From the IMG/VR virus record IMGVR_UViG_3300021440_000015, positions 1 through 64,000 of that record: 64,000 nt of DNA, one strand, 5' to 3'. A program made the translations under genes and the position numbers. Of the stretch, positions 1-64,000 are shown one piece after another (position 1 is the first letter of the stretch; each line of letters opens with the position of its first letter). The notes below the pieces were generated by a model, which saw only the letters and a program-made list of their open reading frames with translations, was not told where the DNA came from and searched no databases. This DNA is from a virus.

Positions 1-10
1 GATAGACTGG

Positions 11-547
11 GTGATGGCTAACAGATATGAAGCTGTAACTGAAATAGAAATCAGAAACAGCTCGCCTGTTGAAAAAGTAGTTACGTTTGATAAATTGTTG
101 TTTGCTTTAGATCAGCTTAACTTCAATGGGGTCACTTGGACTTATAGTAAAACTATAATGTCTAATGATGACAACTTGAATGTTTCTATCTCTTGCACCA
201 ATATACCAGACGGTACCAATCTCTTCTGGACCATAGAACACGTTACGACAGATGCTTCTGATTTTAACATGTTGTCTGGCCCTCTAGGTATTACAGCAGG
301 CAGAGCTTCTTTTAACGTATCTTTAAGACCCGGTTTTGAAGGCGAGCAAGAAGAAAGGTTTAGAATCTTATTGCGTAAACAAAGTGTTACTGGACCTGTG
401 TTGGCTAAGTCCACCATTATTACAGTGCGTTCTTTTGTTGAAACAGATGAGATCGCAGCCATGATGGCTTGTTGCTTGATGAGCCCCAACATCGCCATTA
501 CGCCCGAAACGATGTTTATCGTCGGACATAACGAATGGTCTAACTGA
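11..547 (+). CDS. Hypothetical virion-associated protein with Ig/Calx-beta-like segment (5' end may lie outside window)
   Basis: ORF track; beta-rich segment 'GRASFNVSLRPGFEGEQEERFRILLR...GPVLAKS'; directly upstream of a fibre gene. Confidence 0.5.
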   Translation: MMANRYEAVTEIEIRNSSPVEKVVTFDKLLFALDQLNFNGVTWTYSKTIMSNDDNLNVSISCTNIPDGTNLFWTIEHVTTDASDFNMLSGPLGITAGRASFNVSLRPGFEGEQEERFRILLRKQSVTGPVLAKSTIITVRSFVETDEIAAMMACCLMSPNIAITPETMFIVGHNEWSN

Positions 548-557
548 GGTAAGTGTC

Positions 558-2516
558 ATGGGAATGAAACGCAACATCTTAAGAGCTGGTTTGGATTTTG
601 ATCCAGGTGTAACAGTAGGTATCGACTTAGGTGGTACTGATGCATCTACAGCTCCTAATGCGTTGATCAAATTGGGTGGTGTGCCTCTATCTGAAATAGA
701 CAACATCAACAAACCTATACGTTTGGACAACGCTGGTAATTTACCTAGTCATCTTTTACCTCTTTATTTGTTATCTGTAAGTGTTAAAGGTCCAAGAAGT
801 GTAGTCATTTCTTCTACCAATACTTACTTAATAACAGACTATAGCAGTGATAAAGACTATACAGTCACAGCCCCTACAGGTACTGTGACTTTAAATACAA
901 CCACCAATCCAGGTGAGATAACTTATATAGCTCCTGGTACAGTGGGTCAAGCTGGTTTTTTAATTAACGGTAGGGCTATAGATGTTACTGTTAAAGCCAG
1001 TGGTAGCAATGCAGTTATACAACCTCAGCTATTGGCTCCTCAAATGGGTACTGGTAGCTTAGGTCCTGGTGTTACATTCTATTCTTCTCCTTTTGAAGTA
1101 GATAGCGGCACTGGCGCACATGCTCAATCTGATTGGGAAGTGGCCACGAACTCTAACTTTAGTTTGGCTAACATAGTAGCTTCATCCTACAACTCTAACA
1201 GTAACTTAACCAGCTTTAGTGCAAGCTTAATAGCAAACACAGACTTCTGGGTAAGAGTAAGATATAAAGCTTCTGGTTACACAGACAGCATTTGGTCAAG
1301 ACCTGTACAATTCAGAACCAAAGATAGCTATCTACCTACTGTAGAGATACAAGCTTACATGGCTGAAGACAGAAGTAGAGTATCCGTTGCTGTATCTGAT
1401 AATGGTAACACTGTTGTATTCGGTAACTTTGCAGATACCAGCAATGGTTTTGACGCTGGTGCTGTTTTGATCTATACCAAGTCTGGCAGTAACTGGATAC
1501 AGTCTTCTAAGTTATTGGCTGGTGACGGTGGTGCTTACGATATGTTTGGTCATACCGTAGCTATCTCTGGAGATGGTAATACCATAGCTGTGGGATGTCC
1601 TTATGACAATAACAGCAGTGGATCTGTTTACATCTTTGCAAGATCAGGAACCAACTGGAATCAACAAGCTAAGTTAACATTTAGTGAATCTCAGGTAGGT
1701 AGTTATTTTGGTTGGTCTTTAGATCTATCAGAAAATGGATCTGTATTAGCAGCTGGTGCGCCTGGTCAGACACATACTTCTTCCGGTGCTTTGAGAATAG
1801 GCGCTTGCGTTATGTACAAACGCACAGGTTCCTCTTGGCAAGAACAGATTAAACTGTTGCCTAATAGCGTAATAGCCGCAAGTCCACCTTTCTCAGCTGG
1901 TCAATCAGTTGCTGTATCAGGGGATGGTTTAAGAGTCATCTTTGGATCTTCAGGTGAAACTAACGATAGCATTCAACAGTCTGGCGCTGCTTATGTCTAT
2001 GTAGCTAGTGCCTCATCCTGGTTGCTGGAGCAAAGAATTTCCCCTGCTGCTGCTGAGAATATTTCCAGAGGAAGTTTTGGTTCGTGTGTGGAGATAAACA
2101 GCGATGGAAGCATCATGTTTGTATCTGCAACAGGTCAGCCCTTTACTGAGAGTTCAGCCCCTTTGAGATTTGGTGCTGTGTATAACTACGTGAGATCTGG
2201 TTCTAGCTGGAGTGTGTCTAACAAGATACAAGCTTCTGATGGTCTGATGAGTAACCTGTTTGGGTTATCCATGAAAACCAACTTTGAAGGCAATGTTTTG
2301 ATTGTGGGTGCTCCTAAGCAAAGTATACCTTCCATGTTTGAATGTGGTGAAGCTTATATCTTTAGTAAGGTAGGGGTTTCTTGGATAGAACGCAATCGTT
2401 TATTCGCAAGTGACAAAGCTGCCAATAAACAATTTGGTACTTCTGTTTCTCTTTCGGGCGATAGTGTGGTAGCACCTATAGCGTCTAAAAACAGCAAAGC
2501 TTATATCTTTGCTTAA
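558..2516 (+). CDS. Tail fibre / receptor-binding protein: shared N-terminal module, FN3 domain, FG-GAP beta-propeller
   Basis: FN3-like 'NTDFWVRVRYK'; repeated 'FGHTVAISGDG', 'FGWSLDLS', 'FGTSVSLSGD'; N-terminus homologous to 42486..44663 and 36697..40128. Confidence 0.7.
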   Translation: MGMKRNILRAGLDFDPGVTVGIDLGGTDASTAPNALIKLGGVPLSEIDNINKPIRLDNAGNLPSHLLPLYLLSVSVKGPRSVVISSTNTYLITDYSSDKDYTVTAPTGTVTLNTTTNPGEITYIAPGTVGQAGFLINGRAIDVTVKASGSNAVIQPQLLAPQMGTGSLGPGVTFYSSPFEVDSGTGAHAQSDWEVATNSNFSLANIVASSYNSNSNLTSFSASLIANTDFWVRVRYKASGYTDSIWSRPVQFRTKDSYLPTVEIQAYMAEDRSRVSVAVSDNGNTVVFGNFADTSNGFDAGAVLIYTKSGSNWIQSSKLLAGDGGAYDMFGHTVAISGDGNTIAVGCPYDNNSSGSVYIFARSGTNWNQQAKLTFSESQVGSYFGWSLDLSENGSVLAAGAPGQTHTSSGALRIGACVMYKRTGSSWQEQIKLLPNSVIAASPPFSAGQSVAVSGDGLRVIFGSSGETNDSIQQSGAAYVYVASASSWLLEQRISPAAAENISRGSFGSCVEINSDGSIMFVSATGQPFTESSAPLRFGAVYNYVRSGSSWSVSNKIQASDGLMSNLFGLSMKTNFEGNVLIVGAPKQSIPSMFECGEAYIFSKVGVSWIERNRLFASDKAANKQFGTSVSLSGDSVVAPIASKNSKAYIFA

Positions 2517-2551
2517 AGTAACTCATTAACTTTCTCCAAAAGGATTTTCAA

Positions 2552-3205
2552 ATGGAACAAACCGTTTACGCTCGTGTCGATAACGACAAAATCATCGAGT
2601 ATCCCGTGTATGAAATGCACATCCGCAATCGTGCCCATCCTTTCGACTGGTATAAAAAGGTGGTTAAGCCTGTCCGTCCTGTAACCACTATCTATCAATA
2701 CGTCAAAGAAACTTTGAAGTTGGCTGGTGATACGGTGGCTGTGGAGTACACCGTGGTAGATCATGGTTTAGAACATCTGTTCTCCATGATGTATAACCGC
2801 AGTGATCGGGTGCCAGGTCCTTTGGACGGTACCAGTTTTGGTATGGCTTTGCCTGTCACTGGTTCTCCTGTAGCTCCTGTGGCTGATCAGTTTATCTCTA
2901 CAGCTCCTGAAGGCTATATGGATGCACTGACTGCTGCTGTGGATAAGCATGTTTCTGGTATCCTGAATGACTTTGCTAAATCCAGCGGTTTTGATAGTGT
3001 CGTTTCTCTGGTGAGTTATAAAGACTCTACAGTTCCAGAATGGGCAAGTATGGCTAATGACTTTATTGTTCTTCGTGATCTGATGTGGACCACCTGCATC
3101 ACTATGCAGAATGAGTTGCGTGCTGGTGCTAAGCCTGTGCCTAAGACTCTGCTTGAGTTTGCAACCATGCTTCCTGAACTGAAGTATTCAACCCAAGCAG
3201 CTTAA
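2552..3205 (+). CDS. Putative tail fibre assembly/chaperone protein
   Basis: Follows fibre gene; C-terminal 'LNDFAKSSGFDSVVSLVSY..STVPEWA...RDLMW' resembles phage fibre-assembly proteins. Confidence 0.5.
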   Translation: MEQTVYARVDNDKIIEYPVYEMHIRNRAHPFDWYKKVVKPVRPVTTIYQYVKETLKLAGDTVAVEYTVVDHGLEHLFSMMYNRSDRVPGPLDGTSFGMALPVTGSPVAPVADQFISTAPEGYMDALTAAVDKHVSGILNDFAKSSGFDSVVSLVSYKDSTVPEWASMANDFIVLRDLMWTTCITMQNELRAGAKPVPKTLLEFATMLPELKYSTQAA

Positions 3206-3214
3206 TCTTAAACC

Positions 3215-3577
3215 ATGATCGGTTTATTTAAGAAACCTAAAGTCAAGAAGGAACCTTCTATGCGTTTTCGTCATTACTACATGGGTGTGGGTTCTTTACT
3301 GGTATTGGCTATTTGGATGCTGACAGATCCTGATCTGGGTATCCTTGGTAACCTGCCTTTTGGTGGATCTACTTTAGCTACTATCGTAATTACCCTCAAG
3401 GTTATCGTATACGTAGCCATCCTGCATCTTTCACGCAAAGCTCTTTTCGATTACATCGACATGGAGCGAGTGTTTAAGAAAGCTATCACGACAGCAGATG
3501 GATCTGGTAAAATCGCTATAGCGATGAGTGTCGTATGTTTAGCTATCGCCATCCTTATCTTCGCAGCGGTGCATTGA
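3215..3577 (+). CDS. Membrane protein with 3 predicted TM helices, putative holin
   Basis: Three hydrophobic stretches; TGA overlaps ATG of the downstream lytic transglycosylase (TGATG at 3575-3579). Confidence 0.5.
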   Translation: MIGLFKKPKVKKEPSMRFRHYYMGVGSLLVLAIWMLTDPDLGILGNLPFGGSTLATIVITLKVIVYVAILHLSRKALFDYIDMERVFKKAITTADGSGKIAIAMSVVCLAIAILIFAAVH

Positions 3578-4266
3578 TGGGATTAGGGCTGACTCTCACC
3601 ATGACGTCAGCCCTTGCCTTTTCTCAGAGTCTTTACATCCCTGAACAAGCCAAACAGTATTTCCCTGTTGTAAAAGAACAAGCTACTCTCTATATGCCTG
3701 GATTTAAACCCCAAGCATATTTCGGCGCTCTTATAGAACATGAAAGCTGCATAAGCTTAAAACACAGTAAATGTTGGAATCCAGCTTCTCGTCTTAAAAC
3801 AGACAGAGAAGAAGGAGCAGGTTTAGGCCAAATCACCAAAGCCTATAATCAAGATGGATCTGTCAGATTCGATCTGTTATCAGAAATGAGAACCAGACAT
3901 AGTGATCTGAAAGAGCTGAGTTGGTCTAACGTATATCAAAGACCTGATCTACAGATCAGAGCTATGGTGTTGTTAACTAAGACTAACTTTAGCAAGCTGT
4001 CTATGATACCTGACAACATGGATCGTATAGCCATGGCTGATGCTGCTTACAATGGCGGTATCGGTGGGTTGTTCAATGAGCGTAGAGCTTGTGGATTGGC
4101 TAAGGGTTGTGATTCTACCAAGTGGTTCAACAACGTAGAGAACTATTGTTTAAAAAGCAAGAAAACTTTATACGGACTAAGATCTGCTTGTGATATCAAT
4201 AGACACCACGTACATGATGTTTTACAACTTAAGCTACCTAAGTACAAGATAGCTTTTCAAGAATAA
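3577..4266 (+). CDS. Lytic transglycosylase (SLT/lysozyme-like fold), putative endolysin
   Basis: Motifs 'ALIEHES', 'EGAGLGQ', 'AAYNGG'; coupled start at 3577 gives signal-like MGLGLTLTMTSALAFSQ. Confidence 0.75.
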   Translation: MGLGLTLTMTSALAFSQSLYIPEQAKQYFPVVKEQATLYMPGFKPQAYFGALIEHESCISLKHSKCWNPASRLKTDREEGAGLGQITKAYNQDGSVRFDLLSEMRTRHSDLKELSWSNVYQRPDLQIRAMVLLTKTNFSKLSMIPDNMDRIAMADAAYNGGIGGLFNERRACGLAKGCDSTKWFNNVENYCLKSKKTLYGLRSACDINRHHVHDVLQLKLPKYKIAFQE

Positions 4267-4300
4267 GAGATATCCTACCCCTAGGGGTAGGATATCTCTT
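4265..4300. terminator. Perfect 36-bp palindrome / intrinsic terminator
   Basis: aagagatatcctacccct|aggggtaggatatctctt followed by T's. Confidence 0.7.
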
Positions 4301-4317
4301 TTATCCCTTAGAGAATA

Positions 4318-4340
4318 TTTCAATCACATAAACTTAACTT
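4318..4340 (+). promoter_or_regulatory. Putative early phage promoter, cassette 1
   Basis: tttcaatcacataaacttaactt matches the motif TTTTCAGTCACATATACTTAACTTG recurring upstream of 7 cassettes. Confidence 0.6.
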
Positions 4341-4399
4341 GAGATATCGCTAGTGGTTTAAGTTACACATCTGTAACACTGCTGGTTAAAGAGATACTC
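4341..4399 (+). ncRNA. Conserved structured 5' leader, copy 1
   Basis: gagatatc gctagtggt TTAA gttac acatct gtaac actgctggt taaaga gatactc ATG; three nested stems. Confidence 0.75.
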
Positions 4400-4729
4400 A
4401 TGGCAATCAAAGTTTGCAACGCTTTCAGTCTCAGCATGGTGTCGGCGCTCGTCGCCGACATCAAAGTGATCCAAATCACCCCGGCTGAAGTCAAGGAGTT
4501 TTTGGAGGTAGGGGTGGAAAGCTGTGTCGGTCACGCCGACACAGCCAATGTGTTCAGCCAGCAGCTGGGGGTGCAAATCCCCGCTGCTCGTGCGACAGTT
4601 AGTCTCGCCGATGGCGAGATGATTCTGGTGGGCCAGTACTCTGGTCCACGGCTCCCAGAGGGGGCGACATCGCTGCCCGAAGGGGCAAACATCAAATGGG
4701 TAGTCTTGCTCGTGCGATATCCGGTGTGA
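4400..4729 (+). CDS. DUF1874 / STIV B116-like small protein (cassette 1 cargo)
   Basis: Motifs NAFSLSM, SCVGHADTA, VGQYSGPRLPEG; paralog of 21153..21491; visibly GC-richer than flanks. Confidence 0.7.
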   Translation: MAIKVCNAFSLSMVSALVADIKVIQITPAEVKEFLEVGVESCVGHADTANVFSQQLGVQIPAARATVSLADGEMILVGQYSGPRLPEGATSLPEGANIKWVVLLVRYPV

Positions 4730-4765
4730 GAACCGTACCATACTGAAAAAGTTCTTCAGTATGGT

Positions 4766-4809
4766 AAATAACACTCTTAGCCTGTTATGGCTAAGAGTGT
4801 TATTTTTTT
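4766..4809 (+). terminator. Cassette-type intrinsic terminator
   Basis: aaataacactcttagcc tgttat ggctaagagtgttattt + T run; preceded by a second 12-bp hairpin taccatactgaa...ttcagtatggta. Confidence 0.8.
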
Positions 4810-4846
4810 ATTCACAGCTTTCATTTTTTGATTATGGAAAACAATT

Positions 4847-5308
4847 ATGTCAAATTTTGAAATTGATTTTGAGATGATGCGGAAGTATGACACTGTACTT
4901 CTACCTATTGAAAAAGGTGTCAAATATTACTTTCCTGAGAACAACATTATCCTCTACCCAAGTATACTTTTTGTATTTGGTTCTAACCTAGCTGGTAGAC
5001 ATGGTAAAGGTGCTGCTCTTAAAGCTGCTACAGACTATGGAGCTATCTACGGTGTGGGTGAGGGCAGAATGGGTAACTGTTATGCCTTACCTACTAAGTC
5101 GCATATGCTGCAACCTCTACCTCTAGAAGAAATAGAGAAAAGAGTAGAGACCTTTAGAATAGTAACCACTATACTCAAAGACAAAACTTTTTTTGTCACA
5201 GCGGTAGGTACAGGGTTAGCTGGATATAAGCATGAGCAGATAGCTCCTATGTTTAAAGGCATAGAGAGATGTTGGATGCCTTATGAGTGGAAACGTTTTT
5301 TAACCTAA
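4847..5308 (+). CDS. Macrodomain-like phage protein (A1S_2505-like family)
   Basis: Motifs FVFGSNLAGRHGKGAA, YALPTK, VTAVGTGLAG. Confidence 0.6.
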   Translation: MSNFEIDFEMMRKYDTVLLPIEKGVKYYFPENNIILYPSILFVFGSNLAGRHGKGAALKAATDYGAIYGVGEGRMGNCYALPTKSHMLQPLPLEEIEKRVETFRIVTTILKDKTFFVTAVGTGLAGYKHEQIAPMFKGIERCWMPYEWKRFLT

Positions 5309-5318
5309 GGAACCGATC

Positions 5319-5606
5319 ATGGAAAACCTCATTATTGAAGAAGCAAACGGCAACACCACAACTAAACCTTTAGCAGCTAGTAAAGAAGAATTGAATAAAG
5401 CTATCACAGATCTGGAGTTGAAGCTGACGATCCTGCAAACCAACGCATCGACTGTTGAAGCAGGGACCGACTTCAAACTAGAATCATTGAGCAACAGCAT
5501 TTACGCTCTTCAGGAACAGCTGGATAAGACCAGAAGAATGTTTGTTGTATTGTCAGTGGTAACTTTCATCGCAGTAGCTCTTGTCGTCAATCTTTACTTC
5601 AATTAA
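5319..5606 (+). CDS. Coiled-coil protein with C-terminal membrane anchor
   Basis: Heptad-like segment, then MFVVLSVVTFIAVALVV; SD aagga upstream. Confidence 0.6.
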   Translation: MENLIIEEANGNTTTKPLAASKEELNKAITDLELKLTILQTNASTVEAGTDFKLESLSNSIYALQEQLDKTRRMFVVLSVVTFIAVALVVNLYFN

Positions 5607-5608
5607 CT

Positions 5609-5932
5609 ATGTCTAGACACCATCGTTATAAAACTGACATGAATGTGGATGTAACAGCTCTACAAAGATCTATGGCTGGTCTTAAAGCTGCTGTTAGTAA
5701 AGATAACAAACGTATAGACGCAAGAATCAATCAGAGTTACAAGAAAATAGATATCCTGACATCGGACATCACTGAACTTGAATCTCAGATCATTGATCTT
5801 AATCAGCTTTTGGATCTTAAAGATGACATAAGTTATCTGCTAGATCAAAGAGAGAAAATGATTTACTGGCTGATGTTGTTGTCTTGGATAGTCATCAGTC
5901 TTGGTTCTTACATCATCTTTAAAAACATATAA
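5609..5932 (+). CDS. Coiled-coil protein with C-terminal membrane anchor
   Basis: Heptad-like segment, then IYWLMLLSWIVISLGSYIIF. Confidence 0.6.
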   Translation: MSRHHRYKTDMNVDVTALQRSMAGLKAAVSKDNKRIDARINQSYKKIDILTSDITELESQIIDLNQLLDLKDDISYLLDQREKMIYWLMLLSWIVISLGSYIIFKNI

Positions 5933-5938
5933 ACCACC

Positions 5939-6787
5939 ATGAAGCCTTATATAGAACTCCTCAAGGACATCCGTGATAATGGACATGATCACCCTGATCG
6001 CACTGGAGTAGGTCGTCGATCTATTTTCGGTAGACAAGTCCGATTCAACATGAACGATGGTTTTCCTTTGGTCACTACTCGTAAGATCTTCTTTCGAGGT
6101 ATGAAAGAAGAATTGCTTTGGTTTATCGCTGGTGAGATTGACAACACTTTGCTGAATGAAGCAAATGTGCATATCTGGGATAACTGGGCTGTCACTGAAA
6201 AAACAGTGGATAAGTTCATGGAATACTTCTTGTCTAAGTTTGAATCAGAAGAAGATCGTCAGAGTATGGCCAGTAATGAAATACTCATGGCTAAACTTCG
6301 TGAACAGATCAGTGAGCGTATCGGATCTATCGGTCCTTTGTACGGTTTTAACTGGCGCCATGCCCCTGCTGATGAGATGAGTAACATCCACCAACTTCTC
6401 AGAAACAAACCACCTATCGAAGACATTCCTTCTGATAAAGTAGAAGCTTTTAAAGAAGCTTATAAAGAATATCTTGCTTTTAAAGAAGCGGAAGGTGATG
6501 GAACAGATCCTGTTACAGAGATTGAGTTCATTCAGAAGACTTATGTCTCTAAGGTAGATCAGTTAGGTATTCTTTTGGCTGAACTGAAGAACAATCCTTA
6601 TTCTTCGCGTCTTGTGGTAAGCTCATGGTTACCACAATTCATTCCTGACAATAAGATCTCTCCTGATTTGAATGTATTGTTGGGCGCGGGTGCTTTGGCA
6701 CCATGTCACGTTATGTTCCAATGCTTTGTACAACCTGCTCTCAATGAAGGCGGTAAGAAACGTTTGAACCTACTTATGTTCCAGCGT
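5939..6787 (+). CDS. thyA: Thymidylate synthase, exon 1
   Basis: DRTGVG, FPLVTTRK, ELLWF, catalytic LAPCH; ends ...MFQR at intron. Confidence 0.92.
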
Positions 6788-7090
6788 TAACAACTGAGCG
6801 CTGTGTAGATAGAAATATCTATTTGAAAATTCCTCTAATTGCTGGAAACCCTTGTTAGACTACTAAACCAAAGCGGAGTGTGAAAACACATACGTAACGT
6901 GTTTGAAAATTAGTAGGTAGAGACAATCAGCAGCTAAGCTCCTTTAAACTGGAGAAAGTTCAACGATCATCCCGTAAGGGAGTAGGATCTAGCAGATCCG
7001 AAACGGGGAACCCTTAACAGGTAAAGCTGAAGGTGGTGATATGATCTAATCTTTACAGAGATGTAAAGCCACAGTTAAAAACTGTGATTG
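6788..7090 (+). mobile_element. Group I intron (303 nt, no ORF) in thyA
   Basis: Splicing joins QR|SVD, restoring QRSxD; P1 cagcgU/Gcgctg; P10 caactga/tcggttg; core AATTGCTGGAAAC, AATCAGCAG, GTTCAACGATCA, GATATGATC; terminal G7090. Confidence 0.92.
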
Positions 7091-7387
7091 TCGGTTGATA
7101 CACCTATAGGTGCTCCATACAACATAGCTCAGTATTCATTGCTATTGCATTTGATTGCTCGACATGTAGATATGGAACCTAATGAGTTCATTTGGTCTAC
7201 TGGAGATACGCACATCTACACAGACCAACTACATTTGATAGATGAACAGATCTCTCGTGAACCCAGACCTCTTCCACGACTTGTCTTTAAAACAGACGAG
7301 ACAGATATCTTTAAAATCAAATCCGAAGATATTGAACTGGAAGGATATGATCCACACCCACATATACCCTACCCGGTAGCTACCTAA
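7091..7387 (+). CDS. thyA: Thymidylate synthase, exon 2
   Basis: SVDTPIGAPYNIAQY, GDTHIY, YDPHPHI; spliced product 381 aa. Confidence 0.92.
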   Translation, partial: SVDTPIGAPYNIAQYSLLLHLIARHVDMEPNEFIWSTGDTHIYTDQLHLIDEQISREPRPLPRLVFKTDETDIFKIKSEDIELEGYDPHPHIPYPVAT

Positions 7388-7388
7388 C

Positions 7389-7949
7389 ATGCCATCAGTA
7401 GAACTTATTTACGCTAGGGATGTAGACGGTCTTATAGGAATTGATGGTAAGATCCCTTGGAAACTGTCTGCTGATCTTAAACGTTTCAAAGAGAAAACTA
7501 TTTTTGAAACTGTCATGATGGGTAGGAAAACCTTTGACTCTATAGGTAAAACTCTACCCGATCGTGTAAATGCAGTAGTTACATCTAGGGATATTCCCAT
7601 AGATGAAAATGTAAACACCTTACTCACTTTTAAAGTAAATGATCCTGTTGAATACATCAAAGCCTTTAAGGCTTCAAAACCTATTGCCAATAGCCCCTAC
7701 ATGACTAAAGACTCTAAACTCTTTATCATAGGCGGTAGAGATTTGATTGTCAATGAAGGGTTTAAATATGCAGATGTTATACATCTGACACAAATCTATA
7801 AGAACCACCAACATCTTGTAGACATGTTTACGGATGCAGTCTATGTGCCTACCGTACCGCATGATCTTTTTAAACTGGAAAGTCAAACACCTATCTTCAC
7901 GGGTGAGGGCTTGTTAACATATAACTTCATCACCTATAGGAGAAGATGA
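7389..7949 (+). CDS. dfr: Dihydrofolate reductase
   Basis: IGIDGKIPWKLSADLKRFK, MGRKTFDSI, LPDRVN, IIGG; next to thyA. Confidence 0.9.
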   Translation: MPSVELIYARDVDGLIGIDGKIPWKLSADLKRFKEKTIFETVMMGRKTFDSIGKTLPDRVNAVVTSRDIPIDENVNTLLTFKVNDPVEYIKAFKASKPIANSPYMTKDSKLFIIGGRDLIVNEGFKYADVIHLTQIYKNHQHLVDMFTDAVYVPTVPHDLFKLESQTPIFTGEGLLTYNFITYRRR

Positions 7950-7950
7950 A

Positions 7951-8349
7951 ATGGCTACCACAAAGAAAGCTGTTAAACCAGCTACCAAGAAACAGGTTAA
8001 TGAAACTGCTGTGATTAGTGAGGTTAGCAAAACTGCTGCTAAAACAACTCTCAAGAAAGCTGTGGTTAAAGCAGTTGCCAAATTAGAAGCAGCTGCTAAA
8101 GTTCCTAAGAAGATTGTCAATGTAGAAGTTATCAAGGCGCCCGCTCGAACGGCTAAAGACTTAGCTCGTAAACCAGTTAAAGTTAAATTAACTGTTAGCA
8201 AACCCCAAGCAGAAATAGTAGCATCACAGGCTATTTCTAAAACACCAGTAACTGTAGTGGTTAAAAGAGAACTACCATCTGAAAATGGAAGGATTTCTTT
8301 TAGTGAATTGATGCGTCGCGCTCATCAGAACAGCAACCCACCATTTTAA
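7951..8349 (+). CDS. Lys/Ala-rich histone H1-like small basic protein
   Basis: Composition: TTKKAVKPATKK, KTAAKTTLKKAVVKAVAK. Confidence 0.55.
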   Translation: MATTKKAVKPATKKQVNETAVISEVSKTAAKTTLKKAVVKAVAKLEAAAKVPKKIVNVEVIKAPARTAKDLARKPVKVKLTVSKPQAEIVASQAISKTPVTVVVKRELPSENGRISFSELMRRAHQNSNPPF

Positions 8350-8361
8350 ATAACAGCATAA

Positions 8362-8393
8362 TCCTATCTAGCTCCCTAGGGAGCTAGATAGGA
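8362..8393. terminator. Perfect 32-bp palindrome between convergent genes
   Basis: tcctatctagctccct|agggagctagatagga. Confidence 0.65.
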
Positions 8394-8435
8394 GTCTATG
8401 TCTGAAAGGAAACTAAAGTATATTTACTTTTTTAT

Positions 8436-8996
8436 TTAAACCCATCTGGCAAAAGCAGGCAGAACCATATTTTCTAAAGCCAGTTCTTCTTTATCTAGTT
8501 TAGCGCCAGCAGACTTAGCTATTCTTTTAGCATTGATGGTTACGTTCTTATCAGTGAAGTTCTGTTCCCAATTCCATCCCCATTGTAACAAACCTTGCTT
8601 CTGAGCCAAGCGTCTATCTTTAAGATGCCCTTTGGTATCTGCTTTGATCTGAGCTTGATGTCTAGCTACAAAGCTTCTCCAGCGTTTGATCTGCCATTCA
8701 TCTTCTTCACCTAGTCTTCTACCTAGATAGTAATTACACATCCATTCAAAAAAACCATTAGGATCTGTCTTTATCCATCCGTTCTTTTTCCAAACTGATA
8801 AAGGTTGTCTTGATTTGACTCCGTACTTATTAACACTGGGGTCAGGCTCATCATCAGGACCTAGTACCTTATCACTTTTCTTCCAGTCAGCTGGTATGTC
8901 TTTCATGTTGTTGACATACTTACCTTCAAAGACGCCTAGTTCTAACATCTCTTTGGGTGTGTAGGAAGGACCAAAATCTATTTGCCAATCAACCAT
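8436..8996 (-). CDS. Conserved hypothetical protein, possibly head-packaged
   Basis: Motifs TPKEMLELGVFEGKY, NKYGVKS, DPNGFFEW.C.YYLGRR, QIKRW; C-terminal ALE...PAFARW. Confidence 0.65.
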   Translation of the reverse strand: MVDWQIDFGPSYTPKEMLELGVFEGKYVNNMKDIPADWKKSDKVLGPDDEPDPSVNKYGVKSRQPLSVWKKNGWIKTDPNGFFEWMCNYYLGRRLGEEDEWQIKRWRSFVARHQAQIKADTKGHLKDRRLAQKQGLLQWGWNWEQNFTDKNVTINAKRIAKSAGAKLDKEELALENMVLPAFARWV

Positions 8997-9061
8997 GTTG
9001 TAAAGTCCTTAAGGTTTATCGTCAAAAGATATCCAGGTTGACTAGATATCCTTATAAAGTA

Positions 9062-9084
9062 TTTTGGTCACATATACTTCACTT
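9062..9084 (+). promoter_or_regulatory. Putative early promoter, cassette 2
   Basis: ttttggtcacatatacttcactt. Confidence 0.6.
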
Positions 9085-9141
9085 GACTATCGTTACAGTT
9101 TAATCGAAGCATCTTTCGAACTTGTGACTAAGGAGATAGTA
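9085..9141 (+). ncRNA. Conserved structured 5' leader, copy 2
   Basis: gactatc gttacagt TTAA tcgaag catc tttcga acttgtgac taagga gatagta ATG. Confidence 0.75.
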
Positions 9142-9783
9142 ATGGAACAGTTTTCCCTGACATTGGGTGTTGTGTTTTGTACGGTGGTTGCTTTGACCAC
9201 AGGCTGGTCCCTGTTCGGGGACCGGTTGAAGGAGAGTCAAGTGGTCAGGCTTGTCCTGACCATCTGCTGCACCACTTGGTGGTGCAAGACCGCCAAGCTC
9301 CCTAACGGGAGAAAAGTGAAGTGGGTCGAGATGCCAAATTGGTATTGGTTGACCACTATGGTAAGACATCCTGTAACAGGGAAAGTCTTTATGACGAACC
9401 TCACTGATATTGTTGGTAATTTTGGCGGTGGGATGACCATGTCGATCGGTAAGGTCGATTTGGTGCTGACCATGAAAGGTCTCTACAGCGAGGAGACCCT
9501 GAAGTTCATTACGGAGCATGAATTTGGTCACCTTAAGGGTCAACATATGTTCCGACTTGAAGATGCCGGATTGGCAAAATCAATTCAGCGTTTTGAGCTG
9601 GAAGCAGATGCTTATGCGGCATCTGTGGTTGGTTTCCAACAAGCGTATTACGCTTTGATGGAAATTCGTCAGGTAATGACGGATACTCTTCTGGATCATC
9701 CAGAAATTCTGGAATCCCTGGAAGAGCGGGTGTTGGCAATGCGTGAGAAGTTCAAAGCTTCTCAGCAGCCTGTGCTCTGCTGA
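9142..9783 (+). CDS. Membrane-anchored zinc metallopeptidase, M48/M56-like (cassette 2 cargo)
   Basis: HEFGH and ELEADAYA motifs; N-terminal hydrophobic helix; SD aaggag before ATG 9142. Confidence 0.7.
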   Translation: MEQFSLTLGVVFCTVVALTTGWSLFGDRLKESQVVRLVLTICCTTWWCKTAKLPNGRKVKWVEMPNWYWLTTMVRHPVTGKVFMTNLTDIVGNFGGGMTMSIGKVDLVLTMKGLYSEETLKFITEHEFGHLKGQHMFRLEDAGLAKSIQRFELEADAYAASVVGFQQAYYALMEIRQVMTDTLLDHPEILESLEERVLAMREKFKASQQPVLC

Positions 9784-9784
9784 T

Positions 9785-9830
9785 AAAAATAACACCCCAG
9801 CCCAAAAGGCCAGGGTGTTATTTTTTTTTT
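9785..9830. terminator. Cassette-type terminator, probably bidirectional
   Basis: aaaaataacacccca gcc caaaa ggc cagggtgtta + T10; between convergent genes. Confidence 0.8.
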
Positions 9831-9832
9831 GT

Positions 9833-10210
9833 TTAACTAGGTAGAAACAAAGATTCGTCTGTGTTGGTAGCTACTGACCTAAGCTTTCTAATTGGAATAT
9901 GTTGTATTTCGTTGATATCTTCAGGGATAGGCATGCCCTTAGGAAACTTCAAAATGAAATACTTATAGTCGTCGTTGATCACTGTAGGTAAACGATGTTT
10001 ACCACGCTGCACTGTCAAATAAGTTTCTCTGTTGTGTTTAACCAGATGGATGTAGATTTCTAAGTCTACTTCCTGATCTAGCTGCCTGCTTCCAGAGGTA
10101 TAGCCTTTCTCAGCCACTTCTTTCACAAACTGATCTTCTGCAACACCACCTCTTACCAAAGCTTTAGCCTCAGGAGAAAGTTGATGAGGCGTAACTACGA
10201 ATGTACCTCT
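9833..10210 (-). CDS. dnaB: Replicative DnaB-like helicase, exon 2
   Basis: RGTFVVTPHQLS, LDQEVDLEIY, QRGKHR: DnaB C-terminal motifs. Confidence 0.85.
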   Translation of the reverse strand, partial: RGTFVVTPHQLSPEAKALVRGGVAEDQFVKEVAEKGYTSGSRQLDQEVDLEIYIHLVKHNRETYLTVQRGKHRLPTVINDDYKYFILKFPKGMPIPEDINEIQHIPIRKLRSVATNTDESLFLPS

Positions 10211-10703
10211 CTTTTTGTCCAGTGGATTCGCTATTTTCCACCCGGTGCGCTTACACACCCGCCTATACTTTCATACAGGAACAGACCATATCTTCACCCT
10301 CTGTATAACAGTAGGGTGTTCTCCGCTTCGGATCGCTTGATCCTACACCTTGCTTAAGGGCTGGCCGTTGAACTTTCTCCAGTTTAAAGGAGCTTAGCTG
10401 CTGATTATCCAATTCTTATATTTTTCAAACTATCACGCTCATCGTTTCCGATCACGTTGTAGTATATAAGACTCTAAAGGACTTCCCAGCAATTCAAAGA
10501 AAAACATTAGAGCATCTCTACTCTAACGACCTGTAAATGTTTCCTTTTGTACAAGTTCCACCTGTATTCAAATACCGTGTAATTGTTCTTGCTTGAAGAC
10601 TAATTGATTTAGCTGCCTGTCTTATTGACTCAGCAACTATTTTAGTACCATCCGGCTTAACAATTAAAATTTTACTAAACGGTTTTGATCGTAACATTAG
10701 TTA
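10211..10703 (-). mobile_element. Group I intron (~493 nt) in dnaB
   Basis: Minus strand has GAATTGCTGGGAAG, AATCAGCAG, GTTCAACGGCCA, GAAGATATGGTC; predicted junction RNFCAT|RGTFVVTPHQLS; exon ends in U, intron begins TAAC and ends in G; exact sites less certain than for thyA. Confidence 0.85.
10518..10697 (-). CDS. 59-aa intron-encoded NUMOD1/IENR1-like HTH mini-ORF (homing endonuclease remnant)
   Basis: Hand translation MLRSKPFSKILIVKPDGTKIVAESIRQAAKSISLQARTITRYLNTGGTCTKGNIYRSLE; no nuclease domain. Confidence 0.55.
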   Translation of the reverse strand: MLRSKPFSKILIVKPDGTKIVAESIRQAAKSISLQARTITRYLNTGGTCTKGNIYRSLE

Positions 10704-11864
10704 AGTAGCGCAAAAGTTTCTTACTCGTCTGATCAGATCTCTCATGTCTGTACCGATAGGACCAGATGTAATACATCCTGTCGTAGGCACCATAGCTAAA
10801 TAATCCAGAAACAAACCTTCGATGCTGTAACCCTGGGCTTCCAGTTCAATAACTTTGCTACAGATGTTGCGATAAGACCATTGAGTAGGATCTACCCGCA
10901 TCATTTTAACATGGAAACCGGTTTGCTGCAACTCTTTCTTTACGTAAGACGCCATCTCCTCAACAGAGAGATCTTTCATACCTACGTATTCTCTTGTCTC
11001 GTTGTACTTAAGATACTGATACAAGAACTGAAGATTGTTTACAAGCTCATCCTCAAAAGAGATCCTCAACAATAAAGGTTTCTTACCCGGATCTATATTG
11101 TTAGGTTGGTTCAATCTAGCAATTTGGGCAAATAAAGAAAGATTGAAACCTGTCTTGTATTTATGCTGGAGTGCCGGAGTTATGATAAACTCAGCTGGAC
11201 GTATGCCACCCTGCAACATATCGTTAAGATCAGTCCAACCTGTCTTATAGATACGAGCACCTTCATTGTTCTGCTTGATAGCTGAGAACACTTCTCTCAA
11301 AGATTCATCACTACCCAGATCCACCTCACCCATCACAGCAGGATCTTTAGAGCTTGTGTTCAGCTGTAAAGGTTCTAGTTGACTAATGAGTTCAGCAATA
11401 TAACCGTTGATATCTTTGATGCTATCTCTTTTGTAACGAAAATCCATGCTGTACTTACTAAGCACCTCACCGATCTTGCGCTCTCTGAAATAGTTATTAA
11501 TTGTCTTTCTTGTGTTGACAATAGAACGTTTCAAATTACTTTCAGGAATATTATCCTGCAAACCAGACTGTATGACTTCAAATAAATTGGTGTCATACAT
11601 GCAGTTGTGCTTAATGGTTTGAATCAGAGCGTTTGTATCATATTCATGATCTGGTGGATAACCACACATTTCAAGAACGGTTGTTTTTAATCGAACGATG
11701 ATCTCTTTGTCTGTATTTACATTCAAGGTAGAGGCATCGTCAATGATCTTAATGCTCTCAAGCACAGTTCTTACCAAGTCAGAACTATTTTCTGTTTTCT
11801 GTTTCAGCTGACTTTCACGGAACAAAAGGGTAATGCTTTTAGCAAGCAAAAGTTTATCATCCAT
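10704..11864 (-). CDS. dnaB: Replicative DnaB-like helicase, exon 1
   Basis: KTGWTDLNDMLQGG, variant Walker A ALQHKYKT, ISFED, Walker B LFLDY; divergent from the capsid gene as in phiKZ-like phages. Confidence 0.88.
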
Positions 11865-11947
11865 GGACTTCTCTTCTTATATAAGTGATTTGTTCAATCG
11901 AGGCATAACATAGTCTTAAGTGATAAAAAACTTCATCAAGGATAAAC

Positions 11948-12565
11948 ATGTTCAATTTTTTAAATGCACATATTCCTAATTCGCCTGACATTTTTTGTCC
12001 TATGCCTAAATGGGTCTACCAGACTTTAGTGCGCAATAAAATAAATGTTATGGAATTTAGAAACTACGGTAAAATCCGTAGTGTCTTATCACTCAACGAT
12101 TTAAGAGATTGGGCTTTATCGTTTGCAGCCTTTACTGATTTATCTAATACACACAGAGTAAATAATCTCTTTGGATATTCCGATAAAACAGATTTTGCAA
12201 AACATTTTACCAATCTCTCCAACGAACAGCTTAAAGAGCTGAAAATTTCTGTAATGCCGATAGTTGGTGCAGAAGAGAGTGTTAGTTATATTAAAAATCG
12301 TTTTACTTTGCCTGCGGACGAAGCGCCACACAAAGTCATCAGTTTAGATGGTGAAACGTCTTGTTATAATTTTGTAAACGATATCGATGTCGTTTATGTT
12401 ATCATTGATGAAGGTATTATAAATACCCTTCAAACTAAGCAAGGTGCTTTTGATTTTTCTAAAAAGTGCGTGCAACAGTTCTATTCTATGATGCCGCTGA
12501 GCGATGTTTCGTGTCTTGGCATTTATTCTGTTTACCTGAAAGAACTTCAAGGTAGTGTTTTGTGA
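11948..12565 (+). CDS. Hypothetical protein between dnaB and capsid
   Basis: 205-aa ORF with SD aagga. Confidence 0.6.
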   Translation: MFNFLNAHIPNSPDIFCPMPKWVYQTLVRNKINVMEFRNYGKIRSVLSLNDLRDWALSFAAFTDLSNTHRVNNLFGYSDKTDFAKHFTNLSNEQLKELKISVMPIVGAEESVSYIKNRFTLPADEAPHKVISLDGETSCYNFVNDIDVVYVIIDEGIINTLQTKQGAFDFSKKCVQQFYSMMPLSDVSCLGIYSVYLKELQGSVL

Positions 12566-12601
12566 CTTTCTCTTTCTCTGAAACCAACTAAGGAACTCGA
12601 A

Positions 12602-14743
12602 ATGAAATTTGGTAAATCCACGGGTCAGCAAAAAACCCAAGTTCAGCAACTACTGGTGCATCTGCGTAACACCGTCGAAGGTGGTCGCATGGTTACTCCT
12701 GAGTCTACCAAGACCATGTTTGCCCTGGAGTCTGCACAAGACTTCCAATTGGCTGAACTGAACAATGTACATGAAGGTCTGAGCACCGCTATCGAATCGA
12801 TCGTGGCTGACCTGGGTCTGGGTTATAAACTCACTCCTGCTCAAATCACTGCCGGTTCTATCGGCGGCATGATCGCTGCTGACCCACGTCATCTGCTGAG
12901 CCGTAAAACCATCTCTAGCCCTGTGGCTATGGAAGGTGCTGTGGTTGTGCAAACTATGGGTGCTGCTGAAGGTATGTCTGAGCGTGCATTCGGTCTGGAA
13001 GCCTATGACGAGCGCGAGAACCGCAACGCTTCGATCTACTCGATCGCTTACAACATGCAGTCTGCTCGTCAAGACGAGTTCGGCGAAACCTTCTTCCCTA
13101 CTCTGGTTCTGACTCCTGACCAAGTTGGTTTTGGCGTGACCGTGGATCTGATGACTGTGTTTGATGCAACTCAACACAACATCGACGGTGCATTCCGTGA
13201 CTTTGGTAAGAAGAACATCATCCGTGCTGTGGCCGATGCTTCGATCCTGAAGAAAGAACAGACCCGCGTGATTCCAGCTGTGCGTCCTCAAAACGCCGCT
13301 CAGTTCGTGGATCCTGCTGTCGTAGCTCCTGCTGCTGTGATCGTCGAAGGTCAATCTATCACTACCGCTCCTCTGAAGATCGGTAAAGAACTGAACCTGA
13401 TCGCCGTGGGTCAAACCGATGCTCTGCTGGCCACTGGCGTGATGGACAACACCGACACTCTAGACACCTTCTTGAACCTCAAGAACGTCTATGTCAAGTT
13501 CGGTGCTGACGTTCTGCGTTTCAATGTGTCGAACCTGCCTTTGGCTAACTTCACATACAGCACGCAAAACAACTATCGCGTGATGACTCTGAACTTCGAA
13601 ACCACGAGTGTTCTGATCAACCGTGATACCAAGCAAGCTGACGGTTCCGCTCTGGTGGATCTGGCTGGTGTGGTCGCTGGTAACCTGATTGCTCGCGTTG
13701 AGCTGAAGTTGACTGGTTCTGTGAACATTGAAACCGGTAAGACTTCTATCTACGGTAACGCTGTGCAGACTCACGTCATTCTGGACTCTACTGGTCAACA
13801 ATTGGATCAAGCTGTTGCTCCTGCCGCTCCTGTGGTAGCTGTGGTCAACGCTGGTACCATCGAAGGTTACGACCTGACTGCTTTCTACACGAACATGAAT
13901 CGTCGTCAACGCGGTCAGTTGATCGACGTGACCAAGTTCACGCAACTGTACGCTGTGCCATTGCGTTCGCCTATCTCTGCTATGCACCCTGCTGTGGTCG
14001 ACGCTTCTGTCGACGCTACCGACGTGCAAGCTCTGATCAGCGCTACTCGTATCCGCGTGTCTAACGAAGCAGTTTCTGCTCTGATCGACGCTGCTGGTAC
14101 TTTGGCTCAGTATGTAGATGCTGCTGACGTGTTGGGTGAAGGTCCTGACGTGTTGGGCGTGGGTCGTTTCTTTGTGCGTCCTACCTACTTCCAGGAAACT
14201 CTGGATATGGCGACCATGGTGGACTCCATCAAGTCGTTCGAACGCGCTCAAGACATGCAAGCTGCTCTGGTGAACAAGCTGCGTGATTACGCTTACCGCA
14301 TGTATCGTGACTCTGAGTACAAAGCTGCTGCTGACGCTCTGAGTGGTGGTATCTCTGCTGTGCCAGTTGTGATTATCGGTACAGATCCAGTGCTGGCTCG
14401 TTACCTGAACGTGTCTGGTGATCTGCGTACGTTGGGTGGTGAGTTTGATGTTCGCATCGTCTCTACGCTTGACAGCCGTGTTGCCGGTAAGATCTTCATG
14501 ACCTTCGGTGTGTTCAACGAGCAGCGTAACACTGCTCCTAACCCATTGAACTTCGGTAACATGATCTGGGGTCCTGAGTTGGTGATGACTGCTAATCTGA
14601 GCCGTGGTAACACCTACAGCAAAGAGACCGTGGTGCAGCCACGTTATGCATTCGTGACACACCTGCCTATCATGACGACCTTCGTTGTGAACAACGTACC
14701 TGCTGTACTTAACAAAATCCCGGTGAATTTTCATCAGATCTAA
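12602..14743 (+). CDS. Major capsid protein (phiKZ gp120-like)
   Basis: 713 aa; RQDEFGETFFPT, NRRQRGQLID, IIGTDP, LNFGNM, VQPRY; strong codon bias; N-terminal ALE/AME/GLE candidate protease sites. Confidence 0.88.
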   Translation: MKFGKSTGQQKTQVQQLLVHLRNTVEGGRMVTPESTKTMFALESAQDFQLAELNNVHEGLSTAIESIVADLGLGYKLTPAQITAGSIGGMIAADPRHLLSRKTISSPVAMEGAVVVQTMGAAEGMSERAFGLEAYDERENRNASIYSIAYNMQSARQDEFGETFFPTLVLTPDQVGFGVTVDLMTVFDATQHNIDGAFRDFGKKNIIRAVADASILKKEQTRVIPAVRPQNAAQFVDPAVVAPAAVIVEGQSITTAPLKIGKELNLIAVGQTDALLATGVMDNTDTLDTFLNLKNVYVKFGADVLRFNVSNLPLANFTYSTQNNYRVMTLNFETTSVLINRDTKQADGSALVDLAGVVAGNLIARVELKLTGSVNIETGKTSIYGNAVQTHVILDSTGQQLDQAVAPAAPVVAVVNAGTIEGYDLTAFYTNMNRRQRGQLIDVTKFTQLYAVPLRSPISAMHPAVVDASVDATDVQALISATRIRVSNEAVSALIDAAGTLAQYVDAADVLGEGPDVLGVGRFFVRPTYFQETLDMATMVDSIKSFERAQDMQAALVNKLRDYAYRMYRDSEYKAAADALSGGISAVPVVIIGTDPVLARYLNVSGDLRTLGGEFDVRIVSTLDSRVAGKIFMTFGVFNEQRNTAPNPLNFGNMIWGPELVMTANLSRGNTYSKETVVQPRYAFVTHLPIMTTFVVNNVPAVLNKIPVNFHQI

Positions 14744-14776
14744 CTAGATTTGCATTAATATTCCGTAATGGAATGG

Positions 14777-14798
14777 AAGGACCCTTCCGGGGGTCCTT
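14777..14798 (+). terminator. Capsid gene terminator (copy A of 22-bp direct repeat)
   Basis: aaggacccttccgggggtcctt + T-rich tail. Confidence 0.8.
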
Positions 14799-14829
14799 CC
14801 TTTTCCTTATTTTTTATTAATGCAAATCT

Positions 14830-15726
14830 ATGTCACACCTCAATATACGCGATTATCGAATAGTAGAAGATATACCAATGACAAAGGCTCCGCATGAGGG
14901 ACCAGCTGCTTATATACTTTATAGCACTTTGACCCCTTTGTATTACATTGGTTCTACTAACAATCTTAAAAAGAGATTATATTCTCACAGTTCTGCCTTT
15001 AGAACCGGTTCGGATAAAGACAGTAAGTATTTAAAATTATTCAAAGATAGCCAGGGTGATATTCTTGTAAGATATTTTAAATGCATAGACAGAGAACACG
15101 CTTATCGAAAAGAACAAGAATATATAGATATATGTATTGAAGATGTGAATTGTTGTAATAAAGCCGTCACGACACCAGTCTTTGAAACACTAAGAATAAA
15201 TATTTTAAGACCCAGACACACTGATGAGACTAAAGCTAAAATGTCAGCTTCTATAGCAGCTGCGTACGCCGCTAATCCCAGAAGCCAAGAGACAGTAGCT
15301 AAATGGCGGGAAAGTGTTAAAGATTATACACCCACAGAAGAAACAAAAGCTAAGTGGAGAGCGGCCTCTGATAGAAGACGTGGTATTAAACGCGATCCTG
15401 AAATAGGTAAGAAAATATCCATAGCCAGAATGGGAATAGAATTCTCTGATGAGCATAAGGAAAAGCTTAGTAAAGCTAGGTACTTTCCTGTTACTGTGCA
15501 TGGTGTTACTTATAGTAATAGATCAGAAGCTATGCGTAAATTAGGATTGAGTAAAGGTCAGCTTAATAATGCCATGGGTTTAACGCAAAAACAAACAATA
15601 AAAATTAGCATAAATGACACTGTGTTTGAAACAATTAATGATGCTGTGAGAACATTAGGTTTGTCGAAAGGTCAAATACGCAGAAGACTCGACGACCCTC
15701 GTTTTACCAAATATAAATATGTTTGA
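14830..15726 (+). mobile_element. Free-standing GIY-YIG homing endonuclease gene (Seg-like) with NUMOD3 and NUMOD1-like repeats
   Basis: AAY...YYIGSTNNLKKRLYSH, conserved E in RKEQEYI; HTDETKAKMS, FSDEHKEKLS; two C-terminal HTH repeats. Confidence 0.85.
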
Positions 15727-15762
15727 GTTTAAATAGTAGTAATATTGCCCCTAACAGAAGAA

Positions 15763-15784
15763 AAGGACCCTTCCGGGGGTCCTT
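15763..15784 (+). terminator. Terminator (copy B of 22-bp direct repeat)
   Basis: Identical aaggacccttccgggggtcctt + T-rich tail. Confidence 0.8.
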
Positions 15785-15856
15785 TTCTTTTTTCCTTTTT
15801 TATTTAGACTAAGGGTATATAGATTAGTCGTCTCAATTCATCCTTAGTAAAATATT

Positions 15857-16303
15857 ATGCAAATCCTTAAATCCCACGGTCTTAACTTGATGGCTTTTAA
15901 CAATCTGTTTCAAGCTTCTGTTAAGAATATCGATCAGATGTCTATCTCTATCTCTTACGATGACAAACAGCCTGTGTCTGTAGGTATGATGAGAAGCATC
16001 AAAGTTAACTCAGCTGAACATAAGTTTCTGAAGCGTAAGAATATCTACAGTATCGTCACAGCCAACGTTACCAGCGATGTCTTTACTATTATCGTTAGGG
16101 ATAAAGAACAAAGGATCTTTATCTATAAGAAACTGAAGACTCAGTTTAAGAATATGTTAACAGCTTTTGAGAGTGCTTTGTATGAGCATATCACTAAGCC
16201 TTGTGAACCTATCGATCTGAAAGTTACTAAGATCACACCTAAGGTACCTGAGGTATCTAAACAAGATGAAACTTTGATATATGACTTTCCGACAGAATCT
16301 TAA
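15857..16303 (+). CDS. Hypothetical protein
   Basis: 148-aa ORF, genome-typical codon usage. Confidence 0.55.
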   Translation: MQILKSHGLNLMAFNNLFQASVKNIDQMSISISYDDKQPVSVGMMRSIKVNSAEHKFLKRKNIYSIVTANVTSDVFTIIVRDKEQRIFIYKKLKTQFKNMLTAFESALYEHITKPCEPIDLKVTKITPKVPEVSKQDETLIYDFPTES

Positions 16304-16440
16304 TTAAAGATACAAGGAATGTCACTGGTATCTTTTTTTTTTTGCCTAGAATATCTAAATAACTAGCAGACTTATAGTTTGGCTCAGTACAAAATACTTA
16401 GAGAAAACTAACAGATTTAACCCTAATAAGGAAGTCACTC

Positions 16441-19400
16441 ATGATCAAGTATATCATCAAGCGAGATGGAACTAAAGAAGAATATACACCCTCTAAACTG
16501 AACAAATGGGCTATATGGGCTACTGACAGTTTAGGCGATCGTGTGGATTGGTCAGGTGTGGTGCTTGATGCTTTAAGTAACTGTAAAGAGATTGAGAATA
16601 GTCAGAGTCTTCAGAAAGAGTTGATCAACGCTTGTTTGTATAAGAAAGATTGGCCGCATAACGTGATGGCTGGTCGACTGTATGCTGCTTGGTTACATAA
16701 AGCTCTCTATGGTGATGAGATGCCTACGGTTAAGAAGATCAATGAAGATTTGATCAAGACCGGATTGGTTATTGACATGGGATACACAGATGCTGAGTTT
16801 GAAGTAATCGAAAGCATCATAGATCATAAGCGTGATTTTAATTACGCACATAGTCAAATCAAACAAATCCATCACAAGTACAGCATTTCTAATCTGGTAT
16901 CTGGTATCAGGTATGAGACCCCTCAATATACGTTCATGCGTATGGCTATGCGCTTGTCTGATGATATCGAAGACAGTCAAGAAAAGCTTAAGTTGGTGCA
17001 AGAATACTACGATGAGTTTAGTCTGAACCGTCTTAATGCGCCTACACCCAACTATGTGAACTTGGGAAGCCCTCTGAATGGCTACGCCAGCTGCTGTTTG
17101 GTTGAGGTGTCCGATAACAACGAGTCTATCGATTGCGGTGACATGATCGCTTCTAAGATGACAGCTGCTTCTGCTGGCATCGGCACTCATCACAATCTGA
17201 GATCTATCGGTGATCCTGTACGCGGTGGTCGGTTCCCCCATGGTGGTAAGCGTCCTTACTTTGCTACTACAGCTAAGAACACCATCAAAGGTGTGCAAGC
17301 AGGTCGTGCTGGTGCTGCTACATTTTACTTTGACATCTTTGAAAAAGAAGCCAAAGATCTCATCATGCTTCAGAACCCAAGAACTCCTGAAGCCAAACGC
17401 AATCGTGATGTACACTTTGCTGTGATGACTAATAGTTTCTTTGCTAGAAAAGCAAGAGACGATGAGCAGATGTTTTCTTTTAACTGCTACACAGCTCCTG
17501 ATCTTCATGCAGCTATGTTCAGCGGAGACATCGAGAAGTTTGAAGCTTTGTATAAGAAGTACGAAGAAGACGATAACTTTGCTAAAGAGTATGTGAGCGC
17601 TCGTGATCTATGTTTGACTATGTTGACACAGTTTGAAGAGGTATCTACTCTGTATCACTTCAACGTTGAAGAGGCTAATCGCCACACCCCTTTTCAAGAA
17701 CCTATCCATAGTTCAAATCTTTGCGTTGCGCCAGAAACACCAATTCTGACAAAAGAATTTGGTTATGTTAGAATTTCTGAAAAAGTGAATCAAGAGGTTA
17801 GTGTTTGGAACGGTGACGCGTGGTCTAAAGTTACGGTTAAAAAGACTGGTGAAAACCAGCATTTGCAAACTGTATTTACAACAACAGGGACTGTACTTGA
17901 GGCTACAGACTATCACAGATGGTTTGTTCAACTTCAAAACAAACACGGTGCTAAAAAAGATGTCGTCGTGAAAAGAACCACAGAGTTACAACCCGGTGAT
18001 AAACTGATCAAATTCGAAACATCGGCTGTTGATCACGGCAGATCTACTCTGCCACTTGCTTATGAAAATGGGTTCTTTACTGGTAGCGGTACCATTTCTG
18101 GAAAAAATCCAGTAATATATCTTTACGGAAAGAAACGTGAACTTCTGCCTTATTTTCAGGATAAAGAAGGTATTATAAGCGTAACTAAAAATGAGCAACG
18201 GTTCAACATTCGTTATAAGACAGATGTATTAAAGGAAAAATTCTTCATACCTTCCTGTACGCACACCATAAAAACCAGACTTGAATGGTTTGCAGGTTTG
18301 TTAGATTCAGATGGGTGTTTGATGGATAATAAAGGATCTGCTTCTTTACAGATAGTTAGTGCTAATTTTGATTTTCTTTATAGGCTTAAACTGTCTTTAC
18401 AAGAACTTGGTGCGATGACTTCTGTAACCAATGTAGCAGATGCGGGTTTTAAAAGTATACCAAACCATAAAGACGGTAAAACCACCCACTATTGTCAACA
18501 GGAATGGAGACTCTTACTTTCTAATGATGAGTTATATAAACTTATCACTCTAGGTTTAACTTTAAACAGAATCGATCTTTCAAAAGTCAGGCCAGGTAAC
18601 AGAACAGCACGACGTTTTGAAATGATCAAATCTGTCATAGATAAAGGACGTTATGACGATACGTATTGTTTTACAGAACCTTTGAAAGGAATGGGTGTAT
18701 TCTCAGGTGTGCTTACAGGAAACTGTCTGGAAGTTACCGAACCCACATCAGGTTATAATTCGGTGCAAGACCTGTATAGAACTGGTGATTATGGCCATAT
18801 TTCATTCTCACAGACTAATGGTAACATAGTTAAACTTCCTTATAATCTTGAAGTGTCTGTAACTGGCAGGGGTAGGACTTATGCAGGTAGTCTGACAAAA
18901 GGTGAGTTCTTCTCAGTGCCTAATAGTAACACTTATAAGAACTATGTCGTGGGTGATATAGTTAGCAAGGAAATTCCAGGAGAAGTAGCGCTGTGCTCAC
19001 TTGGTGCTGTTGTTCTTCCTAACATTCTTACAGACGAGCAGTATCACAAGACCTGTAAGTTGGCTCTGAGAATGATCGACAGATGTATACATTTGTCTAC
19101 CTATGCTTTGCCACATATCGGTTTCACTGCTAAGAATCGTCTGAATGCTGGCGTTGGACATATTGGACTGGCTACAGTGCTTGCTCGTAAAGGTCTTAAG
19201 TATAGCACGCTTGAAGGTCGTAATGAGATTCATCGTATCTCTGAACGCCATGCCTACTTTGTCATTAAGGCAGCTCTTGAATTAGGTATTGAAAAAGGTA
19301 ACGCTCCTTGGATCCATAAAACAAAATGGGCTAACGGATGGTTACCTATTGATACTTATAAGAAAGCTGTGGATGAGTTGGTCACTACTGATCTTCAGTA

Positions 19401-19887
19401 TGACTGGGAAGCTCTTCGTTCCGATATCGTTAAAAACGGCGGTATTCGTTTTAGCTGTCTGATAAACCTGATGCCTACTGAATCCTCATCTAAAGCTTCA
19501 GGTGTGCCTAACGGTCCTTATCCTATCCGCGCTTTGTCTTTGAAGAAGTCTGATGAGAACAACACAGTGGATTGGGTAGCTACTGATAGTGATCTGTTGG
19601 GTGATAAGTACGAGATCGGTTATGATATCCCTGGTGTAGATATGATCAAAGCTTATGCTGTTATGCAAAAGTTCACTGATCAGTCTATCAGCGTGGATAC
19701 CTATAAAGATAGATCTAAGAATGTGATGCTCAGCGATAAGCAGATTTTGACTGAATACTTTACCATGATTAAGTATGGAGTTAAGTCTAAGTATTACAGT
19801 AATACACTCACCAACAGCAAAGATGGGTCTGGGGAGGTTCAAGAAATGGCTGTGGAAGAGAACTGCGGTGACAGCTGCAAACTTTAA
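16441..19887 (+). CDS. nrdA: Class Ia ribonucleotide reductase alpha subunit, intein-containing
   Basis: ATP cone IIKRDG; YETPQ, APTP, ASCC, SSNL|C.E, EVALCSL, LMPTESSS, DQSIS, SKYY, C-terminal CGDSC. Confidence 0.95.
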   Translation: MIKYIIKRDGTKEEYTPSKLNKWAIWATDSLGDRVDWSGVVLDALSNCKEIENSQSLQKELINACLYKKDWPHNVMAGRLYAAWLHKALYGDEMPTVKKINEDLIKTGLVIDMGYTDAEFEVIESIIDHKRDFNYAHSQIKQIHHKYSISNLVSGIRYETPQYTFMRMAMRLSDDIEDSQEKLKLVQEYYDEFSLNRLNAPTPNYVNLGSPLNGYASCCLVEVSDNNESIDCGDMIASKMTAASAGIGTHHNLRSIGDPVRGGRFPHGGKRPYFATTAKNTIKGVQAGRAGAATFYFDIFEKEAKDLIMLQNPRTPEAKRNRDVHFAVMTNSFFARKARDDEQMFSFNCYTAPDLHAAMFSGDIEKFEALYKKYEEDDNFAKEYVSARDLCLTMLTQFEEVSTLYHFNVEEANRHTPFQEPIHSSNLCVAPETPILTKEFGYVRISEKVNQEVSVWNGDAWSKVTVKKTGENQHLQTVFTTTGTVLEATDYHRWFVQLQNKHGAKKDVVVKRTTELQPGDKLIKFETSAVDHGRSTLPLAYENGFFTGSGTISGKNPVIYLYGKKRELLPYFQDKEGIISVTKNEQRFNIRYKTDVLKEKFFIPSCTHTIKTRLEWFAGLLDSDGCLMDNKGSASLQIVSANFDFLYRLKLSLQELGAMTSVTNVADAGFKSIPNHKDGKTTHYCQQEWRLLLSNDELYKLITLGLTLNRIDLSKVRPGNRTARRFEMIKSVIDKGRYDDTYCFTEPLKGMGVFSGVLTGNCLEVTEPTSGYNSVQDLYRTGDYGHISFSQTNGNIVKLPYNLEVSVTGRGRTYAGSLTKGEFFSVPNSNTYKNYVVGDIVSKEIPGEVALCSLGAVVLPNILTDEQYHKTCKLALRMIDRCIHLSTYALPHIGFTAKNRLNAGVGHIGLATVLARKGLKYSTLEGRNEIHRISERHAYFVIKAALELGIEKGNAPWIHKTKWANGWLPIDTYKKAVDELVTTDLQYDWEALRSDIVKNGGIRFSCLINLMPTESSSKASGVPNGPYPIRALSLKKSDENNTVDWVATDSDLLGDKYEIGYDIPGVDMIKAYAVMQKFTDQSISVDTYKDRSKNVMLSDKQILTEYFTMIKYGVKSKYYSNTLTNSKDGSGEVQEMAVEENCGDSCKL
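17722..18723 (+). mobile_element. Intein (334 aa) with LAGLIDADG domain, inserted before the catalytic Cys of NrdA
   Basis: Starts CVAPETPILT, block B ATDYHRW, motifs GFFTGSG and AGLLDSDG, ends TYCFTEP...TGN followed by +1 Cys (CLEV). Confidence 0.93.
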
Positions 19888-19898
19888 AAAAGGTGAGT

Positions 19899-21005
19899 AT
19901 GAGTTATTCTAGTAAGATTTTCAACAATGAAAAGAAAGACTATATCGGCACTGAGCTTGTACTTGGTGAAGATGCTGGATTGACAGACTCTATCAATGTA
20001 CAGTTACCTGAGCTGAGAGATCTGTATAAGAAACTCAAAGCTCAGGACTGGGATGAGATGGAGTTTGATTTCCAATCTTGCTTGTTAGAGTTTAAGACTT
20101 GTCCTCGCACAGACTACGAGATCATGTTGGACACTATTGCTTGGCAATGGGAAGCTGACAGTGTGGTGAGTAAGGGTATCTCCGGTATCGGAGCTAACTT
20201 CACCAGCGATACGACTCTGTGGTCATATTGGCAGCGTGTGGGTGACAATGAGCAAGTACATGCTTTGACATACAGTGAGATGGTCAAGAATGCTTTTGAT
20301 GACCCTGATAAGGTCATGAAAGATATCCTGGCTCTAAAGCCTTCGTTTGAAAGAATGTCTGTTATCAACACAGTTCTTGAAAAAGCGTATGAGGTCTCTC
20401 ACAAACTCGCTCTTAACCAACTGGATAGAAACAGTCAGGAAGTCTACAACGTAGTCTTTATGTATGTAGCTGCTCTTTTGTGTCTGGAGCGCATCCAGTT
20501 CATGGCAAGCTTTACAGTGACTTTCTCGTATGGTGAGGCAGGTAGGTATATTCCATTTGCTAAAGCTGTGCAGAAGATCTGTCAAGATGAGTATCATATT
20601 CACTCTAAAGGTGACATGATCATCCTTGACGCCATGATGCGTGCTTCTAAAGGTCTGATGGCTTTTAATCAGTGTCGCACACAGATCGCTGAGATGATCA
20701 AAGCTGTGATACAGACAGAGCTGGATTGGGTCAATAAGACTTTGTTCCGTAATGGAAGAGAAGTATCTGGTTTGACAGCTGAGAAACTTTGCCAACAAGT
20801 CTGTTACTACGCAGGTGAGGTCTATAGTTTCTTTGGCATTCAACCTGAGTTTGATATTCCTAAGAAACTGCCTTTGGCCTTTACAGCTGATTGGATTACT
20901 ATCGACGGTATTCAAGGTGCTGCTCAGGAAGAACGCTTAGGTGGGTATCTACTGGGTATGAATACTCATGATGTTCCAGCTGGAGCTATGGAGTTTAACT
21001 TCTGA
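19899..21005 (+). CDS. nrdB: Ribonucleotide reductase beta subunit
   Basis: EADS, NEQVHALTYS, LERIQFMASF, QDEYHIH diiron ligands and Tyr. Confidence 0.92.
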   Translation: MSYSSKIFNNEKKDYIGTELVLGEDAGLTDSINVQLPELRDLYKKLKAQDWDEMEFDFQSCLLEFKTCPRTDYEIMLDTIAWQWEADSVVSKGISGIGANFTSDTTLWSYWQRVGDNEQVHALTYSEMVKNAFDDPDKVMKDILALKPSFERMSVINTVLEKAYEVSHKLALNQLDRNSQEVYNVVFMYVAALLCLERIQFMASFTVTFSYGEAGRYIPFAKAVQKICQDEYHIHSKGDMIILDAMMRASKGLMAFNQCRTQIAEMIKAVIQTELDWVNKTLFRNGREVSGLTAEKLCQQVCYYAGEVYSFFGIQPEFDIPKKLPLAFTADWITIDGIQGAAQEERLGGYLLGMNTHDVPAGAMEFNF

Positions 21006-21011
21006 TAGATT

Positions 21012-21049
21012 AAGATACACACAGCCATGAGGCTGTGTGTATCTTTTTT
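21012..21049 (+). terminator. Intrinsic terminator after nrdB
   Basis: agatacacacagcc atga ggctgtgtgtatct tttt. Confidence 0.8.
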
Positions 21050-21060
21050 CTAAATAGGTT

Positions 21061-21094
21061 CTTGTAAACTTTTTCAGTCGCATATATTCTATTT
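21061..21094 (+). promoter_or_regulatory. Putative early promoter, cassette 3
   Basis: cttgtaaactttttcagtcgcatatattctattt. Confidence 0.6.
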
Positions 21095-21152
21095 GAGCTA
21101 TCGCTGTGGTTTAAGTTACTTATCTGTAACACTCTCAGCTAAGGAGATAGTC
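21095..21152 (+). ncRNA. Conserved structured 5' leader, copy 3
   Basis: gagctatc gctgtggt TTAA gttac ttatct gtaac actctcagc taagga gatagtc ATG. Confidence 0.75.
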
Positions 21153-21491
21153 ATGAGCATTAAAGTATGCAACGCATTCTCACTGAACATGTTGGCGACA
21201 TCCGTCGCCAACATTAACATTCAAGAAACGACTGCGGCGGATGCCGCTTACTTGATCCAAAAAAACGGAGGTCCAGAAAGCTGTGTCGGTCATGCTGACA
21301 CAGCTCGAATTTTCGGTCAGCAGCTGCTGACCGAAATCCCACTTGCACGAGTGACCGTGCAATTCACCCACGATGAATTCATCGTGGTCGGACAGTATTC
21401 TGGCCCACGGTTGCCCGAAGGGGCAGCCATCAAATGGTACGTGGTACACGTAAGTGTACCTGAATCAGTTGAGGAAACCACACTCGACTGA
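21153..21491 (+). CDS. DUF1874 / STIV B116-like small protein (cassette 3 cargo)
   Basis: IKVCNAFSL, ESCVGHADTA, VGQYSGPRLPEGA shared with 4400..4729. Confidence 0.7.
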   Translation: MSIKVCNAFSLNMLATSVANINIQETTAADAAYLIQKNGGPESCVGHADTARIFGQQLLTEIPLARVTVQFTHDEFIVVGQYSGPRLPEGAAIKWYVVHVSVPESVEETTLD

Positions 21492-21492
21492 T

Positions 21493-21539
21493 AAATAACA
21501 CCCCTAGCCCTTACAGGCCGGGGATGTTATTTTTTTTTT
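21493..21539 (+). terminator. Cassette-type terminator
   Basis: aaataacaccccta gcc cttaca ggc cggggatgtta + T10. Confidence 0.8.
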
Positions 21540-21556
21540 GTTCTGTTTGTACTTTA

Positions 21557-21581
21557 CTTCAACAACATATATTTTATTTGA
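21557..21581 (+). promoter_or_regulatory. Putative early promoter without structured leader
   Basis: cttcaacaacatatattttatttga resembles the cassette promoter core. Confidence 0.45.
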
Positions 21582-21629
21582 AATTGCAGTCAGCAATTGT
21601 TTTTATTTATTATTTAAAAAGGTGCTGAG

Positions 21630-22856
21630 ATGATGAACCAAGTGGCAAGTATAGGCAGTAAGTCTACTTTTTGCAACGACCTAAACAACATGGAGATATA
21701 CACACCTTTCCGAAAAACAGTTTTTTTCATAAACAACACTGCTAAAGATGTAGTGGTTGTTCAAAGAAATAACTTACCTATGTTTGTAAGAAGAGCTGTT
21801 AACGGTGTTATACAAAATAAATATTTTATTGTCAGAACAGTATACAAATTCAACGGAAGTGAAAATGTAATCGACACTATCAACATGATAACAAGTTATC
21901 AGAAGATACACGGCGATGTGAGTGAAGAATTAGAAATTATCCGTGAGATGTTATCCAGGGCTTTTGATAACAACAGCCATTCAAACAGCATCGACATAGT
22001 AATCGATAACAATATACAAGCAAGCGAGATCTGTAAACTCAAAGCCTGTTATTGCCCACAAGTAGATTTACTTTTAACATCTAAAGATTATTCTCCTCAC
22101 ATACCGCATCCTTTTAGCCCAGAAGGTAGAACACTTCAGCAGTTTAAAGATGTAGGCGGTCAGATAAAACACTCTGGTGTGGTCATAGAACTCGTCGACA
22201 ACGAGAAAAAATATGGAAAAAGGTTTATTAAGATAGGTAAAGATTTCCTAGAAATAGACCCTATTGAGGATCCAAGCAAACCTTCTGCTGCTTATATAAC
22301 TTATATAGCACATAAAGATGGTAGTGTTGTAATGACACCACATGCCATGACTATGTCAGATGCTCAAGAAAAGATGGGGTTCTATCCAACTCTTGAACAA
22401 GCTATGTCAGATGATCAAACTGAACAACTCAGTAAGAAACAGCTGAATATAGCACAAACACAACTTGAAAAACTTAAATCTATAAACGGTTTAGAGATAG
22501 AACAAGCTAAGAGAGAAACTGAACTCCATAAAACAAAAGCAATTGAAAGAGAAAAAGAACTAGAAGCCATTCGTCATAATCACGAACTTGAAACTTTGAG
22601 ACTTAAGAAAGAAACTGCCGAAGCAGAAGCTGAACTTAAGAGACTCAAAATAGAGAACGAAAAGATTAAAGAAGAGATAAACAATCGCTCTGCTTTTTTC
22701 GAAGAAATGATTAAGGAAAATTCTAAACTTCGAGATGATTACTATGATGCCCGTTCTGCAAACCGCAAAGATAGTAACGAACTTGTTAAGTTAACAAGCG
22801 TTGTTATCCTAACCGGCATAAGCATTTGGGCCGCTATGCGTAAAAACCAATCCTGA
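21630..22856 (+). CDS. Conserved jumbo-phage protein with C-terminal coiled coil and membrane anchor
   Basis: Long E/K coiled coil; terminal VVILTGISIWAAM; upstream of the nvRNAP subunit. Confidence 0.6.
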   Translation: MMNQVASIGSKSTFCNDLNNMEIYTPFRKTVFFINNTAKDVVVVQRNNLPMFVRRAVNGVIQNKYFIVRTVYKFNGSENVIDTINMITSYQKIHGDVSEELEIIREMLSRAFDNNSHSNSIDIVIDNNIQASEICKLKACYCPQVDLLLTSKDYSPHIPHPFSPEGRTLQQFKDVGGQIKHSGVVIELVDNEKKYGKRFIKIGKDFLEIDPIEDPSKPSAAYITYIAHKDGSVVMTPHAMTMSDAQEKMGFYPTLEQAMSDDQTEQLSKKQLNIAQTQLEKLKSINGLEIEQAKRETELHKTKAIEREKELEAIRHNHELETLRLKKETAEAEAELKRLKIENEKIKEEINNRSAFFEEMIKENSKLRDDYYDARSANRKDSNELVKLTSVVILTGISIWAAMRKNQS

Positions 22857-22872
22857 AATTAAAGGAGTTGTC

Positions 22873-24510
22873 ATGGGGTTATTTCAAGATTTTTTGGTGG
22901 AAAACACACCACAAGTCAATCCACTCATTATGAATGGGGTGGGTCAGGCTCTTATGCAGAGACCTGAAGACTATCTTCATAATGTTTTTATGAATCTGAA
23001 AGGTTATCCCGTAGGTCTAAAGTACATAGGTTGTCGGCGTTGCACACCAGCTGAAGAGTTTGCTGAAGCAACTCGAATTAAAAATAACAAAAGAACAGCA
23101 GACATTAGCCAGTCTGATGTATATCTTGTTAGATTTATGTTTGAGTTTGAAGGCGAGCGACTTCCAGATCGTTTCTTTTATTTACCTATTATAGGTGAGG
23201 CTGGGACTTTTCACTTATCTGGTACTATGTATCACGTAGCACCAGTTATTTCAGATAAAGTAATTTCTCCTGGACAGTCAAGTGTTTTTGTCAGGGTGTT
23301 GCGTGATAGGAATAGTTTCTACAGATGCTATCACTCTATCACAGTAGATAATGTAAGGATAACCACACACGTTATCTGGGCAAGTCTTTACAGAAGATCG
23401 CCAGCATCTAAGAAGTTACCACCGACCACAAAAGCAAATACCTGTAATGTACACTACTTGCTTGCAAAATATGGTTTTTCAGAAACCTTTAGCAGGTATG
23501 TAGGTTGTGTTCCAAAAGCTGGCGGTGCTGAAATTAATCCAGAAACTTTCCCTGAGAGTGATTGGGTTATTGTTGAGTCTACAAAGATTCAACCTAAAAC
23601 ATCGAAAGATAAGTTCTATAAACCCACTGACATCAAACTGGCTGTTCCAAGACACCTGTGGAATGATACGGTTCGTGAATTCTGTGCTGGGTTCTTTTAC
23701 ATCGTTGATCACTTTCCCACTCAAGTGACTCTGGCGTTTCTGGAAACCAAAGAGCACTGGATGATGACTTTGGGAAGTGTTATCTTTTCAGGTAACCACT
23801 CTCACAGTAAATTGATTCAGGAAATACGCGATCACTTGATCTCGCTCGACGACTGTATGGATTCAATAGCTATTGACAAGCTGAAAGAAAGAAATATCTA
23901 TGTAGATAGTTATTACGATCTGTTGGCTGTTATCGTCAAAAGCTTCAACCACATGGTCTTAGAGGACGATAGTAACAACCTGAACATGTATCTTAAGAAT
24001 TTAGATATAGTTTACTACATGCTTTATGACATCACATCAAGCATGATAACGTGTATGTTTGATCTCAACAAGATTTTACAAAAGCGTGGTAGGTTGTTAT
24101 TTCAAGATGTTCGAACCACGATGTCAATGAAGATCAATCCAGGGCCTATTTACAAATTGACAGACGGTAGAATTGTTGCTGAGACAGTTTCATACTCCGG
24201 CGACCACAAATATCTCAAGATTACCTCTAAAGCTGCCATGCAGGAAGCTACTGGAAATGGTTCTCGTGAGAAGAAAGGTCGGATGGTTATATCAGAAGCA
24301 AACCATCTAGATGTGAGTATGATTACCACAGGAAGTGTTCTGTTCTTGGGTAAAAGTAATCCATCTCCAACAAACAGGCTTAACCCATATGTCAATTTTG
24401 ATCCAGTTACAGGCAACTTCATAAAGAATCCTGAGCTTGAACATATTTTATCAGAAACCGAAAAAGCGCTGAAAACATTCTATCTTCCCGATAGGACTAT
24501 TGAAAGCTAA
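22873..24510 (+). CDS. Non-virion RNA polymerase beta subunit, N-terminal part (phiKZ gp123-like)
   Basis: LKYIGCRRCTPAEE, FYLP, SGTMYHVAPVISDKVIS, NRLNPY; synteny with capsid and portal. Confidence 0.8.
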   Translation: MGLFQDFLVENTPQVNPLIMNGVGQALMQRPEDYLHNVFMNLKGYPVGLKYIGCRRCTPAEEFAEATRIKNNKRTADISQSDVYLVRFMFEFEGERLPDRFFYLPIIGEAGTFHLSGTMYHVAPVISDKVISPGQSSVFVRVLRDRNSFYRCYHSITVDNVRITTHVIWASLYRRSPASKKLPPTTKANTCNVHYLLAKYGFSETFSRYVGCVPKAGGAEINPETFPESDWVIVESTKIQPKTSKDKFYKPTDIKLAVPRHLWNDTVREFCAGFFYIVDHFPTQVTLAFLETKEHWMMTLGSVIFSGNHSHSKLIQEIRDHLISLDDCMDSIAIDKLKERNIYVDSYYDLLAVIVKSFNHMVLEDDSNNLNMYLKNLDIVYYMLYDITSSMITCMFDLNKILQKRGRLLFQDVRTTMSMKINPGPIYKLTDGRIVAETVSYSGDHKYLKITSKAAMQEATGNGSREKKGRMVISEANHLDVSMITTGSVLFLGKSNPSPTNRLNPYVNFDPVTGNFIKNPELEHILSETEKALKTFYLPDRTIES

Positions 24511-24513
24511 TCG

Positions 24514-24533
24514 GTAACATTTACTATATTTGA
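24514..24533 (+). promoter_or_regulatory. Putative early promoter without structured leader
   Basis: gtaacatttactatatttga, 19 nt before ATG 24553. Confidence 0.4.
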
Positions 24534-24552
24534 GTAACCACAAGGAATTCAA

Positions 24553-26433
24553 ATGTTACCCATAAATGCTCCTATACTACCGCTGATTATGTATGAGGAG
24601 TATAATTTCCCATTAACAGTACATGTAATACCACCACCTAACTGCCAACATCTTGTTCATAAGACAGCTGTTGCTTTGGCTAATGAGGCTTCATCAAGAG
24701 CTAACAACAGTCAGGCTAGGATGTACTGTTATAACACTATGGTTATGAATAACTGGAACAATCAACAGTTTCAGGAAATTCTTAACCACACACTTTTGTA
24801 TATGGCTTTAGAGGTAGAACGGCGAAATTACTCGTCTACTGATATGGCTATGAAAGATTGTGTGAATAAGTACCTTACTCTTTACACGAGTATGTTAGTA
24901 CTTACAGTAGACGCTGTGCGTGATGTGTCAGACTCACGAGTCATAGACGCATCAACTCAGAATAGTGAATTTTTCGTCAACCTAAAACTGGAGTTGCAGG
25001 ATCTGCAAAACAGAATGTATCAACAACAAATGCCTCAAGCTATGCAACAAGTACAAGTTTTTTACAATCAGCAGGGACAACCTGTTGATAGTTACGGCCG
25101 GCCCATTCAGATGCCTATGCATCAGGGACATCCTCAACAGATGCCTATGCAGCCTATGCACGGTTATCCGCAACAGATGCCTGCACAGCCGTATCCTCAG
25201 CAAATGCCGGTGCAAAATTACCCACAGCAAATGCCGATGCAGCAGCAATATCAGAATAATAATTCTGGTTTTATGCATCAGTCTGGTCGTCAGCAGATGG
25301 ACACAATGGCTGCTGGTAGTCCTAAAAATGAAATTGTCATTGACCGTTTCGGCAAGTCACAATCGCAAAAGCAATACTTTGAGGAACCTGTTCAACAACA
25401 AGTTCAACAAGTAAACCCACCAAGATCATCTGAGCTTTCAAAAGAGGCAAAGAAAGAAATTGAAGATCTTGTCATGAGAAAAGGCAGTGAGATGGACAGA
25501 GCTAAACACACAATCACTTTCATGGGTAAGCAATACTCTATGAATTCTGTTGTGAGGACGGACAATTTCAAAGAACAAGCTGAAGTGATCTCAAAAGCTT
25601 CTGCCATTGCTGAAGAAGATGCTGGCATTGTGGATAGCGGTAATACCATTTTGGACATCAATGAAAGTGCTGTTGTCTTACGCGGTCAGTCTAAACACAT
25701 TGAAATCGGTCAGGATAAAATCTTTCGTTGCTTTGGAATAGTCAGTAACACCGTAGTGTCAAAAGACATCATGGATGATTACGTCGAAACATTGAGGGAA
25801 TCTAAAGATCTTCAAGAATTAGTCGGAAAGATGACAGCTTTAGCAAGCGCCTTTGAAAAGAGTTCGGTGGAATGGAACGCGCCAAATTGTCATGATTCTA
25901 AAATCGTTGTTATGTCGACAATAGATAATAAGCTCACAAAGCTTATCAACTCTTTTGTGCAGAACAACATGCAGCTTCAAAAGGTGTCTATCACTAGCTT
26001 TGTGGAAGACTATTCGGACTTGGAGTCATTTATTCTGACAAAGTATGGCCCGATGTTGTCGCTTGAGTTGAAAAACTTTGGCCAGAAGATTCTTCAGATT
26101 GTGTTCGGTACAGACTATGACGAACTTGCAACTGAAGCAAGAAATGTTCTCAACATGCCCGATGAGATAAGTTGTGTTTTTCTACCAGAAAACTACAGCA
26201 TGACTTATCTGCCTATGACTGATAAAGAACTCGATTATAACTTCGAGGATCGTCTGTGGTCAGTCAGTCATGCGAAAACACCTATTCTTGCTAAAGTTCT
26301 TGATTCATTGACATTGCATAAGAAACAAAGTCAGCGAATCTGTCTTCACGATTTGGTTGTTACGCAAGATGGGGTTATCTATAGGCTTTATGAGAACGCA
26401 GTTGCTAAAGGTTATTTGATCAGAAAAGATTAA
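24553..26433 (+). CDS. Hypothetical protein with central Gln/Pro/Met low-complexity repeats
   Basis: 626 aa; (Y/H)PQQMP repeats. Confidence 0.7.
   Translation: MLPINAPILPLIMYEEYNFPLTVHVIPPPNCQHLVHKTAVALANEASSRANNSQARMYCYNTMVMNNWNNQQFQEILNHTLLYMALEVERRNYSSTDMAMKDCVNKYLTLYTSMLVLTVDAVRDVSDSRVIDASTQNSEFFVNLKLELQDLQNRMYQQQMPQAMQQVQVFYNQQGQPVDSYGRPIQMPMHQGHPQQMPMQPMHGYPQQMPAQPYPQQMPVQNYPQQMPMQQQYQNNNSGFMHQSGRQQMDTMAAGSPKNEIVIDRFGKSQSQKQYFEEPVQQQVQQVNPPRSSELSKEAKKEIEDLVMRKGSEMDRAKHTITFMGKQYSMNSVVRTDNFKEQAEVISKASAIAEEDAGIVDSGNTILDINESAVVLRGQSKHIEIGQDKIFRCFGIVSNTVVSKDIMDDYVETLRESKDLQELVGKMTALASAFEKSSVEWNAPNCHDSKIVVMSTIDNKLTKLINSFVQNNMQLQKVSITSFVEDYSDLESFILTKYGPMLSLELKNFGQKILQIVFGTDYDELATEARNVLNMPDEISCVFLPENYSMTYLPMTDKELDYNFEDRLWSVSHAKTPILAKVLDSLTLHKKQSQRICLHDLVVTQDGVIYRLYENAVAKGYLIRKD
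25108..25254 (+). repeat. Imperfect in-frame tandem repeat (~27-nt units) encoding PQQMP
   Basis: HPQQMPMQP, YPQQMPAQP, YPQQMPVQN, YPQQMPMQQ. Confidence 0.8.
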
Positions 26434-26442
26434 ATAAAAATA

Positions 26443-26476
26443 TACACATCCCTCGGATCATTCCGAGGGATGTGTA
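26443..26476. terminator. Hairpin terminator
   Basis: tacacatccctcgga tcat tccgagggatgtgta. Confidence 0.7.
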
Positions 26477-26535
26477 ATTATTTCAACTATAGTTAAAGCA
26501 CAAACTTCTAATTAATATTTACAATGGAGATTACA

Positions 26536-26827
26536 ATGATTTTTTTTTCTTAGCGTGTTGGGATTTTGTGTTTTATTGCTATATGCAGTATTTCATTTCT
26601 ACTCTCTTGTTCTATTTGCTATTTTCGCTATTACTGGAATAGCAACATGGCATGTATTAAGAGAAGTGGCTAGATGGGTTTATGAAGATAATGAAAAACA
26701 TACCGTTCTGATGACAGTAACACAGTTCGGCTTCACTTTACTATCTGTCATAATAGCTATTAGCTGTACATTTATAATTGTTAAATTCACAACTAAATTC
26801 TTTAAAAAGAAAATCGATGGAATTTAA
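26536..26827 (+). CDS. Small membrane protein; SD-led start is out of frame across a T9 run
   Basis: ggag + ATG 26536 stops at TAG 26551; deleting one T joins it to the 26555 frame (MIFFLSVLGFCVLLL). Confidence 0.5.
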
Positions 26828-26848
26828 TCACAGACCTCTTGTAATAAG

Positions 26849-26871
26849 TTTCAATAACATATACTTAACTT
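26849..26871 (+). promoter_or_regulatory. Putative early promoter, cassette 4
   Basis: tttcaataacatatacttaactt. Confidence 0.6.
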
Positions 26872-26930
26872 GAGATATCGCTGTAGTTTAAGTCGTTCTT
26901 TCTGCGACACTATCAGTTAAGGAGATACTC
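26872..26930 (+). ncRNA. Conserved structured 5' leader, copy 4
   Basis: gagatatc gctgtagt TTAA gtcgt tctttct gcgac actatcagt taagga gatactc ATG. Confidence 0.75.
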
Positions 26931-27437
26931 ATGGCACAAATATTTGAAAAATTTTCGTTTGCGCTCTTGGGCGGTTGTATGGGCGGTCCGAATGACGATA
27001 CTTTACATCGAACGGATAGAACACCTACCACAGAAGCAGGGACAATATTCTACCGACACTGTCAACGTTTGATCAAGGAGAAAAAGACTCTGGTGTTTAA
27101 TCGAGAGTGGGGGAATGGCACAGGATACTATGACGGTATCTTGTACGAAAAGGAAATCTCTGATGGAGACATGTATGTCTCTTACGACTGGGAAACCGGT
27201 CGTTTTTTGATTGTGCAAGGTAGTGAACATGGACACATATGTGTCCATGAGCGGTATAAAAGTGGTAATGAAGGAATCTTTGTCAAGACTACTAAAAATA
27301 AACTGCTGTCTCTAATGGGTATTCCTACAGGAGCGGTAGGTCTCAGTTCGATGATTCAACTCCTGGGGGACTCCTGGGATGGGTCCGGTGCCATCGCCAA
27401 AAACATCAAGGAGTTGAAACAACTCCTGTGTAAATAA
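26931..27437 (+). CDS. Hypothetical protein (cassette 4 cargo)
   Basis: 168-aa ORF, SD aaggag, terminator follows. Confidence 0.7.
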   Translation: MAQIFEKFSFALLGGCMGGPNDDTLHRTDRTPTTEAGTIFYRHCQRLIKEKKTLVFNREWGNGTGYYDGILYEKEISDGDMYVSYDWETGRFLIVQGSEHGHICVHERYKSGNEGIFVKTTKNKLLSLMGIPTGAVGLSSMIQLLGDSWDGSGAIAKNIKELKQLLCK

Positions 27438-27442
27438 GAACT

Positions 27443-27487
27443 AAAATAAACCCCCAGCCCAAAAGGCCATGGGGTTTATTTTTTTTT
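27443..27487. terminator. Cassette-type terminator, probably bidirectional
   Basis: aaaataaaccccca gcc caaaa ggc catggggttta + T9. Confidence 0.8.
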
Positions 27488-27498
27488 CTATTTAAAGA

Positions 27499-30189
27499 TT
27501 ACTGAGCTGGTGGTTCTTGAGCAGATTGTGCTTTTTGACCGTCTTGTGCTTGCTCGTCTGTATTTTGAGATGTTTTGTCTTGATCTGTTTCAGGTTTATT
27601 TTCATCTAAAGAAAAATCATCCATACCAGCATCTTGACTTCCAGTATCTTGGAAACTCGTATCGTCATCATCAGATTGTGAGCTATTATCGGTTGGCTGA
27701 GCTGGTTCTGTTCCTAGATTCTGAATGTCGGTATTTGCTTTTTCACGAGCTGCTTTCATGGAATCTATAAACTTAACCGAGGTTTTCACCAAACCTTCTA
27801 TATGAGATTTATTAATGTCAAACAAATTCATATTAGGTTTACCATCTTCATCTTTGGTAACCAAATCAGACAACTCAGTAAGGAAGTTGTTATCAGACAT
27901 CCATTGTCTCAGATAATGCGCCCTTACTATCTTTTTGATAGTATCTATATAGTTGCTGATATCACCTGAAATATCAGTAGTTATAATTTCTGTGCTTATC
28001 CAAGAATCTATAGCTTTGTCTATGGCCTCTTCATATTTGTTATAAGCTTCAAGCTGACTATTAACAGATGTTTCATCAGGTCTTGGAAGGCTTATATCCA
28101 GATATTCCAGATATTTTTCGACGATAAAAAATAAATCACCGTTTTCAACATCTGAAGAATTCTTTTCAACTTCTTCAGAAGCTAGTACTTTCTTAAGGAC
28201 TTTTTTATTTTCAGTAAGAAAGGATATGACATCTTCTTTATAGACCTCATCACAAGAAAGTAGTTTCTTAACGTAATCCGTTATGAAGTAACAAAGAACG
28301 TCTTGATACTGGCTCACCCTTTTTGAAAGAAGTATGTTATTAGACACCACAGTAGTGGCAAAATCCGAATTGAAACCATTATCTATAGTTTCTGGACTCA
28401 GTCCAAACGCCATATAAGTTTGTTTGCGAAGATTTTCATCAAGACTGTCGTCAGGTATTTGATGTTGAATATTTTTAGACTCAAAATCAAATTTAGTCTG
28501 AGGGATACCAGGATGCCCGTCAAAAGTGAATTCAAATCCTGCTCTATTAATCCAATCTACCAGATCAGTAGGTGTGTTAATACCTAAAGGAAGATAGTTT
28601 TGACGCATTTTGAGGACTTCATGCATACCCATCTCTATTGTTTTTTCTGGATCTGGATCATTAGGATCTAGACTCATATTAACATGAGTAAGGTTAATAG
28701 CACTTTTAGTCATTGCCATCACGCGGGCAAATAACAATATAGATCGAATGCTTGTGATGATTTTCAAATCATCAAGTAAAGATTTACCAGTTCCGTTTTG
28801 ATGATACTTAAAAGCAAAATAAGTTACAAACTCTTCTGGTATATAAACCATGGTTGTAAACTTACCAGCTAGGGATCTGGCCAGCATTATTCTGTAAATT
28901 TCTTCATTATCAGAAATTTGATAATCTGCTTCATAAACACCGTTACGAAGTCTGTTAATAAGATTGTTTTCGACGATACTACCGTATACCCTTACAATCT
29001 GTTCTAGGTTATTAGTATCACCGCAATTACTTGCTATAAGGTTTTGTCTGGCTTTTTGTATAAGTCCAGAAGCAGACCCGCCTTGATTGGCTTGTTGCCA
29101 CAGAGACGATAAACTTTGACTTCCAGTTAAATTACTATTAACAGATACTGGGTAGCCTGATGCAGGATCTATCAGAATAAAATAACCAATATGTTTAGTT
29201 TCATCACCTGGTATGTGTATTGGTATAACCGCTTCGCTTGCCACTTTCATAGTAAGCGGTCTACCTATAGACTTTCTACTGGCAGAATTCTTATCGCCAA
29301 CTACAAGCAAATTTTGACTTCTGCCTCTAGAATCACCAAACATAATGTCAGTCATATCACCGTTATGTATGCGAACATGTTCGGTGGCTATTTTTCGTAT
29401 AGCTTTCTTCCTAATAGATTCTTTAACTCTAGAATACTTCAACATGTCTAGATTGTCAGTGATATTTATTTTATCATCAAAGACTTCTGTTTTTCCAGAA
29501 ACAGAATAAAAAAGGGAACCGGATATCTTTTTTCTTTGTGCGGTTGTGAAGATAGACTCTAAACCAATCTTCTGTTCGGATGAGTAATCGCCTAGTATGC
29601 CTATGCCTTGATTAAGCTTAACCTTACCAGTCTCACTTATCAGATCTAAACTTTCTTTTGAAATAGATCTTTGATGTATGATATCGTCAAGAATACTTTC
29701 CGGTAAAACAGCTTTTACATAACTACCTGAGCCGAACAAAGCTTCTCTTATGATAAAAGGTAGTTCTTTTATTATTTCGTAGTGATTCTCTAAATGTTTG
29801 CGAGTTATATCATGCAATCCCATCGTTATTTCAGATGGGAAAATACTATCTTTTAGCTTGTAATTAAGTTCTGTCTTGACCATATCCTTTGGCGATAAGA
29901 TAGAACTCACTAAAATTTGAATACCTAATTCAATATCTGGAAAAAGCTGAATGATATTTTCATTGTCTTTTTTCTTCGCTTTTATCTTATCGGAAATACC
30001 TAGAAATTGACTTTGGTCAATAGCTGAATTCCCATCCTTCATTATTAAAGAAGAATCAGTTCTGTCTCTGGATTTTGTTAACTTACTGACCATAGCAGCA
30101 AGTTGTGGGTTCCGCTGAACCAAATCCACAGCTGGGTAATTTTTACCAGAGTTGATAGATTTGATTACTTCATTTATCTGCTCGCTCAT
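27499..30189 (-). CDS. Portal protein (phiKZ gp129-like)
   Basis: 896 aa; LFPDIELGIQILVSSILSPKDM, EAVIPIHIPG, NGTGKSLL, DPNDPDP; acidic tail. Confidence 0.75.
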   Translation of the reverse strand: MSEQINEVIKSINSGKNYPAVDLVQRNPQLAAMVSKLTKSRDRTDSSLIMKDGNSAIDQSQFLGISDKIKAKKKDNENIIQLFPDIELGIQILVSSILSPKDMVKTELNYKLKDSIFPSEITMGLHDITRKHLENHYEIIKELPFIIREALFGSGSYVKAVLPESILDDIIHQRSISKESLDLISETGKVKLNQGIGILGDYSSEQKIGLESIFTTAQRKKISGSLFYSVSGKTEVFDDKINITDNLDMLKYSRVKESIRKKAIRKIATEHVRIHNGDMTDIMFGDSRGRSQNLLVVGDKNSASRKSIGRPLTMKVASEAVIPIHIPGDETKHIGYFILIDPASGYPVSVNSNLTGSQSLSSLWQQANQGGSASGLIQKARQNLIASNCGDTNNLEQIVRVYGSIVENNLINRLRNGVYEADYQISDNEEIYRIMLARSLAGKFTTMVYIPEEFVTYFAFKYHQNGTGKSLLDDLKIITSIRSILLFARVMAMTKSAINLTHVNMSLDPNDPDPEKTIEMGMHEVLKMRQNYLPLGINTPTDLVDWINRAGFEFTFDGHPGIPQTKFDFESKNIQHQIPDDSLDENLRKQTYMAFGLSPETIDNGFNSDFATTVVSNNILLSKRVSQYQDVLCYFITDYVKKLLSCDEVYKEDVISFLTENKKVLKKVLASEEVEKNSSDVENGDLFFIVEKYLEYLDISLPRPDETSVNSQLEAYNKYEEAIDKAIDSWISTEIITTDISGDISNYIDTIKKIVRAHYLRQWMSDNNFLTELSDLVTKDEDGKPNMNLFDINKSHIEGLVKTSVKFIDSMKAAREKANTDIQNLGTEPAQPTDNSSQSDDDDTSFQDTGSQDAGMDDFSLDENKPETDQDKTSQNTDEQAQDGQKAQSAQEPPAQ

Positions 30190-30210
30190 TAAAAACTCCT
30201 GGAGAACAAA

Positions 30211-32391
30211 TTGGATACAAACTTCTATAAATTGTACCTTGAGGCCAATACGAAGCTTGTGAAAACTATATGCATCAAATCAGAAACAGCAGCTGAAATG
30301 ATGCAGGATTACCTTTTGACTTCGAAAGGTATCAGTAAACCTGACGACAAACGACAATGGAAGTACTACAAAAACATCTGTGGAATTTATCATTCCACAG
30401 ACACAGATATGTATGTCACATCATTAGATACGCTCGAATCCATAGTTTTTTCTAAGGAAAATCTGGTTACTCACTCAGCCACTAAGGCTGCATACGGATA
30501 CGGTAGTAGATACTACTACAGTCTGTTAAAAGATCATCCCGAACAAGAGTTGCTTATCAACGGTATATTGCTACCCGCTGATATGGAAAAAACATTGGCT
30601 TCTCCTGATTGGACCATAGTCAGTTACGATCCCGCTCTTGTGGAACCACAAGAAACCACCCTGATATCCAGAATGCAAAGCTACATCTGGAACTATCAGA
30701 AGAGATGGCATGTACAAGCTTTTGGTTTAACAGATAGTCTATATAACGCAGCTCAGTTTGCCATACTTTGTTTAAACTTAGTCAGCAAGCTTTTAAATCT
30801 AAGAGCTGAGAAATGTAAAACTTTTGAAGCTCATAGTTTTCACATCAGAGAATACCTGACAAGTCATGGTAGATTAGACAGGTATATGCCGTACATGACT
30901 TTCAAACAAGTGATGTTTCTTTATAGAAACATTAACTATTTAGAAAGAAACTCTGGTAAAGTAGAACAGTTCAAACTTCTGATAGAGAAGATACTCTCAG
31001 ATCGAGGCATACCTTTGGCTGAATTGTCTGTAAGACAGTTAGCTGCTTTTGATGATAAGATCTATCCAGAAGTAAGGGTTAGAAAGAAACCTCTTAATCT
31101 AGAGACCAACGTACCTGAGAAAGATTATTTTTCTTTAGATAAGTTGTATGAATACGAAAGACCTACAGCTGTCGGTAATATACCTTATCTGAATGACAAT
31201 ACTTCTACGATTACTCATCTGTTGAAAACCTCTTCCTCTAGTGTGATACAGAGCAAGGATCTTCAGTCGTCTATGCTGGATTACACAGATTCAGTACCTG
31301 ACACCATGGAAGAAGTGTTGGTTAGAACTTGGGTGCAACTGACCAGAATGGGATACTACGATGTATATACATCGTTTAAAGACCCTAAGTCTTCTCAGAT
31401 ATACACAATGAAAACAGCAGATGCTTTCATTTACTATACTTATATCCTACATAAGAGATTTAAGTTAGGCAGTGAATATGTACCTGATTTCATCAATATC
31501 AAGGAAGTAAGGAATCCAAGACCTTCTCTAACTACCATGTTAAAAGGTGTTAAGAAGAAGATCTTTACGGATAAGCCTCAGATAGCACAAGCTTTACTAG
31601 ACGACATGCCACATGTCATACCTGTTTACTCTACAGTTTCTTTTTTGGAATTGGTAAACAGATTGTATAATTCAGTACAGAGACAATGGTTTGTGCTTGG
31701 TAATACAGGCGATATGTTTGATAGAGGTCAGATAGCTGAGATGATCCATACTCTATATAGAGATAAGAGATACAGCTTAGTGCCTACTCAAACTCTCTTT
31801 ACTGATTGGTTATCTGAGAAGAATCTAACTACCTATGACTATCTAGATAGTGAAGCTGATGATCTCATGAAGAACATCTTTATGGCTGCCACAGGCTATG
31901 TCATAGATGAGACTAAGCAGATGGCTAACGTACAGAAAGCCATGATCAGTATCATGGTACAGCTGAGTAGCTATAGCGTACAGTATCTCAGAGAGATCAA
32001 TGACAAAGAAGTCGTACCTGTTAACTGGGCTGCTATCAGAGTAGGGGAAAGACTCTGTACAGTAGGTTTGGAAGAATCTGCTAAGGTAGAAGTCAATGTT
32101 CTTAATACGAATACTGAAGTAATCGTAGATAGAAACATAGAGACTGTAATAGATAAAAACTTTGATGTCTTTGATGTAAGTGTCAGTCTAGATAAAGTTA
32201 TCACTTTGAAAAATGATGCTTTGCTAGAAGGTACTTACGACACAGATGTAAGTTTACTATTCCCAGGACATGTTATGGAAGCTGATTATCCAGGTTATGT
32301 ACCAGGACTATACAGCCAAAAAGGTTATTTAGGACATGAGATCTATGAATCTCTGACTCCTGAAGAAAAGTCAGTTTTAAAATTTGCCTGA
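30211..32391 (+). CDS. Virion structural protein (conserved in phiKZ-like phages)
   Basis: WKYYKNICGIYH, EAHSFHIREYL, FLYRNI, QLSSYSVQ; divergent from portal. Confidence 0.65.
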   Translation: MDTNFYKLYLEANTKLVKTICIKSETAAEMMQDYLLTSKGISKPDDKRQWKYYKNICGIYHSTDTDMYVTSLDTLESIVFSKENLVTHSATKAAYGYGSRYYYSLLKDHPEQELLINGILLPADMEKTLASPDWTIVSYDPALVEPQETTLISRMQSYIWNYQKRWHVQAFGLTDSLYNAAQFAILCLNLVSKLLNLRAEKCKTFEAHSFHIREYLTSHGRLDRYMPYMTFKQVMFLYRNINYLERNSGKVEQFKLLIEKILSDRGIPLAELSVRQLAAFDDKIYPEVRVRKKPLNLETNVPEKDYFSLDKLYEYERPTAVGNIPYLNDNTSTITHLLKTSSSSVIQSKDLQSSMLDYTDSVPDTMEEVLVRTWVQLTRMGYYDVYTSFKDPKSSQIYTMKTADAFIYYTYILHKRFKLGSEYVPDFINIKEVRNPRPSLTTMLKGVKKKIFTDKPQIAQALLDDMPHVIPVYSTVSFLELVNRLYNSVQRQWFVLGNTGDMFDRGQIAEMIHTLYRDKRYSLVPTQTLFTDWLSEKNLTTYDYLDSEADDLMKNIFMAATGYVIDETKQMANVQKAMISIMVQLSSYSVQYLREINDKEVVPVNWAAIRVGERLCTVGLEESAKVEVNVLNTNTEVIVDRNIETVIDKNFDVFDVSVSLDKVITLKNDALLEGTYDTDVSLLFPGHVMEADYPGYVPGLYSQKGYLGHEIYESLTPEEKSVLKFA

Positions 32392-32406
32392 TAAACAAGG
32401 ATCAAC

Positions 32407-33246
32407 ATGGAAAATATCGTACGTACAGTTTACAGCGCACACCTGCAAACAGCTCAGTACATGGATCTGCCTCTGACTATCAAACCCAATAGCACATTGA
32501 ACGAGAAGTTCAACGTACACGCTGGATTGACTTTAGCTGGTGGTGAGTTACCCACACTTAAATATTTGTGTATCGGTAATGGTGGTGTTAGAGTTACGGT
32601 GGGTGCTGACGGTACTCCTAAGACTGAGGTTGTGCAGCATCGTCCTCGTGACGCTGCTTTATATAAACATCTACCTTTTGTTCTGCGACCTATCGCCAAC
32701 GATCTGACTGCTTCTGAGCGTATCAAGTATCGCATGCGTAGATTGGAAACGCATAACGGTGCTACTTACGCTGCTTATTACGCACGTTTGATGGATGTTT
32801 CTTCTACAGTACCTGTTCTTGAATTGAGAACAGTGAACTCTGGTGTAGTTACCAGTGTGGAGTTCTCTCCTAACGTTGGTGATCTTAATCCTACTCCACC
32901 TGCTATAGGCACTGGCGGGGTATTGGTCACTACAGGTGATTACATCGCAGCCAATGCCAAAGTACCTTTTACCATGGGTGTAACTGACATTGAAGAATTC
33001 ATGAACGTATGTAATGTGATCTATGGAGATCCTAACTACGCCATTATCTCTGAGATCGCTTTGTGCTCTGGTGTGGATCGTGTCGTGACCGGTGACTTCA
33101 ACGGTGCATCTATTGGTTACACCGAAGCCATAGCGATGCAGGTTTGTAACTTCATTGGTACATTCTTGCCTATGAACGCCATCAATCGTAACATGACGGT
33201 TATGCTGAACGTGGGTAGCGTTGAACCTTTGCTAACTCTTAGCTAA
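32407..33246 (+). CDS. Virion structural protein (conserved in phiKZ-like phages)
   Basis: NSTLNEK, IGNGG, PFVLRP, AIISEIALCSGVD, GSVEPL. Confidence 0.65.
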   Translation: MENIVRTVYSAHLQTAQYMDLPLTIKPNSTLNEKFNVHAGLTLAGGELPTLKYLCIGNGGVRVTVGADGTPKTEVVQHRPRDAALYKHLPFVLRPIANDLTASERIKYRMRRLETHNGATYAAYYARLMDVSSTVPVLELRTVNSGVVTSVEFSPNVGDLNPTPPAIGTGGVLVTTGDYIAANAKVPFTMGVTDIEEFMNVCNVIYGDPNYAIISEIALCSGVDRVVTGDFNGASIGYTEAIAMQVCNFIGTFLPMNAINRNMTVMLNVGSVEPLLTLS

Positions 33247-33249
33247 AAC

Positions 33250-33285
33250 ATATCTGACTGAGCCACTGAAGGCTCAGTCAGATAT
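33250..33285. terminator. Hairpin terminator
   Basis: atatctgactgagcc actgaa ggctcagtcagatat. Confidence 0.7.
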
Positions 33286-33338
33286 TTACCCTGTTTTTAT
33301 ATGCTATGAAATTGTATTAAATAAAAAAGGTAAGTCTT

Positions 33339-33923
33339 ATGCCTCTAGATATACCTGATGGCTTTAAATCGTATAACATGGTGTCTGTGGATCCAGGGTT
33401 AAATAGAACAGGTGTTTCAGTCTACGAAATTGACATGATGAGTAAGAAAGTGGTTGGTATAACTGCTTTCACTTTGGTTAACGAACATCTTGAAAACACA
33501 ATAGAGTTTGAAGAAGACTATCATCCTGAAAGAGTTTTTAAGTTGTATAGACTTAAGAATGCTTTTTCAAATGTGATCAGAACCTATAACCCTGTAGCAG
33601 TGGCTTGTGAAAGTCCTTTCTATTCAAGCTTTAGACCCAGTGCTTATGCTTCTTTAGTAGAAGTAATAAGTCATCTGCATGATTGTGTCATAACCCATAA
33701 TCACAATACACTCTTCAGAACCATAGAACCTATGGTGGTTAAGAAAACCATAGGAGCTACTATGAGCAGCGATAAAGGTTCTGTTAAGGAAGCTATCCTT
33801 AGGAATCCTTTAATACTACCTGTGTTAAAGGTTAGTTTAGATAGTCTGGATGAACACGCCATAGACTCTATAGCTATAGGCTATACTTTCATTAAGAACA
33901 ATGGAGAAATGAATTTATGTTAA
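33339..33923 (+). CDS. ruvC: RuvC-like Holliday junction resolvase
   Basis: VSVDPGLNRTG, VACESPF, PMVVKK, DEHAIDSIAIG. Confidence 0.85.
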   Translation: MPLDIPDGFKSYNMVSVDPGLNRTGVSVYEIDMMSKKVVGITAFTLVNEHLENTIEFEEDYHPERVFKLYRLKNAFSNVIRTYNPVAVACESPFYSSFRPSAYASLVEVISHLHDCVITHNHNTLFRTIEPMVVKKTIGATMSSDKGSVKEAILRNPLILPVLKVSLDSLDEHAIDSIAIGYTFIKNNGEMNLC

Positions 33924-34432
33924 CCGCTTTATTTGCAGGTAAGAAGTACGGTCTGTACTTGGTTATCATGCTCACTTTTCTGATATCTTTATTCATGTTC
34001 TTTAACATGGATCAGATCAGAGAGAAGTTTGGCTTTGAAACTGTGGCTAGTCTTAAGGTAGAACTAGAGAAACAAAACAAAGTCATAGAAGGCATGAAAG
34101 CAGTTGTTGCTTCTAAAGACAAAGAAGTTAACATACTTCAGAATCGAATCGCTATTTCTGAGAAATTGACTTTGGAATTGACAACTGAGTTAACCCAGCG
34201 TGATAAACGTACTGTAACCATACTGGCTAAAAAGGATAAAAGAATTTCTGATCTTCAGAAATCTAAAGGTATTAAAGACATCGAAGGATTAGACACAGAT
34301 CCTGGTGTTACAGATACAGATGTTGAAGCCTACCGTGAAAAGGCAAGTGAAGTAAATATCGAGGCTTTGTGGGAATCTTTTTGTGATGGAGATGAGAAAT
34401 GTTTCAAATCTGGTACAGCTACTGGCGTTTAA
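33917..34432 (+). CDS. Putative inner-membrane spanin (Rz-like)
   Basis: N-terminal TM, coiled coil, C-terminal Cys pair; overlaps a lipoprotein gene. Confidence 0.6.
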   Translation: MLTALFAGKKYGLYLVIMLTFLISLFMFFNMDQIREKFGFETVASLKVELEKQNKVIEGMKAVVASKDKEVNILQNRIAISEKLTLELTTELTQRDKRTVTILAKKDKRISDLQKSKGIKDIEGLDTDPGVTDTDVEAYREKASEVNIEALWESFCDGDEKCFKSGTATGV

Positions 34433-34728
34433 TGGTGGTGATTTCCACCGTGGGTATTATGGGCTGCTCTACATTTAGAGCTGATCCTGTAACTGTGATT
34501 AAAACTGAATATAGTTATATCACTATTCCTAATGAGTTACTCAAAGATTGTGAAATATCCACCCCACCTAGTAAGACAGAATATATGTCTGCTGGGGATA
34601 AAGGTAGAGAAAGTCTTTTAATTAATCATTCTGTTGCTCTTAACAAACATCTGAAAGATTGTAATAGTCAGATGGGTAAAGCCAGAGACTTTCAACGAGA
34701 TATGCTTAGAAAGCTAGAGGTTAAGTAG
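34399..34728 (+). CDS. Putative outer-membrane spanin (Rz1-like lipoprotein)
   Basis: Lipobox IMGC; IPNELLKDC..TPP; LKDCN. Confidence 0.65.
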   Translation: MFQIWYSYWRLMVVISTVGIMGCSTFRADPVTVIKTEYSYITIPNELLKDCEISTPPSKTEYMSAGDKGRESLLINHSVALNKHLKDCNSQMGKARDFQRDMLRKLEVK

Positions 34729-34729
34729 T

Positions 34730-35443
34730 ATGTCTAAAGACAATCTCAAGGAATACATAAAGAATCAAACTCCTCAGAAGTTGAAAAACTTCACTGTGGT
34801 GGATAAGACACAGACTCTTCAGCCTTTTCTAATACGCATAGATAAGAACCCGCCTGATAGTTTCTATCCTTTAATGCCTTATAAGGCCACACCAGGGGAA
34901 GATAGAACTGTGCCTCGCATAAGTGCTTCTATGAATATAGAGGATTGTCTTAATGGGTATGTAGTTTTTCTGGATGACATTTTAGCTGATAAGACTTTGA
35001 TGGATTCAGATAAGTTCAAAAATGGCTATGTCATTTCTAGACTTGATTTTGAAGCTGCTTTGATACCTGATAAAACTTTGGTACCCGACGCTGATAGAAC
35101 AAGAGAACACTGGATAGTAGGGTATGACAAGGATCACACCAACTTCAATCAGCGTACAGTAGGTAAAATAGTCTTTGCAGATTTACTCCTACAAGGTAAA
35201 GCTGATCAAACAAACAGTAAGATTACGATCACTTGGTTTGTAGAGATAACCAATCCAGAAGGACTTTTTTATAAAGATGATTTGTTCTTACCTAAAGGGT
35301 ATCATAAGCTTGTGGTAGATCACAGTTCACCTAAATGGCAAACTTTGCACACCACGATCTCTGAGAAAGAATTCAAAGAAGTAAAGAAAGTATCTGCTGC
35401 TTTACTTTCTTTAGAACATAAACCAGCTTTTTTAAACTGGTGA
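34730..35443 (+). CDS. Hypothetical protein, possibly head-packaged
   Basis: EDRTVPRIS, LVPDA..TREHWI; C-terminal SLE..PAFLNW. Confidence 0.6.
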   Translation: MSKDNLKEYIKNQTPQKLKNFTVVDKTQTLQPFLIRIDKNPPDSFYPLMPYKATPGEDRTVPRISASMNIEDCLNGYVVFLDDILADKTLMDSDKFKNGYVISRLDFEAALIPDKTLVPDADRTREHWIVGYDKDHTNFNQRTVGKIVFADLLLQGKADQTNSKITITWFVEITNPEGLFYKDDLFLPKGYHKLVVDHSSPKWQTLHTTISEKEFKEVKKVSAALLSLEHKPAFLNW

Positions 35444-35453
35444 AAGGATATGT

Positions 35454-36209
35454 ATGAAATTATTCAACATGTTACAGTTAGCCTTTGAGGATGACACTGT
35501 TAATCAAAGTAAGTTAAACAGTGAAATCGAAGTAGCTATCTATGCTCACATTACCAATCCTGAAGGTTTGAAACAAGCCTCTGAAGTCATCGAACAAGAA
35601 CAAATCGAAAGTGAGTTCATGAACGGTGTCAGATGTAGAGTTAGAAAAGAAATTAGAAACACTGAGACTTCTTATACTTTTACATACAAGGTTAAGAAGG
35701 GCGGTGATAAGGCTCTGCAAAACAACACAGAGTATAATATCGCTATAGATCAAGACTTCTTTGAAGGTTTCAGAAACGTAGCTAAGAAACGTTTAAAGAA
35801 ATCCAGATACGTCTTTCACTCTAAATCTGTAGAGATGAAGTTGGTTAAAGAAGACGGATCTACGACTGTCATTGTCTTGCCTAATCTGACCTATGAAGTA
35901 GATGTCTATAAAAAGAAAGACGGTACTGAGTCTGAATGGTGTAAGATCGATGTGGAGCTAGATAACATACTGCCTTTGATCAATGAAAAGTCTGAGGGTA
36001 AACCTGTTAGGGTTATCTTGAAGGTTTCTCATCTTCCCTTTAAACCTGAGAAAAGTATGTTGGGTAGCTCTCAAGTATCGGCTGAAAAAGAACTCATGGG
36101 TAAGATCTGGGATAATGAATGGAATCTACCACCTTTTGATGAGACTCCTGAAGCTCAGAAAGTATCACAACCTGCTCAGGCACAACCTCTGCCTACACAG
36201 GGGTCTTAA
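35454..36209 (+). CDS. CYTH-like (triphosphate tunnel metalloenzyme) protein
   Basis: ExE (EIE), RCRVRK, TFTYK, KSRY, YEVDVY, KIDVEL pattern. Confidence 0.55.
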   Translation: MKLFNMLQLAFEDDTVNQSKLNSEIEVAIYAHITNPEGLKQASEVIEQEQIESEFMNGVRCRVRKEIRNTETSYTFTYKVKKGGDKALQNNTEYNIAIDQDFFEGFRNVAKKRLKKSRYVFHSKSVEMKLVKEDGSTTVIVLPNLTYEVDVYKKKDGTESEWCKIDVELDNILPLINEKSEGKPVRVILKVSHLPFKPEKSMLGSSQVSAEKELMGKIWDNEWNLPPFDETPEAQKVSQPAQAQPLPTQGS

Positions 36210-36210
36210 C

Positions 36211-36627
36211 ATGTCCGATAATGTAAGTAAGTTCAAAAGTGCTTTACTGAGAATCAAGTCTCATGCTAACGATGATCATGATGGAGATGTGAGGGAAAAC
36301 ATCTTACCTATTTTCGAGACCTTAACTAAGCAAGAAAAGATCGCTATATTGGAAGATGTGGTGGACACTCACTTTGCCGAAGGCGATGAGATAGAAGATC
36401 ATAAAGCTGATACAGTCAGAGCTGAATTGGAATTGCTGAAAGCAAAAGATGATTTGAAGCGCTCTGCTGTGATACGCTGGGCACTTATCAGCGCTACTGT
36501 AGTGACTGTATTAGTGTTTAGTGTAGCAGCCATAAAAGCTATATTAGAACTTAGAGAAGGTGACGACATAGCATCTTTCTTTAAAACTGCTGCTGAGCTT
36601 ATGGCTATACTTTTGGGGTTTAGTTAA
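36211..36627 (+). CDS. Hypothetical membrane protein
   Basis: TM segment WALISATVVTVLVFSVAAI; start moved to ATG 36211. Confidence 0.6.
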   Translation: MSDNVSKFKSALLRIKSHANDDHDGDVRENILPIFETLTKQEKIAILEDVVDTHFAEGDEIEDHKADTVRAELELLKAKDDLKRSAVIRWALISATVVTVLVFSVAAIKAILELREGDDIASFFKTAAELMAILLGFS

Positions 36628-36641
36628 AATAGAGCATAGTC

Positions 36642-36671
36642 CTATACCAGACCCTGAGGTCTGGTATAGGA
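36642..36671. terminator. Hairpin terminator between convergent genes
   Basis: cctataccagacc ctga ggtctggtatagg. Confidence 0.7.
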
Positions 36672-36696
36672 GTTATGTTTTTATAAGTTAAATATA

Positions 36697-39600
36697 TTAA
36701 ACACCACTGCCGTCGGGTGTGTTATTGGTGACAATTTCAAAAAACCCACCAGCACCATTTATTTTAACAGACGCTGGATAACTATAAGCAAAATGAGCAA
36801 GAGACCAGCCGTTGAACGGCTGAACAGGATTTATAGCCGATTGCATAATTTCTTTAAAAATTACCCCATTAACATCATTTAAACCGGATTGGGAGACATA
36901 TTCTCTATGATGACCGAACAGAGAATTGTATATTGGGTCTGTGATGGTACTAGGAGCCCCAAATGTACAACCACCAAACAAAGCATAGCTTTCATTATAA
37001 CTTGCGGATACAGCAAATAAAACTGTTCCTGGTTGTAATATAAATTTACCTGTTATTTTAAAATAACTGTAAGGTCCGCCATTTATAAGTCCTATATTTT
37101 CTATACTTGTCACCTGTGTCTGATTAACAATATAAGCGGAATGAGGTCTAGTTTGAAATATGATAGCGCCAGATTCTTCACTTGCGTAAAATCTTCCTAA
37201 TAAAAAATCAGCACTTACAACAGATCTAACTTTGGCATAATAGCTTTGACCGTATTCTAAGCCTAGTAAACCATAAGACTGACCTGCATAGTCTACATAC
37301 GACCCGCCTATTAAAGAAGCTGATGTTTCAGGATTACCGACTTTCCATAGTTTAAGATAAGTCTCACCTGTGAAACCAGACAGATTGCTAAATACAGATG
37401 TTGTTGGCGATATGGCAATATCACCATATGTTGGATCTATAACACCATTTGGTTGAGGTGACGTTACAGCCCCAACAAAAACATATGTTTGATATTGAGA
37501 TACGGTAACCACATTTGACAAACCAGCGGCTCCGCTACTCGATATTAATCTTAATCTCACATACATATCGCTATGTGCTGGAAGATAATGATTTGAAAAA
37601 TTAGTTGTATATGCGTTACCAGTTATTGGACTATCCCAATAATTAAACTGTGAGAAATCAGCAAACGCTGACCATTCCCAAACAGCACTTATTAATTCAC
37701 CAGCAGAGCTGTTGGCTGAGTATACAGTCGATGTAAAGGAAACACCAGGACCTGTACTGTCTGTTGTCGTTATAATTGGACTGTTTACAACAGGTCCTGG
37801 TGTTAAAGATGTGTCAGATATCCAAACTGTTTTACTCGCTACTATAGGTCCGCTTCCAGAACCAGTTCTCCATACAAGTGTTAAAGACTTATCCCCGTCT
37901 GTTGAGTTATCAGCAATTGTCGGTATATTGATTACATTTTGCGCAATAGGTGTTATACTTAACATTCCTATATCTGCGCCAGAAACTGTATAGTCAAAAT
38001 TACGAATAGCTGTTCCAGAGACATCTATGTGATCGCCACTTCCATCATCACGACTTTTAGTCAGGATGAATGTAGCCACCTGACCTTCGTTATAAGTATC
38101 AACACTAGAAGTTATGTTGTAAATAACAACAGGTTGCGCACCTACACTGACAGTACCTGTGGTGGAAGTTTTCACTTCAGTATATCCAGCAGAAGTTAAG
38201 GTATCTGTCTGTTCTACTTTCCAGTAGTAAGTAGTACCGTAAACCAAAGTAGCGTTAATTGTCGTGGAGATTGTGTTTATGTCTATGCCAACACCAGAAA
38301 AATCAGAAGTTGGATAAAGACTAAATCTGTAAGAGGTGCCGACACCGACGACGGTATTACTACCTCTATTCCAGCTAAATGTACCTGTTGCTTCTGCTAC
38401 AGTAGTTGTGTTTAAAGTAGGGGCTGTTAGATATGATCTAGAAGTAGAAGTCAGTACGTTAGAGTATCCACTATAAAAACCATTAGCAGATTTGTAACGC
38501 ATTCTGAAATACAGAACTGTGCTAGGTGGTAAATAGATACCAGTTAAGGAAGGGTTACCTGTACCGTTATAGCTGTCTTCTTGATCGTAGACAACACCAG
38601 ATGTGAAATCAGAAGTGCTATATACTTGCCAATGCATTTTACTGACAGGGCCAGCAGAATCGTTAGCTACATAGTAACTAGACAAAGCATTCAGATAAGG
38701 ATCAGCCCCGCTCACAAATGTGATTGTAGGGGTATCCACTAAAACACCTAAGGTGTTAAAGCTAACTGGAGCGCTAAAAGCAGTGCTTCTACCTTGATCA
38801 GATTTATACGAAACCCTTGCGTAATAAGTAGTAGCTGTATTCAGACCTAATACTGTATAAGTAGTCAGGTGAGTTGTACTATTGGTTACAGACTTGGTAC
38901 TCACTATGGTGGCGAAGCTGCTGTCTGTAGAAATCTGCCATGTGGAAGATGCATGAGTCTCACCCACATCACTGTGAAATGCATCTGCTGTCAATATCAC
39001 ATCGATATCCTGCTGACCCACAGGAGCTGTGATAGTAGGAGTATTTGGATTAGGGATAGCTCCAGACATAAAACTTATAACATCACTCCAATCACTAGGA
39101 GTAGTACCGATGTTAGAAGTATGTCTCATCCGAAGATAATAAGTACTTGCATAGTCTATGTTGTTCCAAATAGCATTTAACCCAGTCTCAGAAGAGCTGT
39201 TAATCAAAGGACTGAATGTATTAGACTTAGACAGTTGCCATTCCACATCTGCTAGTGAACTACCACTACTTCCAGTTAAGCTATAGGTTGAGGAAGTTGC
39301 TGTCAGATTAGGACCTAAACCTTCTTGAGCGTTCAGAGGAGATGTGATAGAAGGTTTGTTAGGTTTGTATACTGTTTTCGTAGTAAACATCACCACAGCA
39401 GACCATCCGCTCACAGACAGCATTTCGCCACGATGTCTAGCTCTTATGTAGTAAGTCTTGACAGCTTGTAAACTCGGTATTGTAAAAGATGTTTTACCTG
39501 CGATCTGATTACTGTAAGTCACAAATCCAGTTTCAAACAAAGGATCTTCAGCTATGTGGTAATCTGTACTCAGATGGTTATCTGTGCCGCCTGTGGTTTG

Positions 39601-40128
39601 AAAAGGAGATGTCGTGATCGTAGCATCAGGTCCTTTATCCAAACTGTTATTAACAGGAGATGTGATCGTGGGTGGATTAACATAAGCACCAGCAATAGCT
39701 CTCAACAATATCTTTTGCCCATTGATCGTAAAACCACACTCACCAGGCAAAGCTGGAGTGGTATAGCGTATTTCAGCGCCATTGACACTATCCACACTGC
39801 CATTAATAGCCACAACAACATACTTAGTAAAACTGTCGTAGTTGACAATGGTGTAAGTTTGCTGTGTGTTGATATCTGCATTAGTTAAACCAATCACAGA
39901 TACTCTATTAACGATGGCTTCATCACCTAGAGTTACCATAGACAACACAGGCTGACCACTCACAGATTCCAATAAAGCCAGACCTTTCTCTACGCCTAAC
40001 ATGTCTGTGGTCAAAAGACCTAGCTTATCAGCAGCCTGCGCAGCACTAGCTCCACCTGTGCCGCCGTTACTTATACTGGCTATATAAGAAGAACTACCAG
40101 AATCATTTTTATAAATATGTTTACTCAT
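36697..40128 (-). CDS. Large fibre protein with ~5-7 FN3/Ig-like repeats
   Basis: Repeats PTITSP...TYYIRARH, TYYLRMRH, TYYARVSY, LYFRMRY, TYYWKV; shared fibre N-terminus GGTG. Confidence 0.7.
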   Translation of the reverse strand: MSKHIYKNDSGSSSYIASISNGGTGGASAAQAADKLGLLTTDMLGVEKGLALLESVSGQPVLSMVTLGDEAIVNRVSVIGLTNADINTQQTYTIVNYDSFTKYVVVAINGSVDSVNGAEIRYTTPALPGECGFTINGQKILLRAIAGAYVNPPTITSPVNNSLDKGPDATITTSPFQTTGGTDNHLSTDYHIAEDPLFETGFVTYSNQIAGKTSFTIPSLQAVKTYYIRARHRGEMLSVSGWSAVVMFTTKTVYKPNKPSITSPLNAQEGLGPNLTATSSTYSLTGSSGSSLADVEWQLSKSNTFSPLINSSSETGLNAIWNNIDYASTYYLRMRHTSNIGTTPSDWSDVISFMSGAIPNPNTPTITAPVGQQDIDVILTADAFHSDVGETHASSTWQISTDSSFATIVSTKSVTNSTTHLTTYTVLGLNTATTYYARVSYKSDQGRSTAFSAPVSFNTLGVLVDTPTITFVSGADPYLNALSSYYVANDSAGPVSKMHWQVYSTSDFTSGVVYDQEDSYNGTGNPSLTGIYLPPSTVLYFRMRYKSANGFYSGYSNVLTSTSRSYLTAPTLNTTTVAEATGTFSWNRGSNTVVGVGTSYRFSLYPTSDFSGVGIDINTISTTINATLVYGTTYYWKVEQTDTLTSAGYTEVKTSTTGTVSVGAQPVVIYNITSSVDTYNEGQVATFILTKSRDDGSGDHIDVSGTAIRNFDYTVSGADIGMLSITPIAQNVINIPTIADNSTDGDKSLTLVWRTGSGSGPIVASKTVWISDTSLTPGPVVNSPIITTTDSTGPGVSFTSTVYSANSSAGELISAVWEWSAFADFSQFNYWDSPITGNAYTTNFSNHYLPAHSDMYVRLRLISSSGAAGLSNVVTVSQYQTYVFVGAVTSPQPNGVIDPTYGDIAISPTTSVFSNLSGFTGETYLKLWKVGNPETSASLIGGSYVDYAGQSYGLLGLEYGQSYYAKVRSVVSADFLLGRFYASEESGAIIFQTRPHSAYIVNQTQVTSIENIGLINGGPYSYFKITGKFILQPGTVLFAVSASYNESYALFGGCTFGAPSTITDPIYNSLFGHHREYVSQSGLNDVNGVIFKEIMQSAINPVQPFNGWSLAHFAYSYPASVKINGAGGFFEIVTNNTPDGSGV

Positions 40129-40138
40129 TTTGTTTCTC

Positions 40139-41395
40139 TTAAGGTGTGAGGTTGTAACCAGATATCTCTAACATGTTACCCCTGGAGTTATAAAAACTTC
40201 TTTGATTAACTTCGTTGTTGTTAACTAAGTTCAGGTTGGTTGTGTTCTGTTGAGAGATAATGAAATTCTGATAATAGCTATCGGCTACTGTAACAGCCCA
40301 TCTCTGATTATCACCTTCATGTGTTTTCCAATACTCAGCGATCTTACCATGTCCCACAAATAGAGGATAAGAAGGATCTTGATAAGCTATGAACATACCT
40401 GGCATATTAGAATGCTTTATAGGTATCTTCTTAGTCACTAAGAACTCTTTATCCACCACCACTAAAAAGCTTTGACTTAAAGTCATGTACTTAGTTAGTG
40501 TAGTATTGCTGATCATTTCTGGTAAACTAAACAGATTAGGGTTGAGAGGATCTGCGTTTAGGTTTAAAGAACTCAGATTCAAAGTCTTACCTGATTCATA
40601 GATACGTTCAATATGAGGTATCTTGGTCCAATCTAAAGCAAAAGTATTGGTACCTGTTTGCCAGAAGACTCCTTGTTCAGGCATGACTATATAGCCACCC
40701 AGTATAAGTATGCAAGACTTTCTAGTTAAATCCACATCTACACTAAAGAATGTTCTATCTACCAAGTTACCAGAAGGGGTTTGAGGTATGATGTTACCTG
40801 GGTTCAGTTTTATCTTGGTGAGTCTACCCACATCTAGAAAACTGATGATACCTAATTTATTCATACGTGAGTGTTGAAGTGTTTTACCACCATCTACCAC
40901 ATACGCTTTCTCACCGTCAGTATCAGTCATGTGCACAAATCCATTCACAGTCACTAAACAGTGGCTGTGAATGAGAGACATGTCTGTGCTATAAATAGGT
41001 CTGGTCAAAACCAAATCAGGTTTATCTTCCACAGGGTAATTAGCAGGAAGATTAACACCTATTCTACAGATATCTATTTTATATCTGGCTCGAACCGCAT
41101 CACAATACTTCACAAACTTAACTTCTGTATTAGGGAACTGAGGAACAGTTTCTAATGTTCTAGATCCTAATAAAACAAGCATTTCATTCAGAGTTCCAGC
41201 AAAGCTGGAAAACTCTGATCTGAGTGTGTCTAGGTCGATGTATATATTCTGAGGAAGAGCTGGTAAGCTCAATTCGATGTACACCTTAGCGAAAGTGTCG
41301 TAGATAGAGAACACAACATGGTTCGATATATTCTGCTCTATCCATTGTGATCCGGCAGTGCGTGCTAAACACACCGCTTTTACGTAGCTGTACAT
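40139..41395 (-). CDS. Virion structural protein
   Basis: HCLVTVNGFVH, ILGGY, SQSFLVVVD, GKIAEYW; start taken at second ATG. Confidence 0.6.
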   Translation of the reverse strand: MYSYVKAVCLARTAGSQWIEQNISNHVVFSIYDTFAKVYIELSLPALPQNIYIDLDTLRSEFSSFAGTLNEMLVLLGSRTLETVPQFPNTEVKFVKYCDAVRARYKIDICRIGVNLPANYPVEDKPDLVLTRPIYSTDMSLIHSHCLVTVNGFVHMTDTDGEKAYVVDGGKTLQHSRMNKLGIISFLDVGRLTKIKLNPGNIIPQTPSGNLVDRTFFSVDVDLTRKSCILILGGYIVMPEQGVFWQTGTNTFALDWTKIPHIERIYESGKTLNLSSLNLNADPLNPNLFSLPEMISNTTLTKYMTLSQSFLVVVDKEFLVTKKIPIKHSNMPGMFIAYQDPSYPLFVGHGKIAEYWKTHEGDNQRWAVTVADSYYQNFIISQQNTTNLNLVNNNEVNQRSFYNSRGNMLEISGYNLTP

Positions 41396-41440
41396 TTCTT
41401 GTTTCTCCAAATCGGATGGTCAACTTCAGGAAGAACTTTT

Positions 41441-42118
41441 ATGCCGTCAACGTACCCTTTAGACACGACTGGCCTATCGCTCAGTAACAAAATCGTTAAT
41501 GAGCCACACACTTTTACCGAAGTCAACAATTCGCGTTATAGGATCATAATCCCTAATTTCGCACCATTTTATCTGGATAATCTCAGTGTTTCACACGAGG
41601 GTCCAGGTGGTGTGATTACACCTATGGCAGAGAACCAGCATTACATGCTTACTCTGCCGTATATAGGAGCGGCTAGATCTATCGGAAAAATGCTGTATGG
41701 CGGCATCAGTTTTAACACTGACTTCCCCAACGGCACTCTACGAGTAACGTATCAGACTATCGGTGGTGAATGGACAGCTAATTATAATTATGTTCTTGAG
41801 CGATTGGCCACTATGGCCTATAACCCAAGAACCACAGTCTGGGATGTCGTCACAGACAAACCCAGTGCTTTTCCACCCATCAATCACGATCAGAACTTAG
41901 ATTATGTTTACGGACATTTAGAACTGATCAATGCTATTAATGGTATCGCCACTCAGATTCTTACTAGACCAGCACCAGATAAGATCGTGGTGGGTCTAGG
42001 TAACGTTCAAAACTTACCTGTGGCTTCCGATGCAGAAGTATTGTCTGCTGCTCCAGTAGAGAAGTATATCACTCTCAGACAACTGGTTATGTTTTTTAAT
42101 CAGTTTAACACACCCTAA
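41441..42118 (+). CDS. Virion (baseplate/fibre attachment) structural protein
   Basis: YPLDTTG, IIPNFAPFY, YQTIGG, KPSAFPP, VGLGNVQN. Confidence 0.6.
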   Translation: MPSTYPLDTTGLSLSNKIVNEPHTFTEVNNSRYRIIIPNFAPFYLDNLSVSHEGPGGVITPMAENQHYMLTLPYIGAARSIGKMLYGGISFNTDFPNGTLRVTYQTIGGEWTANYNYVLERLATMAYNPRTTVWDVVTDKPSAFPPINHDQNLDYVYGHLELINAINGIATQILTRPAPDKIVVGLGNVQNLPVASDAEVLSAAPVEKYITLRQLVMFFNQFNTP

Positions 42119-42143
42119 CATTTTTTGAGATCAGGAGTCTATT

Positions 42144-42470
42144 ATGGCAAACGGTTTGCTTGGTAAAGCTATGGCTATAGCTAACAACTTTGTGAAGGTG
42201 TATGAAGTACCTTCTACTGGTGTGGTGTTTACTACTGCCAGTTATAACGCTTTGAACATGGACACAGTAGACGTGTTCCTTAAAGTGGCTATCACCACAA
42301 GTGAAACTCCATCTCCTGCTGACTTCGTTGACTTCAATGCCAAGATCCCTCAGGACGGCGGCATCGTTGAACGTAGTTGTATGGCTATGAGTCCTGGCGA
42401 GAAGATGTTCTTCCAAGCCAGTTCTAGCAACGTGTCTATTCGTGTACACGGTTTAGAAAAAGCTGTTTGA
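42144..42470 (+). CDS. Small fibre-associated protein
   Basis: SD aggag; beta-rich 108 aa preceding a fibre gene. Confidence 0.6.
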   Translation: MANGLLGKAMAIANNFVKVYEVPSTGVVFTTASYNALNMDTVDVFLKVAITTSETPSPADFVDFNAKIPQDGGIVERSCMAMSPGEKMFFQASSSNVSIRVHGLEKAV

Positions 42471-42485
42471 TAAAGGAGTAGGTCC

Positions 42486-44663
42486 ATGCCTCGTAATTTG
42501 CAAGGACCTTCAGCGAACCTCGGGGCTCTGGACAGAGTCCTGGGTATCAATGAAGGCGGCACTGACGCCACTACAGACTTAACAGCTGTGCAAAATCTTG
42601 GTGGTATCCACAGGTCGATGATCAATCGGCCTGGGGGTATCGCCGGTTTAGACGCTTTGGGTAGATTACCTATAGACCTTATAGATGCTGATACTATCAG
42701 TATCCAAGGTCCTGTTCTATTGAACTCCAATCAGGTAGCTACTTACACCATCACCAACTATGATACATTTACCAGTTACACTATCTCTGCCATAACTGGT
42801 ACTGTAAGTCGTGTAGAAGATGTGATCACCTATACAGCACCTAGCGCTAATGGTACTACAGGTTTTAGAATCAACGACCGGGTGTTTGACATAGCTGTTG
42901 GACAGACTTTGATTAACAAACCTGTTATTCAATCTCCTGTTAACTTATCCAACAATCTGGGTGGGGATGTTACTTTTGTAACTGCTCCTTTTGATGCGGT
43001 GGGTGGCACAGATACTCACAGCTCCTCATCTTGGCAAGTATCTAGCGATATTAACTTCAACACCTTAATAGGTGAAGCTGTTAACAGTACGATAAATAAG
43101 ATCAGTTGGACTGTAACAGGTTTGTCTGAGAATACCACTTACTATGTAAGAGTTAAGCACACAGGTGTCAACTCTGGTACATCCGGTTATAGTGATATTG
43201 TACAGTTCTCTACCAAAACTATCTTTCTTCCTATCGCAGAGAAGCAAATAGTTACAGCTAATAGCAAAGCCGGTTATACTGCATCTGCTGGTGAAAATTA
43301 CGGTGTCAACGTGGTTTTGTCTGGTGACGGACAAGTCATGGTGACCACTAGCTGTAAACATGACATTAACCTAGTAGCCAACCGTGCTCATGAGATAGGT
43401 GGTGACTATGCTGATATGTATGTGAAGTCAGGTGGTACCTGGTCCCATGTACAGCGTATACAAAGACCCACCGGTACATCAGGTGCTATCAAAGCCTCTC
43501 TTAGCTATGATGGTGGCGTGTTGACTTTGGGTGAACATAAGTTCTATGATTCTGAGTTTACTCAAGCTAATTTCTCTTACTCCACTCCTGTCTCACAATC
43601 TGCTAACTTAGATGGCACCACAGCGGTTGAAATCTATAACAGAGTATCAGGTTCCAATACGTGGTCTTTGAACAAAACTATTTCCCTGAATAACAACTTT
43701 AAAGGATACATCCTAAATACAGATGTGAAGATTTCTGGTGATGGCGCTGTATTAGTTATAGCTGATAGCTTTTATGGCGCAGCTTATAAACAGAGATGGA
43801 ACACACCTTGGATCTTTAACACAGCTGGTGCTAACGCTAGGGCTTTGGTTTATAGAAAGACAGCTTCTGATTGGGTGTTGAGTCAAACACTCACTATACC
43901 TAATACACTTGAGAACACAGGTAGTGTATCTATATCTAGAGATGGCAGAACCATTTCTGTTTTTGATACTTTAGATGAGTCCGCTACATATACAAATCCA
44001 GCTCAATACCCTGTGTCTTGGATGGGCGCTTTGCATGTGTATAAAGACAATGGCTCTGGTCAGTTTACTCTGATCCAAACGTTGAAGAGTTCCACACCCA
44101 GACACTCTGATCATTACGGTCATTTAGGTAACTCTGTTCACAACATGTCTTCGGATGGTAAGTTGTTAGCTGCTGCTTGTCGCGGTGTATTGGCTCCTAA
44201 TACAAATACATGGATAGCCGACCAAATGGTTGCTAAAAACATCCAGTATAGTGATGGTTATGGATATGTAGAGCTTTGGGACTATATCAACGGTGCTTAT
44301 GTCAGAGGTCAGAAATTGACCCCTAGCGGACAGCGTCAGTATTCTCATTTCGGTAAAAGTGTGTGGGTCTCTCCTAACGGTAAGACCATCGCTGTGGGTG
44401 CTGAATATGAAGACACCAAAGGTACTGATGCAGGCATGCTTTATATCTTTAAGAAGAGTGATGTCACTGGTATGTGGGCTGAAGTAGCTCGTGTATTCCC
44501 TGACTCAGCTATCGGCAACAATGAGAAGTTTGGTGTCGAGGTATCTCTTTCTGATGATCTTAAAGAGATGGCTGTGGGTGCATGGGGTAGAGATCCTGGT
44601 TTAACCAAGACAGCTACTCCTATAGCTCAAGCTGGTTACGGTGCAGTTTATCTGTACGGTTAA
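42486..44663 (+). CDS. Tail fibre / receptor-binding protein: FN3 plus FG-GAP-like beta-propeller
   Basis: EGGTDATT, LSENTTYYVRVKH, FGKSVWVS, FGVEVSLS; paralog of 558..2516. Confidence 0.7.
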   Translation: MPRNLQGPSANLGALDRVLGINEGGTDATTDLTAVQNLGGIHRSMINRPGGIAGLDALGRLPIDLIDADTISIQGPVLLNSNQVATYTITNYDTFTSYTISAITGTVSRVEDVITYTAPSANGTTGFRINDRVFDIAVGQTLINKPVIQSPVNLSNNLGGDVTFVTAPFDAVGGTDTHSSSSWQVSSDINFNTLIGEAVNSTINKISWTVTGLSENTTYYVRVKHTGVNSGTSGYSDIVQFSTKTIFLPIAEKQIVTANSKAGYTASAGENYGVNVVLSGDGQVMVTTSCKHDINLVANRAHEIGGDYADMYVKSGGTWSHVQRIQRPTGTSGAIKASLSYDGGVLTLGEHKFYDSEFTQANFSYSTPVSQSANLDGTTAVEIYNRVSGSNTWSLNKTISLNNNFKGYILNTDVKISGDGAVLVIADSFYGAAYKQRWNTPWIFNTAGANARALVYRKTASDWVLSQTLTIPNTLENTGSVSISRDGRTISVFDTLDESATYTNPAQYPVSWMGALHVYKDNGSGQFTLIQTLKSSTPRHSDHYGHLGNSVHNMSSDGKLLAAACRGVLAPNTNTWIADQMVAKNIQYSDGYGYVELWDYINGAYVRGQKLTPSGQRQYSHFGKSVWVSPNGKTIAVGAEYEDTKGTDAGMLYIFKKSDVTGMWAEVARVFPDSAIGNNEKFGVEVSLSDDLKEMAVGAWGRDPGLTKTATPIAQAGYGAVYLYG

Positions 44664-44712
44664 AAAGAATTACTCTATATCAGCTTAGGCTGGTATAGAG
44701 TTTTTTATTCGG

Positions 44713-44746
44713 CTTATAAACTTTTTCAGTCACATATACTTAACTT
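44713..44746 (+). promoter_or_regulatory. Putative early promoter, cassette 5
   Basis: cttataaactttttcagtcacatatacttaactt, one mismatch to the copy at 49122. Confidence 0.65.
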
Positions 44747-44804
44747 GATTATTGCTGATAGTTTAATCTAGGTTTTTCTAGAACTGTTAGCTAAGGAGAT
44801 AATC
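44747..44804 (+). ncRNA. Conserved structured 5' leader, copy 5
   Basis: gattatt gctgatagt TTAA tctagg tttt tctaga actgttagc taagga gataatc ATG. Confidence 0.75.
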
Positions 44805-45431
44805 ATGAAAGTTGTTTTCAACCTGTCCCCCGCGCAATCCTTGGTGGCTATTGCCATAAAAGCAAAAAAGTCAGCCTTGATGCGGCTGGAAGCCGGGGAA
44901 GGGCTGGGGAAACATTTCCCCAATTTGCTGAACGGCGAATTGCATTCAGCCCTTGGGGCTGAATGGGAGTTCAAATACGACGGCAATCTCGCCGTCGTAT
45001 TTAACGACGGCATGGCCGGGAAACAGACACTAGAGTTGTCCGAAGACAACTCTAGTGTAACCTACGAGGGTGGTCGGACCACCCTCGTAGACGGCATGGC
45101 CGGGTGTATCTTGACCCTGCGAGAAATCGCAGGGGGTGATGAGAAGAGTCTGAAGGTGATCTCTTACGAGACTACCGATCCCAGCCTAAGCTGGTGGGAA
45201 ACCACTAGCATGGCTATCCGACGTAAGTCGGATGAGGAGTTAGCTGCTCTGTCAAAGCAACGGAAAACCTGGCGTTTTCTAGATCAGGAACTGGACCACG
45301 AGGCCCGTCGGCGTATTCCGACAAAATTAGCCGACCTCGTGTCGGCTGGGAAAACAAAGCTGGTCTCGGCGAGTTTCACCCCCAGTGAAATCCGCCGTTA
45401 CACGGTTCTAAAGCCGTGTCTGGTTGAGTAA
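44805..45431 (+). CDS. Hypothetical protein (cassette 5 cargo)
   Basis: 208-aa ORF, GC-richer than flanks, SD aaggag. Confidence 0.7.
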   Translation: MKVVFNLSPAQSLVAIAIKAKKSALMRLEAGEGLGKHFPNLLNGELHSALGAEWEFKYDGNLAVVFNDGMAGKQTLELSEDNSSVTYEGGRTTLVDGMAGCILTLREIAGGDEKSLKVISYETTDPSLSWWETTSMAIRRKSDEELAALSKQRKTWRFLDQELDHEARRRIPTKLADLVSAGKTKLVSASFTPSEIRRYTVLKPCLVE

Positions 45432-45475
45432 AATAACACCCCTAGCCATAACAGGCCGGGGGTGTTATTTTTTTT
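45430..45475. terminator. Cassette-type terminator, probably bidirectional
   Basis: aaaataacaccccta gcc ataaca ggc cgggggtgtta + T run. Confidence 0.8.
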
Positions 45476-45477
45476 GT

Positions 45478-46347
45478 TTAACAGTCTACTGCACAGATAT
45501 GTGGATTAGCTCTAGAAGCTCCGGCTGTATATTCCTCACCTGTGTTTTCCACTATGGGTGTGTCACATAACACTTTACCGGCTCTTTCAGTAATTGTCCC
45601 ACCGGCAGTATTGGTTATACCACCACCAGCAGTCTCAGTGATCTCATCACCTTTCTCATCTATCTTAGGAGCTGTGGTTAACACTCTCTCAGTAGCTTCA
45701 AAGTGTATAAACGGAGCTTTAAGATGTATCTTCTCTAAGGCATTTATAGTGATGGTGTTACTAGGGCTGTCCAACACATAGTAGTTACCCACATCATCCT
45801 TTACCTCTACATACCCCTTTCTGGTATCTATCTTTACATCATACTCAAAAGGTTCACCATCAGACTTTGTAGTCTTTAACCAAATATGTTTGTCTTTGGT
45901 GCTTACCTCATACCAGTAACTAGATAGCTTGTCGAAAGCTCTCTTAGTTATACCTGTAGCTAGATTACTGAAAGCGTATAAAACTCTTTCTAGTCTTCTT
46001 AGCTTAGGTTCTCTATAGATAGTAGTCCAATAGTACTTATCTGTATCAGCATAGCTAAAGATAATCACAGTTTCGTTCACTACCACATCAGGAGATGTGA
46101 TGCGGTTACTATGTGCAAAAGGAAACCATCTGGCTTCTATGATCACTGAACTTTCAGCAGATGCTTTCTTTATAGTACCTGACATATCTTTGTAGTCAGC
46201 TTTGAACTCTTCTTTATGTTCAGATAACTTACCGTCTACATAAGAGTATTCTTCTATAGGGACTACTTTGATCATATCTGTGTCATCTGGCTTAGTTTGC
46301 ACCACGATGCCCAGAGAGTACAGTTTTAACTTTGACTCAGTTATCAT
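45478..46347 (-). CDS. Baseplate central spike / puncturing protein (phiKZ gp164-like)
   Basis: NRITSPDV, beta-helix-like ITETAGGGITNTAGGTITE, C-terminal NPH; divergent from sbcC. Confidence 0.65.
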   Translation of the reverse strand: MITESKLKLYSLGIVVQTKPDDTDMIKVVPIEEYSYVDGKLSEHKEEFKADYKDMSGTIKKASAESSVIIEARWFPFAHSNRITSPDVVVNETVIIFSYADTDKYYWTTIYREPKLRRLERVLYAFSNLATGITKRAFDKLSSYWYEVSTKDKHIWLKTTKSDGEPFEYDVKIDTRKGYVEVKDDVGNYYVLDSPSNTITINALEKIHLKAPFIHFEATERVLTTAPKIDEKGDEITETAGGGITNTAGGTITERAGKVLCDTPIVENTGEEYTAGASRANPHICAVDC

Positions 46348-46436
46348 TTTAAATCCTTGTTTAACATCACAAAATAAACTCTGATATTTCTTTAAGACTC
46401 AGATAAATCAGATGTATAAAGCCTAAAAGGATCGAC

Positions 46437-48935
46437 ATGCAGATAAAAGAAGTGGTGATTAAAGGCTATGAGAGAATGTCTTTGAACTCTATAGAGTATT
46501 TCAAATACAATCCAGATAAGAAAATACAACTCATCCTTGGTAGTAACGGATCTGGTAAAAGCAGTTTGATTAAAGAATTGAGCCCTCTACCTGCTGAGGC
46601 TTCTGAATATAAGAAGTCAGGTTACAAACATATAACCTACCAACATAACGGAAGCACCTATGCCTTAAAGAGTGACTTCACAGCTCTGGGTAATAAGTTT
46701 TCTTTTTGTAAAGATGGAGAAGAGCTTAATCCTGGACACACAGTAACTGTGTTTAAAGAACTTGTCAGAAAAGAGTTTAACATCACTCCAGATGTACATG
46801 GGCTTATGACAGGTAGAGTTAAGTTCAGTAAGATGTCTGTGGCTGAGAGAAGAAAGTGGTTTACGCAGATAGCTGATTGTGATTACACCTTTGCTATATG
46901 TTTCTACAACAAGCTTAAAGAACAGTACCGAGATATACAAGGAGCTGTCAAGCTACAGCAAGCTAGGTTAGTGCAGGAGACTAACAAGCTGCCTAATGAG
47001 CAAGAGCATATCAAATACAGAGAAGACATACGTCATCTGAACATGTTCTTAGACGGATTGCTTTCTCAAACAGATCAGTCTATTTTAAAGGCAAGCACAC
47101 TTTCTGATTTTGACGCTATACAGCTCAAGCTTAGGAAAGCAGCCACAGATACCGTTCAAGACAGAAACAAGTTCATCAATCCAGAAAACTATGTAGGTAA
47201 GCAAGAGATACTTGACGATTTGCTATTTGTTAAATCAGATATCAAGTCTTTAGAAACTCTTCTGCATAAGGTCTATCAGGAGATGGATGAGCAGAGTAAA
47301 TCTATAACTCTGTTAGAACAGAATAATCTGGCTTCATTTAAAGACTTGGATGTAAGCATCAAAGACATAGAAGAAGAAATAAACAATCTATCCAAACAGC
47401 TGTCATTCCCACTGGTCAAGAATCCAGATACAGTTTCAGCTGCTTTGTCTTCTGTTAAACCACAGCTAGATGAGTATCTGACAGAGATGCATAGGCATGC
47501 TAACAAAGGCTACTCAAAGGAAAGCTATCAAAGCACCGTTCAGACTTTAGATGAACTTATTCTTAAGCTTAATAACACCAAGTTTGCTTCTGATAAACTG
47601 TTTACCCAGCTAAAGGAATACGATCACGCTAAACAACACAACGAAGTCAGCTGCCCTAACTGTAAGCATACTTGGTTTAAAGGCTTCTCTCAGTCTCTGT
47701 ATGACGAGTGTGTGAGATCCAGAGAGATACTTGATAAAGACATACCTGTGTTAGAACAGCAAATCAAAGTTCTAGAGTCCACAAAGGCAGAGCAATTTGA
47801 GTATCTGACTTGCATGAGTATGTTTGTTAAGTTGATAACCCAGGTAGAATCATTAGACAGCATGTGGAAATACATCATGTCTTACGGTTCTCTGAGAACA
47901 GCTCCTATAGGTGTAAGACAAATGATCCAAACCTATAGTCAAGAACTGGACATACAGAAACAACTTAGCCTCTGTTCAGATAAGCTATCTGAATTTCTTA
48001 AGATCAAACAGATCACAGCTGAGAACCAAAGCAATGATTTGTCTGCACTTAAAATCAAATATGCTAAGTTAGAACTGTCTGCTCAGGACTATCAGGTAAA
48101 AATCAGAAGAAGTAAAGTAAAAGAACAATCTTTACTTAAGTCTATTTCTATCATAGAGAACCTGGATCTTAAAAAACAAGAGTTAACCAATCTACACATA
48201 GCTCATAATTTTGCTGTAAGGGACATAGAGAAAACTATCAGTCAAGATTTTATAGCTTCTTGTATCAGGTTGGTTAAGTCTGAACTGGCTAGTTTGACCC
48301 AGATGGTGTCGAGGATAGATATCCAAGCAGCTCTGCTCACCTCTATAGAGAAACAGATAGCTGAGTACCAAGAACAAGCTGAAGTGTATAAGATCATGTT
48401 GAAAGAGTTAAGTCCTACTGAAGGACTTATCGCTAAGGGGCTGATCAACTTCATCAATCACTTCGTCATACAGATGAACGCCATTATCAAGAAAGTCTGG
48501 TTATATCCTCTTGAGATACAGCCTGTCTTTCAACTAGACGATGAGTTAGAACTTGATTATAAGTTTCAAGTCAAAGTCAATGATAAGAATGATATCTCTG
48601 ATGTAAGTCTGGGATCATCTGCTATGAAGGAAGTGATAGACATGGCTTTCATGAGAGTGTCTATGAAGTACCTAAAGCTAGATAAAGCACCTTTGTTCTT
48701 AGATGAGTTTTCTGTTAACATGGACTCTGCTCACAGAAAGTCAGCTTTCAACACTGTAACTGACCTGATGACTAACTCTAATCATAGTCAAGTCTTTCTG
48801 ATATCTCATTATGAAGACAGCTATGGTAGTATAGCCAATGCAGATGTGGTAGTACTATGTCCTAACAACGTGGTAATACCTAAAGGCTGTGGATATAACA
48901 ACTGTGTAGATTTTACTGAACCTGCTTTAATGTAA
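46437..48935 (+). CDS. sbcC: SbcC/Rad50-like ATPase
   Basis: Walker A GSNGSGKS, coiled coil with CPNC zinc hook, GSSA signature, Walker B LFLDE, ISH. Confidence 0.9.
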   Translation: MQIKEVVIKGYERMSLNSIEYFKYNPDKKIQLILGSNGSGKSSLIKELSPLPAEASEYKKSGYKHITYQHNGSTYALKSDFTALGNKFSFCKDGEELNPGHTVTVFKELVRKEFNITPDVHGLMTGRVKFSKMSVAERRKWFTQIADCDYTFAICFYNKLKEQYRDIQGAVKLQQARLVQETNKLPNEQEHIKYREDIRHLNMFLDGLLSQTDQSILKASTLSDFDAIQLKLRKAATDTVQDRNKFINPENYVGKQEILDDLLFVKSDIKSLETLLHKVYQEMDEQSKSITLLEQNNLASFKDLDVSIKDIEEEINNLSKQLSFPLVKNPDTVSAALSSVKPQLDEYLTEMHRHANKGYSKESYQSTVQTLDELILKLNNTKFASDKLFTQLKEYDHAKQHNEVSCPNCKHTWFKGFSQSLYDECVRSREILDKDIPVLEQQIKVLESTKAEQFEYLTCMSMFVKLITQVESLDSMWKYIMSYGSLRTAPIGVRQMIQTYSQELDIQKQLSLCSDKLSEFLKIKQITAENQSNDLSALKIKYAKLELSAQDYQVKIRRSKVKEQSLLKSISIIENLDLKKQELTNLHIAHNFAVRDIEKTISQDFIASCIRLVKSELASLTQMVSRIDIQAALLTSIEKQIAEYQEQAEVYKIMLKELSPTEGLIAKGLINFINHFVIQMNAIIKKVWLYPLEIQPVFQLDDELELDYKFQVKVNDKNDISDVSLGSSAMKEVIDMAFMRVSMKYLKLDKAPLFLDEFSVNMDSAHRKSAFNTVTDLMTNSNHSQVFLISHYEDSYGSIANADVVVLCPNNVVIPKGCGYNNCVDFTEPALM

Positions 48936-48946
48936 AGGAAAGAATC

Positions 48947-49120
48947 ATGTTTGAAAATATCAAGACTCGTGAAGAGTTTGAAAAAGTGGTGAGTGAGCTT
49001 ATCGAACAGGCCAAGAAGGAAGATAAAGTTCTGGAGATCTATACAGAACCTACCAAACCTTTGCGCATGGGTGGATATAAGATGATATCTTCTGTGAGAG
49101 AGGCTAGAGTGCTTTCTTGA
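48947..49120 (+). CDS. 57-aa hypothetical protein (below ORF-track cutoff)
   Basis: aagga SD; MFENIKTREEFEKVVSELIEQAKKEDKVLEIYTEPTKPLRMGGYKMISSVREARVLS. Confidence 0.6.
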   Translation: MFENIKTREEFEKVVSELIEQAKKEDKVLEIYTEPTKPLRMGGYKMISSVREARVLS

Positions 49121-49121
49121 C

Positions 49122-49155
49122 CTTGTAAACTTTTTCAGTCACATATACTTAACTT
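49122..49155 (+). promoter_or_regulatory. Putative early promoter, cassette 6
   Basis: cttgtaaactttttcagtcacatatacttaactt. Confidence 0.65.
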
Positions 49156-49215
49156 GATGTATAGCTATAGTTTAATAGATCTGTTCTGATCTGACTACTA
49201 GCTGAGGAGTACATT
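49156..49215 (+). ncRNA. Conserved structured 5' leader, copy 6
   Basis: gatgtat a gctatagt TTAA tagatc tgttct gatctg actactagc tgagga gtacatt ATG. Confidence 0.75.
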
Positions 49216-49308
49216 ATGGATTGGCTCGATATCATTGTGATCGCCTTTGCGGCGATCACCACCCCAGCAATTGTCTGGGAAGCAGTGACGGATCGCCGCC
49301 GTCGCTGA
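49216..49308 (+). CDS. 30-aa single-TM microprotein (cassette 6 cargo 1)
   Basis: MDWLDIIVIAFAAITTPAIVWEAVTDRRRR; gaggag SD inside the conserved leader. Confidence 0.7.
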   Translation: MDWLDIIVIAFAAITTPAIVWEAVTDRRRR

Positions 49309-49394
49309 CTTCCCAAGAGGTTGACAACTAACCTCTTTAAATAAATGGTTGGGTCGTAACCTGCCCTGACGCTTGGCCAGCAAAAAGGGATTAC

Positions 49395-49445
49395 TGATCT
49401 GTCTAAGTTCACATGTCGTGAATACAGATTAACAGGAGAAACAAA
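49395..49445 (+). ncRNA. Degenerate internal copy (8) of the leader core
   Basis: tgatctGT CTAA gttcac atgtc gtgaat ACagatta acaggag aaacaaa ATG. Confidence 0.55.
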
Positions 49446-49751
49446 ATGAGCATGATACCGCTCAGAGAAAGGGCAGAAGGCTGGACAACTGATGAGTCAG
49501 TTGTCCGTCAGCTGCGGCAGAAGGCCGCAACGAAGGCGGCGGAAATCGCCGCTTGTGGTGATGATGACTACATCCATTATAAGGATGTGGTGCTAGCCAC
49601 AACGCCAGTTGGTGAAAACTGGCACGAGTACGAAACACTTCTTAGCACTCGCGACGAAGAGTTAAAGAAAGAGCTACGTCCAGTTGATGCCTGGATGTGG
49701 AGCGGCAGGAGCAAAAAATGGGTATACCGTTGCAACGGTTACCTAGATTAA
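49446..49751 (+). CDS. Hypothetical protein (cassette 6 cargo 2)
   Basis: 101-aa ORF, aggag SD. Confidence 0.7.
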   Translation: MSMIPLRERAEGWTTDESVVRQLRQKAATKAAEIAACGDDDYIHYKDVVLATTPVGENWHEYETLLSTRDEELKKELRPVDAWMWSGRSKKWVYRCNGYLD

Positions 49752-49793
49752 AAAATCATCCCTAGCCCTTACAGGCCGGGGATGATTTTTTTT
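49750..49793. terminator. Cassette-type terminator, probably bidirectional
   Basis: aaaaaatcatcccta gcc cttaca ggc cggggatga + T8. Confidence 0.8.
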
Positions 49794-49796
49794 GTT

Positions 49797-50417
49797 TTAA
49801 ATGCTTAGTCTTCTTTTGATATAAGCTTCTAGCTCAGCTATCTTAGCCAAAGCCTGATCATGTCTGTATAACAGTTCCATATATCTGGCTCTGTCAGTAC
49901 CTCTACCTTGAGATACACCGGCTCTAGCAGTAGTCAGCGTATCATGCTTACCAGAGGATACTAACACCACACGACTGCTTTCCACAAACTTCACTGTAGG
50001 TACTACACCCAGAGTATCCATACACAGATTACGCACTTCTGTTTGTAAGAAGCTCAGATCTCTGTCTACAGGAAAAGAAGGTAGAGAAGCAGTGAGTACA
50101 TATGACCTGTAAGGTATGCCGTTTACCATAGGGTAGGTAGAGATGTACCTAGCAGGCACATATAACCAATGTCCTATGTCAGACTGTAGAGAAACGATAT
50201 GCATGTTGTTCTGCAGATCGAGTTCATAGTCAGCATCTGGTATCCGGTACTTAACGTAGATATCCTTATAAGGATCTTCGTTATTAGCCAGATAGTCATT
50301 TAAGGATCTTATACCCTGACACGTATATCTTTCACCTTCTGTGATAATAGTATCAAAAGGAGCTAAAAGTTTATACGAGCCAGAAGATCCTATCGTGGGT
50401 AATACATTATCACTCAT
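49797..50417 (-). CDS. Conserved jumbo-phage protein
   Basis: PTIG..G.Y.L.APF, YVPARYI; coupled to upstream gene. Confidence 0.6.
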   Translation of the reverse strand: MSDNVLPTIGSSGSYKLLAPFDTIITEGERYTCQGIRSLNDYLANNEDPYKDIYVKYRIPDADYELDLQNNMHIVSLQSDIGHWLYVPARYISTYPMVNGIPYRSYVLTASLPSFPVDRDLSFLQTEVRNLCMDTLGVVPTVKFVESSRVVLVSSGKHDTLTTARAGVSQGRGTDRARYMELLYRHDQALAKIAELEAYIKRRLSI

Positions 50418-51727
50418 GATGCAAAGTCTGTGTTAGAAGCTGTAGCTACCATGTAGTTGATGTTATCATACACAGTAGAGATATACAACTTACCATTTCT
50501 GGTGATGCGTCTGAAGTTATTAGGAAGAGATGTGTACACAGATGTACTTTCAGCAGCTACCAATAACTTACCCAACAGTATAGCGAACTCAGAAGTCTTG
50601 ATAGACATACGAGCGAAGTCTAAGGACGTGCTAGGTACAGCTATATAGTCAGGAAAGAGTTCTACCAGACTGCGTCTGCCTAAGATGTTAGTTATACCTG
50701 GGAACACAGCTAAGCTTATACCTTTATAATCATAAGGCATGATAGACAGATTATCAGCTATGTAGTTAGAAGGATATACCGTGATAGGGTACATAGTCTC
50801 TAAGAAAGCTTTTATCTCTGTGAACTTAATGATGCTGCTATACAAAGCTGACAGGTCTGTCAAGTTAGGTATAGACTTCTTATGCCACAGAGGCACCATG
50901 ATGAACTCTGTTCTTCTAAACAGTTCAGGTAGAATATTTTCCCAATCGGTTATAGATCTGGTAGAGTTAGCTAATACATAAGCTGTAACAGCTTCTTTGA
51001 TAGCATCGATATGATCCCCAGCCTTACCATAAATAACCACAGACCAATTGGTAACTATTTTTTGTGTAGGGTTTGTACTGTTGCTATATTCAAAAGGCAG
51101 TATTCTGATAAAAGTTTCAGGATCGCCATTCTTAATAGCGTCTATTCTTTCATAGATCGTGGCTACTGTGTTGGTGGCTATAGCTGCGGCAGCAGGAGCA
51201 TAGAAACCAAACAGAACATTCAAATCAGTAACAGGTGGTATGACTTCTATTTCATATTCATCGTATTGATCTCTGAAAGAAGAATCTGACAACCAAATCT
51301 TGATCTCATCGTTAGTAGTAGCTAGATCCACCCACGACAACCACTGAGGCATAGCCACGGGTCCGTTAGAAACAAACGGTCCAAAGTTTAAGCCAGCGAT
51401 CTTATCGTTATGAGCAGAGATGACTGTGTTTCGGAAATCGTTTGAATCAAAAGGTTGTATGTGATTAGTCGAGTAATTGAGACATGTGGAAACAACATCC
51501 AAAATATGTTTTACCTGTAACGCAGGTAAAACATAATGTGTTTTGTCTGATATCTTAATAGATTTGAAAGTCGTTAATTTCAGATTGTTATAAGCAGGGT
51601 CAGAGTACTCTCCTTTTTCTCTGCTGTACGTTTCTGACCATGTGCTGAGTTCACCCAAAGGTGCCACTTGTCCTTGAGTGTTATTAACATAACTGTTTAT
51701 GTTAATGAAACCTTTGATTATGTTCAT
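50414..51727 (-). CDS. Virion structural protein
   Basis: IKGF, APLGELS, KIWLSD..F..QYDEYEI, PELF..TEF, FPDY. Confidence 0.6.
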   Translation of the reverse strand: MNIIKGFININSYVNNTQGQVAPLGELSTWSETYSREKGEYSDPAYNNLKLTTFKSIKISDKTHYVLPALQVKHILDVVSTCLNYSTNHIQPFDSNDFRNTVISAHNDKIAGLNFGPFVSNGPVAMPQWLSWVDLATTNDEIKIWLSDSSFRDQYDEYEIEVIPPVTDLNVLFGFYAPAAAAIATNTVATIYERIDAIKNGDPETFIRILPFEYSNSTNPTQKIVTNWSVVIYGKAGDHIDAIKEAVTAYVLANSTRSITDWENILPELFRRTEFIMVPLWHKKSIPNLTDLSALYSSIIKFTEIKAFLETMYPITVYPSNYIADNLSIMPYDYKGISLAVFPGITNILGRRSLVELFPDYIAVPSTSLDFARMSIKTSEFAILLGKLLVAAESTSVYTSLPNNFRRITRNGKLYISTVYDNINYMVATASNTDFAS

Positions 51728-51755
51728 ATCGTGTCTTTACCTGAAAGAAAAAAAA

Positions 51756-52151
51756 ATGGAGCTAAAACCATTAAAGACCATCATCAGGGTGGTCTATACC
51801 AGTTTTAAAATAGGCTTTAATGTTAAAAAAGGGGAGCTAGACCCTTTCAGCAAGAAGTTCAACATCTGGCTTGCTATCATATTAATTATCATAGTCAGTG
51901 TACTTACCTTTGGTGCTTTGCTAATATATAATTCAGTGTCCACTGGTGTCACTGTTATGAAGCAGAGAAAAGAAATAGCGCTGTTAAATAAAGACTTGGT
52001 TTCTAAACAGTTGACTATAGAACTAGATAAGAGGGATCTTGAAAATTGCAGAGTCAATGAAAGAGCCTATGAGATAGTCTGTGGGAAGCTTAGACGAAAA
52101 CAACCTGAGGAAATGGTCAATGAAATCGTCAATCTAAAAAGTAACAAGTAG
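51756..52151 (+). CDS. Membrane protein with coiled coil
   Basis: IWLAIILIIIVSVLTFGALLI; start moved to ATG 51756. Confidence 0.6.
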   Translation: MELKPLKTIIRVVYTSFKIGFNVKKGELDPFSKKFNIWLAIILIIIVSVLTFGALLIYNSVSTGVTVMKQRKEIALLNKDLVSKQLTIELDKRDLENCRVNERAYEIVCGKLRRKQPEEMVNEIVNLKSNK

Positions 52152-52187
52152 ATTTATCAACTGACTTGTTATTTAAAAGAGAGCTGT

Positions 52188-53660
52188 ATGGACACACAAA
52201 TCAATGCCGTGGTTTACATCGACGGTTCTGCCAGACCCAATCCAGGTAAAATAGGGTTTGGCACTCACGGCTATCTGTTTAGTTTAGAAGGTAAACCTTC
52301 TGTTAAGTTAGATGGTGGGTATCTTCTCACCAATAAAGGCTATAAGAAACAGCTTAAAGACGGCATCGTCGAAGTATCTCCTACGCAGTTTATAGATTTC
52401 ATTGGTACCTCAGCTGTGGATGGAACCAACAACCGAGCTGAGGTCTTTGCTTTTCTATCCACGCTTAAAGAACTACAACAGCATAAACCCAAGTCTATTC
52501 ATTTTCTCACAGATAGTGAATATGTCAAGAAAGGTTTGACTGAGTGGTGTAAAGGCTGGGAAAGAAATAATTGGATCAAGCAAGATGGTCTGCCTGTGGT
52601 TAATGCAGATATCTGGATGGAAGTCTATGCTTACTATAAGCAACTTCTCTCTGTAGGACAAGAGATCACGATTGAGTGGGTCAGAGGTCATAACAACGAC
52701 ATGGGCAATACCAGAGCAGATGCTTTGGCTGTGATCGGTATGAACTACTCCACAGACAATCTCTGTAAGGATCATTATACCTACAGCGACCCTAAGGGTT
52801 ATTGGAAATCATCAGTAGACCGCCATCCCTTCCTGAACTTTAAAAGAGTTTATTTCAATACCACCCAAGAGTATAACATAGCTGGCAGCTATTTCCAAGC
52901 GGAACCAGGTAAAGGCGTGGGTGATTTCATCATCGGTAAGCGTATACCTGAAACTGGTTTTGCTGTGGTGAGACTCTATGAGCCTGAAAAAGTCATTGAG
53001 GATGTCAAAGCCAAACAAATTGATCATGCTAATAATCACAACTCTATAGTGATGATGAAGCTAGATCGGGTATACAGCAAAGAAGTCTATCCTTATCTAG
53101 AGAAACATGGTAAGTATTGTTTACTTGGTGACAAGAAGTCTAAAGGGTTGAACTTCCTAGATAATCAATCGGTTACCGTAGAGCTGAATCCAACTAACCT
53201 GTCCATGAGAGCAATCGAGACTTTCAACTTCCTTGAGGATATGTTGATTAAGTTTCAAACTTACTCTAAAACAGGCTGTGATCTGCCTGATAACCACAAC
53301 GGTTTTCAGATCCATGATGTTACAAGTACATTCTATGACCTGGAATCTAAACTTGTAAAAAAGGAGTCCGTCACTCAACATGTTCTTAAACCTGAATATA
53401 CTTCAGCTCTGAAAAACATTAAGCTGTCTATCTCTGTCACCTACAAGGAAAGAACTGACAAGATAGACCTACCTGTGTTATTCGGTCTGGACATTCCACC
53501 CCGGAATAACCTTAAAAAGCTAGAGGATCATTCTCCTAAGATTTTTTTAATCTCTTGGAGAGACTCAGAAAGAACTCTTCGCTATGCATTTGTAATAGAA
53601 TGTAACTCTGGTATCGGTATATGGTCTAACTATTTTGCCGATAGAATTTTTCTTAACTAA
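52188..53660 (+). CDS. rnhA: Ribonuclease HI with C-terminal extension
   Basis: YIDGSARPNPG, TNNRAE, TDSEYV, WVRGH, GNTRAD. Confidence 0.9.
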   Translation: MDTQINAVVYIDGSARPNPGKIGFGTHGYLFSLEGKPSVKLDGGYLLTNKGYKKQLKDGIVEVSPTQFIDFIGTSAVDGTNNRAEVFAFLSTLKELQQHKPKSIHFLTDSEYVKKGLTEWCKGWERNNWIKQDGLPVVNADIWMEVYAYYKQLLSVGQEITIEWVRGHNNDMGNTRADALAVIGMNYSTDNLCKDHYTYSDPKGYWKSSVDRHPFLNFKRVYFNTTQEYNIAGSYFQAEPGKGVGDFIIGKRIPETGFAVVRLYEPEKVIEDVKAKQIDHANNHNSIVMMKLDRVYSKEVYPYLEKHGKYCLLGDKKSKGLNFLDNQSVTVELNPTNLSMRAIETFNFLEDMLIKFQTYSKTGCDLPDNHNGFQIHDVTSTFYDLESKLVKKESVTQHVLKPEYTSALKNIKLSISVTYKERTDKIDLPVLFGLDIPPRNNLKKLEDHSPKIFLISWRDSERTLRYAFVIECNSGIGIWSNYFADRIFLN

Positions 53661-53674
53661 CTCGTTCGTTTATC

Positions 53675-54121
53675 ATGTTAACAACTACAATGATGGAGCG
53701 ATTTTCAGACAAAGTACAATCAGCCGTCGGTTTTATACTTCCCGGTATGTTTAAGAGACTGATGTATATCTCCAGTCTTCTTTCTGTGATAGATGTGCAA
53801 CCCACGTCCGATCAGGCTTTGGCTAGAAAACTCAATGACATTTTTCAATTGGGCAAGAATCCTTCCGCAGTAACAGACACTATGTTTGTTAAAGAAGTGT
53901 TGTGGAAAGAATTTGCTCATGAGAAAAGTTTTACCTATCATGGTAAAAGCTTTAATCTAGATCAATTCAAAAGCGGTAACTACACAGCTTCTGATCTAGA
54001 CAGCATGGCTCGACACTTGATTGAAACCACACCGCAGTGGATCAAGTATGCCAATGAAGATGTCATGCGCTATGATATCAAGAAATTGGTACGAAGCCTG
54101 CCTGAACTGAGTGCAGCTTAA
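53675..54121 (+). CDS. Hypothetical protein
   Basis: 148-aa ORF following rnhA. Confidence 0.6.
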   Translation: MLTTTMMERFSDKVQSAVGFILPGMFKRLMYISSLLSVIDVQPTSDQALARKLNDIFQLGKNPSAVTDTMFVKEVLWKEFAHEKSFTYHGKSFNLDQFKSGNYTASDLDSMARHLIETTPQWIKYANEDVMRYDIKKLVRSLPELSAA

Positions 54122-54134
54122 CAAAAAAAGCATT

Positions 54135-54172
54135 TAAGATGCTACAGGACCATCAGGTCCTGTAGCATCTTA
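54135..54172. terminator. Hairpin terminator between convergent genes
   Basis: taagatgctacaggacc atca ggtcctgtagcatctta. Confidence 0.75.
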
Positions 54173-54177
54173 TTTCT

Positions 54178-55014
54178 TTACTTTGTTACTTTATCTAAAG
54201 TCTTGACAAGCAAATCTACGGACTGAGAAGCCTGCCTTACTTTATATTCAAAATAAGCACATAGCTCAACATATCTAGCCACAGACATTGCACACTCTGA
54301 CAGTTGTTTAGATGCATAGCCAGAAATAGTTTGTATTTCATTATTACTCACTATTTTGTCTATATAACTCACACATTCATTAACAGATCTTTGAATTTTC
54401 TTAAGATTGTCAACGTGGTTGTCTTTTGTTAACTCAACAACAGCATCCACAACTAAACTAACATCTGAAAATCTGGAAATAACTTTTCTTAGTTCAGCTT
54501 TAGATAAATTATCATCTTCTTTAAAATAAACACCAAGTTCTTTTAGAATTTGCTGTCTCTTTGCATCGGCTCTCGTATAAACTTGAGTATGCACACGAAG
54601 CGACGTTTTATCTTCTTTATTTGTGATAAAAGATGAGAGAACAAGATTATACTCCGCTATAAGTTCAAAGGCTTCTTTAAAGATTACATTTTGAACACGA
54701 TTCAAACTGTTCACATAGTCTAAGAAATTTCCTTGAAATCCTTCTGGTATTTGCACCAGCACAGATTGATATTCTAAAAAATTGTTTTGCGACAAACGCT
54801 TTGACAGAACCTTATATTCTTTAAGGATCTCTAAAGACGGATTGTCGTAACTACTTATATTTAATTTTGAAAGAATATTTGTGAGTTGTTCGCCGAGTTT
54901 TGGAAAAAAATCCTTCATTCTTGAGACTGCATTGTCCACGAAAGAAGATTCGAGAGAGATAACCTGGGCCATTTGTTCCAGGCTCTGTACCGGAGCTTCG
55001 AAATTAAGATTCAT
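54178..55014 (-). CDS. Putative head (inner) protein
   Basis: N-terminal SLE candidate protease sites; IPEGFQG; helical. Confidence 0.5.
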   Translation of the reverse strand: MNLNFEAPVQSLEQMAQVISLESSFVDNAVSRMKDFFPKLGEQLTNILSKLNISSYDNPSLEILKEYKVLSKRLSQNNFLEYQSVLVQIPEGFQGNFLDYVNSLNRVQNVIFKEAFELIAEYNLVLSSFITNKEDKTSLRVHTQVYTRADAKRQQILKELGVYFKEDDNLSKAELRKVISRFSDVSLVVDAVVELTKDNHVDNLKKIQRSVNECVSYIDKIVSNNEIQTISGYASKQLSECAMSVARYVELCAYFEYKVRQASQSVDLLVKTLDKVTK

Positions 55015-55119
55015 TGATAACTACCTTGTAAAATGAGCGCTAGAAAGCAAATGAAAAAACTAGCACGAGTTTCCATACTATGTGCAGCGTAAACCCGCTA
55101 CGTCCCTCAAGGAATAATT

Positions 55120-56526
55120 ATGATCAAACAAGGTTTTCAACCAGCTCCCAGTGTCAAGATCATGCTCAACATCGGAGCTTGTCTGGATATACCTACAGGT
55201 TTCTATGTCAAGGGTAAACACGGAGAGAGTATTTTACTAGGTGGTCTAGGTGCTTTGACAGGCATCACAGGACGTGGTAACATGTTCAAATCCACCATCA
55301 TGCATTACATGATGTTGTCAGCAGCAGATCGTCTGATGTCTACAGCTGAAACTTCTATGTCTACTTATGACACAGAAATCAACATCCACGAAGAGCGTCT
55401 TCGTCAATTGACAGACCAGTTCACTTCTTTCACAGGTAAGGATATCATTACTGACGGTACTTGGGTTATCACTGACCGCACTGTTTATCACGGTAATGAT
55501 TGGTATGAGAAACTAAAGTCTTATCTGAAAGAGAATAAGAAACAGGGTGATAGCTCTATCATGTATGAAACTCCATTTATGGAGAGAGACGGTAAGACAT
55601 TGATGAAGACCATCATCCCTACCTTTTCTGAAGTGGATAGTTTTAGTAGGTTTGAGACTGAAGATGTGGCCAGAATGCAGGATGAGAATGCCCTGGGTGA
55701 GTCAGGTGGTAACACCATCCATATGCGTCAAGGTCTGGCTAAAATGAGATTTCTGATGGAAGTACCTGGTCTAGCAGGCACACACAACCATTTCATGTTG
55801 TTATCAGCCCATCTTGGTCAAGACACAGCCATTGCATCTGGTCCATATGCCGCACCACCGCCTAAGAAACTTCAGCATATGAAGATGGGTGAAAAGATCA
55901 AAGGTGTCACAGATCAGTTTTTCTTTTTGACTAACAATTTCTGGATGGCTAACTCAGTTACACCTCTGGTCAACCAAGGTACAAAAGGACCTGAATACCC
56001 TAAATCTAGTGACAATAACGCAGCTGGTGACCTTGATCTTAATTTGGTCAGTTTGAAACAGTTGAGATCCAAGTCAGGCCCGTCAGGAAATACCATTGAA
56101 ATCATCGTTAGTCAGACCGAAGGCGTACTACCTGGGTTGACCGAGTTCAATTACATTAAAGACTCTGGGCGTTTTGGTCTAAACGGATCTTTGCAGAACT
56201 ATGCTTTGGATATTTATCCTGAGTGTAAGTTGTCTAGAACTACGGTTCGTGGTAAGTTGGATAAAGATTTAAAACTCCGACGTGCCATGAACATCACTTC
56301 TGAGCTTTGCCAGATACAAGAATACTTTAAAGCTCAATCTGAATACTTCTGCACACCAGCAGAACTCTATAAAGATTTGAAAGAGCTGGGTTATGATTGG
56401 GATATGATCCTGTCACAAACCCGTGGTTGGTGGACCGTGAATAACGAAACCCACCCACTGAAGTTTTTGAGTACCATGGATTTGCTCAGAATGCGCAAGG
56501 GTGAATATAAACCCTATTGGCTGTAA
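55120..56526 (+). CDS. uvsX: UvsX/RecA-like recombinase
   Basis: NIGACLDIPTG, Walker A GRGNMFKS, YDTE, VDS, RSKSGPSG, SQTEG. Confidence 0.85.
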   Translation: MIKQGFQPAPSVKIMLNIGACLDIPTGFYVKGKHGESILLGGLGALTGITGRGNMFKSTIMHYMMLSAADRLMSTAETSMSTYDTEINIHEERLRQLTDQFTSFTGKDIITDGTWVITDRTVYHGNDWYEKLKSYLKENKKQGDSSIMYETPFMERDGKTLMKTIIPTFSEVDSFSRFETEDVARMQDENALGESGGNTIHMRQGLAKMRFLMEVPGLAGTHNHFMLLSAHLGQDTAIASGPYAAPPPKKLQHMKMGEKIKGVTDQFFFLTNNFWMANSVTPLVNQGTKGPEYPKSSDNNAAGDLDLNLVSLKQLRSKSGPSGNTIEIIVSQTEGVLPGLTEFNYIKDSGRFGLNGSLQNYALDIYPECKLSRTTVRGKLDKDLKLRRAMNITSELCQIQEYFKAQSEYFCTPAELYKDLKELGYDWDMILSQTRGWWTVNNETHPLKFLSTMDLLRMRKGEYKPYWL

Positions 56527-56537
56527 CTTAACAAAAA

Positions 56538-56566
56538 ACATGAATGACCTTGATGGTCATTCATGT
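56538..56566. terminator. Hairpin terminator
   Basis: acatgaatgacc ttgat ggtcattcatgt. Confidence 0.65.
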
Positions 56567-56592
56567 CTCATTTACTGAAAAGAACAAACATC

Positions 56593-56922
56593 ATGAGTCA
56601 AGATTATTTTAAACCAAGAGAAGAAAACGAAATAGACCTAGTGGCAGAAGTTCGACAAATATTGCTAACGAACGGTTTAGGACAATCTATAGATGCCTAT
56701 GACAACAATCGATTTATCACAGAAGCTGCAGACAAATGCTCATCTGTTCAGCGCTTTCAGTTAAATCGTTATTTCAGCATGCAGTTGATTATGGCAACAG
56801 CTGATTCCACTGAAGAAAGATTCTGTCTTATTCCTAACGGAGATGTATCAGATTGGCTGTCTTTATTTAAAGCTAAGATATTGCCGTTTCTGATACAACA
56901 TAACCTTCCAAGATCTGTATAA
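56593..56922 (+). CDS. Hypothetical protein
   Basis: ORF; start moved out of the upstream hairpin to ATG 56593. Confidence 0.6.
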   Translation: MSQDYFKPREENEIDLVAEVRQILLTNGLGQSIDAYDNNRFITEAADKCSSVQRFQLNRYFSMQLIMATADSTEERFCLIPNGDVSDWLSLFKAKILPFLIQHNLPRSV

Positions 56923-56931
56923 GGCATAGAA

Positions 56932-57597
56932 ATGGCTAATAGAAAAGAAGCAGAATCGGTTATTATAACCTACATGGAAAAAATAGCTCCTGGTTCAGGT
57001 AATAGCCAAATCTATAAAAATATATTTGCAGCTATGACAGATGTGGACTTTGATAAATTTATCAAAGATCTAGAATCTGGTAAAAATTTCTTAGTCATTC
57101 AATTGCCTAACTTTCGTGAAACCGGAGTTACTATAGAGAATAACTTAGAAATAGCTGACGAACTGGAACATAATTTCTTTCAAAGAGTCTGGATACTCGG
57201 AAAGAAAGACACACCAGATCACATGTCACCAATAGAATCTTTGATATTAGACCTGCCTGTGAGAAGAGCATCTCAACTCCTTATTAAAAAGATATCTGTT
57301 CCTGATGATAGTAAAGTCGTAGACGCCATTACAGGACAACCAACTGGTGAGTCTAAAGGTGCTAAGTTATCTTATCCTGAATTACAGATATGCGCTGCTA
57401 TGGGGTTAGATAACTCAATGGTGGAGTTGATGAAGTATAGAGGTGGTGATAATAAAGGTCTAGTGGCCTTTAACGCTATGCTGAGTAAATACGGTCGTGT
57501 TAATTTAAAAAGCGTTGAGCCGTATTCCTCAGGCGTAGAGTCTACAAAGACCTTAAAAACTTTCTTAACATCCATGATGCTAAAGAGTACGTTGTGA
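56932..57597 (+). CDS. Virion RNA polymerase beta subunit, C-terminal part (phiKZ gp149-like)
   Basis: LPVRRASQ..KKIS, DAITGQPTG.SKG.KLSYPE, ELMKYRGGD; beta C-terminal QP..G motif. Confidence 0.8.
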   Translation: MANRKEAESVIITYMEKIAPGSGNSQIYKNIFAAMTDVDFDKFIKDLESGKNFLVIQLPNFRETGVTIENNLEIADELEHNFFQRVWILGKKDTPDHMSPIESLILDLPVRRASQLLIKKISVPDDSKVVDAITGQPTGESKGAKLSYPELQICAAMGLDNSMVELMKYRGGDNKGLVAFNAMLSKYGRVNLKSVEPYSSGVESTKTLKTFLTSMMLKSTL

Positions 57598-58280
57598 CTG
57601 AAAAAATAGCAAGACAAACAATCTTTACTGATTTAGATAGTTTACTAGATACCAGAGCTGGTTGTATATCTACATTTGGTAAAGATAGTCTAGAAACAAA
57701 TATAACACCTAGCTATTTTGACAGGTTGAGCGATAAGTTTCAAATAGAAGGTTATGGCGATAGATACAAGGCAAGAGATAAGTCCGTACTTAGTAACTCT
57801 TCACTGACACCTATCATAACTCTCATAATGGAATTCGTAGCCTCAACCTTACAAAATAATTTAAATTCACCACATGTTTTTAAACCAACAGTCATCATAA
57901 ATACATATCCTTATGTTTTAAACGATGAAGAATCTAATTTAGTTATAAGAATCATCGTAAATAAGACAAAAGAACATGCTGATGTACAGTTAGTGTTTAT
58001 GGATTATGATGAGCTAACGCCTGCATACGTGAGAAACAATGTGTCTCTTATGGTCATGTATGATGGTGTTAATTGGTTGGACACGCAGGCCGATGCTGGC
58101 AGATTTAATAAAAAAGCCTGTCCAGAAGTAGGTTTGATTGTACCGGCTATAGGCACAGGACCGGATCCTAAAATGGATAAAAATCCTTTTGAGATCATGG
58201 AAACTATAACAGCACCTATAATAGGGTTAAAGTTTTTACCTGTTGAGTCTTTCTCTCTTTTACTGAATCCGTTTAAATAA
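57594..58280 (+). CDS. Conserved jumbo-phage protein
   Basis: DLDSLLDTR, INTYPY. Confidence 0.6.
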   Translation: MTEKIARQTIFTDLDSLLDTRAGCISTFGKDSLETNITPSYFDRLSDKFQIEGYGDRYKARDKSVLSNSSLTPIITLIMEFVASTLQNNLNSPHVFKPTVIINTYPYVLNDEESNLVIRIIVNKTKEHADVQLVFMDYDELTPAYVRNNVSLMVMYDGVNWLDTQADAGRFNKKACPEVGLIVPAIGTGPDPKMDKNPFEIMETITAPIIGLKFLPVESFSLLLNPFK

Positions 58281-58322
58281 ACAATCCCATACTGCTCTTC
58301 AAAGAGCAGTATGGAGTTGATT

Positions 58323-58715
58323 TTAATTTGGCTTTGTGAAAGTTTCGTAATCTAAGTTACTAGAATCCTGATCGGTTTCACCCAATACTTTATCAGTAAC
58401 CTGATGTTTCTGATCAATGACGGGCGCCTCTCTTTGACTATCTGGTAGTCTAGCTGTGGTTCTGATGAGAATTTCTGAAAGACTTTTAGCAACAGCCTCT
58501 TGAGTCTTTTGACCATTGTCATCTGTTTTGATCTTAGCTTTACCTAAGATAGTAGCATCCATGGTTTCCATGATCTTTAAAAGAAAATACCTGTCTTTAG
58601 GATTTTCAGGCATGGCTCCTTTCTTAGTAAGTTCTCTGATCATGTCTTCTCTTAGAGAAAGACCTAATTCTAACCTACGCTTATCATCAGGATCTAATAC
58701 ATCTTCAGATGCCAT
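58323..58715 (-). CDS. Hypothetical protein
   Basis: 130-aa ORF; hairpin ccatactgctc...gagcagtatgg downstream. Confidence 0.6.
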   Translation of the reverse strand: MASEDVLDPDDKRRLELGLSLREDMIRELTKKGAMPENPKDRYFLLKIMETMDATILGKAKIKTDDNGQKTQEAVAKSLSEILIRTTARLPDSQREAPVIDQKHQVTDKVLGETDQDSSNLDYETFTKPN

Positions 58716-58742
58716 GTATGGCCCCTTTCTTTAATTAGTAAA

Positions 58743-58762
58743 GTAACATATATTTTAGTTGA
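58743..58762 (+). promoter_or_regulatory. Putative early promoter without structured leader
   Basis: gtaacatatattttagttga at the head of a 4-gene operon. Confidence 0.45.
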
Positions 58763-58793
58763 GTCGACCCACACTAACCATTCTGAGGATTCA

Positions 58794-59291
58794 ATGTTTC
58801 AAAAAATCAAATCATGGTTTCAAAAACCAAGAGAACCGACACAACAAGAAAAAACAACTAAACTTATTCGTAAACTAAAAAACTTGGATTACGGATTTGT
58901 TTATTCATCAGATTTAGCTTTGGTTAGACTTAATCTAGTCAAGAAAAATATTTCTGACTATATCAGTTATCTCAGAAAGATCAACAGGATGCTTTCAGGT
59001 AATGATGAAATCTATCCAAATTCTATTTCGAGTATTCGATATCAGATACAATTACCAGATTGGTTTATTGTAAAAGGTGGTTTTATTAACCCAAATGAAC
59101 AAATGGTTTTATTCTTAGAGGAAATAGAATCGTTCATGGATATTTATAACAAGCTTGATAATAATCATGCTCGTACCTATAATCAAGATCATAATCTGAA
59201 AATCGTGGGTAATATCTGCGGTGATCTTCTACTATTTATGAAAGATATTGAAAATGTCTGGAATCAATCCCTTCAGTCTGGATCTCAATAG
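58794..59291 (+). CDS. Hypothetical protein
   Basis: 165-aa ORF, gagga SD. Confidence 0.6.
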   Translation: MFQKIKSWFQKPREPTQQEKTTKLIRKLKNLDYGFVYSSDLALVRLNLVKKNISDYISYLRKINRMLSGNDEIYPNSISSIRYQIQLPDWFIVKGGFINPNEQMVLFLEEIESFMDIYNKLDNNHARTYNQDHNLKIVGNICGDLLLFMKDIENVWNQSLQSGSQ

Positions 59292-59991
59292 ACAAATTAA
59301 AACAGGTAGTGTTAACAATATGCTGACACGTCTCTTTATCGAGATGTTGAAAAACATGGGTGTTGACAGTATCATGTACGAGAACAGAATAGACCAGTAT
59401 ATAACGAATGCAGGTCTTCCCAAAAACATGAAGGAACTCAGTTCTGTTCGTGGTAATATCAAAAAAGAACTTGCCAAGTCATCTATGTCTTGGAAAGTGT
59501 TTTTGAAATCTATGGTTTTTCTGGGTGTCAAACAGTTTAATCTGTCTGTTACTTATAAGGACATAAATGATGTAATTAAAAATATCGAACAGCAACATAC
59601 TTTTGATTACAAAACCATTAACATGAAGTTGTTTGGCGGTACTGATAAAGAAAAAGACGATGTTGGAGAAACAAACGTTCTACATAGCCTTTATCAAAAA
59701 ATCCATCAGGACTTTGTTAATTCAGGTGTGACCGAACAGTCTATGGTCGTCAATTATGCTAAGAAAACTATGCTTAATAAAGACGAACGTGACCTGTCGG
59801 CTATAAAAGGCAGCATCAAGAAAGAAATTTCTCGTGGTAATATGACTTGGAGAGTCTTTATCAAAGGACTTTGTTTCTTGGGGATAGAACATTACGTCAT
59901 TGCTTTAGAAGTGATCAGGTTTGATAAAAGGGTGTTCCGAGTAGGTTTCCCTGTATCAATGACTGCCGCTGATATTGAAAATGACTACTGA
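59254..59991 (+). CDS. Hypothetical protein made of two tandem homologous domains
   Basis: RGNIKKELAKSSMSWKVFLKSMVFLG vs KGSIKKEISRGNMTWRVFIKGLCFLG. Confidence 0.65.
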   Translation: MSGINPFSLDLNRQIKTGSVNNMLTRLFIEMLKNMGVDSIMYENRIDQYITNAGLPKNMKELSSVRGNIKKELAKSSMSWKVFLKSMVFLGVKQFNLSVTYKDINDVIKNIEQQHTFDYKTINMKLFGGTDKEKDDVGETNVLHSLYQKIHQDFVNSGVTEQSMVVNYAKKTMLNKDERDLSAIKGSIKKEISRGNMTWRVFIKGLCFLGIEHYVIALEVIRFDKRVFRVGFPVSMTAADIENDY

Positions 59992-60000
59992 TGAAAATAT

Positions 60001-60543
60001 ATGTACAAATCAAACATAGTATCGGTACTCAACGCTGTTGACAGCAGTTGTGTCAAGCAACTCATTCTGTCAAAAACTGATAAAGATGCTGGGAATGTGT
60101 TAAATGAATTCTTTGAAATGGCTTTGGGATTCCAACCTTTTTATGCTTTCATGCCCACGCGACTAGCTCATTTCGTAGACAGGATTCATTCTGACTCTGC
60201 ATTGCGTGATTTTGTTTACAACACAGCTGAAAGTATGGTCTTCAAACTGAGATGTTTAAAAACATCTGAAGGTGTTGATGAGTACGCAGAGCTTGTTAAA
60301 ATAATAGCATCCATACCTTCAGTGGCAAGAGATCACAACAATCATCTTTCACCAGAAGCTTTTCTTTCGACCGTGGATATCGCCAGTAGATATCGAGACA
60401 TCACAGGCAGCAGCACATCCTCTTCTGTAAAGCTGCAAGCGTTTCTTTACGCCAATCCCATTATTGTGATGTTCTATGTGTTATCTCAACATGTAAATGA
60501 ACTTCAGACATTTAACGAAATCTACATCAAGGATAGAAAATAA
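60001..60543 (+). CDS. Hypothetical protein
   Basis: 180-aa ORF in operon. Confidence 0.6.
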   Translation: MYKSNIVSVLNAVDSSCVKQLILSKTDKDAGNVLNEFFEMALGFQPFYAFMPTRLAHFVDRIHSDSALRDFVYNTAESMVFKLRCLKTSEGVDEYAELVKIIASIPSVARDHNNHLSPEAFLSTVDIASRYRDITGSSTSSSVKLQAFLYANPIIVMFYVLSQHVNELQTFNEIYIKDRK

Positions 60544-60545
60544 TC

Positions 60546-61412
60546 ATGGCACAAAAATCTCTCTATGACGAACTTGTTCGTATTAAAAAAGCTCGGCTGA
60601 AGAACTCCGAATACGACAACAACAAACAATCAAGGTCTGGTTTTAGAGACAATCGTCGCTTTAATAATGAACCAGAATACATGAAACCTTTCAAAGATGT
60701 TATGTCTTTGCTCGGTGATGGTGTGGATCACATCAATGTCTGGACAGGCGCTGAAACAGATTTGGGCATGGTCTTGGATCACGCAGGTCCTTTGCCGCTT
60801 AATCATCACGTCTTTGGTTTCTTTGACAACATGACCAGCTTTTGGTTTTACCTACAGAGTGTGGAGCGTGATGACAGAATCCGCAGAATGACACCACAGG
60901 CTGCTTTTAAGTTCAGTAAAAAACTAACGTTTCAAAAGGTTCTGAATTTCAAAGCTATCATAGCTGATTCTAATTGGCAGCGGATTAAATCTAAACCAAT
61001 ATTGATGAATCTGCTTAAGAAATCGACGTTGCCATTTGACGCATATATGGTCAACCCAGAAACTGGTTTTAGAACAAGACCTGCATTCTTCGGTTGGTTG
61101 GTTTGGTCTTTTGAAGAGATTCGACGAGCCGTTAAAGAAGACCGCGAACCAAACTTCAACGAAATCATGGATCGTAAAGATTCTGATATTTATGATTTTG
61201 CTGTAAGACATCTTCAACATCCTAATAACAGCAGTGGTGAAAACCGTAAAAACACGGTGAGTGAAAATCTACTGAAGGATGAACATAGCAATTTGTATGA
61301 AAAGACTGAAGTCCCACAAAGTTACTCAGACGCAATTGAAGTAATTCCTGATTCAATTCCCGAAGTAGCTTTGGATAATAACCAGGCAACGCCTGTTGTT
61401 GTTCACAACTAA
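60546..61412 (+). CDS. Hypothetical protein, possibly NADAR-like fold
   Basis: DGVDHINVW...TDLG, HHVFGFF..MTSFWFYL, STLPFDAY. Confidence 0.5.
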   Translation: MAQKSLYDELVRIKKARLKNSEYDNNKQSRSGFRDNRRFNNEPEYMKPFKDVMSLLGDGVDHINVWTGAETDLGMVLDHAGPLPLNHHVFGFFDNMTSFWFYLQSVERDDRIRRMTPQAAFKFSKKLTFQKVLNFKAIIADSNWQRIKSKPILMNLLKKSTLPFDAYMVNPETGFRTRPAFFGWLVWSFEEIRRAVKEDREPNFNEIMDRKDSDIYDFAVRHLQHPNNSSGENRKNTVSENLLKDEHSNLYEKTEVPQSYSDAIEVIPDSIPEVALDNNQATPVVVHN

Positions 61413-61502
61413 GTCTTAAATCAGGTAAGAACGACAGGACCCTAGGGTCCTGTTTTTTTTTTCTGTTCGCAATCTTATAGTTGTTAAACAAAGGATTGAG
61501 AA

Positions 61503-62570
61503 ATGGCAATAGCTTCAAAACGTTTTTCCATTATAGGAGAAGAGACTAATTTAAGCATTACAGATATAAACGGTCTAGAAGATACGTTTATACGTAACGA
61601 CCCTGATGCTGATTACAGTGAAATAAGTGATGAGTTAGAAGAGTTTGTCCAGGATATGATGGACGAAGTACCTTTTGACTATGAAGATGCTATCGATGAA
61701 GCCACCAGAGCTACTAAAGATCTGATAGCTGATATGAAAGATGTGAATCTCTTAGATGTCAAAGAGATGGATAAGAGAGTACAGGATCTGTTTCCAGATA
61801 ACCCTGTAGCCAGGTCTGTGTTCACACAGATGTCTGACAAATGTAAGAGAGAGCCTCTTAGCATGCAAGGGTTGGGTAAACCTTATGACCCTAGTGTTTC
61901 TTGCAACGGTAGAAAAACCAATACTAAGAATAACAGCTGTAATGCAGGTAAGTATGGAGATATACTTAACAAGCTAACAGGTGGTGCTTATAATTCTTCT
62001 TATGAAGATTTGAACGCCATGTTGAAGAAAGCCATGGCTTTGGCTTCCTTCGGTTACAAAATGAACATGTGTGGTGTGTTCAATGCTGTTACCAAAGACA
62101 TGACCAACAAGCCTATGCTCTCCAGAGCCTCTGCTGGCCTTCTAGGCATGCTTAGCAAGTCTAGCAATAGCCTAGGTGCCCTAGACGTGATAGCGAGCTC
62201 TACAGGCTTATCTCCTTTAAGAGAATTACCTGGTGCTTTATCCATGACTCTATCCTCTTTCAAAATGCCATCTGGTATGAAGGAGTTTGATATGGCTGAG
62301 ATGTCCGATCGCATGATGGGTGGAGCTGAGTTGCTAGATGGTGAGTTTGACAGAAGTGAAGATATGTTATCAATCTCTGAGTTTGGAGAATACAACGAAG
62401 ATCTTTCAGATGTCATGACTGCCAGAAGAACAGCTATAGCTATCGATGAAGACAGTTTGGATTTTATACCTGATTCAGATCAAGTCTTTTTAAGTTCTGC
62501 TTATGAAGCTGCTGGAACAGATGACTTCTATAGTGATGCGGCTGGATTGGTGAGTGAGGATCTTTGGTGA
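61503..62570 (+). CDS. Acidic hypothetical protein
   Basis: 355 aa; D/E-rich termini; followed by an 18-bp-stem hairpin. Confidence 0.6.
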   Translation: MAIASKRFSIIGEETNLSITDINGLEDTFIRNDPDADYSEISDELEEFVQDMMDEVPFDYEDAIDEATRATKDLIADMKDVNLLDVKEMDKRVQDLFPDNPVARSVFTQMSDKCKREPLSMQGLGKPYDPSVSCNGRKTNTKNNSCNAGKYGDILNKLTGGAYNSSYEDLNAMLKKAMALASFGYKMNMCGVFNAVTKDMTNKPMLSRASAGLLGMLSKSSNSLGALDVIASSTGLSPLRELPGALSMTLSSFKMPSGMKEFDMAEMSDRMMGGAELLDGEFDRSEDMLSISEFGEYNEDLSDVMTARRTAIAIDEDSLDFIPDSDQVFLSSAYEAAGTDDFYSDAAGLVSEDLW

Positions 62571-62579
62571 AGGCTGAAT

Positions 62580-62619
62580 AAAAGTTTACACAGGGGATTT
62601 CCCCTGTGTAAACTTTTTT
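62580..62619 (+). terminator. Terminator whose 3' arm overlaps the cassette 7 promoter
   Basis: aaaagtttacacagggga tt tcccctgtgtaaactttt. Confidence 0.75.
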
Positions 62620-62638
62620 AGTCATATATATTCTATTT
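62607..62638 (+). promoter_or_regulatory. Putative early promoter, cassette 7
   Basis: tgtaaacttttttagtcatatatattctattt. Confidence 0.6.
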
Positions 62639-62696
62639 GAGCTATTACCAATGTTTAAGTTACACATCTGTAACACTATTGGTCAAGGAGATACTC
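62639..62696 (+). ncRNA. Conserved structured 5' leader, copy 7
   Basis: gagctatt accaatgt TTAA gttac acatct gtaac actattggt caagga gatactc ATG. Confidence 0.75.
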
Positions 62697-62909
62697 ATGA
62701 TTCAATTCAACAAAGAAAACATCATTGCTTTTGCAGTGGGCGCCGCAGCAATCACTGTTGTCGATGCTGCCTGTCGCGCAATCTACCGCGCGCGCAAAAA
62801 CAAAAAAGCTGCAGAAGCCACAAACAAAGCAGCTGCAAAAGAAGCTGGCGAAACAGCAACCACTGCTGGCGAAACAGCAGCGGCAGCCGCCGCAGCTGCT
62901 GCAACCTAA
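62697..62909 (+). CDS. 70-aa membrane-anchored Ala/Lys-rich protein (cassette 7 cargo)
   Basis: MIQFNKENIIAFAVGAAAITVVDAACRAIYRARKNKK...AAAAAAAAAT; aaggag SD. Confidence 0.7.
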   Translation: MIQFNKENIIAFAVGAAAITVVDAACRAIYRARKNKKAAEATNKAAAKEAGETATTAGETAAAAAAAAAT

Positions 62910-62921
62910 GTTGCTGCGGTC

Positions 62922-62957
62922 AAAAAAGACACCCTTTTTAGGGGTGTCTTTTTTTTT
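62922..62957. terminator. Bidirectional terminator
   Basis: aaaaaagacaccc ttttta ggggtgtc + T9. Confidence 0.8.
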
Positions 62958-62960
62958 GCT

Positions 62961-63998
62961 TTAAACGCGTGTTGCGTCTGTGGCTCCGCTTAAAATAGAT
63001 GAGTTACCAACTATACCTTCTAATATATTACCGACTAATGTCCATGACAGTGAACCAGATGTGGTTGTGTCATGTATTATAGAAGCCCATTCTGCTGAAG
63101 AAGTTAATCTATTAAGTCTGAGCATTTCTTTAGCCATTCTTAATTTAGCCTTAGGGAAGGAAAAGAACTGGCTGTAAAGATCTTGACCAGCGAGAACTGC
63201 TAAATAGTCATGCAGGATATTATCTTCATCTAAAGTCATCTCAACTGTACTTCCAAAAATACCTGATGCGGTTAAAGGCATATGCATAATAGAAGACAGA
63301 TCAACAACTGTAAAGCTTACATCAAGGGCCAGTGCAGTACCTTTTGTATTGAAAGGTAGATTAGACGTGCCTCTTGTTATAGTGAGGGATTCTATCATAC
63401 CTAGTTTAATTTGACATCTACCCCTGTCGTACAGCTGACAGATCATAGGGCTACCATAAGCTGCCCTGCCTACTGACATAGGTAATGTACCAGCTAATAG
63501 CATACACAAAGGTATGTATATGTTCTGCATTTGAGACATCACGTTTCCATAAGGACTTATGAGTTTTATTTTATAACTTCCTGATGGTAAACGAGCATTT
63601 GAATTTTGCCAGTGTTTGGGTATGTCTATATAACCAGCACTAGCCAGACCCATTAAGAAATTAGAAACACCGAAAGTCACGCTGCTGAGTCCGCCAGATA
63701 CCATATCGCCTATGGCTCCTGTTACACTCTTAGCCATATCAGTTATAGTAGAGCTTAACAGATTACCATCTGCCAACGAAAAACGTATGTCCCTTATACT
63801 AGATGCTGTGCCGTTTAGCGTAGAGGATATTTGAGATTCCACACTAACGTTAGAAAAAGATTCTGTGACACTCCCAGTATTATCTACTTTAAAGATAGCA
63901 AATTGGCTACCTTGTCTAAACTCAGCATTAAAATATTCAGCAAAACCAGCTGGTGGTTCTTTAACTTGACTATTTTCTTTGGATGATGAATCTATTCT
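62961..63998 (-). CDS. Virion structural (baseplate-type) protein, 5'-truncated by the window edge
   Basis: Frame open to the end of the window; IPKHWQNS, KLISPYGN, YGSP, ITRG, VVDLS. Confidence 0.6.
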   Translation of the reverse strand, partial: RIDSSSKENSQVKEPPAGFAEYFNAEFRQGSQFAIFKVDNTGSVTESFSNVSVESQISSTLNGTASSIRDIRFSLADGNLLSSTITDMAKSVTGAIGDMVSGGLSSVTFGVSNFLMGLASAGYIDIPKHWQNSNARLPSGSYKIKLISPYGNVMSQMQNIYIPLCMLLAGTLPMSVGRAAYGSPMICQLYDRGRCQIKLGMIESLTITRGTSNLPFNTKGTALALDVSFTVVDLSSIMHMPLTASGIFGSTVEMTLDEDNILHDYLAVLAGQDLYSQFFSFPKAKLRMAKEMLRLNRLTSSAEWASIIHDTTTSGSLSWTLVGNILEGIVGNSSILSGATDATRV

Positions 63999-64000
63999 AG

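Follow-up and report, generated by a model that had tools for sequence, protein, structure and literature searches.

An uncultivated giant freshwater phage carries many small, mostly unrelated, accessory genes that begin with one shared promoter and a folded mRNA leader of about 60 bases. Within the stretch of 64,000 nt analysed here (‘the window’), the original prediction had placed seven such leaders, at positions 4341, 9085, 21095, 26872, 44747, 49156 and 62639; all seven were found there, with the claimed length of 57–60 nt from the initial G to the base preceding the ATG. As a total, seven is too low: a covariance model search of the contig returned exactly nine canonical copies (52.6–81.4 bits), the two extra ones lying beyond the window at contig positions 83109 and 84216. 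An additional, promoter-less copy sits at 49396–49448 and, in this genome, lacks P1 (P1, P2 and P3 being the helices of the leader). The features are as follows, where ‘the relative’ is a phage of 77–96% identity.

4305–4340, + strand: promoter block, cassette 1; inferred start G 4341
4341–4402, + strand: leader 1; P1-P2-UUAA-P3, SD bulge UAAAGA, ATG; 75.5 bits
4400–4808, + strand: cargo 1 and terminator; 109 aa, STIV_B116-like (PF08960)
about 4772–4808, + strand: terminator hairpin with T-run, cassette 1
9049–9084, + strand: promoter block, cassette 2
9085–9144, + strand: leader 2; 70.2 bits
9142–9833, + strand: cargo 2 and terminator; 213 aa; M48-like HExxH similarity, weak and under the Pfam cut-off
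21059–21094, + strand: promoter block, cassette 3
21095–21155, + strand: leader 3; 81.4 bits; synteny with the relative stops exactly at the ATG
21153–21541, + strand: cargo 3 and terminator; 112 aa, paralogous to cargo 1; missing from the relative, whose cassette is empty at this point
21544–21579, + strand: promoter of the same class without leader, before ORF 21630–22856
26836–26871, + strand: promoter block, cassette 4; synteny with the relative restarts within it (26849)
26872–26933, + strand: leader 4; 75.5 bits
26931–27490, + strand: cargo 4 and terminator; 168 aa, no family
44672–44710, + strand: terminator of the upstream gene, adjoining the cassette 5 promoter
44711–44746, + strand: promoter block, cassette 5
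44747–44807, + strand: leader 5; 70.3 bits; from the start site onward the relative has another leader variant and another cargo
44805–45477, + strand: cargo 5 and terminator; 208 aa, no family; replaced in the relative
49120–49155, + strand: promoter block, cassette 6
49156–49218, + strand: leader 6; P1 GAUGUAU/GUACAUU; 52.6 bits
49216–49308, + strand: cargo 6a; 30-aa hydrophobic peptide, kept in the relative
49396–49448, + strand: promoter-less leader core before the second cistron; P2, CUAA bulge, P3, SD and ATG, no P1
49446–49796, + strand: cargo 6b and terminator; 101 aa; replaced in the relative from just past the SD to the stop codon
58725–58760, + strand: promoter of the same class without leader, before ORF 58794–59291
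62603–62638, + strand: promoter block, cassette 7; the T-run of the preceding terminator hairpin makes up its 5' part
62639–62699, + strand: leader 7; 78.4 bits; synteny with the relative stops at the ATG
62697–62960, + strand: cargo 7 and terminator; 70 aa, Ala-rich; replaced in the relative

The host genome is that of a phiKZ-like, probably nucleus-forming, jumbo phage; a close relative encodes a homolog of chimallin (E 1.7e-23), in keeping with the lineage that the original prediction had raised.

A promoter resembling the AR9 early type

Each leader is preceded by a conserved 36-nt phage promoter block, with the inferred start at the G of the leader. The last base of an AT-rich, -10-like block (ATATAYT) lies 7 nt ahead of this G; TTGTAA and TATACT lie 15 nt apart, and the spacer between them is also conserved. 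A scan with the sigma-70 consensus called no sigma-70-type site at 44711–44746 or 49120–49155. By sequence, the promoter resembles the AR9 early type, given in the available text of PMC5312081 as AAATATATATTAT-N6-G; the two are similar rather than the same. In common with the early promoters of the AR9/phiKZ virion RNA polymerase, it has this AT-rich block with the same spacing to a G start (here inferred), conservation that reaches far past two hexamers, and a position ahead of small genes of early type, the phage having multisubunit RNA polymerase genes. That promoter class is further defined by transcripts that appear early and need no new protein synthesis. The available portions of PMC5312081 and PMC10914365 describe no shared folded leader for AR9/phiKZ-type early transcripts; short phiKZ RNAs from 5'UTRs are there presented as products of premature termination (PMC10914365).

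At least seven further promoter hits of the same class have short leaders in which both the fold and any 5' stem are absent, so that the module is dispensable for expression from such a promoter. In a relative from a sister lineage (56% capsid identity) the same promoter core is followed by a different leader, consisting of two hairpins, the first starting exactly at the G, and with the SD outside any bulge.

Fold and covariation of the leader

The halves proposed for P1, P2 and P3 do pair, and minimum-free-energy folds give the P1-P2-4-nt bulge-P3 shape in six of the seven copies, the leader at 21095 adopting an alternative shape. Across the nine contig copies 88.4% of cells pair, versus 74.1% after shuffling (a value reached by 0 of 500 shuffles), with both sides changed at 12 of 22 pairs and slid controls pairing at 31–49%. 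For 22 distinct copies, drawn from the contig phage, its relative and four metagenome contigs, and not independent of each other since they are paralogs and orthologs, 90.2% of cells pair versus 74.2% shuffled, both sides are changed at 13 of 21 pairs, and slid controls pair at 28–47%. Compensatory changes across these copies thus support the P1-P2-UUAA bulge-P3 fold, in which stem sequences differ and pairing is kept: an orthologous P1 goes from GAUGUAU/GUACAUU to GAUACAU/GUGUAUU, and P2 of the promoter-less copy exchanges a U-A for a C-G pair between phages. Saying this, several copies are mosaic, and the copying of whole hairpins between cassettes may account for part of the apparent covariation.

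The suggestion that selection acts on RNA is supported by strand energies, the fold being specific to the + strand: in 21 of the 22 copies the + strand is the more stable of the two when folded (mean -14.9 kcal/mol, versus -9.2 for the reverse complement), with G-U pairs making up 64 of 451. As RNA, the + strand forms three stacked helices, where P1 joins the first bases of the transcript to the SD-AUG spacer, an invariant 4-nt YYAA bulge separates P2 from P3, the GGA of the SD lies in a 6-nt bulge, and the AUG sits just beyond the helix. Covariation is seen at every stem position except the G-C and U-A pairs on either side of the YYAA bulge, and is absent from that bulge too. The stricter invariance first claimed does not survive: promoter-less copies carry CUAA or UCAA in place of UUAA, and the supposedly fixed AC is GC in two copies of the relative.

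As predicted, the leader belongs to no known Rfam family, with no match at the gathering score nor at E<=1. At the gathering score, the whole window yields only two group I introns; at E<=1, the six leader-bearing loci searched give four weak matches, none overlapping a leader. The leader is a defined, searchable RNA motif outside the Rfam families.

Cassettes and gene exchange

The leaders belong to standard, exchangeable cassettes, scattered among core genes, that run in order through an upstream terminator, the 36-nt promoter, the ~60-nt leader, a small cargo gene (in rare cases a pair) and an intrinsic terminator. This context of promoter, terminators and edges that act as break points for gene exchange had been missed in the original prediction. 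A hairpin with a T-run directly follows nine of ten cargos, and in several cassettes a separate terminator hairpin adjoins the promoter. The cargos had been called unrelated, which mostly holds, except that the leaders at 4341 and 21095 precede a paralogous pair (PF08960 in each case; 52.7% identity, E 4e-37); in a Pfam scan of nine cargo proteins, seven had no match and one further only a weak one, below the cut-off.

Comparison with the relative places 6 of 40 synteny-gap edges inside promoter-leader units, against 0.43 expected (binomial 4e-6) for units covering 1.07% of the sequence; five more lie at cargo stops. Cargo genes differ between the two phages in six of ten cases, and in the four retained cassettes the leader matches its ortholog at 222 of 235 positions versus 1301 of 1641 for the cargo coding sequence. 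The relative has one empty cassette, whilst a metagenome contig shows a clean insertion at a site that is otherwise empty. In related phages, then, genes are gained, lost and swapped exactly at the edges of promoter-leader units, with break points at homology edges (promoter, start site, ATG, terminator) and at no single fixed site. We suggest that the conserved promoter, the P1/SD ‘islands’ and the terminators might serve as patches of homology for cassette exchange.

By analogy, these cassettes are most like the PeSL (promoter-early stem-loop) cassettes of T4-type phages, the closest known system, presented in the available text of PMC2839356 and PMC4122927 as mobile regulatory cassettes. 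PeSLs, as described there, are likewise repeated intergenic units (~100 nt) with an early promoter, stem-loop, SD and start codon; they lie preferentially upstream of unrelated orphan genes, coincide with the places where close relatives differ by insertions, deletions or replacements, and are isolated transcriptionally by terminators. Their promoter is strong and sigma-70-like (-35, -10 and an upstream AT-rich tract), which the leader promoter was not called to be, and their stem-loop is a terminator/attenuator placed within the promoter, upstream of it or immediately ahead of its start site. Here, by contrast, the structure, built of three helices with two bulges, follows the inferred start, holds the SD and lacks a T-run, with separate terminator hairpins adjoining the promoter, and the cassettes are dispersed among the core genes of a phiKZ-like host. 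PeSL cassettes are further characterised by the formation of excised mini-circles. What sets the present cassettes apart from PeSLs is a stem-loop that is predicted to be part of the transcript and that holds the ribosome site.

Possible functions of the leader

On balance, we lean towards the view that the transcribed 5' leader of these exchangeable cassettes acts as a self-folding translation-initiation module, which would keep the SD and AUG accessible on any cargo. The original idea of the 5'UTR as one RNA module with the SD displayed in a bulge is supported by the covariation, by the strand energies and by predicted accessibility: in thermodynamic predictions for 22 natural leader-cargo pairs and 57 SD-bearing control genes, the unpaired probability is 0.80 versus 0.48 for the SD (Mann-Whitney p 5e-7), 0.21 versus 0.52 for the spacer (p 8e-6) and 0.68 versus 0.43 for the AUG (p 3e-4). 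Moreover, both phages retain a promoter-less copy ahead of an internal cistron. We propose that the fold occupies every UTR base able to pair with an arbitrary cargo, so that the SD and AUG would stay exposed and the start of translation would no longer depend on the cargo, an arrangement that would fit a phage in which mRNAs have folded completely by the time ribosomes reach them. P1 would also bury the 5' end, with a secondary stabilising effect. Equally, the fold could repress translation instead of helping it, because P1 sequesters the SD-AUG spacer. The different leader of the sister lineage, with its unbulged SD, and the same-class promoters that drive transcripts without the fold both speak against a translation module.

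Insulation alone leaves the invariance of the bulge sequence unexplained. We speculate that the bulge and its flanking pairs are a likely contact for a trans factor (the ribosome, S1 or a phage protein), which would then tune the entire cassette set together. Taken further, the YYAA-bulged hairpin beside the SD might itself be an operator at which a single trans-acting protein, perhaps an RNA-binding protein or nuclease of the phage, binds or cuts the mRNA (as a translational repressor, a translational activator or a RegB-like early-mRNA nuclease); the fold would serve to present this site, and the protein would switch translation, lifetime or compartment exit of all the accessory cassettes as one regulon. 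We regard this as possible but rather unlikely. It would account for the absence of covariation at the bulge and its flanking pairs, unlike other stem positions, and for the persistence of the hairpin-bulge-SD core where P1 and the promoter are absent. It also has a parallel in T4: according to the available text of the review PMC3014915, RegB and RegA each target numerous unlinked early genes at their ribosome-binding regions, the site preferred by RegB has GGA free of pairing and a constrained fourth G, the arrangement of the SD bulge here, and such geometry lets RegB cut without S1. Against this, the sequence after GGAG mismatches the RegB consensus GGAGRAYARAA, and RegA sites are unstructured and A+U-rich, unlike the leader (both PMC3014915). 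Nor was a candidate protein found: RegB (PF10715), RegA (PF01818) and RNase III (PF14622) are unmatched in the contig and the relative, records estimated to be only 44% and 60% complete, which bounds these negatives.

It is improbable, in our judgement, that the leader is purely a 5'-end shield, where P1 buries the triphosphate end against 5'-end-dependent decay, with the bulges and the position of the SD as by-products. In its favour, E. coli mRNAs are stabilised by 5'-terminal stem-loops, a start at the G would leave 0–1 unpaired 5' bases (predicted unpaired probability of bases 1–3, 0.22), and the leader of the sister lineage likewise opens with a hairpin exactly at the G. This ‘RNase shield’, as first suggested, fails to explain why an internal copy with neither a promoter nor, in this genome, P1 is kept by compensatory change; a simple hairpin would be enough, leaving the invariant bulge and fixed SD position unexplained, and other transcripts of the same promoter class have no 5' stem.

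A tag for export or localisation, by which early mRNAs would leave the early-infection vesicle or phage nucleus, was also suggested. The lineage has its chimallin homolog, and mRNA exit from these compartments is described as open in the available text of PMC12908238, a paper in which ‘UTR’ occurs nowhere; we nevertheless consider this very unlikely, as other transcripts from at least seven same-class promoters do without the leader, which is found only on small accessory cassettes and is replaced by a different one in the sister lineage. Least likely of all is a DNA-level recombination site, with the + strand folding like an integron attC for cutting by a recombinase and the RNA fold a by-product: break points do cluster at promoter-leader units, the fold varies in its stems and carries extrahelical bases, and a DNA strand effect is inseparable from transcription because all copies share one orientation, but tyrosine recombinase (PF00589) is unmatched in the contig and relative, attC, a site used by a tyrosine recombinase, folds from a single strand and lies on the 3' side of a cassette that has no promoter, whereas this element lies 5' of its cargo with its own promoter and takes in the SD, stopping at the ATG, break points fall at homology edges rather than one fixed position, and plain homologous recombination suffices, as proposed for PeSLs in the available text of PMC2839356.

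Finally, the leader motif flags accessory-gene cassettes and gene-exchange hot spots in an uncultivated, probably nucleus-forming, phage lineage, and provides a concrete substrate with which to ask how early mRNAs are handled in such phages. If it insulates, it would be a natural, compact and cargo-independent translation-start part, from a system in which transcription and translation are uncoupled; if it is an operator, it would reveal a new post-transcriptional regulator of phage accessory genes, and a dedicated post-transcriptional switch for mobile cargo genes whose stem sequences are free to diversify.

The three-helix leader and its covariation

The positions, lengths and stem halves given in the original prediction for seven leaders of about 60 nt (at 4341, 9085, 21095, 26872, 44747, 49156 and 62639) were all verified in the sequence, and when folded singly six of the seven adopt the P1-P2-bulge-P3 arrangement. 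All seven lie in the window as described, but the contig total is higher; a covariance model of the leader (R1) recovers exactly nine canonical copies in the whole record, G000, scoring 52.6-81.4 bits.

RNAalifold predicts 13 pairs, with compensatory change in 11. For the full three-helix structure, 88.4% of cells are paired across the nine contig copies, as against 74.1% in shuffled controls and 31-49% with slid partners; for 22 distinct copies, the corresponding figures are 90.2% and 74.2% (shuffled). Changes on both sides are seen at 13 of 21 pairs across the 22 copies (P3 6/6, P2 6/8), and G-U accounts for 64 of 451 pairs; these counts overstate the number of independent events, since the copies are interrelated and several are mosaics (the G000 83109 copy, for instance, shares its P2 with 21095 and its P3 with 49156). 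Clean compensatory changes also separate orthologous leaders of G000 and its syntenic relative G006 and, in the four retained cassettes, leader and ortholog are 94% identical, versus 79% for the cargo. The proposal that selection acts at the level of RNA is upheld, with 21 of 22 copies folding more stably as the + strand than as the reverse complement (-14.9 vs -9.2 kcal/mol).

The bulge, predicted to be an invariant UUAA, reads CUAA or UCAA in divergent copies; apart from this, neither the bulge nor its flanking G-C and U-A pairs ever vary. Pairing of this bulge with the start of the Shine-Dalgarno (SD) bulge, looked for by eye, was rejected as it is not kept throughout the copies, and a k-turn was likewise rejected because G-A pairs are absent next to the bulge. 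In the alignment for a model lacking P1, the two length classes of P2 fall into different registers.

Promoter, cargo and exchange of cassettes

Each canonical leader is preceded by a conserved 36-nt block, roughly cTTGTAAAcTTTTTCAGTCACATATACTTAACTT, then GA. Its core pattern is found 11 times within the window (2.08 expected) and 12 times over the whole contig, always on the + strand. By weight matrix the contig has 16 promoter sites, nine with a canonical leader; the remainder drive short leaders without the three-helix fold, and one of these remaining sites precedes a hammerhead ribozyme. A sigma-70 consensus scan did not call the block, whose ATATAYT element ends 7 nt 5' of the G, much as in the AR9 early promoter, AAATATATATTAT-N6-G (PMC5312081). 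We infer from these patterns that the block is an early promoter used by a phage polymerase, which would initiate at the G. Over positions 43001-63000, contigs from three RNA runs (X6, X19 and X20), which carry neither start, strand nor level, cover 20, 9 and 10 of 30 bins in a low and patchy manner. Beyond the window, at G000 119217, the same promoter class sits directly 5' of a hammerhead-ribozyme-like sequence (CUGAUGA ... GAAAC).

Directly 3' of 9 of the 10 cargo genes lies a hairpin followed by a T-run, and upstream terminators adjoin or overlap the promoter, which makes the promoter-leader-cargo units self-contained cassettes. The cargo genes are short; of nine products scanned, seven have no Pfam match and one more only a weak match, below cut-off. 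Their description as unrelated accessory genes holds save for one related pair, both STIV_B116-like proteins. The cargo at window 49216-49308 is a 30-aa hydrophobic peptide ending RRRR, of which G006 keeps a 28-aa version.

Comparison of G000 1-93233 with G006 leaves 20 unaligned gaps of at least 100 nt, and hence 40 edges, six of which fall inside promoter-leader units where 0.43 would be expected (the units make up 1.07% of the sequence; binomial 4e-6); five further edges lie at cargo stop codons. Six of ten cargos are absent from, or replaced in, G006. The 21095 locus is there an 'empty' cassette, consisting of promoter, leader, ATG, three more codons, stop and terminator; at 44747 the leader variant and cargo differ from the start site onward; and at 49396 and 62639 the cargo has been swapped between SD or ATG and stop codon. 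G006 lacks the cassettes at 83109 and 84216 and retains in their place a leader remnant joined to a T-run, a possible source of a tiny non-coding transcript.

G006 reverse complement, 91865-91995: empty cassette, counterpart of the 21095 locus
G006 reverse complement, 155477-155537: leader remnant, P2/P3 hairpin fused to T-run

One metagenome contig carries a complete cassette at a site where G006 has the terminator alone, and a cargo family starting M..TCQFG occupies two different loci in different strains. Contigs of the DNA run X1 that match as far as 44748, where leader 5 starts, or from 45430/45431 (the cargo stop codon), run into unlike sequence, and X1 joints touching leader/cargo edges link 44807 to 49316 (side 27) and 62645 back to 45431 (side 39); these contigs hint at several alternative cargos at the leader 5 locus within one freshwater sample.

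No tyrosine recombinase was found in the G000 or G006 records and, as the break points lie at homology edges, plain homologous recombination would suffice for cassette exchange. It has been proposed, too, for the PeSL (promoter-early stem-loop) cassettes of T4-type phages, which are the closest described system and behave alike in their genomes (PMC2839356); the leader cassettes differ from these in promoter type, and in the position and shape of the structure.

What the leader RNA may do

In the predicted structure, the GGA of the SD lies in a 6-nt bulge, the SD-AUG spacer pairs with the first transcript bases, and the AUG sits just outside P1. Accessibility was compared between 22 leader-cargo pairs, each with the first 33 nt of its own cargo, and 57 SD-bearing control genes. 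The suggestion that the module displays its SD in a bulge is borne out, with a predicted unpaired probability of 0.80 for the SD (0.48 in controls), alongside 0.21 vs 0.52 for the spacer and 0.68 vs 0.43 for the AUG. Both G000 and G006 keep, with a compensatory change, a promoter-less copy of the leader (49396-49448) that precedes the second cistron in the 49156 cassette; because it is retained, and without P1 in G000, the conserved core is the bulged hairpin beside the SD and not the 5'-end helix.

We infer that the leader serves as a translation-initiation module that folds by itself, a reading based on predicted folds and on comparative patterns among non-independent copies from one lineage with an incomplete genome. 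Its fold would shield the ribosome site from pairing with any inserted cargo, and P1 would add protection at the 5' end. The background considered includes the T7 gene 10 leader with its 'epsilon' enhancer, ompA-type 5' hairpins, the site preference of RNase E and the anatomy of integron attC sites.

Folding alone leaves the invariance of the flanking pairs and bulge unexplained, and this constancy points to a contact with some factor; homologs of RegA, RegB and RNase III are absent from the available sequence of G000 and G006, both incomplete genomes. The main rival explanation is an operator function of the leader.

The phage lineage and the distribution of the leader

The IMG/VR virus record G000 comprises 120,257 bases (estimated 44% complete), its first 64 kb forming the window. 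Its major head protein (713 aa) matches PHROG 3231 and, by tblastn, 232 deposited phages, with less than 60% identity in every case; the best match is Burkholderia phage FLC9 (42.6%), the next being other phiKZ-like jumbo phages. G006 (164 kb) shares blocks 77-96% identical in opposite orientation, overlapping G000 1-93233 and reaching past the G000 start. Since it encodes a homolog of the phiKZ nuclear shell protein (643-aa frame, E 1.7e-23, 26% identity over residues 230-608), the lineage is probably nucleus-forming.

G006:156073-157227, minus strand: nuclear shell protein homolog, about 3 kb from a canonical leader copy (G006:160349-160410)

Several other features of the window were recorded. 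An 1148-aa ribonucleotide reductase large-subunit ORF (16441-19887) has PHROG family matches in two separate parts, and about 1 kb inside it (17724-18728), without a G006 counterpart, may be an intein or other mobile insert; megablast with the gene gave no match. Rfam identifies group I introns at 6778-7068 (+, 69.1 bits) and 10262-10563 (-, 85 bits); the stretch around the second (10207-10704) is unaligned with G006, so perhaps only one of the two phages carries this intron. Two large FG-GAP repeat proteins (558-2516 and 42486-44663; PF14312, E 1e-43 and 6e-13) have no PHROG match.

R1 finds eight full copies in G006, plus the promoter-less copy and a decayed remnant. When run on 16 records of capsid relatives, its strong matches were confined to G006; 14 more distant jumbo relatives held nothing similar, and nine of the weak matches (15.5-21.4 bits), on inspection, proved to be SD-ATG regions. 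A pattern scan of viral contigs gave 10 stretches in seven contigs, and an R1 check of the six of these seven that were new to the analysis matched G018 alone, which we take to be another assembly of the G006 type because its R1 scores are identical. Among metagenome contigs, five of 50 stretches were true, these copies lying in four contigs, whilst the 13 stretches in cellular genomes all scored at most 23.1 bits and were taken as chance. A descriptor scan of G000 yielded 18 matches, including all nine copies, 49403 and 111848 (shuffles averaged 4.45, n=20); the variant at G000 111838 has a similar fold, no better than shuffles (z -0.48), and is a possible leader copy.

The leaders have no Rfam match, in keeping with the original prediction; promoter plus leader gave a best E of 0.9 against deposited phages (blastn), and literature searches found no description of the leader. 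G013, of a sister lineage with 56% capsid identity, carries nine copies of another leader, about 95 nt long and with two hairpins, immediately after the shared promoter core (CCATATACTTA-N5-G); it has a near-invariant 5'-terminal hairpin from the G, a second hairpin with covarying stems, GGAGGTG and ATG, in that order.

G013, minus strand, e.g. 143826, 137100, 117573, 42288 and 5509: two-hairpin leaders (loci L147-L154)

The three-helix leader, which incorporates its SD, represents a new RNA family restricted to this lineage, and the promoter-leader cassette is a recurrent kind of element.
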